A DNA stretch of 64,000 nucleotides. Source: Raillietiella orientalis (lineage: Eukaryota). The notes under the pieces were generated by a model. The model was not told where the DNA came from. It saw nothing but the letters and a program-made list of their open reading frames with translations, and searched no databases. The DNA is taken from NCBI GenBank assembly GCA_036172245.1, contig JAYWIR010000019.1, forward strand, positions 2,666,001-2,730,000, written 5' to 3'. This document shows, piece after piece, positions 1-64,000 of the stretch. The position numbers were made by a program, and so were the translations under genes. Positions within the stretch are counted from its first letter, which is position 1. Every line of letters begins with the position of its first letter.

Positions 1-25
1 CATAGCTTCAATTGTATTTTGTTAG

Positions 26-3000
26 AACTGGAACTCAAAGTAAATCATCGTGCATTACAAGAATACAGTGCTGTGAGCAGACAAAATTCAGATACTACTG
101 ATGCTAAGCAGTGTGAAAGAATACAGGAATTGGAACTGCATTTAAGACAATCTGAAGCACAAAGAAATGAATTAAGCAGGGTTAGATTCTTTTAACTCAA
201 ATAACCTTTTACATTTTGAATTCTATGAGAGTTGATCATTATTAATTTTTAGGAATTGATCGAGGTGAAAGAGAAATTAATTTTACAAACAAAAGAAGCC
301 CAGGATGCTATTTCTCATCGTGAGTTAGCCATGGCTGAGTATACCGAAGTCAGCGATAAGTAAGATGTGGAATCATTCGAATTTTAGATTTATTCAATTT
401 GCAGATTGAGTGAATTGCGCACACAAAAGCAAAAACTTTCTCGAGAGATGCGTGGTCGGGAAGAAGAATTAGAAAATGCTATGCAAAAGATCGATGTTCT
501 ACGTCAAGACATAAGAAGGTAAACTGTTTTATATGTTAAAATTTAATTTCTTTATTAGAGCAGAGAAACTAAGAAGCGATTTAGAAATTCAAATGGAAGA
601 TGCCCTTAATGAAGCAAGTAGAGAAAAAAAGTTGAGAGAGAAAAGTAAAGAATACATTAAACAATTAGAAGAAGAGTTGACTAATTGGCGCAAAAAGATG
701 GATGCGTCTATTTCTGATGCTTATTCCGTAAATCAGGAGAAAGATGAAGTATTACGGTAAGTGTAGTGGTCTTTCCAAAAGGTACATTTCTATCATGAAT
801 TATAATTTAAATTAGACTTAAGGAAGATTTGGAGCAACTAGAAAAGCATTATGAGCATCTGTTGTCTCAACAACTCCAGAAACATAATGAGGATACAAAA
901 ATCCTCAAAGAAAAACTTCAACAATCTGAGAACAACAGGGAATCTCTTAGGAAAGAAATTCAAATGCACAGAGTAAAATCTAATTTATCTTTTATGTTTA
1001 CTCTTATTCCATCTTCAGGCTACATGTCACTCAGAATTAGAGCTCAATCAATTAGAAGAGCTTCATGAGTTGAGACTGAAGAATGAGTCAATCTCTCAGT
1101 GGGATGCACAGATATCAGAGATTATTCAGTGGTAAGCATCCTGCTGAACTAACCCCCACTTTTGAGCTTTCTAATCTGAAATTGTTGCATAGGATCAGTG
1201 ATGAAAAAGATGCACGTAGTTATTTACAAACTCTCATTACAAAAATGACTGAGGAGATAGAGATGTTAAAAGCATCTGGAATGTCCCCTGTACCTAATAC
1301 AGTAAGAGTCTCTGTATTCTTAAGTTACTTGATGAATTTTGAAAGGATTGGCGAAATCGTCGTTCTCAAAAATTGGATAAAATGGAATTATTAAATTTGC
1401 AGAGTAGTTTACACTCAGAAATCCAGGCAAAACAGGCTATTAGCACTGAGCTTACAAAAACGAGTTCCGAACTTATCGCAGTTCAGAAGTAAGTATGCAC
1501 ATGATCGAACCAACTTCATAAAATTGTATGATTGCATTGTGTGAAAATTGTGAAATCACTACTGAATGCCCAAATTGTGTTTAAGAGAGTTGCAGGAAAC
1601 AAAGCACAAATTGCATTTGTGTGCTAAGGACTTACTACTGAAAAACCAAGAAATTCAAGATTTACAGCATAAGCTTGATTTAAGAAAAGGATGTAAGTGG
1701 TCCATTGATATATTTGATGAGAGATTCTTCTAAACTGTGAATACTTTTGTCGTTTTTCGTTATCATTTTATTTCATTATGCAATTAGGATGAACAGAAAG
1801 TATTTACTTTGCTTTGGTTAAAGCAAATGTAAGATTTATTTCATTAGTGATTTTCTTTAGAATAAGAAACTTTCAGATTATTAAAGGAAAATAAAATAAA
1901 ATTTATTGAGTTTTTGTTTTAATTTACATGATGCTCACTGCAGATTTTTCTTATAAAATATGCCTATTTTGTTTTTGTTTTATATTTATGTATATTTGCA
2001 ATGTACGTTTAGTGTATTCTTTCAATGTTCTTCAATGTGGTTAGATAAAATGTCTTTATTTATTGGTTTAACGAGCTGTCTTTGGGGGCTTCTCCTTTTG
2101 ATCAAATTGTATTTTTGATCTTCCTCTACAAACTCCAAATGGAAAAGAAATGTCCAGTCGTGGGCAGACTGGTAATTTTGTTTTTACAATTTTTTGCACC
2201 ACATTATGAGTCTGTAATTTCTTCATATTAATTTGAATTGATTACTGCATACTAACATCAATATTTGCTACTTAATGATGTTCATGTGGTTCCAGTTCGG
2301 TATTTAATTCGCTTTATATAAATCAGTACATATATGTTGATTATATGTATGTATAGTGTGTTCATCATGTATTAGACTTTGAACCAATCCTGTGGTAATA
2401 AATTTTAATTTTTGTTTTATTTGACTTACTAAACAGTAACTTCATGCTTCTTTGATCTTTAAGATATTTACAGATGCAATCCATTATCTTTTTAGTATTA
2501 GATTGCCCTTCTTCCCATATGTCTATGTTAGAACAGTTCTTAAAAGAATCCAATTTGCAGTTGGATAACATAAGTTTATCTAAAGATGAAAGTAAATGTA
2601 GTTCTAGTTTGCCTTCCAAGTCAAGTCTGCCAAGTATTCCACTGGTGAGCTATCGTGTTTTCGAATTTATTTAAATTTGAATGTTTTAAAGTAATAAGTC
2701 ATAAAGAGTGATATTCTGAAAGCTGTATTTGTCAGAATTTAATATAAATTTCGGAATTTCGGAATTTTCTGTATTTAAGACAGTTGGGTATTCATTTTAG
2801 GAAGTCAAATCATGTCATTTGTTTATATGTTGCATGAAATTGGATCAGGATAAATAATTATTTCCAAAATTCATATTCATTTTACATAACTTTAGATTCT
2901 CGTTGAATGATCACAAGTTCGATTTTTCTTTTTTTTTATTTGTCTATAGATATTATCCATACAAAATTTTATTTAAAGTTCTCGTAGTCAACATGCAAAA

Positions 3001-6000
3001 CACTTTTGTGTGCCAAAGGTTGAGTTTATGAAGAGTTTACAATCAGGTGAATGTAATCATCATTAGCATTCTTGAGTATTGTAAGTTTTCAGGTCATGAT
3101 TGCTTTTACAAGGCAAAAATTCGTAGAATGAGCTTGCGTGCAACATCAGTATTTAGTTAAATTAAAACTGATATGACAAATTTGACCAATGAAATGAATC
3201 AGAACAGTACAAATAAGCATGTATTTGTCGCTGTTTGTACTGTGGAAGCAATGAAAGTATTTTTAAACACAACACGTCCAATTTCCAAAACCATATTTTT
3301 ATGCTAAGATGCATAATCAAAGTTTACTGAATTCTTTCGAAAATATGAATATTAAAAGTGGTCCTGTATGAACGTTCACACATTCATACATTTGAATCAC
3401 TGCCATTAGTAAATACTTTATTATTTTCAGGAAAAGCAGATGTCAGCAGACAAACCAGTGGTGCATGTATTTCCTTTCTCTCCTCCTTCTCCCAAAGTAA
3501 GTGACTGATCAGTTTTCGGAAAAATTCAAGCGAGAGTAGATACGTTCCCATCATTTTCTTGTTCGGACCTTTTCCACTCCAAGTAAATGCAATCACTGTA
3601 CATCTTTAATGATTGGTTTAGTTCATCAAGGAGTAGTGTGTAACATATGTGGCTTTGCATGCCATGTTACTTGCAAAGACAAAGTAGCGCCTGGATGCCC
3701 AGTTTCCTTGGATCATTGTAAGTTACCAACAAGCAGAATGCAAAAATTAGTGATACTCTACTTATTTAGCCAAGCGTCCTCTTGGAATTGATCCCACTAA
3801 AGGAATTGGTACTGCATATGAAGGATTTGTTAAAATCCCCAAACCAGGAGGGGTTAAAAAGGGTTGGATGAGACAGTTTGTTGTAGTTTGTGACTTCAAA
3901 CTGTTCTTGTATGATATTTCTTTGGATCGAAATGCTTTGCCAACTAATGAAGTAACTCAAGTTCTTGATATGAGAGATGAGTGCTTTGAAGTTAGTTCAG
4001 TGAAGGAATCTGATGTTATACATGCTAATAAAAAAGACATATCATGTATTTTCCGTGTATGTTATACAATGGAGTTGAATTCTTTAAACTTTGCAATGAT
4101 GTAGATCACAACTTCACTTATGGATCCTCCTTTTAAAAAGCATTATACATTAATGTTAGCTGATTCCGAAAATGAGAAAACGAAATGGATTGTTGCTCTG
4201 AATGAATTGCTTAGAATTGTAAAGCGCAATAAACTTCCAAACAAAACGGTTAGTGAATGGTCAGAATCAATTCATTATTTTCTTGTGGTTTTTAGGTGTT
4301 TGTTGCTAAAGAACTTATCGATAATACTTTAACCATATTAAAAAATTCAATCTGTGCTGCTATCATTGATTTCGATAGAGTTGTTATTGGTGCTGAGGAA
4401 GGTTTATTTTGCATTGATTTGGATCATGGAGGTTGGAAGTGTGGTTGTTGAGTATACTTTATTGTACAGATCGTTTAGAAATTACGAAGATTGGTGACGA
4501 ACGAAAAGTTGCCAGCATTGAATTAATTAAGGAAGAGCAACTCATGGTCATCATATGTGGGAAACAACGGCATGTCCGTTTGGTACCGTTTCGTGCTTTG
4601 GACTGTGAAGATGTGGAATGGCAAAAAATTGCAGATAGCAAAGGTTGCCTTTCTATCACAACAGGAATGTTGACCATTGGGCAGTTACCGGTGTACTGTA
4701 TTTGCATTGCCATGAAACGTCAGATATGCCTTTATGAGATTGATCGCACAAAGTTACGTCACAAACGTCTTGAAGACATTGCATTGCCTGCCCAACCACA
4801 GTTCATTAGTATATTAAGTAATAGTCGTTTATGTGTTGGGTACCAATCTGTGTTTGCTATCTATGATACAGTGGATATTTCACATCCTCAAAGTTTGTAT
4901 TTTGTTGAGAAGGGAACTTCGAATGTTTTGATTTGTTTGTAGCTTTGATTGACTGCAATACATCTGCCCTCAGTTTCATAACGTATAATTCATTAGATGC
5001 TTTATTGGTGGTAGAATTACCTAATAATGAGTATTTGTTGGTGTTCAATATGCTAGCCATTTATGTAAATAATTTTGGACAAAAATCCAGAGAAAAAGAA
5101 TTAATGTATCCAGCTACACCAACAGCCATAGGTAACATTTTTTATTATAAAGTTATGATTTCTACATTTTTGTCTCAGCGCATAACAAAAACTATCTGCT
5201 GATCTACACAAAAACCCATATTGATGTTTTTGAATGCAAATCTGGAAATTGGATCCAGACTTTAACTCTGAAGCAGACTCGACCCTTATGCAGTGATGGA
5301 TCACTGAATATTTCGTTTTTGACTGAAATCCCGCATATTGTATATTTCAAGCATACTGAAGAAGGTTTTGTTTTGCCACTTTTTCGGTTTAAAAAATCAA
5401 CTGTTGGTCATTATTTTTGTTTTAGAAAGTTTTGTAAGTATTCCAGAAACAAAGTTTCACAGCAGAGATGGTATTCCACATGCTCGCCGAATTCGTCGTA
5501 AATTTTCTGTTCGCGAAAATCGAATCCACCGAACGTAAGAAAGAGTTGATTCTATTAATATAATCTCTTGTTCTTTTTCTGTTCCTGTGTAGAAATAATC
5601 GTCGATTACGTATGATTTCTGCCCCCACGAATTTCAGTCATATCTCACACATGGGACCTGGTGCTACTATTCAGTTACAAAGACTGGTGGACTTACCGGT
5701 AACTTCAGCAGAATCTTCCTCACAAAGAACAAGCAAGTCCTTCCTTCAAGAAAGTAAATCTTCGAAGAGTTTCTCGGAAACCTTGGATCATTCCCATTCA
5801 TTATTTTTGCCTGCCTCACACAATGGTACGTAGGCAAAGAGGAATTCTTAATAGTCTATTCTGTTTTCAGAGAATTATTTCCACGTTCAAGATTCACTGT
5901 CCAGTTTGGACCATTGTTTAGGCAGGTTTTCCGCTCATGGTAATGAAAGTATCCCTGTTTTATCTGGAATAGTCCCGGAAAATTCCTCATGGCTCTTCGG

Positions 6001-6121
6001 AGCTTCCAGCATACAAGAACATAGCCTTATAGATCATTCTTTGGATTCCAATAATAGTAGTAATCCTAGCACTCCTCCTAGTCCACTAAGAGATCATTTA
6101 TCCTCTAGTTATGAGAGCTAA
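26..6121 (+). CDS. gek: MRCK/CDC42BP-family Ser/Thr kinase (genghis khan), 3' part; multi-exon, kinase domain lies upstream of the window
   Basis: Short GT-AG introns join coiled-coil exons, a DMPK-coil-like segment ([24 protein letters not shown]), C1 domain ([42 protein letters not shown]), PH domain ([35 protein letters not shown]), CNH domain (4.3-5.4 kb) and CRIB motif ([17 protein letters not shown], 5612). Stop TAA at 6119-6121. Confidence 0.95.
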
Positions 6122-6365
6122 AGCTTAAGTCATTTTGCATCGGTTTTCTCTGTCTCAGCGTAATAACATAGGGATGTTTTATCCTGTAACTACCTAGTCA
6201 TTTTTCTTCAGATTATTTATATCCAAAGCGTTAGTATATATGTTTATTTATTGGGTTCTTTAATTTGTTAACCATTATGAATTAATGTTTACAAATTGTT
6301 GGTATGATTATATTTTTGCAAAATATATTTAATATTACTAAGGTTTCTGATGTTTATTTATAAAA

Positions 6366-6399
6366 AATAAAATTCATTTTACTTCGATTGTGTAATAAA
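6366..6399 (+). terminator. Candidate polyadenylation signals of gek
   Basis: AATAAA at 6366-6371 and 6394-6399, about 250 nt after the stop codon. Confidence 0.55.
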
Positions 6400-6479
6400 C
6401 TGATTCATGGTGGAAGGTATGTGTATTAATTTATATGCTCCGTGAGTACATCGAGTTTTTTCTGAAGGCGTTTTAGTCT

Positions 6480-7940
6480 TATAGCATTGCCGAGCGATGA
6501 CATCTCTGTTTCCATTTAGGATCCTTCTCTGAATTTGTGATTTCTTAGTCAGGGGTTCGGTTTCCTAGCATTCTGAAAGGCGGAAGTTTCGGAGCACTGG
6601 AAACACGCCTGCCGGTACGTAGTTTCCAGTTGCCGTGTTGGAGCAAGCAGTATGGAGTTTTCCGTCGAGGACTCGGTGTGGTTGCTGAGGAATGCTCTTT
6701 TGGGTAATGCGAACCACTCGGTCATGCTTTATGGTTTTGGTTGGCCGTGCACACACCCAGGGATTCCAAGGAAACCGAAATTTTTCCGCCGGAAACACTC
6801 ATTTTCGATATTCCGCTGCTGTTTGCACACGTTTTGATTTCATTCCATCCGTGTGCTCTCTGTACGTATCTATCGCGTTGTGGGTGAAGGGTCAGGAGGG
6901 GGGGGGGATCAGAGTTGTTTCGTTCCTCCAGTGACTCCAGAAGTAGTACTATTCAAAACTTGGTATCCGCAGTTTGAGGTTTTAGTTTTCGGCTAAAAAG
7001 ATTGTATCCATATCGTTTACGGCAAAAGTGGTTGCGCAGTTTTCGTCTTACGAAACGCCCTTTTGGAGGGAACATACACATTTCATAGAAGCACAGAACC
7101 GATGCACGTCCTGGCATGCCCTCCACGTCCACGGGCAAAACGGACTTCGCTCTGAACAGCTGATAACCTCAATGGAGCACCGTTGAAATACAGCAAGAAA
7201 TGCGAATGCGCTGTTAGGAATGAGCCAACCTCAGCTGTGAAAAGTCCTCTGGCAGTCAGCATCAGACTGTAAGCCGAATCCCTACGTGGGAAGATGTCTA
7301 GAAAGCTTCCTCCTTGGGCCGCTCGACAAGCAGCATCTACCCTGGGAGTGCTTTTGCGTCCTCTCGCTTGCATTAGAAAGACTGCGCTTGAAAGGGATGG
7401 CGGAAGCTTCCTTGTTCCCAGTATCCTGGTGCAAGTTTACCTGCTGGTCGGGATAACTCCGCATCGCGGTGGCGATTTTCGGGGGAAAAAAAATTCTCGG
7501 CTCACTGCGAACTCACCGTCGGATTTAGGAGAAGGCACGAATAGGTAGGGAAGATGCCAAGAGTCATCTCAGATTCTCGGGCGGAGTACATTCAACCAGC
7601 AGGACACAGGAGGGACCCTGGAAGTGCTGTTGGTATCAGGGTTGGCATCAATCCGCTGCACCGCAATTTGCAAATTACTTTCGCACCATCGTTTCGTCAA
7701 GGAGGGCGCCTTCAACCATCCTTTTTTCCCCTCACGTTCAGACACAACGACGCAAGGCATTCTTCCCTGAGATGAGTGCATTAGTCGACACAGACAACAC
7801 GGTTCTGGTGATTACGTGTTCTCACAACCGCTCCCTTTTGCCGATGTCCATGGGAACCTGCTTCCGGACCTTCTTGATACGCGTCTGACCCATGTCTATT
7901 CCTATTGATAAGGAGAATGCCGATGTCGTGTGTCAATGTT
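6480..7940 (-). mobile_element. Degenerate Ty3/Gypsy LTR-retrotransposon pol remnant (RNase H to integrase)
   Basis: Frameshifted fragments in the expected order: 'ERTQKHSQGRCCLSS' (~KxHxNADALSR), 'PVDVEGMPGRASVLC' (integrase Zn region), 'ARPTKTIK' (~AERAVQTIK), 'TTPSPRRKTPYCLL' (~TPHSTTGxSPxELL), 'DPKWKQ'. Many stops; no LTRs recognised. Confidence 0.65.
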
Positions 7941-7942
7941 TA

Positions 7943-8224
7943 TTTAACCCATCAACATTCAACATTAATATTAATTTCACTATTAAAACAAAACACATAC
8001 TTAACTTCCAAAATATTCACTTAAATATTTTTTAGAATTTTTAAACATCATCATAAAATGAAATCTATCAATAACTTCATAATCAAACCCCAATAAACTC
8101 CAAATAAACATCAACTTAAACTTCCAAACTAATAAACCATCCCTTACCCAATCACATCCTCCAACACACATTAAAGTAAAATATATAATAACTATCAAAC
8201 TAACTCTCCAAATAAATCCATAAC
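7943..8224 (-). pseudogene. Probable nuclear mitochondrial insertion (NUMT), nad5 C-terminal-like
   Basis: Abrupt block, nearly G-free and A/C-rich on the + strand. With the invertebrate mitochondrial code the minus strand reads SYGFIWSVSLMVIMYFTLMCVGGCDWV...WKFKLMFIWSLLGFDYEV...EYFGS, a hydrophobic peptide resembling the ND5 C-terminus (GG..W, LK....G..YE, FGS). Confidence 0.6.
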
Positions 8225-9545
8225 TGTTTCAGCCGTGCAGGCACGTGTTGTGATGTTGGCGAGCACAGGGATACGACTTCCATGTGTGGCACACGGTCAC
8301 GTAGGCTCCTGATTCGCGTGCAGGACATGAGAATTTCGTGAGGATCCTCAGATTGCCACGAAGAAAAGCGGCAGGACACAGAGCTTTCGCAGCCCTGCCT
8401 TCCTAGCTGTCCGATGGGCGACTTCTGCCCTGCAGAAGCATGGAAAACCTTGTGGTGCGCTGCAAGATCCCGGATGCGACTGAAAGGCTTGGTAGCGCCG
8501 CTCCAGAATGCCGACTTGGGCATCCTGCCCATCGGCAAGATCGGACTGCAGGTGCAGTTCCGATTTTTGACCTTTTATGGAAAATTGTGGACTTGCCACT
8601 GGTGTGTTCCGGCACGCCACAACCTACGGCGATTAGCTGGAAGCGAAGGCTTCTTTTGCTGCTGCTGCGCAACCCACATTGGGGGACTGGACCTGGCTAC
8701 CTCCTGAAGCATCTGTCCTTATTTCTGGTAGCTCACTCATGGATCTTCTGCCGCACTCCAAGCTGGAAGGCCTTGCGGGAGGAGGCACTGGAGTTCCGGG
8801 TTGCCACTCCGGAAGTGCTCTCAGAGGAACTTCGTCCGCAGCGAAGCAGTTTGCAAACCGCTGGAAGATCTCCTTCAGGACTGGACGCAGTGGCAACGGA
8901 TAGCCATCACATCTCTGCCTTCCCCCAGGAAAAACAAAGAGAGCAGCCAGCCGGCGTGGTGGGAATTGTCCTGCAGCATTGCAGGAGTCGACAGGCTCTT
9001 CGACGGCTGCAACACGAGAAAGTTGGTGGACGTCCCCACTCCTAGTTCCCGGACCAAGGGAATCCTTCGGTGGAATGACCTGCCCGATGTGTCCCCCGAA
9101 GAATACGTGGTCCCTTCCCTGTGTGCGGACACCTTCGTGTTCTTACTCCGCTGGAAACGGGATGTCCTACTGTAACTACATTTGGGATTCCAGTGCAATC
9201 AGCTCAGGCCCCTGCTTTCCCGAGGAGTTGCCTCCCCAAACTGTTTAAGGTGCGGAGTGACGGAATCGTTTCCACACCTCCTGCTGGACTACAGTGCTCT
9301 GGAGGACTTGTGTCAGAGACTCGTTTCCGCGCTCCCTCGACTGCAGGACCCTCCCCGCTGCAGACTTGCTGCGGCGCTTCTTCATTCGAGGCGGGCTGAA
9401 GATGGGCGAGTGCGCCGTGGCGTTCATTTCTCTTAGAGGGCTCATCGATTCCAATTATTGCGTTAAAACTAAGGGGAGGCCAGCGAGGTCCATCACGTTC
9501 ACGAAGGGGAAGAGGGATAAGACAAAACTAGAAAACAAAAAACAA
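8225..9545 (+). mobile_element. L1/Tx1-like non-LTR retrotransposon, decayed ORF2 3' end
   Basis: 'VRILRL' (~VKYLG), 'LPIGKIGL' (~LSLxGRI), 'THIGGLDL' (~GGLGL), C-terminal 'PNCLRCGVTESFPHLLLD' (CxxC..E..HL), then an A-rich tail at ~9525-9545. Confidence 0.7.
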
Positions 9546-10555
9546 ACGGGCACTCTGATCGCAACGATCTGTTGCATCCGCGCCATGGTTGGAGTCTTGT
9601 TCTCAGCGAAGGGAGGCCACCAGCATGGCAGCTGCCTTCATGAGGACAGCTGCAAGGTGGCCTCACCAGCCAGAATTCATCAGTGAGATCGCCACCATAC
9701 ACAGCCGCTGCTAGAAAGGAACAAATAAAACCAAAGATCCCTGCCCTCCCTTCTTTTTTTTATTTATTTACTGTCTTCTCCTTCCGTTCCCAACTTCCTT
9801 AGAAGCCGAGCTGCGTGCTGCTGGTCATCCTCAACGAACTTTTGTTTTGTTTTTTTCCATTCGGCATCTCTTGTATTCAGGGGACACTGTTCCCTCTGAC
9901 CTGTTGTTTGTTTCTAAATAAACGTCCCGACGTCACCGGGCATCACCGTTCTAAACCTGCGTTTTCTCTCTCCTCTTTCTATCCCTCGACGATTTCCGGA
10001 TGGCACAGCCACCGTCTTGCTCCGCATGGGAGATGCGGAACACCGAAACATTGAAATCAATTGAAATGCTATGCACGAAAACGAGGTCCAGCTTTCCAAT
10101 GTTTCCTTTCCTGCAGTCTGTGCTAATAAAGGGAAAAGGGAAAAGGAGAACCCATCGAAGAAGAACTATCTGCATTTTGTTCGTCACCGAGCCATCGGAA
10201 ATGCTCGCACACAAAAAAAAACGTTCATTATATAAGTGGGCTGGCAGCGGCGGCTTGGAGCGTGATGCGTCTCCTCGAGTGCTTCCCTCCTTCTCTTTCC
10301 CCTCCCCCTCCGTTGTTTCAGATTTCCAAGATGGTGGAGAACGTCTTGAAGAGATGGGAGCTCATGAATAAGACGCCGAAAAGATGCAGCATAAGCTGAT
10401 GTGGGGGTGGGGGAAGCCGCGAGACGGTGCAGCGTCTTCAATGGCGTGTGTGGAGATTCAACTCGTGGATGAACAACGCGTGCGGACAGTCTTCAATCAG
10501 TGTACATGGACCTTCGTTATTCGACTGATCTAAGGAATTTGGCTCTATAAATTTG

Positions 10556-10615
10556 GCTTGATAAAAATATTGGTACCCAACCCACACGGGTTGGGTACCA
10601 ATATTTTTATCAAGC
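10556..10615. repeat. Perfect 28-bp inverted repeat with 4-nt loop
   Basis: GCTTGATAAAAATATTGGTACCCAACCC-acac-GGGTTGGGTACCAATATTTTTATCAAGC; arms are exact reverse complements. Confidence 0.97.
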
Positions 10616-10938
10616 TCTTTCTTTCAGCCTTTCAGTATTTTGGTTTCGAATATTAAATTTCATGCTCATAGAGTTACAGGTGCCTTTAATTTTCTTTAAT
10701 AATAAATAACGAACTAACAAACGATTGGAATGGTTTTTTTATTAAATTGCTGATGGTTAGTCTGATATCATGGAAGATGGTTCTTTTCTCTTTCATCCTC
10801 ACCCGGAATTGATCCTGCTATTTTGTAAATCATGAAGATCACTCCATTGGATACTATGCTAAACTTCAAAATAAAAAAAAAAAGTTTTATTATTAGTTCT
10901 TCAGTTCGAAGAACAACACACGCAGATCTGTACATATA

Positions 10939-11306
10939 CGAGGCGCATCTCAAAAGTGAGGGCCGTAACTTTTCAACATCACCCACCCCGCAGTGCTGCC
11001 CAGTGACCACCACGTCTTCCTGCGCCTCGAGGGGTGGCTCGACGGTTCGAGGGGGAAGGCGAGGAGTGGAAAACTCTGCGGTGCTGCTGAACCGACTGAA
11101 CTCCCAGGCGGCGGAATTTCATGCGGACAGTTCCAAAAAGCTTCTGCCACGGTGTCGAAAGGGGTTGGAAAAAAAAAAAAAATGGCGACTACGTGGAAGA
11201 ATGGCATGGGGATGGATGTGTTTCGAACCAGGAAGACATTTTTGTTCCTCTTGCTCGTTGTTCTTCCTTTCTATCCGATCGGCCCTTACTTTTGAGATAC
11301 GCCTCG
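10939..11306 (+). mobile_element. Non-autonomous mariner deletion derivative (368 bp)
   Basis: 27-bp TIRs (CGAGGCGCATCTCAAAAGTGAGGGCCG; 25/27 identical) flanked by TA at 10937-38 and 11307-08. Interior encodes mariner C-terminal remnants 'LPSDHHVFLRLEGWL' and 'EFHADSSKKLLPRCRKGLEK..NGDYVEE'. Confidence 0.9.
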
Positions 11307-12549
11307 TATATATGAAATCAGTAAGGGTAAACGGTCTGAATCTTCAGCTTTCGACTTGCATTGTGATATTAGGTTCCTTGTGAGGTCAATAAACACACAA
11401 GAACTCGTTCTATCTGGACTTCGTCCTCCTCCAAAAGATGGTTTCAGTTTCTCCATTCCAAAGAGGTATAAAAATTCAAGTATACCAAGCTCGGAATCCA
11501 AGATTCTAAATTTGGTATCTGTAAGAGAACAAATTTTCCTTGTTTGGAAGACAATCTTCCCGATCCCTACTGTCATTCAATCTTACATGTAAGCATTAAT
11601 GTTTTTCAGATCATTTCTGTTGTTATTTACGTTATTTATTTACGAAATCACACTTCAGAGTGTATTTACCTTGTTAAAGCTATCAGTACTTTTAATTTAT
11701 AAATGCTACAAATATTCCATGAGCTGAAGGCATTATTTTTTTTTTGAATATGCTAATTGATTATTATTTTATGGTTACTGTGTTATTTGGAACACAGTTG
11801 ACGTGAGGATTGAACTTTGCGAGTCCCTTTTGAAAGAGTCCTGCTCAGCATGTGACCTTTCCTTATGGTTTTCATGTGCTGAATGTGGCTGGTTTCCCAC
11901 TCCAGGCCAGTAGACTTGAGAGCGTAAGAGCACTTCGGGAAACGCCAGAAGCGCCAGCATTGGACGTCGTATTGACTGACAATGAAGAGAGCCATTCAGG
12001 TACCTAAAGACAACACAGCATCGCAATCTTGCAAGATCGCATCTCCTGCAAATTTCTGAATCATTCCCACCAGGAATGCAGCCAAACGAATGAGTGAGCA
12101 AATATCATCACGGGATCAAGGAAGAAACAAGAATATGCTTCAGATCTTCAATGAAAGGTCTCACGTCGGGCGAAACGGAAGAATTCTGGGAATTGAATTA
12201 CGACTGCTGCAGGCGGCGTGCCAAAAAGCAGGCAGTGCTGGTGCAGATGAAGAAAGCTGGGGCGGAGTAAGGCCCTACGTAAGCGCAGTTACCAGCAACC
12301 CTAGGTCATCGGAGTGAATAGCTGTCCACTCTGGAAACAAAACGGAGATAATTGAAAATACATATGTTAATATACATCAAGAAGAGAGAACCGAGCATGT
12401 GCGGATTTCATCTTCGGAAAAAAATTTCGAGCCAGAAGGCAACAGAGCAAACAGAAATGCACGGCAAGATTTCTCACACATGTTGATACGGAGGGGCCGT
12501 CGACCAGAACACTGACTTCCAGGTTTTCGTATTTTCCTGTTCCTCAGAA

Positions 12550-13940
12550 GGTGAAGGTTCCCGGAGCTCTCAAAGCAGCGTCGCTAAGAAGAGCAGCAGC
12601 TATCTGTGCTTCACTGACCTCGAAGACCTCGGTCACCACTTATCCAAGCTACAGCGTCCCGTTCAGGAAGGTGCCGGTTAAGAGGATCCTGCAAAAGCAC
12701 GACACCTCTTAGGTTTTCAACGCGGACGCGCGGACCTTCGATCGGAGAAGGAGATGCTTGGGAGGACGAGCTGAACTTCGTCCCGAAGCAGCGGATCTCC
12801 AAGGGTCCTCGGTGTGTGTGAGACCGTGGCTATGGGTGTGGAAGAGAAATTCCAACACCCACTGCAAAAATCCAAGCTCTTAGGAAATGGCGGTTCTGAG
12901 TTTTCACATTCAACACGTAGATGAACTACGGCCATCGAAAACCTGGCCCGTTTGGAGGAGATTCTGGGTCCTATCTGGATGAGCGTTTAGTCATGGTCGT
13001 TTCAGATCCCGTAGGCTGTATCTCAACTCCCGTAGACATGGATGGCTTCGCGCCGTCCTACAGTCTCCCTATCTTACGAAATTACATACTTATGGAGGCC
13101 ACTTAGGCAATCCGTTGTCGTGGTAGGCACCAACAAACACTCCTGCTTCGCCTCTCCCTCGGTTCCTTCGCCCTACACGAGGCGCACTACTCGTCATTGG
13201 TTGGTTTCCTCCAGATGTGGACACTGAAGGCATCGTCGGACTGGCGGGCAACCGTCAGGTGCGTCGCCTCGGCCGGATATTGCCTCGGGGAACCAAGATC
13301 GCGCGTTCTCCTCAATGATGCGGTCAGGGAGCACGTGAACTTTGACCCACCGGTCCATCCTACAGGGTTGGCTAGCAAGATCAGCACATTCATTTCTCTC
13401 CCTCCGCCGCTTTCGAACGGGCACCGGAAATCACAGCTCTGCTGACCTTCTGAAGCACCAGGTCAAGGTTCCGAGTGGAATCCATGTCAGGGATCTGATG
13501 GTGCTACAACATGACCGGCCATTTTGCGGTGTCTGTCGTTTGTTGCCAACCGGAAACAAGAGAGACCTGCGTTGGCAGCCGCGAGGCCGTGGTCTCCTCG
13601 TTCCGGCACTGTGGTACCAAGCGTTGATGGTTCGAATCCCTTCCGGGGAAAGAACGATGCCGAGAACATGGAGTGTGTCGTGGGCTTTGGGACCTTTCCA
13701 CAGGACGATGCTCGTTGGTTTATTTGGGTGCAGCACTGGTTGACACTTGATCACGCCGGGGAGTTTATTTATGACATAAACATACATGTCGGTGACAGGA
13801 TGTTTGATCCTGCCACGTTACTTATAACCACGAGAAGGAACCTGCAGGGAACTGGCACGCAGGCCAGCGAAGTTCGCCTTGGCAGCACAGAGGAAAGGGA
13901 GACAAACAAAAAGAAAAAATAGTAAAACAAAAAACATACA
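12550..13940 (+). mobile_element. Second L1/Tx1-like ORF2 3' remnant
   Basis: 'YLCFTDLEDL...GAG*EDPAK' (~post-YADD SGLxINxxK), 'PRVLGV' (~KYLGV), 'STPVDMDGF' (~PxxxGGLG), 'RPFCGVC' Zn motif, and an A-rich tail at ~13905-13940. May extend left to ~11.8 kb. Confidence 0.6.
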
Positions 13941-13949
13941 GCCAAAAAA

Positions 13950-15008
13950 TGGGGGGGTTCGGGAAGAAATCACCGAGTACTGGAGGGTGTCCTCTGCATC
14001 CTTGTAAGGATGCCGGCGAGTCCCTGTTTCACGACTCCCAGCTGGGGTCATTTTGACGCTATCCTAATGAAGAGGACATCTCAAAATAGATGGCGTCCCT
14101 GTCGTCTTGGCCTCTGGGGTTGTTCCATGTAGTCACGGTCCCGCAGCTCAGGCAGCAAAGTGCTGCAAGGGATGAGGCCGGCGTGAGGACGTCACCCTGC
14201 ACGAGGAGCTTCAAAATGCTTCTAGCTTTGCCGCCGGGGGTTCCAAGGATCACAGCAAAGCGTCCCCAAAGGAGCTGGAGGGCAAAACAGTCCACTAGGT
14301 CCATTCTTAGTGCAAGAGGGAGGAATTCCCGCTCCCCGCGCCTTGAACACTTTGAGTCCACATATACCCCTTGTCCAATGAAGCCGGCGGGCATTGCACG
14401 GGAGATTCAGTGCAGCAGCATCAGCCTCTTACCACTTTGAGGGGAGGGTGCGGGTGTTCATGAGCACCAAGGGTGGCACTGGTGGAAACCGAATGCTCCT
14501 GGATGCCCCCGTTGGCCTGGCCAAGATCGGAAGTCAGCCCACCGGGGCACTTCCAGGAATGAAGGAGCCCTTTGGGGTTCCCGTCCGGATGTGAAACTGG
14601 AGTCATACCATGCAGCTGCTGGTTGATACCCCCTTCGGGGGGTTGCCTCTCCAGAGTGTAAGAAGCACGCCGCTCCCTTCGGGAGAACGCCCTTTAGAGA
14701 AAATTGGGAAGCGTCTCTTCGGCGTTCTCTTCAGAGAGGAAACAAGGAGCGGTTTCCTTGCGGGTTCCCTTCGTAGAAGAAACGAGGAGTCGCCTCATCC
14801 GGGGAACTCCTCTGGAGAGAATAAGGAAGAAGGAGATCCCTTCGGGGTTCCCTTGGGAGACAACCAGGGCGAGGGTTCCCTTCGCGGCTCCCATACCAAG
14901 CGTAAGAGGAACAGACTCCTTCCCCCGGAGCCTTCCTGAATTCATAGAGAGGTCCCTCCGGGGTCATCCCCTAACTTGAAGAGTTACACACACACCCTGG
15001 GATGGTGT
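13950..15008 (-). mobile_element. Interspersed repeat copy 1: probable non-LTR element 5'UTR plus ORF1
   Basis: Clear nucleotide similarity (reverse complement) to 34601-35700 and 45669-46400, e.g. TGTAACTCT...GGGACC...CAGGAAGG...GTTCCTCTTACGC...GGAACCCTC. ORF1-like 'KRLMLLH.ISRAMP' and a CxxC motif. Confidence 0.6.
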
Positions 15009-15021
15009 GCGCAGTCTTTAA

Positions 15022-15870
15022 CCCTTTGACTGCTATGAACGCCTATGCGTCCGACGAAAACTATCAGCGTACGTTACGTGTGTTCGGCGAAAATGATCTG
15101 CGTGGACTATGGACTCACATATGCATTTGGCAAATGCTTTTACCTTATATGAAGGAGGCACTATCCATGTTTGAGATGGACGCATACGCTTACGTTCTTG
15201 TAATTACCTTAGCAACGACGGTAAACAAAACTCTATTTATATCGGCTGACGATTCTCGGTTTTCCGGAGAGTTTCTTTCGCCGATGCGATTTCTGCAGCA
15301 GGATGGCATAATATTATAGTTGTGTCGCAGATAATCTATTATTTTTTCATCCTTGTGATACCTTGAAGATGTCGAATAATTTTGAAGAAATTATTACAAG
15401 GAACGACAGCGAAATAGATGAAGAGTCGGATTCGAATGAAAAATATGACGATGAAATTGAGAGAATGTACCGATGCTTTCCGTCGTCATCTGATCCTGAA
15501 GATATGAAAAGCGTTATCGGTAGAATACAGAGAATAGCCAAATACAGAAACATAAAGAAAAAAACGGCTTAGGGTACTGAGTTCATCTACGGAAGAAGGG
15601 TACTTCAGGCTCAGTTCCAAATATTGAAGACTTTTTACTTGCGATGAAATCTTGACAATGTTTTCGTGGTCAGAAACGAGTCTGACACCTACAACATCCA
15701 TATTTTTGACAACAGAAATTCAGGGCGAAAGCTGACTCTACAGTCCACACCCTTGGATGCTGTTCAGATTTTTTTTTCTCATATTACGAATGAGACGAAT
15801 GATTTTTGCAAACACGCAAAAGAACACACAGCATATAAAATGCATTCTCGTTTGGATGCTCGGAAAGATG
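15022..15870 (+). mobile_element. piggyBac left end with decayed transposase N-terminus
   Basis: TTAA (15018-21) followed by CCCTTTGAC; acidic N-terminus 'MSNNFEEII...SEIDEESDS'; 'TPLDAVQIFFSHITNETNDF' (~TPLxxFxLFF..IVxETNxY). No right end found. Confidence 0.7.
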
Positions 15871-16082
15871 CTTGAGCTTTGTGACCTCCCTCTCTAAGGA
15901 GGCGAACGGTTCTTCAGCACTTGGCGAACCAAAAAGAAGGAGAACCCGAAAACACACACGAAAAACAAAGCTGAAAGGGAAGCAGCAAAGCAGCAAAACT
16001 CCAAAGAATTCCCATTGTCCTAGGCCTATAGTAACCATCTCCTCGTCAGGTCACTACTGGCCTTTATATCTATATCTATATA

Positions 16083-18447
16083 CACCTAATTCTGTTTTTA
16101 CACAAATTTTATTTACACGAATTTGATTTAACACGAATTAGAAGAGAAAATTCATTCTCTTTTTACACGATTTATTTTGATTTAACACGTGTAAGAAACC
16201 AACGGCGTTTACACTCAAAGAAAATAAGCCTTTCCGGAGAGACTAATGAAAGTCGAATTAAACTTCAATACTGAACTTATTTTCTGTGCAGTTTGAGTTT
16301 GTTCGTTGTTTAAATTAAAAAGTGCCTCTGCGATATTTAATAGTAAGAAAAATTGAACAAAAGTTAAAACAAAATTCGGCACATATAAAATTATTGATTT
16401 TGCTGGAAAGAAAACAAATAGCAAGTTAACATACATTTTCAAACCTTTGTTTTATTAATTACAGCTGGAATATTTTTCTCTAGCCCTTACGCAATGTCCT
16501 CTACAACAAGGAATAAAAGGAAAGCTATTTCTTTGGGTATGAAAATTCAAATCTTAGATCGTCTTGCAGCTGGACAAGGTGCAACATCTGGAGGCAAGCA
16601 TTTTGGTGTACATGAAGCTACCGTGAGAACGATTAAGAAAAATGAAGCTGCTGTTAGGATGTCGGTATGTTCTGGAACAAAAGTGAGTGACAAGTCATCA
16701 TCATATACAAGAGATATTGTCAAAGAGAAAATGGAAAAAGCTCCAGTAATGTGAATAGAAGGAAATCCACTAAAAAGAATACCAATAGACGGAAATGCCA
16801 TTAAGCAAACAGCATTAAGAATGTATAAACAAATTAAAGAAATGGAACCAGGCACTTCATATCGGTCAAATAGAAAGTACGAATTCTTAAAACAAAACAA
16901 TCGGCTGCTAAAAAGTGTCCGCAAAAACTTGCTAAAATAATTGAAGAGGGAGCCCGTACTCCAGGTCAAGTTTGGAATATGGACGAAACTGGTCATTTTG
17001 AGGGAAAAAATGTCAAATAGAACTTAGGTAGCAGAGTCTCAGAAAAGTGCTGGTGGTTTCGAGGCAGCAAAGCATAGAGTGACCGTTCTGTTTCGTTCCA
17101 GCGCCTCAGGAGATCGTGTGTTGAAACCATTGCTGGTAAATCGATCCACAAGACCATGGTCAGTGAAAGGCGTAGGTTTCAATAAGTTGCCAGTTCATTG
17201 GATGGCAAGCAAAAAAACCTGGGTGACCACTGATATCTTTTCTGAATGGTTCCAGAGATGTTTCGTCCCAGAAGTTAGATGCTCTATGAACGGAAAAGGA
17301 CTTGGATTTAAAGTTCTTTTAATTCTGGACGATTCACCCGGCCATCTTGTCTTGGAACATCCGAACGTGCAGTTTTGCTTTCTGCCGCCTAATACTACAC
17401 CCTTGATACAACCGCCAGATCAAGGTATAATTCAACGTAAAACGAACATTCCAATACGTTTTGGATAAATTGAATGACGATGAAACACTAACGGTTATGG
17501 GTGTGTGGAAGAAATTTTCCATTATGGATTGCATCGTTCAACTTGAATTGACGTCATCTGAAATAAAATCGTCAGCCTTGAATGCATGCTGGAAAGCTAT
17601 TTGGCCAGAATGTGTTAAAAGCAGATATCCCGTCCCTTCTGATACAACCGAATTCCCCAACATCATGACTTTGGCATATACAATTGGGATTCGATGAATC
17701 ATTGGTTGATAAAGCCCTTAGGGAAGAGGGAGCAATAGGGGTTGTCCTTGAGGCTCCTGATTCTTAAGAGCATAGTGATGATGATGAAGAGGATCCCATT
17801 CTTAGTGCAAATGTAATTAAGGAAGGTCTTGAACTGGTCAGAAAATTGGATAATCATTTTGTCAGACATGGTCCAAGTGGGCTGGGAAGTTTCAACGCGC
17901 TCTGAAGTTATTAATGACTCCTTACGGAGAATTACATAAAGGCCTAGCCAAAACACGAAAACAATCATCAACAACTGAATTCGCCTCTAAAACCCCTGAA
18001 ACATCGAGACCACAGGAGAGTAGTGCTGAATTGGTTCAAGAAATCACAGAAAGAGTTTCATCAATGATGCAAGAAGACGATGGAGATAACTTCAGTGATA
18101 TTGCAATCGTACAAAAAAAAAAAAAAAAAACGTATGCGTTTATCTCCAGAAAGTGACAGAACAAAATAGACAGTGAATAAAATCTTTTTGCCTAACTTTC
18201 GTGTTTATGAACCCCTATAAAATAATGACTTTGCTGTACATTTTTACACTCATACATGCGCAGCGTTTATGAGACAAAAAGTGCAAAAAAGTTCGTAAAA
18301 ATGGTTTGTTGTATTATTTTTGATGATTTTTCGGGTCTAGAACCAATGTTTTATTATTCCATAGGCGCAATACATTTTTGTAGACGAATTATTTTTCTAC
18401 ATGCATTCTTCGGGAACGAATCTAGCGTTTAAAAACAGAATTAGGTG
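16083..18447 (+). mobile_element. Full-length but inactivated Tigger/pogo DNA transposon (2365 bp)
   Basis: Perfect 18-bp TIRs CACCTAATTCTGTTTTTA with TA target duplications (16081-82, 18448-49) and subterminal TTTACACGAATT-like repeats. Transposase 16494-~18150 has a CENP-B/psq HTH (KRKAISLGMKIQILDRL) and DDE_1 motifs (VLLILDDSPGH, FLPPNTTPLIQPPDQGII), broken by stops and frameshifts. Confidence 0.95.
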
Positions 18448-19940
18448 TATATATATATATATACAAACAAGAGGAAGGAGCTGCCCGCGTTTCTCGGGCT
18501 TCCGTCCGTGTACTTCTCGGAGCTGGAAGCCTGGGGGCATCCCAGGTCGTCCACCACTAGGAGGCGAGAGTCATCGTTGTCGATGCCAGCTGGGAGGGCG
18601 CACTCTGGGACACTCTAAGGGTGAAGGGGTGCTCCTTGTGGACTTCAGCCGCGACAGGAGCGTTTTCCAGGCTTCCATCGAGCGTGGTATCGAGAAGGGA
18701 TGATCGCATTCCAGAGGGGACAGAACTTTCGTGGAGAGAGCATGGGGTGGGCGGGCGGGTGAGTCTCCTCCTGACCACCCGACAAGCGACCATACACGCC
18801 CCCGGTATCTCTATGGAGTCCATGATCCATGCTTCCCCTTCTCCTCCTCCTCCTCCTCCTCCTCCCTCTTCCCTGGTGATCGCTAGAGGCGCCTGCTCGG
18901 AGAGATGGGAAGGAAGGCGGCACGGAGCTGAGGGATCCCAGTTGTGCGTGGGCCTCGATCCGCGCGCCCGCAGAGCTCGATGAAGACCTGCGGCGACGCC
19001 GTGAAACCGGTGGACATGAGGCAGCGAGCCCGGGAACGTGTCCGGGGGAACTTCGTACCCTGGGACGCCTCCGGAGCCATTCGATGGAAGATGCGCTGCA
19101 GTATAGGACGGAGAGACCCCGCCTGGACGCCGTCGCGCCCCTTGCCACGCCGCTGTCTGCCCTAAGGGCAAGCAACGGCAGTTACCGACCAGCGGGATGG
19201 GAGTTCTCATGCACCCTTGCAGGAGAGACCCATCGCCTAAGTATCCGACCCACGAGTGATCTGGTGGACTCCGCCACTCCTCATTTCCAGATAAAGGGAC
19301 CACGTCGCTGTCTCTGAAGCTGACTAGGGTTCGCTCACCTACGCGTGAACTCTCCGGTGTCCTTGCTACGCTGGAACAGCGAAGTGAAGGAGAAGAAAGG
19401 GTAGAGGGGATATTAGCCAGGACAGATCCGGATGTACCTGTCTGGGAAGACCCTGAGGCAATTCTGGAAAGGATCCACGGTGACCAGGCTCAGAGGAAAG
19501 GGACCGAATCCACGGACGTATCGGGAATGCAGGAACTCTGGCGGGATCATCGGGAGATGGGGTAGGACCTTCGGTCGGGATGGAGAGACCGCGAAAGCTG
19601 CCGAAAACGGAGGTGCCGACCCATCCGACATCCCTCGTCCCGCACCGTTGCCCAAGGGTAGGAGAAAGGTTTGCTTCCTCCTCTCCGGTGAGAAGAAGGG
19701 GCAGTGAAGGGGCAGCCGACCGCACCGGGACGCTCCCTTCCATTCCTGCCGCCGCTGGTCGTCAACCCTTCGCCTTCCTCTTCTTCTTCCATTGGTGGTC
19801 CGCCGTCTCCGAGTTGGGCACGCCCTCCCCGTCTCCTCCTCCTCCTCATTCCCCTTCCTCTCTGAGCGCCCTTCTTCCCTTGCCCAGAAGAGGCGGAGGG
19901 AAACTACTTGGGGAGGCGATGAAGAGGAGCCTCCGCCAGG

Positions 19941-19958
19941 TTTATTCGGCTATTTATT
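19941..19958 (-). terminator. Candidate polyadenylation signals of the SPAG17-like gene
   Basis: Two minus-strand AATAAA (TTTATT at 19941-46 and 19953-58), about 100 nt past the predicted stop, in otherwise GC-rich DNA. Confidence 0.6.
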
Positions 19959-20057
19959 ATTAGCTTCTGCGGGCAGGGAGGAGCAGACGGCCATCTTTGG
20001 GGGACGCCGTCAGCGCTGAGCAGAAGCTCCGGACCTCGCCAAAAGGTCCGTCCGCCT

Positions 20058-23000
20058 TCACGTGCCTGGCGTGGAGTCTTCCAGGCGGATGGTGGACGGA
20101 TCCATGCTGGAAAAGTCAGAGTAGGTCAGCGCGTCCGGTGTTGAGGCCGACGTGACTCACCTCACGTGGACGGGCACGTGCAGGACGCCCAGCTCCGTGT
20201 GGATCTGCAGCCCGTGATCCATAGAGTTTCCCCTTGGGACGTCAATAGACCCGCCGTCCAGCCTGACCTCGACCTTGCAGATGCATCCGGGGGGCACCTG
20301 GAAAGGAGGAGAAAAGGTGAAAAAAAAAAAAAATGACAGAGGGAGTAGCTGCCATTCCTCTTTCTTCCCTTCTCTCACAGCTGCTTCCCTCCCTCCCTCC
20401 CGCCGCCACGTCCTGGTTTCCACGGCTCCTTGGAGGAGGCGAAGATGGGAATTGTTCCATTCACCATCCACCATCCCCGCTCATTCTCACCGCAGACTGG
20501 CGGCACACCGCCTGCAGCCCCGTCCAAGTCGAGGGCGTGGACACTCGCAGGTGGACCGTTTCGTTCGTCGCGTTCTCCACGACCAGCGTGTTCACGTAGC
20601 GCCTACGTAGGTCCACGGAGAAAAAGTCGATCCTCTTCGGCCGGACCGTCAGTGGCACGCTAGGGGCGACGGGGCGCCTCTGGAAAGACAGCCGGAAGGA
20701 GGACAGCCTCCAAGCGCGGTTCGCTTTTCTCCTCCCCCCTCCTCCTTCTCCCCTGTAACCCTTCTTGCGCGCTCGCGCGAATGAGGTTGACCTTTCGGCG
20801 CCAGCGCTCCGTCGGGTCTCTTCCGAACTGGTCCGCACGGGCTCTCTCCTCGACGGAGCTGAGAGGTGCCTTTTGCAGACTCTTCGTCGCAAGAGCCTGC
20901 AAGAGGTTGTGCGTCGGGTGCCGCTGCCTTCTTGCGGGAGAGTCGCGAGCTTCCAAAGACGCCCTCCCGTGTTCCAGTGAACCAGCTGCTCGCCACGCTG
21001 CTGCCCCGTGGGCAGGGTGGTGGACTCTCCGACTCTGGCGGAACGGTTCGTAGAGGCGCTCTGCCGCCGGCGCGTCCTTCGCCCGTTTCCCGCAACACCA
21101 GCGGCAGAGGCGCCGGAGCGCGCCGCTCCTCCCGTTTGTATCCAATCGAGCTCGCGCTCAGCATCCTCCCCCGCGTCCTCCCTCGGATGTTTTCATCTCC
21201 CTCCTCCCGCAGCGCCGGCGCTGCCGCTCGCCTGCCTCGAAGTCCCGCAGCCCGATTCTTGCAGAGCCAGAGTCAGCTGGACTGAGTTGGACCTATCCGG
21301 AAAGGGAGAGGCGCGGAAAGCACAGGGTCGCTTCCGCTACCGTTCAGGAAAGTCCTATTGCCAGCAACCCTGCCGTTTTTCCGTCCGGAACTCCCTCGTC
21401 TCTAGGCGTCAACTGCAGACGCGCGCGCGCGCGTGCTCAAGGAGGAGAGAGGGAGCAGGAGGAGAGAGAGGAGGGGAAGAGGAAGGGTGGAAGAGGAATG
21501 GAGAAAGAGGAGGAATGGAAGAAGAAGAAGGGAGGGAGGAGGAGGAGGAGGGATAGGAAAAATGGAGGAGGGAGGGGGGAAGAAAAAGGAAAGGAGGAAT
21601 AAGGGAGGAGGAGGAGGAATAAGGGAAGAGAAAAAAAGGAGAAGACGAGGAAGAGAAGAGGAAAGGAGAGAGAGAGGAAAAGAGGAGAAAGAGGAAGAAA
21701 GGAGAGAGGAGGAGGAAGGGTGGAAGAGGGATGGAGGAAGAAGAACAAGGGAGGAGGAGGAGGGGAAGCGAGGAAGAAAGGGAGGAGAAAAAGGAGGACA
21801 ATCGTTCCGGCGAATCTCACTTACGAACTCTAGCCTTTTGGCGAGAGCGGGATTTGCTGCTCTGGAAAGGTCTTGTATCTTGTGCAGGAGATGCAGCATC
21901 TTGTCCTGAAGAGAAGTGTTGGGAACGTCCTTGAAAACAGAGAGAAAAGAAAAGGGTAAGGGAAGGGAAGTAGATAAAACGCGAGGGACGGGAGAAATCT
22001 TGGAATTCAAGGACCCGTTCCCGGGCGCCGGGAGAAGAAGGGACTGCCCGACGGGCGACTGATGCCACCTCTTTCCGCAGACCTCCTTTTGCCTGCGGGC
22101 GGACCTCGGCGCAGCACCAGGGTCTCCGTGGGAGTAGACCGTCGCGACTCTTTGAGACTCGGGCTGCATCCGCACGCGTCCCGCGTCAGGGGCACTCGCC
22201 TCCAGCACGTGCAGACGCCCCATGGTCCGCGGGCAGCGGTAGATCCTTCCTCTTCCCGCGCCTCAGCGGGAATGCGGGCACAAGGCCTCTCTCCCGACGG
22301 CGTGCCCTCGGGAACGCCTCCCTTTCTGCAGGGACGGACCTTCCCCGGAGGAGGAACCCGGAGCGCCTCTCTGCAGGAGGCCGGAGGTGGAAAGGAGGTG
22401 AAGGGGAAGCCGGGGAAGGTCGCACCGGCGTCCCGATCGCGTCGGCGGATTCCGGTCCCTGCCAAAGAGATCCTGGCGTTCGGTCGGCGTTCGGGTTCTC
22501 CCGGGGCGCGTCCCACGTGTCGCCCCCCGAAGCGCGAGTGTGGCTGCCTAGCGGGCGGCTGGCAGCACTGTTTTTGCTATTCTGGTCCCGATGCTACCTT
22601 CCAGGATGTCAGGGCTGTTGCGGGCGCATTCGCCGGAGAGCCTCACAGCTTGCCCAGCAGCGCTGTTCCAGGCATACTGGGATCGCAGCTTCCTGAGGCT
22701 GCCTACCGGGCGTTCGGAGCCACCACCCAGAGCACCTTAGGAACGGCGAGCCCGTCGGGGTCGCCCGAGGGCCGCTGCTCTTGGAGGGTTCCCAGGGAAG
22801 CTCTCGCCGTTGCCTTCCCGGAGTCACCCTGCGGGGGCTGGTCGACGTTGTCCGCCCTCTTCACCTTTCGTTCGTTCTCCGGCTTCTTGGGAGTGGCAGT
22901 AGGAGTTTAAGGAAGGAAAATTTTTGCAGGATCTTCTCCCCTCCTTCCCCTTTCATGTCCCAGACTGATGCCCAATACGGGTTCCACCAGCATCAAATGA

Positions 23001-26000
23001 GAGGAGAGGGAGGAGAGGAAAGGAGGAATCCGTGGCTTGCACCTACGGATTACCTCCCCACTCATGTCTGCGGCTGCGGAGGGAGCGGCCAAGTCGCCTG
23101 AGGGCTTCACGGGGTCTCTCGTTCCTGACTGTTCGCTGACCAGAGGATGAGGAGGCGGCGGAAGGGAAGTGTGGGGGGCGAGGAGGTGCTGCCCTGCGCC
23201 GATACCGCGCGAGGTGGTGCGGTGCCGGGAGGGATGGTGGGACCGACCTCCGTTCTTCCGGCGAAGCCGCTGTCGCCGCTCCGTCCCACGTTGCCGTCCT
23301 TTGCCTGCGGCAGGGGCGCCCCGGCCGGTCCCGGCTTTCCGTCGAGGAGCTTGGCCGCGACATGGGGCTCGTCGGGGGTGTGTGGGTCATCTCGAAGGTC
23401 GGCGGCCTCCTGAATGCAGACGTCTTCGGCGTCGTCGCCGTCCTCTCGTTTTTCTGGTTCCTCCTGCAAGTGGCAGCGCGGCAGCATGAAGGGCGGGCGG
23501 GCGGAGATCAGGGGAAGGGAGGAGGGAGGGAAAGGGACGTCGAGGGGGAAATCACCTCTTCGTGCGTTCCCTGCGCAGTCGGCAACTCACCGACCACCCG
23601 GCCTGAAGCGTCAGTCTCCCCTTCCGGCGTCCCAAGAACCTTCGAAAGAGAAATGGGGAATGGTGATTTGACCAGTTCCGAGAGGTAAGGAGAAGGAGGG
23701 AGGACACCCGAGGGAGACACCCTGCTTCCATCTTCCCGGAATCTGCGCTTCTGGGACGCGCGAGGATCGACTCTCCCAGGGGTTTAATCCCTTCACCCCA
23801 ACCCTCGCCGGGCGTGCGGAATCCCCCGGAGGGAGGAATCATCCCGCGGCATACCCGCCCCGTGGGACGGAAGCGGGCGAGCAGCGCTTCGTCGTCAGGG
23901 AGACCTCGGGAAGGAAGGTTCAGGCGCACTCTCCGCTGCTCACGGGAGGGAGTGGGTGGGGAAGAGGAGCGAACCGGCGGACTTCCAACCGTGTGCTTCC
24001 GTCGGGAAATGCAGATCCAAGGTCAGCAAACGGGTGACTTACAAGGAACAAGAAAAAGGAAAAGAAGGAGAAGGAAGAAGAGAAGGAAGAGAAGGAGGAG
24101 AAAGGAAGCGCAAGGGAGGAGGAGGAAAGGAAGGGGAGAAGGAGAAAAAGAAGAAACGAGTCCTCCAGGAGACACCTCACGTGATTCGTTCCGAGGAGCA
24201 GAGACGAAAAGTCACGCAAGGTGGCAGGATGTGGGTTTTCTACGCATGCAGATCGATTTCCGTGCTCACGCCTACTTCTTCACAAAAAGCCATGTGGAGA
24301 TGTGCTTATCATTGCTTTGTGGAGCCATGGGCTCATCATTCTTGGAATGATGGTGATGGCTCATTTATGATGGTGAAAGAAGCTACGTGGAAGGTTTGTC
24401 TCGGTGGCACAGGAGAACCAGAAGAGGGGGATGGGGTTTCGTCCGCTTGGGATCTGCACGGGGCCGTGCCCCTGCTTGCGATGGTGCCGCCGCGCGCCGC
24501 TGAATGCGAGGGGTCAGCCACACCACCAGAAGAGAGGAGGAAGGATGTCGGTTCTTCTTCCCATCCCTGGAGCGTTGGCTTAGCTTGGGCAAGGCCGGTT
24601 CTCCAAGCCCTCCCTCTCGACCTTGCGTGCGCCCGCAGCCCCCCGAGTAGGCACTCGATCGACGGAGATGCCGCTTCGAGCGGATCTGCTCCCGCAGCTG
24701 CTGCTTCCGAGACGCCACTCGCACCACTTCCATTGAAACTCCCAGTCCTGATGCGAACGCGCAGCAGCAGCAGCTCACCTCGTCGTCCGTTTCGTCTTCT
24801 CCGCAGGGTAAGTCCATCGCGGCGGCCATCTTCACGTTGAACTCGACCAGAACCTTCTCCATCTGGGTGCGCAACGCATCGCTCAGAGACCTCCACTTCA
24901 AGAACTGCCTTATGTGGAAGGAGGTGGGGGAGCGTTCTTGGAGGGCGGGAGGCGGAGGGAGAGGCCAACCGCCGCCGTTCTTCCCAGCGTAGATCCAGCG
25001 CGCGAGTTTCTTCACGTAGGACTGAGGGTGCAGATCGCGGCATGGCGGCCGGGGCTCCCTCGTCCTCGCCCCGGAGCTCGCCAGGAGCCCGACGCTCGTC
25101 TGGAATGCCGGGGGCCTAGGGAAAGTCCACCTCCCGTGCTCCTCCGGGTCGGAGATGGGCGTCACCACCGAGAGCCTCCGGGGAACCGACTTTGGCGACA
25201 GCGGGTCCTCCACCGCTTCGGTTCCGCGGTCGCTCTCCAGGTGGCGGCGCACCTCACGCTCCACCTCGCTCCCGTCCAGAAGCTGCACGACGCAGCGTCG
25301 GGCCGAGTTCAGCACGAGGAAACGCGGCTTGTGTACGGGGCACGCGGTCCACTCCCCTGCGTGGGTGCCTTCAAGAACTTTTTCCAGGAACGTCCTTTGG
25401 TCCTCGTCGAAGAGCGTCTGTGCGCCTGCATCCGCCACGCAGAGCGCGTCCGTCACCTGAACGATCTCATCCTTGAAGGGGGGCAGGGAGGCGTTCCGGG
25501 ACGCGCTTTCCTGGAGAATGGGAGGAAAGGGTTCTCCTCGTTTCTTTGCGCCGTTTTCCCCTTCATCCTCGTCCCCGCTTCGAAGGACAGACTCTGACAG
25601 GAAGATGTCGGACGTGCCGTCCTCGTTGATTCGGAAGGAGTTGCCTGGAAACCGCAACAACGGAAATGGTTGACAACTGGACAGCTCGCGATTTTCATTC
25701 CCTTGAATCGCACCGTCTCTCTTCCCTGAAGGGGCGAGGCTGAGAGGAGTAGGGGACGGCCGATTGATGGCAGCCCCACCAGCGACCTGAGCAGTCAAAC
25801 ACTCCTCTGGGCGCTTTTTTGATTTTGACGCTTCCCGCGGCGCAGGAAGAGAGAGACTCCTTCCCACTGCCCGTGGGCGAGACTGAGGACGGCTCACTTC
25901 CGCAAGCGGTCCGGAGTCGCTGGCGATCTATCCGGGACTGCCCTCAGCATCTTCGGCTTGAGAAAGGAAGGAGGCGGCGGATGCGCATAGGTGATCGCCC

Positions 26001-29000
26001 TGCGTGTTGCTACACGCCTTCTTTCTCCTCCCTCTCCTGTTGCGGCATAGGGAGATGGCGAGAGTCGCCGGCTCGCAGACCGTGGGTATCCGGGGTCCTC
26101 CCGCCCACCCGCCGTAGCAAGCACCTCTCCAATCTCCTGCACGGGAAGAGGGCATGGTGGTGGGACGCATTCTCAGCCACCGCTGCCTGTCGTCCAACCG
26201 TCATCCACGTGACCCGGGTCGTTTGAGGGCTACCTTGGAACGTCGAAATTTGGAGACATTCCATCGGCCCATCCGTTCCGGGAACAGAGTGGCCACCAAC
26301 CGACACCGGGACGGTGCTCTAGGGCGAGGAGGAGGCGGGGGAGTCAGACGGGGGGCCAGGGAATGAAAACAGGAAGAGGAAGGGAGGAAGAGAACGAAGG
26401 GAGAAGGAGGAGGAAAAGAGGAGGAAGAGAAAGGAAGAAAGGGTGAAGAAAAGGAAGGGAGCAAGAAGAAGAGAGGAGGGAGGGAGAAGGAGGAAGAGGA
26501 AGAGAAGGAAGGAAAGGGGGAGGAGAGGAAAGAAAGTCGCATGGCAGCAACGCAGCTCTGGACGTTCGAGTGCGCCCCATCTCTTCCAGGATGCTGCCCC
26601 TCTCAAAGGTCCGACGTTCCCGGGATGTGCAGGGCGAGCGACGTTGGACCGGCCCGCCTCTTCGGCTTCGTGGCGCGTGCGTGGGGGGGACCGCCATAGC
26701 AGCTTGCGAGAGGCGCCCTCTAAAAATGCGGCGCGTTGGGGAGAAGCGGGAGAGGCGGCGGGAAAAATGGCGGGGAGTGTCCCCCTTCCCTGAGTCTATC
26801 CTCATTCGCCAGTTCCTCATTCCCACCCTTCTCTGCCCTTGCTCGACAAGGACGCAAACGGCGCAGCTTCTCGCGCCGTGCTGGACATCTACCTTTCCCG
26901 TCCTTGACGACGCACTGCGCGTGTTCCGCCCTCAAGTCGAAGGAGGCCTCGGAGGACGCGTCTTCCTCGCGTCTGGAGCGGCAGGTGAACGTGTTGAGGT
27001 CCGTTTGGAAGAGGCACCCGTCCAGGGCTATCTCGCAGCCCACATCGCCCTCGGCTTTCACCGTGATGCCCTGGAATCGCAAGGTGGCCTCAGGGACGCT
27101 CCCGTAGAGGTGCAGCTCTGGGAAGCAACGGGGGTCGGTGGTGGCTCGGAGGGACCCCTCCGGAGAGGTAGCGCCTGCGTAGGCAAAAGAAGGGAGCCGT
27201 CAGCGGCCAGAGGTGCAACAAATAGACGGGTGCTTGGCAGTTCGTCGTTTTTTTTTTTTTGCATCTCGAGAGGGGAGGAGGAAGGGAATGGAAGGTTTCC
27301 CAGTTCCGCCTCGCCTCCTTAGCTCACCCTACCCCTATCGGGATGCCGACCGACAGGAGAAAGATCGTTTCTTCGCTGCAAGGACCCGGACGCGGCTGCT
27401 GGTGCATCAGCTTCCAGCTGGGTGGCTGGCGGAGGCGGCTCAAGAAGGGAAGAGAAGCAGGTCAGTGCAGGTCGCTCAGCCCGAGAGGGGATGCGACCTT
27501 GCCCGACGGCGATGATGAGGCTGCCTAGTGCACCATTGGCGCTTCCGCCCACCAATCCGAAGGGTCGCGTCTCCCCTTCGCAGGCGCGGGCGTCTCGCGC
27601 TGCTTCCGCATGGGCGCGCTCCTACCTGAGGCAGTCTGACCTCGAACGCGTGACCCTCGTCGAGGATGGCCACGGTGGCGTACGACTCGTGCTCGAACAC
27701 GATCGACTGTGTGCATCTGTGGCAGGCTCCTCCCGTTGGACGGTCCAGGAATTCGAAGTGACGGTTCTCTTCCTCCCCCTTCTCTTCCGCTCCGTCAACC
27801 TCTCCTCCGGGGACGCCGCCACGTGGCTCTGTGCGTCGCCGCACCTCTGCAGCGAGAGAAAGCGTCAGGCGAGCTGGAGGGAGAGAGAGGGAGGAAATAG
27901 CTTGCAGAGCGGCAGCGTGGAGAGAGGGATCCCGATGGCCGGTGGTGGCGTCGACATCCCTCTCCGCTCCTGGGCGCATCGACTGCCCGGGGATGATTCC
28001 CGTCCGGCCGTAGGTGGGACTGGTGGTCAGGGGAAGGAGCGGCGTTGCCCACCTTGCATAAGGCCATCCACTGTCCCGGAGGAGTCTGGTCCTGAGATGC
28101 CCACGGGCCAGGAGGTGCAGCGCAGACGAGGGGTGAACTGGGTGACCAGGGAGTTGTCCTGCAGCACCTGCTCCACCCCATCTTCTCTGTACAGGAACAC
28201 CTGACGGGAGGGAAAGGAAGGGGAAAGCTCCTTCCTGAGGACGAAGCGCTTCCCGGAATCGCCTCCGACTGCCTCGAGCCAGAGGTCGGGCGGAACGCCG
28301 GTTTCTTTCCTTCCCTTTCATACCTTTTCGGTGGCGAAGTCCACGGCGGAGTTAATCCACATCCGGGGTAGCTCCCACCTTTTTCCCGCCTCCAGGAGGA
28401 ACCTGGAGCCGTCGTGAGTCGTGACGTCGTAGGCGAGCGGGGGCGGGGAGACCCCTGCCTCGGTCTGCCCGGATATCCCTTCGTTCCTGTTGCGCGCCGT
28501 GTCCTTCGCCTGGAGGGTGGCTCCCGGCCCTCCCCTCCCTGAGACCTCCTTCTCCCCTTCCTCTGCCCTACGGCAGAAGCGGCGACGGTGGCGGTGGCGA
28601 GTGGGAAGCAAGAAGGGAAGGGGGAAAAGAAGGCAGGTGCACGCGTGGGCTGGGGGGAGGAGGAAAATGGAGGCGTCCACACTCACGTGGCAAGAGGCGG
28701 CCCGCAGGCCCCCGCGGGTCTGCAGGCAGTGACGTCACCCAGAGGGGAGTAGACGACCATCTGTCCATCACTGTCGATCTGGATGCATTTCCCATTGGGT
28801 AAAAAATACATGCGCGGCTTCTCCTCTTCCTCTTCCCGGCCTACTTGCCGGGTGCTGCTGCCACCGGCGCCGCTACCTGCGCACCGCCGAGGAGAGGGTG
28901 CGGTGGTGCGTGTTGCGCTCGCTGCCTACCCGTGAGCTCCCCCACGTGGAACTGCCGCACGAAGAGTCCCTGGCGGCAGAGCCTGAGGTCCCTGGCGAGC

Positions 29001-32000
29001 TGCACGACCAGCCCTGAGGGCAGAGTGACCGCCAGCTGCCAGTCCCGTGGGTCAGTGCTTCCCCCCTTGCCGGCCTCGTCCCGGGAGAGCGAGGAGTCGT
29101 GCTGCTGCCTCCTCTTGCCGTCCTTTCTGCTGCTCCTCCCCCCTCCCCTGGGGGACGAGGGGGAGGAAGGCGAAGGAGGTGGTCGCGGCCGGGAGGACCG
29201 GGGCCGCTTGGGGTCCGGCTCTTCGACGGCGAAGGGGCGGGCGTCCCCCCTGGAGAGGCTCGCCCGGGCCCCATTCCTCAGCTCGAGCGAGAGGAATAGC
29301 CGGGGGGTCAAGGTAGGGGCTTTTTTCTCCGTGTCTGGAAGCAGGGGCAGGGGCCCTTCCTCCTCTCCCTCCTTGGCCGCGTTCCCCGCGGACTGCTGGA
29401 GGGAGACGAGGTTGCCATCCTTCTGGTAGAGGATGGCCGCGACCACCCTGCCCGCGGAGTCGGTGACCCGCCCGTAGCGCAGGTGGCTCCCGTCCTGCGG
29501 GAACTCGCTTAGCTCTCGGCCGCGGAAGTGGAGGATGCGGCCGCCCACGTCGAAGCCGTGGAGCTGACGGAGAAAAGGGTTGGCAGAGGAGGAAGAAGAG
29601 GACCTACCTTTCGGGCTGCATTTCCCTTTCCCCATGCGCCCGGAACAGCGGCTGCTCCTGCTGCTGCCGGACCGTGGTCTTCCACGCTTGCCTGCGCCTT
29701 CTGGAGCGATGACTTGACGCCTCTCTGGGTTGCCTTGGTTTCCAAAGGGAACGGCGAGAAGAGCAGGGTGTGCCGCTGTCAGTGGAAGCTGCACGCGGCT
29801 GCCGCTTCGCCCGCGCTCTCTCGCCGGAGGGCGGGGTGGCCCCACCCAAGTACGCCGAGAGAAAAGGGCAGGGGAGGGGGGGAAGCGCTGTCCGAGTGGA
29901 GGTGAGGAAAGAGGGGGTGGGGTGGATGGGAGGTGAAACGCGCAGGCGCCTCTCGAACTGGTCGACACGCGGTCCGCGCCGGTCTGGCACGTCCACTGCC
30001 CTCACGGCAGAGCTGCGAGGAGCAGGAAGGGGAAGGGGTGAAAGAGAAGTCCGCTGAGCGCGCCCGGGCAGCCTTCCCTGGATACGTGCACCCACACCTT
30101 TGCGGGGGTCTCTCTCGGCGTGGGGAGGCACTCGCGCCGTCTCGACTGCGAGTGATCTCCTTGGGACCCATGCGGCTTCCAAGCTTGGCATCTCCTTGCG
30201 AGTGGCTCCCTTGCCATCAGGACTGGCGTGGGGGAGGCTGCAGGCCTATCTCCGGACAGTTTCGCGGCCGGGATCCGGGACGCGTGCGTCCCGCTCGCTC
30301 CTTCTCGTGGAGTTGCGCACTCCCGTCTTTCCTTCTTCCTTTTTTCCGACCCAGAATCTCCCCTCCGATGCCTGCTCAGGGACCCGAGCGCCCCCTTTCT
30401 GCTCGTGACCTCGGTGTCCGTCCGTCCCCCTGGCCATCTCTAGCTGACAACCGGGCGCCATCGCTCCTTTTGCGCACGGGGTCATCGTCATCGATCCGCT
30501 CACCATTCCTCAGCAGGCCCGACGACCACGCTTGACGTCCGGCACAGTGCGTGTAACCCTTCCTCCTCCACCTCACGCCCACGTCGCCCCGAATCCTCCA
30601 GGGTGCAGCTCGGAGAGAGTGCGGGCAATCCCTCTTCTTCCCTCTCCTCGGAGTGGGCGGGCTCGGGACACGCGCACGCAGGGGCGAGCGCCAAGGAAAC
30701 CGGAAGCGCGCGCACGTCCCGTCCGGGCGCGGAATCAACACTGGACATGGATGGGGTGCGCACCCCTTCAAGCTCCCATGGACCGGCCCAGAGGCCGATT
30801 TTTGCCGTTTTTCTTTTTCTTCTGTCTTCGTTCTTACTCGGGGCGTGCTCCTTCCAGGTCACCCCCTTCTTCAGCGCTTCAGGGCGACCATCAGGAGGAA
30901 TTCAGCGCATCTTCGCCATCGTCGTGATCTCCAAAGTGATAGTCATCTTCATCTTCATCGTCAGTGCAATCATCGTCATTGTCGTCATCGCCATCATCAT
31001 CATCGTCAGCGTCGTCAGCGTCCCTGCCATCGTAATGATTACCGTCATCGTCGTGGTTACTAAAGCGATCGTCGACGTCGTCATCGTCGTTGCAATCATC
31101 GTCAGCGTTCATTATCGGCATCGTCAGCATCAGCTTCGTATCATCATCATCATCACCGCCACTATCACTATCTTCATGATCGTTATCATCGTCACCCTCC
31201 GTCATCTTGGCAGCCATCCCACTGAGTGAGACTCGAAAGGCCGCCGCCGTAAAGGGGGACTGGGGTGAAATTCCCTGGTGCGCCGCCGGAACTTCCAGAG
31301 AGCGGAGGTCGTCCACCGTGGATGCTCCACCGCATCCGTGCGGCAAGAGGTTGCGCTCGCGTTCCGAAAGACTGCGCCCGCCGTCTGGCGCCCGTTCCCG
31401 CCATCCTCTTCCTCCCTTCTTCCCTCTCTGGAGTGCGCGCGCTTCCCGACTTGGATCGCACGTTTCAGCAGCGGACGCGTTGCCACTTCTCCCGCCTCAG
31501 TCATTCCAGGAATCCGCGGAATCTCGCGCGACACGCTCCCTCCGTTCTCCTTTCCCCTTGGCACCCCGCCGATTTCCCATCTTTGGGTCTTCCAGGTCAG
31601 GGCGTCCGAGTCAGAGTCGTGGGATAAATACATCTCCTGCACCACTTGGCAGAGGCACCTTGGCACCGAGCCCAGAGGGAGGGTCGGGAGGGAATCCAGA
31701 GCGCCTCCCCAGCCGGGAAGCTTCCCCGCTTGTTGCTAAGCTCTTGTTTGCTCTCGGTCCGAGGGACGCGCGCGTGCGAGCCTTGCCTGTCCAAAGTGGG
31801 TAAGGGGGTGGGGGTAAGAGTGAGGGGAACCGCCCTGCCTGTATGCCTGCGGAGGGACCCGCGTATGCGCCTGACCTCGCTGACCTTGCCCGGCGTCCTC
31901 TTGCTGTGGGTCTCGACGCCGCCCGGATCCTCCTCAGCTGCTTGCGCGCCGTCGGCCGCCCAGGGAAGGCTCTCCTCTTTCAGCTTGTGTTTGATGGAGC

Positions 32001-35000
32001 CTGGCATCAGCAGCTCTTCCTGAGAGCGGAAAAGAGGAGAGGCAAAGGGCAGCAACGGCCTGCTCCCCCCGGCACTTCCCGCAGGATCAGCAAGGGGGGC
32101 TGCCGCATGACCGGGCGACGGGAGTGAGGGCGCTCTGGAGAGCAGGCTGCCCCCAAAGGGAGGAGAGACAAAAAAGAGGGCGGTTTAGACTTTCGCAGAC
32201 CCTTCTCCTCCGTGGATGGTGCGGCAACCGTGCGGTGAGGGAAGATGGGGAGGCAGAATGTTGACAAGGGGAGGAGCCGCAAGATGACCGTGGGTCGGCG
32301 CGCTTGGTCGGCGCTCGCGCGCACGTGCGCGGGACGCAAGACGTGCGATGACAGAGTGCTTAGCAACGTCAAGGAAAGGACAGAGGAGGTGGTCGTAAGA
32401 GTGGATCCTCAGGTCCCTGGCGACGCACGTCGGTCAAGCGCCAGAGACGGCGTCTTCCAAATACACGCACTGCTTCTCTTCCAAAGAAAGCAAAAAAAAA
32501 AAGAAGGGAGAGGGACGTGCTCGGTTCATCCACTTGGAGCGCCGCTTCGTGCCAAATGGGCCCGTATGGAAAGACGCTGCTGCTACGGTGGCCCCGGGCG
32601 GCGGCCGTTTAGACGAGGGCTGGAAAGGATTTGGCAGCACTGCTCGGCAGCTGCTGCTGCTCCTTCTAGCGGAGTCGTGAACGGAAGGGGAGGAGAGAGA
32701 GAGATCGAGACAGAGAAGGAGGGAGGGAGGAGGGAGGGATCGTCCGAGGAAAGTCCCCGCGCGCCACCACCTGCCGTCGGGACGGAACGCGCAGCTCTTC
32801 GTCGTCACCGTTCGGACGGGATGCGCCTGCACCATGGAGGAGAAAACAATCCCGGACGGAGAAACTGCGGCAACCGGTGGCGGGCAGGTAGGTTGGGCTG
32901 AGCACCTACTTCCTCCGGGTCTCTTCTGCTCTCCTCGTGGGCGCTCCTGCTCGTCTCTCGGGGTTTCTCCGATGTCTGGTCGAGATCCGGTCCGCTTCTT
33001 GACTGCCCGACTTGCTGACCTGTGTCGGATGCGAGATGACACCATCGCAATCGGGATTTTGAGTGTCCCTCTACTCCCTCCCCCCCACACACGGGGACGG
33101 TAAGGAAGACTCACTCAGGTCATTCAGGAATTCCCTGAAGGTCACCTCGGAGAGGATCCTTCCCTCCCACGTCCTGGAGTTGAAGAGGTACCGGTTGACG
33201 GGATTCTGGAGACTGAGCAGGTGGACGTCGGAGTCCTTCCTACGATATGACACCGACAGCGGGTGGGTCAGCTGAGCGTCGAGCAGGATCTAGGGGCGGT
33301 TCGGTGCTCCCCTCGGATCGGCCCTCCGGCGCTCACCTGGCCCAAGAAGGGCCACCGGAAGCTCTCCGAGTAGCGCCACTCTTCCAGGTCGTACCTTCGG
33401 GTTCGGCGAACACTCCCGGAGAGTGACTCGCCCCGGGGGAGCGGGGTCTCTCTCAGGTCCGCACTGCTCACGTAATAGGGATACGACCTCTTCCTCAGCT
33501 GCTTCGCCACTCGGAGCCGCAGCGTCTTCAGGAACGAGGAGATGGTCTGCACTCCCCTCGCGGAAAACCGGACGATGCATGTTTTTCTTCCCGAAGGATC
33601 CTCGCCGCTCCCGCTTTCCTCGGGCGAGCGCCTTCTCTCCGGAGGCGCTTGGCCAGAGTCCACGCCGTGGTCCGCGGACGCTTCCAAGTGATAGGATTCT
33701 GGGAAGGCGAGGTCATCTCAGGCAACGAGACGCGACGGGGGGAGGGACTGGTCACCTAGGGCCGCCTGGAATTCCGGGCAAGGGATCGCGTACGGGTAGT
33801 CCCAGAAGATGTCCCGGTTGCCCTCCAGGAAGACTTCCCCCGTGGGTGCGGCAGAGTAGTGAGGCAGCATTTCCAGGGACAGCAGGTCCAGGAAATGGGA
33901 GATCTCTGCAACGTACCACCCCAGGAATTCTCGGAGCGCGCGCAGCCGCCACTCCGAGCTCCCCCCGCGGTCGTCGTCTCAGCCTCGTGCGCTTGCGTGA
34001 GCGCCCCTCGTCGCACGCGCGCGTCCTTCGCTTTCAGCCGCCCACATTGACTCGTCACCCCCCTGCTGAAGGCATACCGCGTGCGACGACCCTTTTCGTG
34101 GCGGCCCGTCCCCGCTGCTCAACGTGTTCTGCCTCCTAGGCGCACGGCGCTGCTTCCACCTTGTTCCCCGAGGGCGGTTTCCCGGCAGAGCATGCAGACC
34201 AAGTTCTTCCGGCACGTGTGGACGCAGCAGTCTTCGCCCGCGCTCTGGTTCGGCCCGATGACGCCGTCAATGAGGAGGAGCATCATGTGGTCATGCAGGC
34301 AACCGATCTCCTGAGGCGAGAGATCTGGAAAGGAAAAGGGGAGGGAAGCGAACGGGGGAGACGACCGACGCGCGGGCTGCCGCCGTTTCAGCAGCCATCA
34401 GTACGCTCCTGAAGCCACCAGAGGGCTATTCGGCAACCTCTGGCCAGGATGGCTGCACTGCAGAGGAAAAAAAACTCCTGGGAAGAGATCGGCGAGAGAG
34501 CAGCGCTCGTGCCTTCTCGATGTGGCCCTCCGTTTCTTCTTTTCGTTCGCCTCCTTGGGGGAGTGGAGGCTCAGAGAGTTCTTTGACACCATCGTCCGCG
34601 CCACCCCCCGAGGGTGCGTGTAACTCTCATTCAAGTTATAGGGAACCCCGGGAGGGACCTTCCTATGAATCCAGGAAGGGATCCGGAGGAAGTAGTCCGT
34701 TCCTCTTACGCCTGGTAGAGGAAACCCGAAAGGAACCCTCGCCCTCATTCTCTCCAGAGAGACTGCCCGGAAAAGGCCACTCCAATATTTCTTCTTCGAA
34801 GAGAACCCGAAAGAACCCTATCCTCGAATTCCTTTTCTGCAGGACACTCCATTATTTCTTCGGGGTCCTCTGAAGAGAACCCCGAAGGGATGCTTTTCAG
34901 TTTCCCTGAAGGGCGCTCCTCGAAGGAAGAAGAGAGCTTCTTTGGACTCGAGAGAGGTCTCAACCAGTTCCATGGTGCGAAATGGAGGGCCCCTTCTCCC

Positions 35001-38000
35001 GAGAAGGGGGGTGGGGGACGGCTCCATTTTCACAACCGGAGGGGAACCCGAAGGGCTCCTTGATTCCTGGAAGGATCCCGGGGAGTCTTCTTTCGAACCC
35101 GGCCAATCAAGGGGGGCATCTGGATTCCGTCAGCGCCGCACCAGGAGCCAACCAAGGTCAAGCAGCGTCATTCTACAGGGGGAACCCGAAACTCGCGACG
35201 CACCCCCCGTTCTCGGCGTCGGTCCTCCACGTGGGATTAAACCCGCGACGCTCGGTGCCACGCCTTGCAGAGGAGACCGCGGCAGCAAGGCCGCCATCGC
35301 GGGCATTCCGTTTCAGAGCATGTGGCGCGCGCGCGCGCGCCATCCGGACGGATTTGCCCGCTCCGAGAACGTCTCAGTGCGTTTCGGGAGGAGACTCTCC
35401 CGAGTGGTTCTCTTGAACGCGTTTTGGAGAATTCCCGATGCCTCGGACGAACGTCTTCTGGGAATGCGCATTCCCAGAGTCTGTCCCTAGGACGATGCAG
35501 CCTCAGACGACCCCGAAACGGGGACTCCCCTTAGTGCTCTTGGAACCCGTCCGGAAAGGTTGGGTTTATTCTGAAGATGCAGCACGAGGTGCGCCATTCT
35601 TGGAAGCGATGGTTTGGCAGTAGCGTTTCTTCCCTAGTGCAATTTCAGCGTCCTCCTAGATGCCCGAGACAATCAAAGACCTTGGAACCGGGGTGAAGAC
35701 GCACATTGGACCCTCTTCCTCGTATAGCAAACGTGGCAGCTGCGGGTGCATTTCGGATTTCGGGGTGCGGTGCATGTAGTTCAGCCCCTCCAAATGAACG
35801 CACGCACGCACTCAATTAGCTCGAGTGCTCGCACTACGGAATATGCTAACGATTCTATAACGAACTCTATGACGGACGCATACATGCCCTTTCGATATGC
35901 TCTGTAAGTGCCGCCGCATCGTTCACGTGGAACCCATGGGACTCGTACAACGCGTTCCCCGCGTTATACGGATCGCTACTGAACAGCGAAGGCGCACACG
36001 CTACTGGCCAGCGGGTTGGAGTAGAGTCATGCTCGCGCACGGGTCAGATTCGAGAACAGGTTCCGCTGATACTGACCACAGGTTGATCCCTAGGAGGAGG
36101 AAAGAGAGGTCAAAAACGCATATGAAGTTTCGAAGCTCCTGGGAGAGTTTACCAGGAAGGGGAGAAAGTAGTGGTGCGCGCGTGATGGGGTCAATTCGGC
36201 GCCAGTTGCATGCGAGATGGCTGCGTGAGCCGACTGAAGACAAGCGGGGGCGTTCCCTGCACCGCCATCCGCCGTGCGATGGTTAGAAGGAAGCTGCTCG
36301 TCTTGCGAGGAATCCGCACGCGGCAGCATCGTCAGGGAGCGTCGCCGGGGCGGGAGATTTCAAGAATTTGACCGCGGGCCGCATGAGTTTCTTTGCAATG
36401 TCGCCAAGGGGCGAGGATCTTCACGAAAGTCAGCTGTTTTTTTTGTTTTTTTTTTCCTTCTGAAAAATTCTCGCTGCGGTCGTGTGCGTGGGACGATGAC
36501 GTAAACACCGGAGAGAGCGCAACGCCGACACGGTCACCATCGGCTCCAAAACTCGAGCGGCTGCAAACATGTCTTCCCGACTCTGCTCGGAAATTCGAGT
36601 CCTCCGGTTTGGGGTGAGCGAAAGACGAAGCAGAAGGCATGCGCTGAGCATCGTCCCTCCGGCCTCCCGGGAGATTCGCGAAACGCCGCGTAGGCTCTGT
36701 CCGCCCCCCCATCCCCCCCGTAGGCCGGCAAAGCAATCGTCAGGTCTCACGCACATCGGAAGGATCCTCTGCGCCTGGGCCTGCAGGAGCCCCCGGCGCC
36801 TCCACGGTCCTGCGACTCCGGGAAACGCTGCTTCCGGAAGCTCATGGCCGTTCCGGCGTCTTCCGGGGCTTCGCCTTCCGACGGCTCGCAGGAGAAGACC
36901 GCTGCGCTCGGATCGTCTTCGTAAACGACCTGAAAAAGAGAGGGTCATCCTGTCAGTCGTGTCTGCGGGAAGCAGTCGCCGCTTTTTGGGCTGGAAAATC
37001 TCGCCCTGTCGGCCGAATCTCGTGCTGTCCGCCCGTCTTGGAACTTCCCCCAAAGTCTACCCCTCTCCGCCGTTTGCCTGCGCCGTAGAGCTTCGACCAA
37101 CGGCGCTGTGTCTGCAGGGGGTTCGTTTACCTCCCTCCCCGGATCGCGAGGCGCGGGTTCCTTCCGATGATGACGGCGGAATCACTGCATTAAGGTTGAT
37201 GATGGTGATGATGGTGGTGGTAATGACGACGGTAATGACGGTGATGATGCACTGATGGTGGTGGTGGTGACAGTGATGATGATGACGATGATGGTGGTGG
37301 TGATGGGAGTGATTATGATGATGGTAGTGATTTGATGATGATGTTGACAGTGGTGGTAGTGATAAGAGGATGATTCTGGTGGTAGTGGTGGTGGTGGTGG
37401 TGATGGTAATGATGTGATGGTGATGATGGCGATGACGATGATGATGGTGGTGATGATGATGCAACGATGATGCTGGTGGCAATGTTAATGAGGTGATGGT
37501 AGTGATGGTGGTGGTGAGCGCGATCGTGATGGACCGAAAGAAGATACTCAAAGATACTCAACGTGCTTTCTTTGTTGAGCACAGAGCTCTTCCCAGCGCG
37601 CTCTTCAGTCGCAGCTCATTTCATTAGGCTGCACGGCCTTTCCGTCCACCATCATCAACCTGACTTCACAAACCTTGACATCACCAACCTACCACCGTCA
37701 TCACTGGAATTTGAATTCCATACGAGCAGAACTGTTCCAGACACCACCGCCATTTTGTTAAATGGTGATGGTGACGGTGACATTCTCCGTCCGAAGAGAT
37801 AGCGTGCTTTCTGTGCTCCGCACGTCTGTTGAGCACAGAGCCTTCCCAGCGCGCTCTTCAGCCGCCGCTCATTAGACTGGGCTGCAATGCCCTTCCGGCC
37901 ACCTCCTTCACAGTTCCGCGTATGCAGACCGATGCGACGCCGGAGAAGGAAGAACGGAGAGGTCCCTTTTTGCCTAGAATCGGGGAGAGAGACTGCTCCC

Positions 38001-41000
38001 TCCTACCACACACGTCCGGGTTACATTGCGCGCGTCGGTCAAGGGTCGGCCACCTCCTCTGAAGGCTCTCTCAACGGAATTCTTTGCTTCCCTGCATTTG
38101 GGGTTCTCTTCTTCCCGCGCTGCAAGGAAGAGGGAGAGGGGGATGCGTTCTTTGTCGGCCGGCGTCGCGACGGCTGCTCGACCTCCCGCGGAGGAGCCGC
38201 GTGAGCCGGCGCGATTTACCCGACGTGGAAGCACTAGGCGAGACCACCTAGGCGGAAAAGCACACTGGCCTCGTGCCTGCCTAGGTGGTCTCCGGGAGCA
38301 CCTCGCTGCCCGACTACGCCCAGGTGTCCTCCCGTGCATCCTGAATTCGAGCATCACACCGTCACTCCGGACCAAATTGCTCCTTCCCTTTGGATACCCG
38401 GAGGAATCTCTATCGAAGGGATCGTTCCTTGTTCGCTCCTCTAGAGGGAACTCTGGGGGAGGTGCTTCCCATTTTCTCCGATGGGCTTGCCCGAAGGAAG
38501 CAGCACGCTTCTAGGACTGCTCCAGGGAGGAGCTGACTTCACGAGCGCAATCGGTTCCGTGACATGAACCGGAAGGGAATCTTGGAGCTCCGCAACTCCT
38601 GGAGGGACCCCGGAACCCGGAAAGTGTTTCTGATTCCAGCCAGTCAACGGGGGCAGCCGGTCTCCGGCAAGAGTACGCCATTCCTGGTGCCTCACCCGAA
38701 GCCCGCGAGCCAATCAGCGTCCTGCGGATGGGCTCGAACCCTCGACGCATGGTGCTGCGCGCAGAAGCCGCAGCCAACACAGGGCCGGCCGCCATGCGGT
38801 TGGACCGCAGCCGCGAAGGCCGTGGAAGCTTTCGGTCGGACCTACACTGTGGAATGTGGAATATCAGGAGGAGGGGGAAGGGGGAAGAATGGGATAACGG
38901 CGCTGTTCCTTGCACCTATCAGTTGCCCTATGGGTCTTCCCTCTCCCTCTCTCTTCATCCTCGGAATGCCCCAGGGAAGCAGCGACCTCGAAAGACAAGG
39001 AAGAGAGTGAGTCCGGAAGGACGATTTCGCGCGTTGCCACTGCCCATGCTGCTCGCTGTCTTGGACGCGCTGCGTGGAGCTCCACGGCTGGAGAAGGGAG
39101 AAGCGTCCTGGCATGGAAATTTCTCAAGAGGGGCGGTGTACAGAGTCGTCCTTCGGGACTCTCTCTTCCCCTCCTTCAAGGTCTTCCTTTCAAGGTAGCC
39201 GGTGGCGGACCCCTCAGTCGCGGAAGCAGCTCGTTGCCGCACGCGCTGCCCACCTGTTCGGTCAAAGCGTGCAGCACCAGGGCTACGTCGTCGCGTTCCA
39301 GGGGTATCCTGGACATGAGCATCCTGTAGACGTCCAGAGGATGGAGGTTGGGTTCCTTTCTGCCGGCGTCCTTCCCTTCCACGAACACCTAGCAAGAACA
39401 ACATGGACACCGGCGTCCACCGTCAGTAGTGGCCACCTGCCGGCCGCAGCTGCGGATCGGCCAGCAAGGTCGGTGTTTTTTTCGAACGTCCCCGCAGGGT
39501 AGAACTCCCAGCTGGAGGAAGCGGATCGGAGAGGGACGCCGCCCCGCAACCGACAGAGGTCGTGTTCCGGTGAAAAGCCGGTCCTGCCAGCACCTGCCAA
39601 CCCCTTCGGCGTGGGGATCGAAGCATGTCGGTACGCAAGAGCAGCAGTTCAGGAGGTCGGAAATGCGTGCAGAAACGTTGCCGCGTCTCCTCCGCGACTC
39701 GGTATGATTTCACCTTCTGGCAACTAGGCGACGGTGGTCTCCAACTGCTGTTTCCATTTGTTCCCGACTCTTTCGTGGCAACGTAGGAACTTCCTTCCTC
39801 ATGCTGATCGAAGCGCCTCGAGCTTTCGCGGTCATTGGCATAGGTAGAGTCAGGGAAAGAAGCGCCGAAGAATGGCTGGCGAAAGGCACCATTCTTCAGC
39901 GAATGAGAGGCGGGGAGGGAAGCGACTCTCTTCGGCCGTTCCTGGGAAATCTTCCTCCTCCAGGAAGCCTATTCACGCGGTCTGAAGTTCACTCCCTCAC
40001 GCGCCGTGCAGGTGGGAAAAACGAAGAGAGTCCCTGTCGTATCAAGAAGGGGCAAACCACAAGCGGTCGCTCGGAAACGGCGGAGGGCGCAATGCCGCGG
40101 GGTGAGATAATCGTACGCTTGGGATGAGTCCGTGGAGCTGGACAGAGATAATTCGGCTGGAGTTCGAGAGGAGCCCGGAAGAGATTATAGCCCAAGGGAG
40201 GTTGCCGTGAGCTTCCTTGCGACAGGCGGGAAAAGGAGGAAGAGGAGGCAGCGCATCGGGCGGCTGTCACTGGGAAGAGGAGGAGCTTCGGCCACCTGCA
40301 TCCTGAACCCCACGCCGCGGCAGGTTGTCACCGCGTCCCAGGGCGCCGACACGGTGGTCGCGCCACTGATTCCAGAACCCTTCCTCGGCTTCCTGCTGCC
40401 CTTGGCAACCGGCAGCTTCCCTGGGCGTCCGCATCGGGCGCGCGCCGCAAGTGGTCCCTTCAAGCGACGAGGCTCTATTCGTCGCTTGAAGAGCGAGAAG
40501 AGAGATCACGATGGCGTCGGTAACGCCAGCAGCAGCAGTGACTGAGGCGGCACCTTCTTGGCGTTGTGCATCGACAAAAGAGGGTTCGTTGGGTGTGTGT
40601 TAAGACTCCTGCTGCTCCAGAATCGTCCGCGCTGCGCCCGATTCCTTTTCCCTATACGCAGGGATATCGGAACATTCAAGTTGCGGGTTCGAACCGAGAG
40701 GCACACATGCACCCCAGTGGGGTCTCGGACCTACTAGGCTCGCCTCCGAACCCAGCTCTTCACTTTCCGTGCGCGTCCTGACCTCAAGACCCGTGAAGCG
40801 CGTTGACCTGGCTCGCAATCTGCAAAGCGAAAGCTGCTGAGAGCAGGAAGCGATTCGCGGCTGCGCGCCAAAATGCGCCATCGTGCTGCTCACTGCGCGC
40901 ATGCGCTACGGTACATAGGATACTCTTCTCTCCTCCCATCCCTCGCCCACACGGGCGCGAAAAGTCGCTGCGAGGGCGAAAATTCCTCAAAAAAAAAAAA

Positions 41001-44000
41001 GTTTTTGGTTGCCTTCGTGATCCTGAGGGCGTCCAGGTAATCCAGGTAGTTTTTCTTGAAGGCGTGCATCCTGGAGATGAGGTCCAGGAATTTTTCGAGC
41101 AGGTTCCGGGTTTCACCGGCACCGCCGCTCCCCGCCGTAGCGGCACCGCCACGTCCGGCGGATCCTTGCCAAGGCAGCTCTGCAAACGTAAGGGCATGGA
41201 GACTGTCCTGAGGAGAAGCTGAAGCTCCGCCCCACGGGTTGCCTCAAATTCTCGCGGCCCGGTGGGTCCTCCTGGACCCGGACGAAGCGGGACCGAATTC
41301 CGAACGGAGGCCGCAGCAGGAAGGACGCCGAGGACGCGGCGCACAAGCTGGAAGACGGTCCTCCCTCCCTTCTTTCGCGTCCTTTCCCTGAGTGGGAGGC
41401 CAGCCCAGAGGAGCGAACGTTTGCTTCTGACCCACCTGCGACACGGAGAGGAATGCCTACCAAGGCCCTTTCCCCAGGGAGAGAAAGGAAGAGAAAACCA
41501 ACAAAGCTCCAGAGGAAGACGAAACCTCGCGAAGATGGTCCAGAATGCGGGATGGCGCAGCAGCCGAGAGCGAGGCATCCCCGGGGTGGCGTTACCTTTG
41601 CTGAACTCGTCGTCCAGCAGCTTCTTGGCAGGAGAGACGAGGAACTGCTCTCCCGGCAACGCGCGATGCGATGGGACGGGAGGGTGGTACAGCGACAGTA
41701 GAAGGGTCGTCCTGAGGACGTTCCGGTGAGATAGCGGCTCGAGGAAGCTCTGCAGCCTCTGCGTCTCTTTGGAGGGTTTGAGTGGCCACCTGGAACGGCG
41801 AGGGTGGTGCTGGTGCCCTCGAGGCGAACAGACCGCGGGGCGGCGCCAAGTGTGCCTCCCGTTTCGCCGCCCTTGAGGGACGACGGCGCTGCTGCTCCAG
41901 CACCACGCGACGGGACGCGCCCACCCGCCTCCCTTGCCATCCGAACTCCCGAAATCCGCGCACTCCTGTGCCGGGACGGGTATCCCGTGACACGCAGCGC
42001 ACCTCCCGGGTGGCTCGCCAAGAAGCAGACTGCGGCCCCGGGAACGCGCACGGGGTTCTCCCACGTGGGCACGCGCAGAGGGTCGACGGGAGCGCATCGC
42101 ACTCCAGGTCCGGGAACGCCCTCTTTGAGGACTCCCTAGACTTGAGATCCCTTCCTTCCTCTCCTTGTCCTGTCGACGAAGGTGATCCGGGACGCGGTAG
42201 ACTCAGCGCTGGTTCACATTTCGCGGAGAAGCTACTCTGAAGCTGTCAGGACCCCTCTGGACGGATCATCGCGTGAAAGGAAGATAGGAGTGGGGGGTGG
42301 AATTTTCCACTCCCCACTCCTATCTTCGGCGTAGGCGCGCCGCCGCGACATCGAAGGCGCCCGAGGGATCCCTTTATCTTGTCCCAGTTGCCATGGAAGA
42401 GGCTGCAGGGCCTTTGCACCCCTGGTGAGGCGTCATCTTCCTCCTTCCTCCGATTTCGCGGGAAGCAGCCTCCCTCCCTTCCAACTGTTTCCTTGGCATC
42501 CTCAGCAGAAGGGCGACTTCTAGTTAGTTCTTTCGGTGCTGGGGGGTCGGGTGTGCTCAGAAGGCTCAGGGGCCGTTCCCCTGGAGCCCTCGCAGCGGTA
42601 TCCGCTGCCTCCGTCGGAAGGAATCTGTGCCGGACGGAAGCAACTCCGCTTGTTGGCACCATCCAGGGGAAGCTGCAGTCCTCCTCCTCCGACAGAACGC
42701 CGGAAACAATCTGGACCTCCCACACCCCTGGCCTCGGCTGTGACGACGGCTCTCTGCTGTCTTTGGCAACAGGCGCCTCTCTCGGGATCCTATGGGCTTT
42801 GGCATCGGGCGCGCGCCGCAAGCGGTCGTCATTGACCATTCGGACGGACGGTCATTTCGAAGCCAGAGTGGTCTCGACCTTGCGCTTTACCGGATTCGAC
42901 CCCACCCTTTCCCTCGACCCGCCTCAGGCGCAAGGGTTCTCCTCTCTCTGAGGGAGCGTCAGCTCCCGCCTTCCGGCGGGCACCGCACTCGCTCGCATCT
43001 CCGAAAGTTTCCTCCAGGTTTGTCGGTGCAAAGATGGATGACGAAGACGGGAACCCTGAGATGAAGCGGAATTTGGCGACCGAGAAACAGCGCAAAGCAA
43101 CCCCAGAATACGTCAGGATCCACGTCCTCGTCCCAGGCACCCGGGTGGACCCGAACGGAGGGGCTGTCTGGTAGTGACGGAGGGAGGGAAAGAAAAGGGA
43201 AAGTCCGAAAGCGAGTCCTGCGTCTTCCTCCTCTACACTCCCTCCTTTCCTCATCAAAGAAAGGGAAGAGAGGTCGGGGAGAAAAAAGATACATCCTCAG
43301 CTTCCGCGCAGGCGTTTCAATCTCCCCCTCCCTCTCCCTTTCCCCCTCTCCATATCCTCGTACGTCCGGGAGCGTCCTGGAGAGGCCGTAATCTCGAGAT
43401 GGGACTGATCGCACCATCATCATGGTGAGGGGGCGGGCCCTCTCCTCGCAGCAGCCTCCCCCACCTTATCCCTAGCACTCTGTTGGTCGCCGTGGTTCCA
43501 GAAGATGCTCGGGATAACCAGCGGGAGGCGGAGGGAGGGCACCTGAAGGGCCAGTCGATCGCCTGCCCATCGCTATCCCTCGCAAGGGGACGAGGGCGGG
43601 CTGGGTTTTCCTGGTGGACTCGAGGTCGCGGCCATCCAGTCCGGTCAGCCGCCAGCCCGCCGCGCGACGGGACCCAGACGCCCCCCTCTGACTTACCGTG
43701 CGGCCGCTGCCAGTTCCGGAGACTTCCGAGAACTCGGAGCCACAGCGGCGTCCGGCAGCACCGCGCGGCCGTCCGACGCGGCGTGGACGGTGAGAGCTAT
43801 GGGCGCCACGGCGGCCGCCAGACTTTCGGTCCAGCAGTCGGGGTCGCTTTCCAACAGGATGAAGGCGTCTATCCCAAGGGAGATCCTGGGAAACTCTCCG
43901 ATAAAGTCCAGGGATTCAAAGGACATCAGCACCACCAGTGCGTCGAGGCACCCCGTCTTCTCGCCTACGGAAATCGCGGTTATGGAACCTCCCCCTACCC

Positions 44001-47000
44001 CCATCCTTGTCCCCATCCCGAGACTACCGATGGAATCGGGAAGTGCCAGGTCTCCCCGCCTCGTCATGTACTTGGAAAGGCGGGAGTTCGAGGGCGGATG
44101 TCCGACCTCCTGTTCTCCCTCCTTCGCCTTGCGAGGTTTTCCCTTCTTCCCCTCTCTCCGGTCCTCCTTGTCCTGAGGAGCAGCCTTGCCGCGGGCTGCT
44201 GCCGCGGCATCTTCGTCTTCCCACGTGACCTTCGCAAGAGGAAGGAGATGATAACGGGAGGAGGAGGAGGAGGAAGAGGCAGCGAGAGAGAGGGGGACAA
44301 AGAAGCCCCACCGCCGCCGCCTCCACAGGAGGTCGTCCTCTCACCCGGGTCCCCGTTTTCTCCAGTTTGCTCCTCGTCTTCAAGGAGTGCAGGAGCAGTT
44401 TCACTAGCCGGGCGGTAATCGGGGGAGGGAGGGGCTCCCTCGCGTCTAGCAGGAGCTTGGCCACCGACAGCGTCTGCGCTCCCACTGAGTCCTCTCCGAC
44501 CTTCCCCAGCTTGGGCGCTGCGGAAGTCATCCTCCTCACGAACTAAAAGGCACGGTTTCCGAGGCAGAGGGGGGACCGTGCGGCATCCCGACCCTCGGTA
44601 CACAAGAAAGAAGCCGCACGAGAGGAGCGCGCGCCAGCGCAAGGCAGAGTCTATCGGGCGCACGGCAGCTTCGCCGCAGGCCCGGACGGCGGCCTGCCGA
44701 AGATCCGCCTTCCGGGTCCGCCCAAGAGTGCGGGTCTTCATACGTCCCTCCCTATTCTTCCCTGATGCTGCGGTGATGGACTGGCGGTGAACTCCTCCTT
44801 CCTCTCACCGCCGCCGTCCGACCTTCCGCAGCAATCAATGAAGTCATCCCGAACACTTCTACTGCCTCCATCGAAACCTCCCCCGCCCGCCCTCATGCGT
44901 GCCTCAGGATTCTTAGACTCGTGCAGCGGCCATCCCCTGCTTGGAAGAGAAGCTCCTGCCTACCGTTTACCCTCCTTCCTTCCTCCTTTACCTCCTGGCG
45001 GGGAACTTCCCTCCCTAGCAGCTGCTTCTTCCGCTTCTGCCTCTTCCGATTCCCTGTCCTAGGGATCGCTCCCTTCTCCCTCCCTCCCTCTTTTCATCTC
45101 CGCAAGTGAGTGGCAAATGCCGTCTGGGCGCTCCTAGTCTGCTTCATTGGTCCAGCGTTCCGAGGAGCGACTCGGCGCCCAGAGGAACGGCGGATCCTTG
45201 GGCGAGTCGAACCACGCGGCCTTCACCCGGGAACAAGAAAGACGGGGCCAAGCCGCGGAGGCTCTGGCGGCTCGCTACCTGGACATGCTGTCCGGCCACG
45301 CGCGCCCGAGGCGGCTGCCGTGGCCGCGGGTCGGGTCGCGAGGCGACCCACTGGTTCCCCGCTCATCCGTCTTCCCATCATCTGACGTCGGAAACCGAGC
45401 ATCCATTCTTCGAGTGCACACGTGACTTTTGCACGCGCGTGACGATCCCACGCGTGCGACACGCGTGACTTCACGCGCACGCGTGCAAATACGCAAACTG
45501 CTTCCGCATTTCGAAGCTCCGGGTACTCCGTGGTGGCGTATGCCCCTTGGTTAAACACGAAGAAGAACCCAGAGGGACAGCTTTTGAAGGAAGGGGGGTG
45601 GTTCGCCAAGTGCTGAAGAACCATTCGCTTCATTAGAAGAGGTCATTGGGCTCTTTCATCAGTCTAATCCACCCCGTGGGTGCCTTGTAACTCTTCACGT
45701 TAGGGGGTAACCCCAGAGGGACCTCCCTATGCGTTCAGGAAGGCTCTGAGGAGAGGAGTCCGTTCCTCTTACGCTTGATATGGGAGTCCCGAAGGGAACC
45801 CTCTTCCTGGTTGTCTCCAAAGGGATCCTCTTCTTTTTCTCTCCAGAGGGTTCCCTCGGATGAGGTGACTCCTCGTTTCTTCTACGAAGGGAACCCGCAA
45901 GGGAAGCGCCGCTCCTTGTCTTCTCCTTCGAAGGACGCTCCCCGAAGGGAGCAGCGCTCTTCTTCACCCTCTAGAGATACAACTCTGAGATGAGGTGACT
46001 CTAGAGATACAATCCCCTTAGGGGTGTGTGAACCAGCTCCATGGTAAGGCGATGGAGGGTCCCCCCTCAAAGGGAAGGATAGCCCGATTTTCACCAACGG
46101 AGGGGGACAATCCCGAAAGGCTCCTTGATTCCCGGAAGAACCCCGGAGAGTCGATTTCCACCACTGCAGCACCCGAAGCCCGTGGGGCCAACCAGCGCCA
46201 TCTTGCGGGGGGAACTCGGGACCCACGACGCACCCTCCTTTCTCGGCGTCGATCCTCCACGTGATTTTCGAACCCGCGACGCCAGGTGCCGCGCCTTGCA
46301 GGGGAGACCGAGGCTACGCGCCTGCTTGGGCGGGGTGGCCGTTCCGTGCATCGAGGGAAAGTGTGGCTCGAAGCGTGGCTCAAAGACCCACGAGACATGA
46401 GTCCTTTCCCTCAGACTCCGTCCTTAAGGCGGAAGCGGGTAGTGGAGCGAGAGTGCCCGAACAACCTCCTCCTCCCACCCGTTCCCTTCCCGATTGTCCA
46501 GTGCCACGAGGGCCGGGAACAGGGAGGGCTGATTTCGCTTGCGCCCGCAGGGACTCGCATCCTCCACGGCCTGTGCATGGGACCCGCAGCCTATGCGCAG
46601 GCGCAAATTCGACTCGACTGACGCCCTCCGCGCTGCAGCGGCACCACTGCAGAGTGGACTTTCGCACCACCCATGAGGGTGGACGACGCTTCCGCGAGAA
46701 CACGTGGCGTTCAGCCGGAGGAAAGAGAGAACGGCGGAAGATCAACGAGGGAGCCAGTCCTACTGCTTTGACGTGCTCCAGTGTGAGGACGAGGATGTTC
46801 TGTTCCCTTTCGTTTATCTGCAGCTCCAGGGCTTGGGCTTGCGGTAAGTGGCCTGGATCGGTTTCGCTTGCGTTGACGACGTAAACGATGCTGTATTTCC
46901 AGTCCCCCTGTGAAACAACGGTTCCCTGTTGTGGCCTTCCCTGGATTCCGCGAAAACCACTCACCGAACCCAGATCGATCTGGTCTATCCCGTCCTCTAT

Positions 47001-47051
47001 CTGCGACGCCGTCTTCCCATCTTTTCCTTTGTCTTTTTTCCTCCCCTTCAT
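20058..47051 (-). CDS. SPAG17: Sperm-associated antigen 17 (PF6)-like axonemal central-pair protein; ~27 kb, probably more than 25 exons
   Basis: Collinear exon peptides match recalled SPAG17 motifs. ATG 47051; exons 47051-46965, 46907-46764 (GDWKYSIVYVV), 44542-44345 (AKLLLDAREPLPPPITARLVKLLL), 44229-44028, 43964-43697, ~41.1 kb (FLDLISRMHAFKKNYLDYLDAL), ~39.3 kb (VYRMLMSRIPLERDDVALVLHALTEQ), ~33.6 kb-33337 (YDLEEWRYSESF), 33289-33115 (LLSLQNPVN...WEGRILSEVTFREFL), ~29.5 kb (HGFDVGGRILHFRG..FPQDG), ~28.2 kb (YREDGVEQV), ~25.6-24.8 kb (HKPRFLVL...IRQFLKWRSLSDALR). C-terminal PapD/ASH-like exons 20679-20491, 20297-20161 (HGLQIHTELGVLHVPV), 20106-20058 (TGA). Some internal exons are unresolved. 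Confidence 0.85.
21437..21800 (+). repeat. Degenerate (GGA/GAA) polypurine tract in a SPAG17 intron
   Basis: About 360 nt almost purely A/G on +. Confidence 0.95.
24045..24155 (+). repeat. Polypurine tract (intronic)
   Basis: A/G-rich low-complexity run. Confidence 0.9.
26363..26535 (+). repeat. Polypurine tract (intronic)
   Basis: A/G-rich low-complexity run. Confidence 0.9.
30905..31207 (+). repeat. Degenerate (CAT/CGT)n trinucleotide microsatellite
   Basis: CATCGTCATCATC... over about 300 nt. Confidence 0.95.
34601..35700 (+). mobile_element. Interspersed repeat copy 2 (non-LTR 5'UTR plus ORF1), in a SPAG17 intron and antisense to the gene
   Basis: Homologous to copies 1 and 3. 'RLSRVVLLNAFWRIPDASDERLLG' resembles the Tx1 ORF1 RRM motif (RVxxxNVPxxIPDExI); 'ETGT' and 'RPPRC' follow. 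Confidence 0.65.
37195..37530 (+). repeat. Degenerate (GAT/GGT)n trinucleotide microsatellite
   Basis: GATGATGGTGATG... over about 330 nt. Confidence 0.95.
37563..37905 (+). repeat. Imperfect ~80-bp direct repeat (two copies)
   Basis: TGTTGAGCACAGAGC..TTCCCAGCGCGCTCTTCAG..GCTCATT..GGCTGCA..CCTTCCG.CCACC at ~37573 and ~37827. Confidence 0.85.
45669..46400 (+). mobile_element. Interspersed repeat copy 3 (non-LTR 5' end), in SPAG17 intron 2
   Basis: Similar to copy 1 (e.g. GATGAGG.GACTCCTCGTTTCTTCTACGAAGGGAACCCGCAAGG) and copy 2 (CGACGCACCC.CC.TTCTCGGCGTCG.TCCTCCACGTG). Confidence 0.75.
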
Positions 47052-50000
47052 CCTCCCAACACTTTTGGGGCGCAGGATGGTGGAAACTCTGGGGGCAGGC
47101 CGCTCGCCTCCTGGGCAGCGATGTCTTCTGTGCGGTCTGAAGGCACCTCCAAGCAACCTCTCCCTTGTTCTTGTGAATAAACAAAAGGTCTGAGGTGTGC
47201 AGAAAGGAAAGGATATTCGAATGGGACTTGCATTCAGAAGTGCCCAGCTGTGTGTATATGTGTATGTGTGTGCGTGCTCGCGTGACGAAGCGCACACGTC
47301 GGGGTCCAAAAGCGCGCGCGAGTGGCTGTTGCGCGTTAGAAGCGCTCTCGAGATTGCTACAGAGCGCGAAGGAATTTTCTTTGCTCCTTCATCTGCGACC
47401 TGAGGACTCGGGAAATTTTCCGAGAAACTTTTTTTTTTTCTTTTTGAAAGATCATTTTCCTGCATTCATCTTGCTGCCAAATCATCAGTCAATGCAAACG
47501 ACAGAAAATGGGGATTTTTTTTTCCCCTTTCTTGTTTTTCTAATCAGCTGAAAACATGTTCCAGAAAAAATCGGTGGAAAGCAGCAATAGCAACGAAATC
47601 CCATGGGTCTCGGAAAATTGCAGCTCCCAAGTTTAGGAAAGGAGAACTTTGTAGCGCGTGGGAGGAATTTTCGCTGCTTTCACCGTCGCTTCCTCCGCGG
47701 AACAGGGGAACTCCAGTGCAGCAAAACAGCAAGGATGAACTTTAGCCTGAGGTTTCAAGATTTAGAGGTGAATGGTCCAAAGGCGGAACCCTCGACACCT
47801 CGGTAATCAGTTGGAAACGTTCACACCCTTGACTAGAAGGAAATCTTTTTTTCAAGAGCACTCGCTGACCCGCCGAGAAACTTATCTTCGCCATGTTCGA
47901 ATACACACGGTTTTCGGAAATTGTTAAATTTAATCTGAATCTCGAAACCAGAATCCATGACATTCAGTGGGAGCGCATCCCACGTGATGTGAAACAAGGA
48001 AACGTTTCCAGGCATCGCGATAGTGGTGGGCAGGCACCAAAGATCATGAGGTGGTTGGTGCACAGAACGTTTTAGACAGTAAGTGAACATCGGACGAACC
48101 AGTTCTTGCTGGTTATAAAGTCCGTCAATACAAACTGATGGCACACCTGCGTTTTTTTTTTGGCTAAATTTTGCTGAATCACTTCTCAGTTGTTCGGTGT
48201 CGGCGTGCATGCAAAGTTGTTTCTGAGGAATAGGGAAGGGAAACGCAAGACACCCTTCCCTCATTTCCGCGATAGCTGCGACGCGAGACAGCTGCCTCAG
48301 ATATTCGCAGCACACCGCGTTTCCTTCGCGAAAATCCCCGCATCAAAATTAAGGCGTGTAAGAAATGCATTTTTCTTAAATGCCTTCCGAAGGTGAAACC
48401 GAACCTGGCACCTCCGATACCATGCGATGGGAACCGTTGTCACTTCAAGGGGAGCCGCCATCTTGCAATGCTGTGCATGCCGCATTGCTAGCTTTCCGCT
48501 TTTAGAAGGGGCACCTCTCCTTCGATATGAGATCAGTGGTGCGCCTGTGCAGAGTGCAGGGTGTGTCTGCACAAAATCGAAAACCCATCGGAAACTTTAC
48601 GTTCGCTTTCTCGGCCTTAGGTCGGCCGTTCTTTCATTTTTCGGAAGCGTGCGCGCTGGCCACGGCCATCTCGCAGGCAAAGAAAGCGCGATCTCAAAAT
48701 GCCCCTTGGGAGGTTTCATTGCTTACCTGTCCCAAAGGGTGTTTTCGCTCAAGGTGAACTTGGGGATCTGCGTCGACAGCTCAATATACGATGAGTGAAA
48801 TCGCGGAGTGTCGCAAGCATCCGGTGAATTCGAACAATAGAATGTTGCCAATGTATACAACAACAGTACATTGTTCTACTACGGCTCTGCTTTGGAAAAG
48901 GTGTGTTTTTTTTTTTCCAAGATGAAATTGTCCGTTTAACGTATGAATTGTCCGTTTTCGACTCTGCGACGGACACGTGCAATTTACAAGAATTCGGCGT
49001 TTTTCAACTGGTGAAAATTCTTCATGCAAGAAAATGGCATCCGATTAAAGTTGAAAACTTGACTAAGCAGTTCGTTTTCGGATCCGTTCATGTACCATGT
49101 GTGCAAGGTGATATGGTTCGGAATCCAGAAGTGCGACGATCTCTTCGTTTCAATAAAGAGACCATCATCATCCTTGCGTTCCATTTCGAATGTTCACCAC
49201 CAGCGCCACTGCCTTTGGGCAATGCACTTCACGCAGCACTCCGCGTCGCAGAGGAGAAGACTTTATTCCTCACCAGCAGTCGTGCTTTCAAAAGAGGCCT
49301 CCTTCTTGTATGGGCTGAAGCCGAGCGAGTCAACGGCTGATGCAGCCGACAAGTGGAAAGCTAAAAACTTGGCAGGCGGATTCCCCGTTAGAGCGCGCAT
49401 GGGTGGCAGCAGAGGGAACACAGAACTGGAGACAAGCGAAGAAGTGAAGATTTAAATGAGAGTCCCGTACGAGTTCCTGTTTTTGCTTGAAACGAAAGTT
49501 TCCTGTCGTTTCGAGGTACTTGAATTCTGTCGTTCCCTGTTTTCGCGGGGCGCTTCCAATGGTCAGCTAGGAAGTTCGCGATGGTCGATTCTCGTCTACT
49601 GGAGGAGGAAGAACTTCCTGCTTTTCGGTTTGCTTGTGGAGACACGTCGACAGCTCAACTGTTTTTGCCGAGAGCCTGAGATTTTTGGTACTCTGAAGAC
49701 TGAAAATCTTAACTTGAAAGCAAACAGAACGTCCTTCGCTTCGAAATCAGCGTGCGCCGTGATTTGCAAGAGGAAAGCTTGAGGCTCCTGTGTCTGTGAG
49801 CGTCGCAGGGGGCAGCCCGTCGCCTTCTTTCTTCAAGAGGATGGAGAAATCCATTAAAAAACAAAAAAAAAAAATTCGAATTTTGCTTTATTTGCCTTTG
49901 TTACTATAACAAGCTTGATTGAAACCTATCGCTGAGTAAAGCACACCCGAGTCCAGAGCCCAGAGCTGAACATCATTCTGGAAGAAGAAATTTTCACTGA

Positions 50001-53000
50001 GAACTCTGAGAGAATAAAGATAAAAGATTCTTGAGCCACGATCCGACTAGCTTTCGTGGCAATTTTTTTTCTCTTTTTTTCACCTTTTCACCTTCAAAAC
50101 TTTTTTACTTTTAAAATTTTCTATTTTGATTAAGGAAAAAAAATTTTGGCCTTATTTACTGTTAGATGAGATGAAAGTGCTTACTGATACCATTTTATTT
50201 CCGGACGTGTACAGTCCTCTCCTATGGAGTCTTCAAGGACACATGGGGGATCCTTCCTCCTCCACAGTTTCGTTCGGTGATGTTTCAGAGTCTGCAAACG
50301 AAGAAACGGCAAGAATGTAGGTGCAAAATTAATAGAGACATTCTCGTTGCAGATCAATCGTTATTTCAGTCGAAATTTATTTTGGCACCTCCTTCGAACC
50401 GCGGCTGAACTGCAAGATCTCCTCCGCGTGAGAAAAGGCGCGATTCACATTTGGCAAGGAAAGAAAAGTCAGTTTTCCAAAAACTGGAACACGGAAGCAG
50501 CAAACGGATGTCCTCACCAGTTCCCTATGCGAGAGCTACACTTACAAGAGCGTAAGCTCGCCTCTCTATCCTAGGAAATCACCTTGATCTTCCGGAGGGG
50601 AAAGAGAGAGAGAAAACGAGCTCCCGCTACTGTGAACGTGGCGACCTCAAGTGCAGGTACCTTCCCTCAAAAAACCTTTGGAGCCATGCCGAACAATTCG
50701 ATGCACACTGACGTTTGATCTCGAGGTTATCTCGCAGTTTCTCGTGAAGATAAAGTGCTTTTAGTATCGCGCGATGCTGGGATCCTCGAGATTAGATCCC
50801 GGTAGCAAGAAGTACGCACAGCCTAGGTGTTGCATCCCGGGAAACACTGCTTCCAAGAGACAACAGATGATAAAGAAGATCGAATTAAATCAGATCTCTG
50901 AGACGCAGAACCTGGCGATGCGCACGCGCGTCAAAGCTCTGGTGGCTGCCACCTTACCCGTGTAAACACAGAGAGAGAGAGAGAGTTTGAGGCAGAACAA
51001 GTCCACGGGCAGGAAGGACAGTGAAGTCCTTGGCGTGAAGGAATGCGTGAAAGAAGTCCTCCCTCCTCTGCACCTGAAGTCACTGAAGAAGTTTGTCCTC
51101 AGCTTAACGATTTATGACTACTCTTGTTAAGACTTGTGGTTGCCTTTGAGCGCCGCCTTCGATATTCGCTAGTGCCGTTCCCTGGCAAGCTACACCACGC
51201 TGCTGAGGCGAAGCAGTGTGGAACAGGCGGCAAATTTCCTGCCGAACAAGCAGCAGCTTCGAAGTTATGATGCGCCTTTGGTATGACTCCAGAGTAAAAT
51301 TGGGAAAGACGGAAGGTTTCGGGCAATTTTGAAAGATGAGAACCCTGCATGCTCCTTTTCTCTGTGTACGTGCCGTTTGGTTCGAACAGCCATACACAGT
51401 CGTACGGAGCACACCGCGACCCGTTTCTTTCTTTCGCTTTTCCTTTTCTATTTCACAATCACGTTTTGGTCGGTTCTGAGCAGCAGAATTTTCATTTTCG
51501 TTTCGCATCTTTGATGCATTTGACCTCCCATGTTGATGCAGATGCTGCTTACGATTGCTGATTGGAAAGTAGACGTATTAAAAGTCCAGCATTTCAGACT
51601 GAAGGAGGAAATAGGGACCTCAGATGTTTGAAAAGTTCGCGGAAACATCTTTCATCCCGAGGTACTGGACATCCACTCAAAGAGCCTTCCAGGACCTTTT
51701 TGAAGGCAGAGGATGAAATGACGCATCCTCCATTAACGAACCGATCAAGGAGAGACTCAGTTATACAAATTTCCCGCGGACGTTTCCTAAAAGCACTGGA
51801 AACTTGAGCTTCTGGTTTGCGATGAGATCAAGTTTCTCTCCCTCTAAAGGAGCTTTTGTTTTCATCTAGAAAATCTCCTGGAGACCCCAAAATTCCCTGC
51901 ATCATTTGAGAGTTGCTTGCTGACTGCAAATTGTGAATTTCATTCAATTCGATTCGAGACAGGCGTTACTTCGGGAAGCCGCATCTGCAACTGCCAGCTG
52001 TGTGGTTCGCTTTAGCATTTAAAACAACAAGGAGAAATGGCAAACAGCTAAATGAATGGTAAATACCGAGACGAATGAGCCTAATCGAATGGGACGCAGA
52101 GGAAGCACGCGAGGGTCGAAGCAGAGACCCTGCTGTGATGATGAAGGACTGTTTCGGAAACCACGGTGAGGCTGCAACAGCGTTGCGCAATTCTTGTGCG
52201 AATTCCTCTCAATTCCGGTTCACGGTCTGGAGCAACTCGTGCTTCTGGATGCCAAATTTAAAAGTGGCAACACTTGGCTGTTTTGGCATGAAGCACCGTG
52301 ATTCGTGTTTATCAGCACTGGTGACGTACGGTAGCGGATTGAGAGAAGAGGCGTGCAGCCCGGTTGAACTGTGGGAGGAAAGCTGTATGTCTAAGAAAGG
52401 AGAATGGCGTATGGAGGATGCTAAGTAAACCGGAAGAGATAAATCAAAGAGACCGAATCTTTCGACTAATCAGGGATTCACCTCACGCCACAGCAAAATT
52501 TTTTGTGTGTTGTTCAGCACGAGCATTCATGTTTGCTGGTTGAATTCTCTTGAAATCCTCAAAGCCTGCACATCCTGCTGCTGTGCCATGTTCACTTGGT
52601 CTCTATGTGTCTCTCCTTTCAATCCAGTCACGGGGCAGCTGAAGGTTTGTGCGTCTTTGAAGGCGTCTCAAATGAGCTACGTTCAAGCTAAAGGTTGTTC
52701 CGGGTAGAGGAGAGATTCGCAACCTAACCGCGGGAGCTTGCTTGGAGCATCCGTCGTTTCCTCATTCGTGCCTTTTTGCCCGAGGGTTGCGGGTGCAGTG
52801 GCTGTTTTGAATATTCCAGAATTTCAGTGCCTCCTTTCGACTCGGAAATACCACCAGTCGATAGATCGGAACAGAAAGAACGAATACATTCTAATTTTGA
52901 TTTCCGCTTTCTACACATGAAAACAAGGAAAGGCTAAGTGTTCTTCCGGAAGAACGGAGGCAAACAGCCTCCTCGGAATCATTCTTCTGGAAAATTCCTC

Positions 53001-53634
53001 ATCATCTGACCAAGACCAACGTTGCTTAGTGGCAGGGAAAGTCATCCCAGAAAAGACACAAAATTGCCAGTTCGAAGGTGCAAGCGACCCGGAAGTTGGA
53101 TCTATAGTGGGATCCAACTTCCGGTGAAGCCGTGGGATTTCCTATCTTCATATCAAGCTACAAACACTGGCTACATCCTCCTCAGCCATGCGTACAGTTA
53201 ACCATCACGACAGGCCGTGGGATTCTTCTGTGGTGAGTTTCATTATCTCTTGGGGCTCGCTTTCATCAATGTCCAGGTGTCAGGAACCGTTTCTTCGACG
53301 AACGGGCTATCTCACCACTCGTGTCCTTAAGGAGATTGCAAAGGACCAGCTGGACCAAGGACCATTCCAAGCGGAGAATCAAGTGGAGTGCACAGGCAGC
53401 TTCATAAACATCCGCAAGTGAAGTTTAATGAGAGCAGAACAGTCATCATTATCTTTCCATTCCCCGAACCAACTCTGATACCGCGGTGAGGTATCCCCTG
53501 GATGATGACGTCCAAATGCTGATTCCGGTTAGCTCCTTTTGCTTGCTCCAATGTGGTATATCTTGGTGTATTGCAGATCCCCATCGAGTACAGACTGCAT
53601 TACGTGTGTACCAGTGATCTTGATCCAAAGCGTC

Positions 53635-54460
53635 GTTCATTTCACGTTTCTTCCGTGTGATTCCTGCAATGATTCCAGGGCTGTTCCTGTCGATTTCCGC
53701 GTAAGGCTCCGGCAGTTGCTTTTTGTTTCTCTGTCAGCCGATCAGGTATCTTGACCTCGATGGTCACATTGCGATCTCCGCATCCACATCACCTTCTTCA
53801 CATCTTTTCCAGCTGAGAAATTTTTTTTTGCATGCGATGAAATTTTGCCCGCAGGAATCTGAATGCCAGCATTTTCGCAGGTGCCCTGGATGCGGATGCT
53901 TGAGATGAGCTTGAGATGAACCAATTGGTTCATTAGAATGAATAGCAGCTCCTCCTCCTTGGAAGTTCTTTCCTGCCTACTTGCACACGCATGGTCTGGC
54001 TACCCTCCACACCAGCAGCTGCAGGAACTGCAACTGTTTCACGTTCACTGTTTGTCCCTTTCCCCCACATCGGAGCACATGTGGACGTTCAACAAACAAG
54101 CCAGAACTCATACTCTGGAGCGTACACGTGCCGCGCATCATAAATGGATCAGTAGATGCTGCACTGTCTCCATGCCAGAACCACCGCAGACATCACAACG
54201 TGCGTCTTGTGCCCTGGTTCTGAACGAGCGCCAGGACGTTTCGGGCATATGTCAGCAGCAGCATGGAAAGAAAACCTGCAGATTCGCACCTCGGGCATCT
54301 TCTGCATGAAAGTCGGGTTGACTTCCATCTCTTTCGCAGCGCCAGATCCAGACCGCGATTCTGCAGGAATCGCCTTCGAAACGAGGAAGGTCTTTCTTGA
54401 AATTCCCAAAATATTTTTGGGGAAACATCGACGAAATCCGGAGCTCGAAGAAAGAAAGCC
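53635..54460 (-). pseudogene. DNAJA3: DNAJA3/Tid1 (tumorous imaginal discs) processed pseudogene fragment
   Basis: Collinear, frameshifted peptides with no evident introns: 'AESRSGSGAAKEMEVNPTF', 'DICPKRPGARSEPG', 'RCDVCGGSGMETV', 'STDPFMMRGTC', 'CGGKGQTV', 'VPAAAGVEGSQTMRVQVGRKE', 'GDRNVTIEVKIPDRLTEKQKQLPEPYAEIDRNSPGIIAGIT'. No J domain seen. Confidence 0.85.
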
Positions 54461-54648
54461 CTTCTTCTCAGCAGGAAGTAAGCGGTAAGGGAAGGAAGGG
54501 GAAACGCACGGGAACAAACGACAAAACGCCCACGACAAGAGCGGAAGCTCGAAAGCGAAATTCGATCTTCCCGGAGGATTTTCCTTCGGGCATTCGTCAC
54601 TTCCACCTTCATCGAAATGAGAGGGAAAGGGGAAGAAGGGGCGAACTT

Positions 54649-57600
54649 TCACTTACTCAGTAGCTGTAGAATCTCCTCCCTATCCAGGAGTTTGGCTAAA
54701 TCTCTGGACGTGTGCCCGTAAATGTTGGGGATGCTGGGATCAGCTCCATTCTTGAGGAGATAGGCCACGCACTCCTTCTGATTGCTCTCCACCGCCTGCA
54801 ACAATGGGAGGAAGTGAAAATCCCGACGCGTGCGCAGACCGCGCGGATGGAAGCGAAAGCGCACAGGCGAGTGGGCTCGCAGGAAAGCACGAGGTTTCCC
54901 CATAAGAGGAGTCAGGAGGCCGTGCAACAGGAGCAGCGGAAGAAAGAACCGACTCTTCATTCGGGAGTTTCAGGAGCGCGGGATGGAATCTGCGGCGGGG
55001 GGAAAAAGATGAAGGGAAAGAGAGAGGTGGGAGGGAGACCGGCGGCTATGGAGTTTCACGATCTCGCGTTAAGTGGATGCCATCCAGGCGAAGAACCCAA
55101 CCTCGAAGCAGCAGGAATAGGGGGGAGGGGGAGCAACAGAGCACGAAGACGTTCTTTTGCTCCCCTCGGTAGCGGCGGCCGGATGATGCCGGGAGCGACA
55201 ACACCAAGAAAAAAAAAGCGAAAGACCTTGTGCAGCGGCGTTTCCCCGCTAAGGTTCTTCTGGGACAGGTCGAAGTCAGCCATCCGATAAGCCTCGATTT
55301 TGGGCACGTCACCGACAGCAGCAGCTGTGCAGACGATCTCGCTGGAGTACTGAGGGTTCTGGTGCAGATGCGCGCCGTTGTCGACCAGCACCTTTATGAT
55401 GGCCATATGGAGTTTGTCGATGGCGTAGTTGAGCGCTGACTTTTTGTTCCTGGAGGAGAAGAGGACTTTGGATTATGTCTCTTCCGCGCCTGCCGTCTTG
55501 CTTGTCGCGTCTGTGGACGTTGATGCCCCTTTTCAGCAGAAACTTGACCAGCGACAGGTTGCCGTCGAGGCAGGCAACGTGCAGAGTCGTTCGCCCGGCA
55601 TAATCACTGGAGTTGATGTCGGCTCCCTGAAATCGCAAACTCTCCGCTCCCGTTCTCCACGCAGGGGACCCACGTTTTCAAGAAGTGTTTTGATTCCCGA
55701 GATATCGTTCAGGGATGCACAGGAGCACAGGAGAGAGGGAACGAGAGAATCGTGGAGTCTCTCCGCTTCCTCCTTGCTGCACAGACCCAGCCCATCGGCG
55801 ATAGCATCCATGAGGCTCCCGGTGCCACGGAAAATTTCAGGAGTATGGGTCAGCTCGCCTCGGAGGTTGTTCTGCAGCATTTTTTGGCGCTGCTTGAAGT
55901 CGAGGTCCGTTAACGAGAGAACGTAGCTGAGCTTGGTGAGAGCGGCTTCTGGGGTCATGTCGTAACCACAGATGACTCCTATGCGCTCCAGTATCTTCCC
56001 GGTGGCGTATTCCGGATTTACCGAGCCTTCGGCGCACTGAGTGATGTTCAAGATCATGACCCCCCGTTTGATGGCGTTCTCCAGCTCTTCGATGAGGTCA
56101 GTGCGATTTGCCGGGTAATTCCCAGCTCCGAAAGTCTGCAGGGTGACACCCTCGATGGGAGCTTGCAGGAAGTTGGCGATCTGGTTGCGGCGGAAAGTGA
56201 AAAACTTTCTCCACTCGCCCAGATTACCCACATACAGTTTGCCGTGTGATGCTGGGGAAAAGCCGCAAGAGAGTGACGTTTCTGTTCAGCACACCATGGA
56301 AATTGAATCTTTCCACCACAGAAGGTTGGAAGAAGATCCGCTGGTTCACTAGGGGGTGTTTCAAAACGAGAACTTTTAACATCAACAACAACAGAAAAAA
56401 AAAAAAAAATGGAGGTCATCATCAGTTAGTCACCTTTGATGTCTATTCCCACTTCTGCCAAAGGCGGCAGGTTTGGCGAGTTGAAGGCTCTGAAGGACTG
56501 GCAGCTGATCTTTGTGGTTCGGTTTCCTCTGAATAACTTGTTGTTGAAGAAAACGGTCACTTCCGGAATCGTGTATTGTCCTGCAAATATCAGTGCTCCC
56601 AGGAAGTTCTCGGCGCCATCCGTCCGGCTTTCGAAAATCGGGATCTAAAAGAAGTCCGTTCATCCGTCAGCAATTCGTCTCACGCTGGATTTATCTAATA
56701 CGAAATTCGTTCCTAAGATTGCAAGTTAAATGGAAAGACTCCAACCTTCAGAGTTGGCAATGCAAAATCTTTTGAACTTCCTACAGCGACGACTTGTATC
56801 CGCAAATCGTAAAGAACTTTATCCTCAGAATGCGAGCTGGTATCCTGGATACCTCTCTAGAGATTCATTATCCGTTTAGAACCCTCTCAACCAGACTCCC
56901 TCCCCAACAGTAAGGAACCCTGCAACATCATCTCATTACTGCTCACGCCCTAACCACAATCTTCTTCTTAGCGATAGAAAGTACCTTATCGAAGGTTCTT
57001 TTGAACTCCTTTTGCGTCTTCTTCTTGAACTCGCAGAGTCGGCTTTTCATCCTTCTCACTTTCTACCTACTTCCTTGAGATGTTTCGCTTCCCCCTCGAA
57101 GATGGATGCATTCCGAAATAGGGATCGGATGAAATATGGACGCAGGGCCGAATGCGCGCCTTAATAATACGGGCCATGCTAACTTTAGCACTGAGAACCG
57201 AAAATGTATAAATATCAAGAACCACTTTTTACCAAGAATTTCCCGTCTAGTGAGTGTCATCTTCATACATATCAACTCGTGTTACAGTACAGATGCGTGC
57301 TCTAAAACTCCTTCCGTAGAGAGCAGCCGAATTGGCTTCCACGAAATAAATGTGCGCCGAGTTCGCTTTTACTTTGTGGGGATCATAATAGGTCTTACTC
57401 TGTTCCCATGCAACTCGGAGATGCATATCTAATTCTACTCTGGGAATCCCACTGGTTCACTTCCTCCCTCGCTTTCGTTTGGTACAAACACGTTGTACCA
57501 AACCTGTAACATTGCTCGCACCTCCGAGAAATGGAGATTCTATTCCGTGAGAAAAAGGCCTTCAAGAGAACTGAAGGAAAACGAAAGTGCGGGCAGAGAA

Positions 57601-59060
57601 CAACGCAGCGCTGTGCAAGTGGATTTGGTACAGTACGGTTTGATCCGGGTCGGTTGCACAACGACTTTAAGGAATTCCAGAAAAAGAAAAAAAAAAAAAG
57701 CATCAGCGTGTATCAGAACCTCTTTTGAGATCCTTTTCCTGCATCTGAAGCCGCAAATCAACCTCGACCGAAACTCATACGCCCTCCAAGGGCATATACT
57801 AGAGAGAAACCCTTTTTGCCGAAAAGATTTCATATCTCTTTAACCTCTCGGAAAGATTAGAAACAAACGCTGTTCGGATGCCTTAACGGCTGTTGTTGGT
57901 CAGAAGTAACTCGTAATGAGAGAGTCAGCGAGGAGAAAGCGTTGCGTAGCGCTTCTCAGAGATCTTGTTTCACGGACAACGTTGCTGTTTGCACCAGATG
58001 ATTAACTCGAGAATAATGACAGAAAAAAGCTCAGAGTAGCGGGGATAATCCAATCACCTGACGGTTTCATTACCTGGGATCCAGTGAGCACCACTGTCTT
58101 GCTGAGATTTTCGAACATAAAACTCAACGCAGACGCTGTGTACGCTAAAGTGTCCGTCCCATGCAGTATGACGAATCCATCGAAAGAGTCGTATGCATCC
58201 TAGAAATGTACACGTCTTTAATAGAGTCCTCAGGCAAAGCCTTCGGTCTTAAGAAGAAAAAAGAATCAAAAGAAAAATTCACTTTTATGTCGGCTGCAAT
58301 GTGAATCCAGTCATCAAAAGTTTGATTGCTGGAGTCCAGCAGAGGATGGTACTCGACAATTGTGTACAGGATGCGCTTTTTGGATTTTGGATTCTGAGCT
58401 CTGGGAAAGAAGGAAGCGAGCTCAGTACACGGAAGACACACTTGGATTCACGAATAACGCTTGACCTAGCAGACCATCTCAGTGACACTGAGTTATAACA
58501 CAAAGAACATACGAGCCAGTCATGATAGTTAATACAAGATCACGAGTGATTATTCAACAGCTTAACACAAAGTGTGGACTTACGGCAGTACTAATGGAAG
58601 CCCCTCCTTGAGCATCAACCCGTAGAGATTCTCCAAGTATTTTGTATCGTGGAACTGAGGGAAGATTCGCAGGGTTTCATGAAGCTGATTCGGCGCAGGC
58701 ACCAAAACTAAGGAAATTCAGTTAACACAAATGGGGCTGATGGAAGAACGACACGAGGTGAAGCGGAATCCTCCACATAAAAGCATTGGAACTGAGAGCA
58801 TTGGACCAGCTAAGGGCATGAAGCAACAATCTTAATTTTTTCTCACCCCCTTCATCGTTTCGGAGCATTCCGATCGTTCCACCAGTGTAAAGGACAAGTA
58901 CTCGGGATTCATGGCTCCAGTTTATTGCGGCATCCAAACTGTTGTTTCTTCTTACGTTTTTCGGAACGTAACAGGGGTCGAGTTGACGCCAGTTTCTTTC
59001 TTTTCCTAGAACGTTAATGCACGAAGAGCGATGCTTTAAACCATCTTTGATTTCAGACAT
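54649..59060 (-). CDS. ASPG: L-asparaginase / 60-kDa lysophospholipase with C-terminal ankyrin repeats
   Basis: Exons ~59060-58847 ([12 protein letters not shown]), 58708-58584, ~58400-58284 (YHPLLDSSN), 58200-58074 ([26 protein letters not shown]), ~56645-56434 ([11 protein letters not shown]), ~56349-56237, ~56180-55674 ([24 protein letters not shown]), ankyrin exons ~55627-55502, 55449-55227 and ~54797-54649. Confidence 0.95.
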
Positions 59061-62000
59061 TTTTTTCGAATGTGGTTCACGCATGCGCGCCTGCCATCGA
59101 TTAGTTAACTGCACTGGTATCTCTGAATGACTGATATTTCTGATGTTTAGCTTCTGAGACTTGTGTTTGCTGACGTACTCACTTAAAATATGCCACAGAT
59201 ATTCTCAGACGACTTGAGGGACGGAACCTTGTTTTAGCCTTTCAGGATCGACAAACGGCGAAATCTGAATAAGCGCTTGTCATTTAGGAAACCCCCCCCC
59301 CGCCCTCCTCTCCCCCCCCCCAAAAAAAAAAGAAAAACGCATCTCATCTCAGTGAGAGTGTACTCAATGCAATAAGGATAATGCCTAAAGAGTAGATTCT
59401 TATAATCATGTATTACCTGTTATCAAAATACTCCTGTTCTCGTTCAATAGATCAAAATAATCCAAATAGTTATCTAAAGCAATTTTCTGCTGCATTACTT
59501 TACAGAAAACAAAGAATATTTTCCATTGAAAAGCTAAATTACTATCAGTAGAAATGACAATACATGTAGAAATGACTGAAGAAATCGTAAACGACTACAT
59601 CACTAAACAGATGAGCTGAAGGATTCTATCATAAAAAAAGATTAATTAACTATTATTAAACCCAAAAGGAATTCACTATTTTTGCAAAAAGCTTTTCTAC
59701 TAAGGAAGAAAGGGGTACAAAATGCTCGCCATGTTTTTCAAATCTTGCATCCTGGAATTCTATGCTGATTCGTTATCTGACACCGACATATCAAGCTGCA
59801 AGACTGATTAACAAGGAAGAAACGAGATCCATAATGCATTTTCAATTCATTAGCTTCACTAGAAATTTTAAAAGTGGAACCAATCAAAGTAAATGCGAAT
59901 AAAATCCCACACTTTCATTTGAATATTGCCAGAACATTTGATATCAATGTAGATATTTATTTAGTAACATTAAAAAGTTTCATATTTTCTTAGCTTTAAA
60001 AAAATAACCCCAAGTGTCATCTATAAATTAAAATAACAACTGAATCAATATCCAAAGTGTTTCGGAAACTCGAAAAATTCAGTAAGCAGAACTCAGACGA
60101 TGGATTATGGATCAGCATGATGATTCACGATACCATCATTGCATTTCTTTCAATAATTCAGATTAATTCAACGACCACGTTTAACCTTAACTAATGATAA
60201 CATTATCGCAGGGGCTACATGTGGATACGTCGGAAGTTTTTCCAGTTTTAACTTACATGAAGACATGAAGATAGAGCAAATGCTACATTTTCCATTAAAG
60301 GATAGAACAAAGCTCGACCGTTAATGATATAAAATCCAAGATGCCAGAAAAAACAAATGTGCCAGCGAATGGCATTGTGTCTGTAGTCAGAAAATCTTTG
60401 AGATGGGAATTAGTTTTTTCATGAACAGTCTCATAACCAAAACAACAGTAGCTAATTCATGCCAAACAAGGAGAACATAATGCTCATAAAAGAAATCAGC
60501 TTGTCCTCGATTTCCCTTGCTTTGTCAAGGATGGCTGGAAATTGAGCAGCAAACACCTTCCAGCACTTACATTCTTTCTATGGGGTTCGGCTAGATGAGG
60601 AAATAAACGTTTTATAAATTTTCTGATTACTTTTTGGTATTATTAACTGAAGATTTCATATTTTGATGAATAGTATGTTAACAGTCGTAGAGTTTAGGAA
60701 ATCAAACTAAAGCAATAGTTTTGCCGAGTCAAAGCACTGTTTCCTCCTCCAACTTTTAGATAAAATTCCCTTGCAAGATCTATCTTATAGGACTTTCTTT
60801 ACTAGTAATTATCAAGGAGCTATCTAGACTGTTTTTCGAATTCCATAACTAACTTTGTAAATCATCACTTTGTTTCTCCACAATGGGAGCGTAGCGTAGA
60901 TTCAAGGATTTAGCTATGGATTTCCATAACTGTAGATAGAAATGCTTAAACAATCTTTTATGAAAATTGTCAGTGTTTCTTCAATGTATTCATCATGTGA
61001 TTGGCAATATTCCGCAAACACTGGTCAATAAATTGGTCTCTTCAGTGTTTCGTAATATTATGGTGTGCGATATCATGATATACGAAAATGTGCTACTGTA
61101 AAACTAATTCTTAACTACATCCGTTAATGTTTTAGAACTCTTCTTAAGGAATGAAAAACGCTTTTCATATCTGTAAAACGGAATGACTCCAAAAGATCAA
61201 TTGAAGAATTTTGATAAGAAAACCTTTGCAACTTCGAAGAATTTTTACGCTTTCATGTTTAGGATATCATTCTGCTAACGTTACCACAGACCACTCGAAA
61301 ACTTTTTCGAACAAAAGTGCAATCATTCTAGCTGATTTCTCAGAAATACATTCTATTAAAATTGTAGTTGCTTTAGTCCCTAAATGCTTAAGGTCGAAAC
61401 AAAGATAATTCTTTGAAACTTGAAATCTTAGCGCACGATAACCAAGCTCATCAAGTTACACTTTTACACTCTTACATTATACTCCCATTAATGAAATAGA
61501 TAATTTCTGGTTTTTAACTTCATAAACTACAGGATAACTTAGAGGAAAAAAGAAAGAAAATAACAGTTTTGTTTTTTTGAAAAGTACTGATTTTCAGATT
61601 TTGTTATCTTACCATTTGTCAACGTCAAGATGAAGAAAATTACTATTCCACTGTGTGTACGGCTTATTCTAGTCTTTTTATTGCATTTATTTCTTTAAGT
61701 CTAGTATACAAATACAAATTATCTATTTCCTACTTTGTAATCGATTTCTTAAAATATCAACGTATTATTAATTTCTTCATGGAATACTTGTTAATAACAA
61801 TGTTCTTTCTAAACATATAATTCAATGCTTGATTAGAATAATATTTTAGTGTTCGAACTATTGTATGAGTTAAAAGTCGTATGTATTCTAAAATCGCGAA
61901 TGAACAATGTACAAAACCCTGAAAAGCTTATAAGGCTATGCTGCTTTTCTTTGCATGGTATCTTTGTTGGCGGTTGGACGTGTGTACAAAAAACCTTTAT

Positions 62001-62464
62001 TTACAAGCGCATTCAAATAATACTTTAGTTACAATGACTTCTAAACGATTTCCGGTTCATCAAAACATATTCTCAGTTTTGCCATTATCATGGAAATACT
62101 TGTGATAAAGAAATTTCAAGAAATGCCTCGATTTATTCCATAATTTTTCTGTATGCCATACGTATGGATGATGTAAACTCGTTATCCGTATGTAAGATTC
62201 TTGTGAATAAATATCTTATTATTCATCGTGTTTATTGTGGGGAACAATAAAAAACGTTTCCATTTTTCTAGGACTAAAAAAAGTCTCTTCATGTTTGAAG
62301 CCACAATTTGAAGTGGTTCTTATGTAATTTATGCTACTGGTATGCATCAAAAATATACAGAAATACATAGATTCCAATTATTTATAGTCTTAAAGGTGGA
62401 AAAGGTGAATCAGCTTGTTTCCATGACAATTTGGAATAAGGTGCTGCTAAAGTTTATTTGAAAA

Positions 62465-62698
62465 ATGCCCAAGAAGAGTTCAGACAATGTGAACAACAAG
62501 ATCCCTAAGCGGAATAACAATAATAATAAACATAAGTTGCCAGTTCCCCTTCCAAATGGTTTAATATTAACGGATATTACTAAACGGCAATGGAAGTTAG
62601 GAAAAAGCATAGGTGTTGGGGGATTTGGCGAGATTTATTTAGTAACGGACAATGTGTCGACTGTTGTAGGTGCTGATGCCCCATTTGTTGTAAAAATT
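62465..62698 (+). CDS. VRK1: Vaccinia-related kinase (VRK1/ballchen-like), first coding exon; gene continues beyond the window
   Basis: [31 protein letters not shown]...FVVKI followed by donor GTGAGT at 62699. Confidence 0.88.
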
Positions 62699-64000
62699 GT
62701 GAGTACCTGATTTTTTCATTACCTGGATGGGGCTAATGTTTATCATACGGTAACTTGAAAAATTTGGCTCACATTTATGAACGGTTGCCAATTATCAGTA
62801 TATGGTTACTGTATATTGTTCTGTACTGAGCTTTTATTTTTGCAAGTCCTTTGTCAGGAGTTATATAAATTGTACATTTAAATTAGGATTTTGAATACCT
62901 AGCGGAATGCATAGTATTTTTGTTTGGATATCTGTCTTTCAAGAAGACCCATCACAACTTGAAAAATATTAGAAAATGTATTACCAGAGCACACAGTGAA
63001 TAAAGTAATAGTAGTGAATTTGCAGTTTGTATTCCATAAATCAAGTTCATGTATCAGTTTGAGGTTTTTATCATCAATAAGTTCACAGCTTCTGTAGGAT
63101 TCAGCATTTATGTTTCAGTCTCTTCTTAATCTTTGGAGGGATTATCAATCCAAGAATGTAACTTCAGAAATTTGGACTTCCTCATAAAGAGTACTTCTGT
63201 TGAAGAGGAAAAACTGCTAATGATATTTCAATTCATTATAACTACAGAAATTAATGCAGCGTTTTAAATGCTACATTTTACATGTATTAGCAAATAATAT
63301 GCATCCATAAGAAGTTGTACAAATGGCTTATTGAAACTTGAGGTGAAGGCATGTCCTGGAAGGTTGAATTCAGTCATGCCAGTGCCAAATGGTGCAATAA
63401 ATTTCAGAATACACATATACTTTGAAAAAGAGCAAAAAGCAGTTATACATCCATGATAGTTCCACTGTTTGTTTCATAATGAAAGGCATGTGTGTAGAGA
63501 TTCTGATCGTACCTATCTGATCTTGACAATCTTCTTGGTCAGTGAAACATAGCATCTCTCAGACAAATGAGTTCTGGAATCCTAAAGCATATCGAAAATC
63601 TTGTTTGCTAGAAGTAAATTTCCTGCAAAAATATTCAAAAAAGAATGAAGTATTTCTGTTGATGTCTATAGGGAAATATTGCAATGCATTCAATAATTCT
63701 AACTGCTGGGAAACTCTCTAGAGTGTAGCATTGAGTAGTTACTTAAAGGCAATTTAATAACAACAAGAAACAGTTAAGCACATTCAGTCAAAGCATCAAC
63801 TCTTTAAAATAAATAGATCGAAGTATATTGTTTAAGCTTTTAAAATTTTTAGGGTTATTTCAAGAACACTGCACCTTGTTTGCATGGTATTATTTTCCAA
63901 ATACTGTTTACAAAGGGTTTGTAAGGTGAACTTACTGTTCTTCATGTTTTTATTCTTTCATGTCTGCGGACATTTTCTGTTGAAAACCCATAAAGATTGT

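Follow-up and report, generated by a model that had tools for sequence, protein, structure and literature searches.

The minus strand of the window (the whole 64,000-nt stretch of DNA that was analysed) carries a real gene, for which a model of 30 exons is predicted. The reading we prefer, with a probability of roughly 0.6, is that this gene is an intact, single-copy, fast-evolving orthologue of SPAG17/PF6 serving a 9+2 axoneme, likely that of flagellate sperm in a pancrustacean other than an insect.

The hand-built splice model runs from 47051 to 20157 and comprises 6,279 nt encoding 2,092 aa with a single terminal stop; a longer variant has 32 exons and 2,182 aa. The initial annotation had described more than 15 minus-strand exons with canonical splice sites where mapped, leading from an ATG to a stop followed by polyadenylation signals. 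The ATG at 47051 and two AATAAA signals (19941..19958, minus strand; at 19958 and 19946) were recovered as described, while the stop codon ends at 20157 and not at 20058, and 28 of the 29 introns are GT-AG with one GC-AG. A GC-AG intron, verified by homology, is also present in the neighbouring ASPG. Three junctions that had been left open at ~43.6, ~41.0 and ~39.2 kb all close in frame: 43697/41789 in phase 2 with GT-AG, 41013/39388 in phase 0 with the GC donor, which is weak (the frame also closes with a GT donor at 40952, likewise weak), and 39254/36929 in phase 0 with GT-AG. No match to the X-box patterns tried was found in 1.5 kb upstream.

All exons lie on the minus strand. Exon 1 (46965..47051, aa 1-29) has a coding score of +9.3 and exon 2 (46764..46907, aa 30-77) one of +19.3, the 57-nt in-frame intron preceding the latter scoring -8.3. 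An in-frame upstream ATG at 47465 was rejected since it leads into sequence that does not score as coding (-54.5 bits vs +9.8 for exon 1). Exon 3 (44345..44542, aa 78-143, +17.4), the 3' 46 aa of which had no PDB match, is followed by exon 4 (44028..44229, aa 144-210), which ends after Ile210 in phase 1, and by exon 5 (43697..43964, aa 211-299, +18.1), whose phase-2 donor closes the junction at ~43.6 kb onto exon 6 (41596..41789, aa 300-364, +16.1). Exon 7 (41013..41179, aa 365-420) uses the GC donor at 41012; a U12-like donor at 40923 was rejected because its phase is wrong and the extension scores -12. Exon 8 (39254..39388, aa 421-465) carries the PF6-matching motif discussed below. Coding scores are weak in exons 9, 10, 17, 19 and 28: exon 9 (36751..36929, aa 466-524, +2.7) has a strong acceptor and an uncertain donor, exon 10 (35884..35978, aa 525-556, +1.3) an uncertain acceptor, exon 17 (29608..29733, aa 923-964, +0.3) is linker-like with a strong donor, exon 19 (28687..28876, aa 1176-1238) may start at acceptor 28876 or 28840, and exon 28 (20792..20896, aa 1949-1983, -0.7) is the best phase-compatible candidate in its gap.

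Between exons 10 and 17 lie exons 11 (34160..34324, aa 557-611, +8.5), 12 (33756..33905, aa 612-661, +11.2), 13 (33337..33698, aa 662-782, +8.5) and 14 (33115..33289, aa 783-840, +12.5; single copy in the genome), the linker-like exon 15 (32910..33019, aa 841-877, +4.7), and exon 16 (31885..32019, aa 878-922, +15.0). The 634-nt exon 18 (28930..29563, aa 965-1175) scores +40.0 and had no relevant PDB match. Exons 20 (28324..28567, aa 1239-1320, +19.8), 21 (28053..28200, aa 1321-1369, +10.0), 22 (27626..27846, aa 1370-1443, +7.4) and 23 (26893..27070, aa 1444-1502, +20.0) lead to the largest, the 866-nt exon 24 (24779..25644, aa 1503-1791, +44.9), which had no homology match. In the longer variant, exon 23 starts at 27174 (5' extension, +1.3) and requires an extra exon at 27438-27333 (-6.1), and an alternative donor at 22706 for exon 26 (22736..22885, aa 1864-1913) requires a 31-nt exon at 22370-22340; the first 32-exon parse was rejected because both extra exons score negative. 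Exons 25 (23248..23463, aa 1792-1863, +25.2) and 27 (21825..21929, aa 1914-1948, +2.6, strong acceptor) flank exon 26, and the gene ends with exon 29 (20491..20679, aa 1984-2046), containing the first half of a putative ASH/PapD-like domain, and exon 30 (20157..20297, aa 2047-2092 and the stop, +11.0).

A leave-one-out codon model ranked the predicted frame first of all six in 30 of 32 exons; with a codon model that had been trained solely on the genome's other genes, the predicted frame came first in 24 of 30. As a control, 6.5% of 418 stop-free 150-nt intron segments scored above 0, a lenient figure since the same introns had also trained the background. GC3 of the exons is 0.77, as compared to a GC content of 0.61 in the introns; strand and codon signature are the same throughout, every exon joins the next in phase, and the well-supported exons, including the 866-nt and 634-nt exons, contain no internal stop or frameshift. 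The gene is thus probably intact, and the initial concern about a pseudogene finds no support in a frame that closes through all exons.

The gene is probably a member of the SPAG17/PF6 family, although the computational evidence for this is thin. The top PDB match of exon 8 was residues 507-539 of Chlamydomonas PF6 (17 of 33 identical; E=0.096 against 177,635 sequences, conditional E 2e-06), and the two segments lie similarly far along their proteins (aa 433-465 of 2,092 vs 507-539 of 2,301). Exon 8 had been picked for this query on a resemblance already suspected. Read blind, the match is weak and its E of 0.096 falls short of significance; as the test of a named prediction it is strong. SPAG17 has a single C-terminal ASH domain, and the exon 29 peptide matched Pfam PF14874 (E=0.0087) with 16.6 bits, under the cut-off of 27. 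This was the only relevant Pfam match, an ASH/PapD-like signal in one of the 23 exon peptides scanned. Several further exon motifs may resemble mammalian SPAG17. At 2,092 aa (2,182 aa for the longer variant), the predicted length is close to the 2,301 aa of the PF6 chain and to the roughly 2,200-2,300 aa typical of the family. The identity given in the initial annotation accordingly gains from the exon 8 match, the ASH-like C-terminus, the size and one mammal-like intron, while among nine exon queries against the PDB, PF6 was returned by one and mouse SPAG17 by none.

Seven of these nine queries gave chance matches only, short diverged exons being near the detection limit of such searches. Exon 24 had no phmmer match among 1.84 billion representatives, and two exons queried against the ESM Atlas gave no usable match, with low recognition. 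A word-indexed search with exon 8 yielded three candidates, none of which came within E=10, and a metagenome scan with exon 14 gave 599 pattern matches and no confirmed one; exon 14 had no match in the PDB or the Atlas either. Two single-sequence AlphaFold2 models (pLDDT 40 and 44) had no fold match, and such models are uninformative.

The mammal-like intron is that between exons 4 and 5. Exon 5 of mouse SPAG17 covers Met149-Ile210, while exon 6 of the human gene runs from Asp212 to Glu276 and ends at c.829 (PMC11949450). Numbered from the ATG and not by alignment, the phase-1 junction after Ile210 in the model coincides with the end of mouse exon 5; by chance, ~2% of phase-1 positions would lie as near a phase-1 junction of the model. 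Of the three published mammalian boundaries, one is thus close, one loose (the start of the exon before this junction, codon 144 vs 149, an agreement with a chance of ~11%) and one unmatched (human c.829).

The genome also encodes HYDIN (E=2.5e-8 to mouse HYDIN), CFAP74 (profile over cut-off), CFAP119, RSP3, DPY30 (its domain split by an intron), a SPEF1/2-type CH domain, probable DLEC1 and CFAP69, and 12 dynein heavy-chain loci; for CFAP54 the best match reached only E=0.057. Because HYDIN, CFAP74, CFAP119, RSP3, probable DLEC1 and the 12 dynein loci are present, a 9+2 axoneme is likely in the host, and the suggestion that central-pair machinery has been retained, for which HYDIN had been named among the genes to look for, receives independent support from this set together with probable CFAP69. 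The Hydin_ADK profile had no match in the genome although HYDIN is present, and the genome search for PapD-like domains overlooked that of the SPAG17 candidate itself; negatives from this genome are therefore weak.

How much the gene says about sperm depends on which group the host belongs to. It resembles a non-insect pancrustacean, of either the fish-louse/tongue-worm or the ostracod type. An insect was rejected on the gek tree, which carries a long-branch caveat, and on the weaker ground that no OBP or odorant receptor was found in the genome; a myriapod or chelicerate was rejected since trnL2 lies between cox1 and cox2. Sperm of Argulus and Raillietiella are flagellate, and an axoneme has been described in Argulus (PMC4294713).

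Ostracod sperm are not known to have a flagellum. It is possible, though we regard it as unlikely, that the host is an ostracod or has similarly aflagellate sperm and nevertheless keeps an intact SPAG17 along with HYDIN, CFAP74, CFAP119, RSP3 and about ten axonemal dyneins. The 9+2 kit would then be kept for a motile cilium that has been overlooked, for an axoneme formed transiently in spermatids, or for a task in spermiogenesis outside the axoneme such as mouse SPAG17 has at the manchette; roles at the manchette and in trafficking are reported in mouse (PMC8812575; PMC11949450). Podocopan ostracods are likewise compatible with the mitochondrial gene order cox1-L2-cox2-D-atp8, in which trnK is missing (PMC4698455; PMC1590035), the tRNA cluster is unlike both the Armillifer and the Argulus tables, and a retained class II photolyase suits a light-exposed animal better than an endoparasite. 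However, the full radial-spoke, dynein and central-pair gene set is what a flagellate-sperm lineage predicts, and the mitochondrial contig shows a GC skew of -0.62 and a trnS1 with the TCT anticodon that is common to both ichthyostracan tables (Armillifer and Argulus). Two weak negatives point the same way: no GH9 cellulase was found in the genome, nor did 8 of 15 inspected matches show an r-opsin motif.

It is decidedly less plausible that the locus encodes some other large protein of cilia that ends in an ASH domain, or that the model joins two neighbouring genes. The C-terminal exon matched CFAP47 and HYDIN in the PDB (E about 1) and not SPAG17 or PF6, the exons between 8 and 29 have no tool-detected homologue, and the 2.1-kb gap around exon 17 is the weakest link in the chain. 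Nevertheless, HYDIN, CFAP74 and probable DLEC1 lie at other loci of the genome, SPAG17 is indicated by the PF6 motif as well as by the mammal-like intron, the total length agrees with the ~250-kDa size of PF6/SPAG17 (PMC7999657), and the exons have a common strand and codon signature with in-phase joins. That SPAG17 is decaying or recently dead here, its open frame an artefact of splice-site choice, is very improbable: although the model is hand-built, allows alternatives or weak sites at 41.0, 36.7-36.0, 27.6-27.1 and 21.8-20.8 kb and leaves unused a strong acceptor at 36089 that leads to stops in all three frames, the long exons are open, the exon-intron difference in GC is marked, periodicity persists under the independent codon model, the GC-AG intron has its counterpart in ASPG, and partner genes are present.

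For the orthologue that we prefer, the ~2,100-aa product would combine with DPY30 and CFAP119 into the head of the central-pair projections C1a and C1e, most likely in the flagellate sperm of a pancrustacean outside the insects, for instance a fish louse or tongue worm; we infer both function and site of use by analogy with Chlamydomonas and mouse. Its divergence had been taken to suggest rapid evolution or relaxed constraint by comparison with the neighbouring gek, ASPG and VRK, but relaxed constraint is unsupported. These three are enzymes and a poor yardstick for SPAG17, which evolves fast elsewhere and is reported to be under positive selection (PMC8812575), and the gene sits in a GC-rich island with shifted amino-acid composition. 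The normal fast rate of a scaffold, a long-branched host and this island may together account for the divergence.

No treatment of arthropod SPAG17 was found in the literature on the central pair and sperm, surveyed mostly outside subscription papers. The present model was missed by Pfam, profile-free searches and the ESM Atlas, and calls of SPAG17 absence in arthropods may be detection failures. The gene would mark a crustacean lineage, itself poorly sampled, as having the complete programme for a 9+2 axoneme. For fish lice and tongue worms this is no surprise. In an ostracod it would be truly puzzling and would mean that a motile 9+2 cilium has gone unrecognised, that spermatids pass through an axonemal stage, or that the central-pair kit has been reused wholesale to build aflagellate sperm, a question that expression data could then test.

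Among known systems, HYDIN, CFAP47, CFAP74 and DLEC1 may resemble the present gene in the putative ASH/PapD-like domain of its last two exons, with its weak CFAP47 and HYDIN matches; they are chains of ASH domains, whereas here one terminal domain scores. Chlamydomonas PF6 (PDB 7N6G chain 4E, 7SQC; 2,301 aa) is similar in length and shares the exon 8 motif, while the other exons queried had no PF6 match at E up to 10. CFAP119 (FAP114/119) and DPY30, its partners in the 'PF6 complex' (PMC9113940), are also encoded in the present genome. PF6 is alanine/proline-rich (PMC7999657), whereas Gly, Ala, Arg and Pro abound in the present one, which fits the GC-rich island. The mouse SPAG17 chain has been modelled in PDB 9IJJ (PMC12297659). 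In mammals the protein also works in airway cilia and bone, both missing in arthropods. The present gene has fewer exons, since human Arg1448 already lies in exon 30, as compared to 30 exons for the whole of the present gene. Mammalian SPAG17 (human NM_206996) is similar in size, and one of its introns agrees in codon number and phase with that after Ile210 here.

The exons of the candidate SPAG17/PF6 gene were read by hand on the minus strand of the genome (210.5 Mb in 491 contigs), and the initial model contained 32 exons without an internal stop. In a leave-one-out periodic Markov model, the proposed frame beat the other five frames in 30 of these 32 exons; the two exons that failed were later dropped. 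The parse preferred after scoring the alternatives is a predicted gene of 30 exons (6,279 nt, 2,092 aa), running from an ATG at 47051 to a stop codon ending at 20157, with AATAAA at 19958 and 19946. Its introns measure 44 to 2,324 nt; 28 are GT-AG and one is GC-AG. The minus-strand exons, ATG, stop and polyA signals outlined in the initial annotation were retained, and its lower coordinate was replaced by 20157. A second, cruder codon model, whose training set was limited to eight matched stretches from genes elsewhere in this genome (HYDIN, DLEC1, CFAP74 and a dynein), ranked the proposed frame top in 24 of the 30 exons versus ca. 5 expected by chance, and its reverse control recovered six of the eight training stretches. 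GC3 was 0.77 in the exons versus a GC content of 0.61 in the introns, and no second copy of exon 14 was found in the genome. The gene is probably intact.

The three junctions previously described as unclosable (ca. 43.6, 41.0 and 39.2 kb) all close in the predicted model. Exon 5 ends at 43697 in phase 2 and continues at 41789, and exon 8 ends at 39254 in phase 0 and continues at 36929. For exon 7, a predicted GC donor at 41012 (GCAACC) connects to 39388 in phase 0, and the frame likewise closes from the weak GT donor at 40952. The neighbouring ASPG gene carries a 52-nt GC-AG intron with the donor GCAAGA (55450-55501, minus strand). When this intron was spliced out, alignments to all four homologues tried contained at most one gap, and GC donors thus do occur in this genome. 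Since GCAAGA is nearer to the consensus than GCAACC, the exon 7 junction stays a prediction. The least certain parts of the model are 36751|35978, 27626|27070, exon 17 and exon 28.

The top match of exon 8 in the PDB sequence set was Chlamydomonas PF6 residues 507-539 (17 of 33 identical, E = 0.096). Because the exon was picked for an expected resemblance, this match tests a prediction named beforehand and does not count as a blind hit. Many exons presumably resemble SPAG17 motifs in matching order, which is a lead only, and exon 29 showed weak similarity to a PapD-like/ASH domain, which we take to be the C-terminal ending of SPAG17. The predicted length is compatible with the ca. 250 kDa stated for PF6/SPAG17 in an excerpt of PMC7999657. 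The exon 4/5 junction falls directly after Ile210 in phase 1. According to passages of PMC11949450, mouse Spag17 exon 5 spans Met149-Ile210 and human SPAG17 exon 6 spans Asp212-Glu276, ending at c.829, and these limits thus place a human intron at c.634|635 in phase 1. Such closeness to a phase-1 junction of the model is expected for ca. 2% of phase-1 positions. The start of exon 4 at codon 144 versus 149 in mouse is a looser match (ca. 11% by chance), and the human boundary c.829 has no counterpart junction in this model. SPAG17 exon numbers are also given in part of PMC12960102.

PF6 was not returned by eight of the nine PDB queries with exons of the candidate, and mouse SPAG17 was returned by none of the nine, though it is modelled in 9IJJ (PMC12297659, in part). 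No homologue was found for the largest exon by phmmer against 1.84 billion representatives, nor for exon 8 in a word-indexed search; a metagenome scan with exon 14 confirmed nothing, two exons gave no usable match in the ESM Atlas, and two single-sequence fold predictions were uninformative. The SPAG17/PF6 assignment of the initial annotation is carried by the exon 8 match, the weakly PapD-like/ASH exon 29, the shared intron and the length, with the other eight PDB queries and the large-database searches counting against it. We place its probability at about 0.85-0.9.

The stronger divergence of the candidate than of gek, ASPG and VRK had been taken as a possible sign of relaxed constraint, which this comparison does not show, since SPAG17 evolves fast elsewhere and the gene lies in a GC-rich island (ca. 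55-67% GC at 18-48 kb versus 32% at both window ends). SPAG17 is listed as a positively selected sperm protein in part of PMC8812575, and the similarity between PF6 and SPAG17 lies mainly in one part (PMC7999657, excerpt). Gly, Ala, Arg and Pro make up 32.8% of the candidate's residues (gek pieces, 17.7%), with an Arg/(Arg+Lys) ratio of 0.64 versus 0.36, the two proteins differing in kind. The HYDIN, DLEC1 and CFAP74 loci are likewise GC-rich (ca. 48-68%); GC-richness is not a clean rule for ciliary genes because the dynein loci span 35 to 60%. The window (1-64000) has sharp compositional domains, with gek and VRK at ca. 32% GC with tiny introns and the candidate at ca. 61%, and the GC content of ASPG climbs from 5' to 3'. 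A dispersed GC-rich element of ca. 0.8 kb (45601-46450, 34606-35283 and 14736-14988; copies 72-82% identical) has copies in introns 2 and 10 and another upstream in opposite orientation. Long tracts of low complexity, purine-rich and (GAT/GGT)n, lie in the larger introns (21440-21790, 24040-24170, 26340-26540, 30900-31220 and 37190-37540).

Axoneme partner genes were scored by presence. A PapD-like profile search of the genome gave three loci, namely HYDIN (E = 2.5e-8 to mouse, E = 8e-4 to Chlamydomonas), CFAP74 (PF24771, 41.2 bits, above the cut-off) and a probable DLEC1 (PF23316, 25.6 bits versus a cut-off of 27). RSP3 (E = 1e-59), CFAP119, a CH domain of the SPEF1/2 type, a probable CFAP69 and seven Dpy-30-type domains, one read as DPY30 proper, were also present; the CFAP54 search reached only E = 0.057. 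The 22 dynein heavy chain matches represent 12 distinct loci, and if two of these are cytoplasmic, ca. 10 would be axonemal. From these matches, the remaining 9+2 machinery thus appears to be present in the genome, and the retained central-pair machinery proposed earlier is supported by HYDIN, CFAP74, CFAP119, RSP3, the probable DLEC1 and CFAP69, and the dynein loci.

The affinities of the host were approached through neighbouring and mitochondrial-type sequences. ASPG was only 45-60% identical to any of 120 listed homologues, and a gek exon was similarly close to crustaceans, insects and a scorpion (79-85% identity). In a tree built from 34 gek fragments, without a myriapod or named oligostracan and in which long branches can be misplaced, the host fell outside insects on a long branch (0.84), with no firm position relative to Daphnia, barnacles, malacostracans and the scorpion. 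A 9.2-kb mitochondrial-type contig (L028) has the order cox1-L2-(spacer)-cox2-D-atp8-atp6-cox3-G-E-N-F-A-S1-nad3-R-nad5, its tRNAs being identified by their anticodon arms and by ARAGORN at relaxed settings, which also produced numerous false calls. The position of trnL2 behind cox1 is a mark of Pancrustacea. trnK was not located on this contig, and its loss from cox2-D is a feature in common with Branchiura, Pentastomida, Cephalocarida, Ostracoda, Copepoda and Cirripedia (PMC1590035 and PMC4698455, both in part; PMC12856591; PMC10999652). The tRNA cluster agrees with none of those published gene-order tables. The excerpt of PMC13067483 gives no podocopan mitochondrial order, and that of PMC8049415 contains nothing on sperm or cilia.

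The same contig has a ca. 0.5-kb cox1-cox2 spacer (1745-2310) with a second, partial trnL2 (anticodons at 1771 and 2285), and nad3 and atp6 lie in split frames; the contig may represent either the mitogenome itself or a nuclear copy of recent origin. In its cox1 (198-1745), several AGA codons stand at COX1 sites which we take to be conserved glycines, a pattern that may reflect either a mutation bias towards low G or an altered genetic code. COX1 gave 54 matches across many contigs, and nuclear copies of mitochondrial DNA are unusually abundant in this assembly.

Gene-content probes of the host group were mixed and weak. With weak probes, no OBP, odorant receptor, GH9 or cryptochrome-type FAD domain was found in the genome; a photolyase gene was present, presumably of class II by its motifs. 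Of 15 matches to an opsin pattern, the eight inspected were LINE-like or non-coding DNA. A GC-rich repeat family on several contigs (L048-L055) encodes a zinc-knuckle LINE ORF1-like protein holding a six-residue word identical to the searched opsin motif. Roughly, we weigh the host as one half ichthyostracan, one quarter ostracod and one quarter other, an estimate leaning partly on the axoneme genes themselves. To our knowledge, ostracod sperm have no flagellum. Flagellate sperm are described for Argulus and Raillietiella in part of PMC4294713.

No arthropod SPAG17 study was found among the matches listed in the literature on SPAG17, arthropods, the central pair and sperm. The gene is probably a new, very diverged, intact member of the known SPAG17/PF6 family, in a genome that appears to carry a full motile-axoneme kit, and would be ordinary unless the host sperm prove aflagellate. 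Since the insect central pair is confined to sperm flagella (PMC12979858, excerpt), sperm would be its likeliest site. In Chlamydomonas, PF6, FAP114, FAP119, FAP227 and DPY30 form a complex at the C1a/C1e tips facing the radial spokes (PMC9113940, in part), and in mouse sperm the C1a and C1e heads consist of SPAG17-DPY30 with CFAP119 (PMC12297659, in part); the candidate would play the same part in these heads. With mammalian SPAG17 it has in common, by codon numbering, the phase 1 intron after Ile210.
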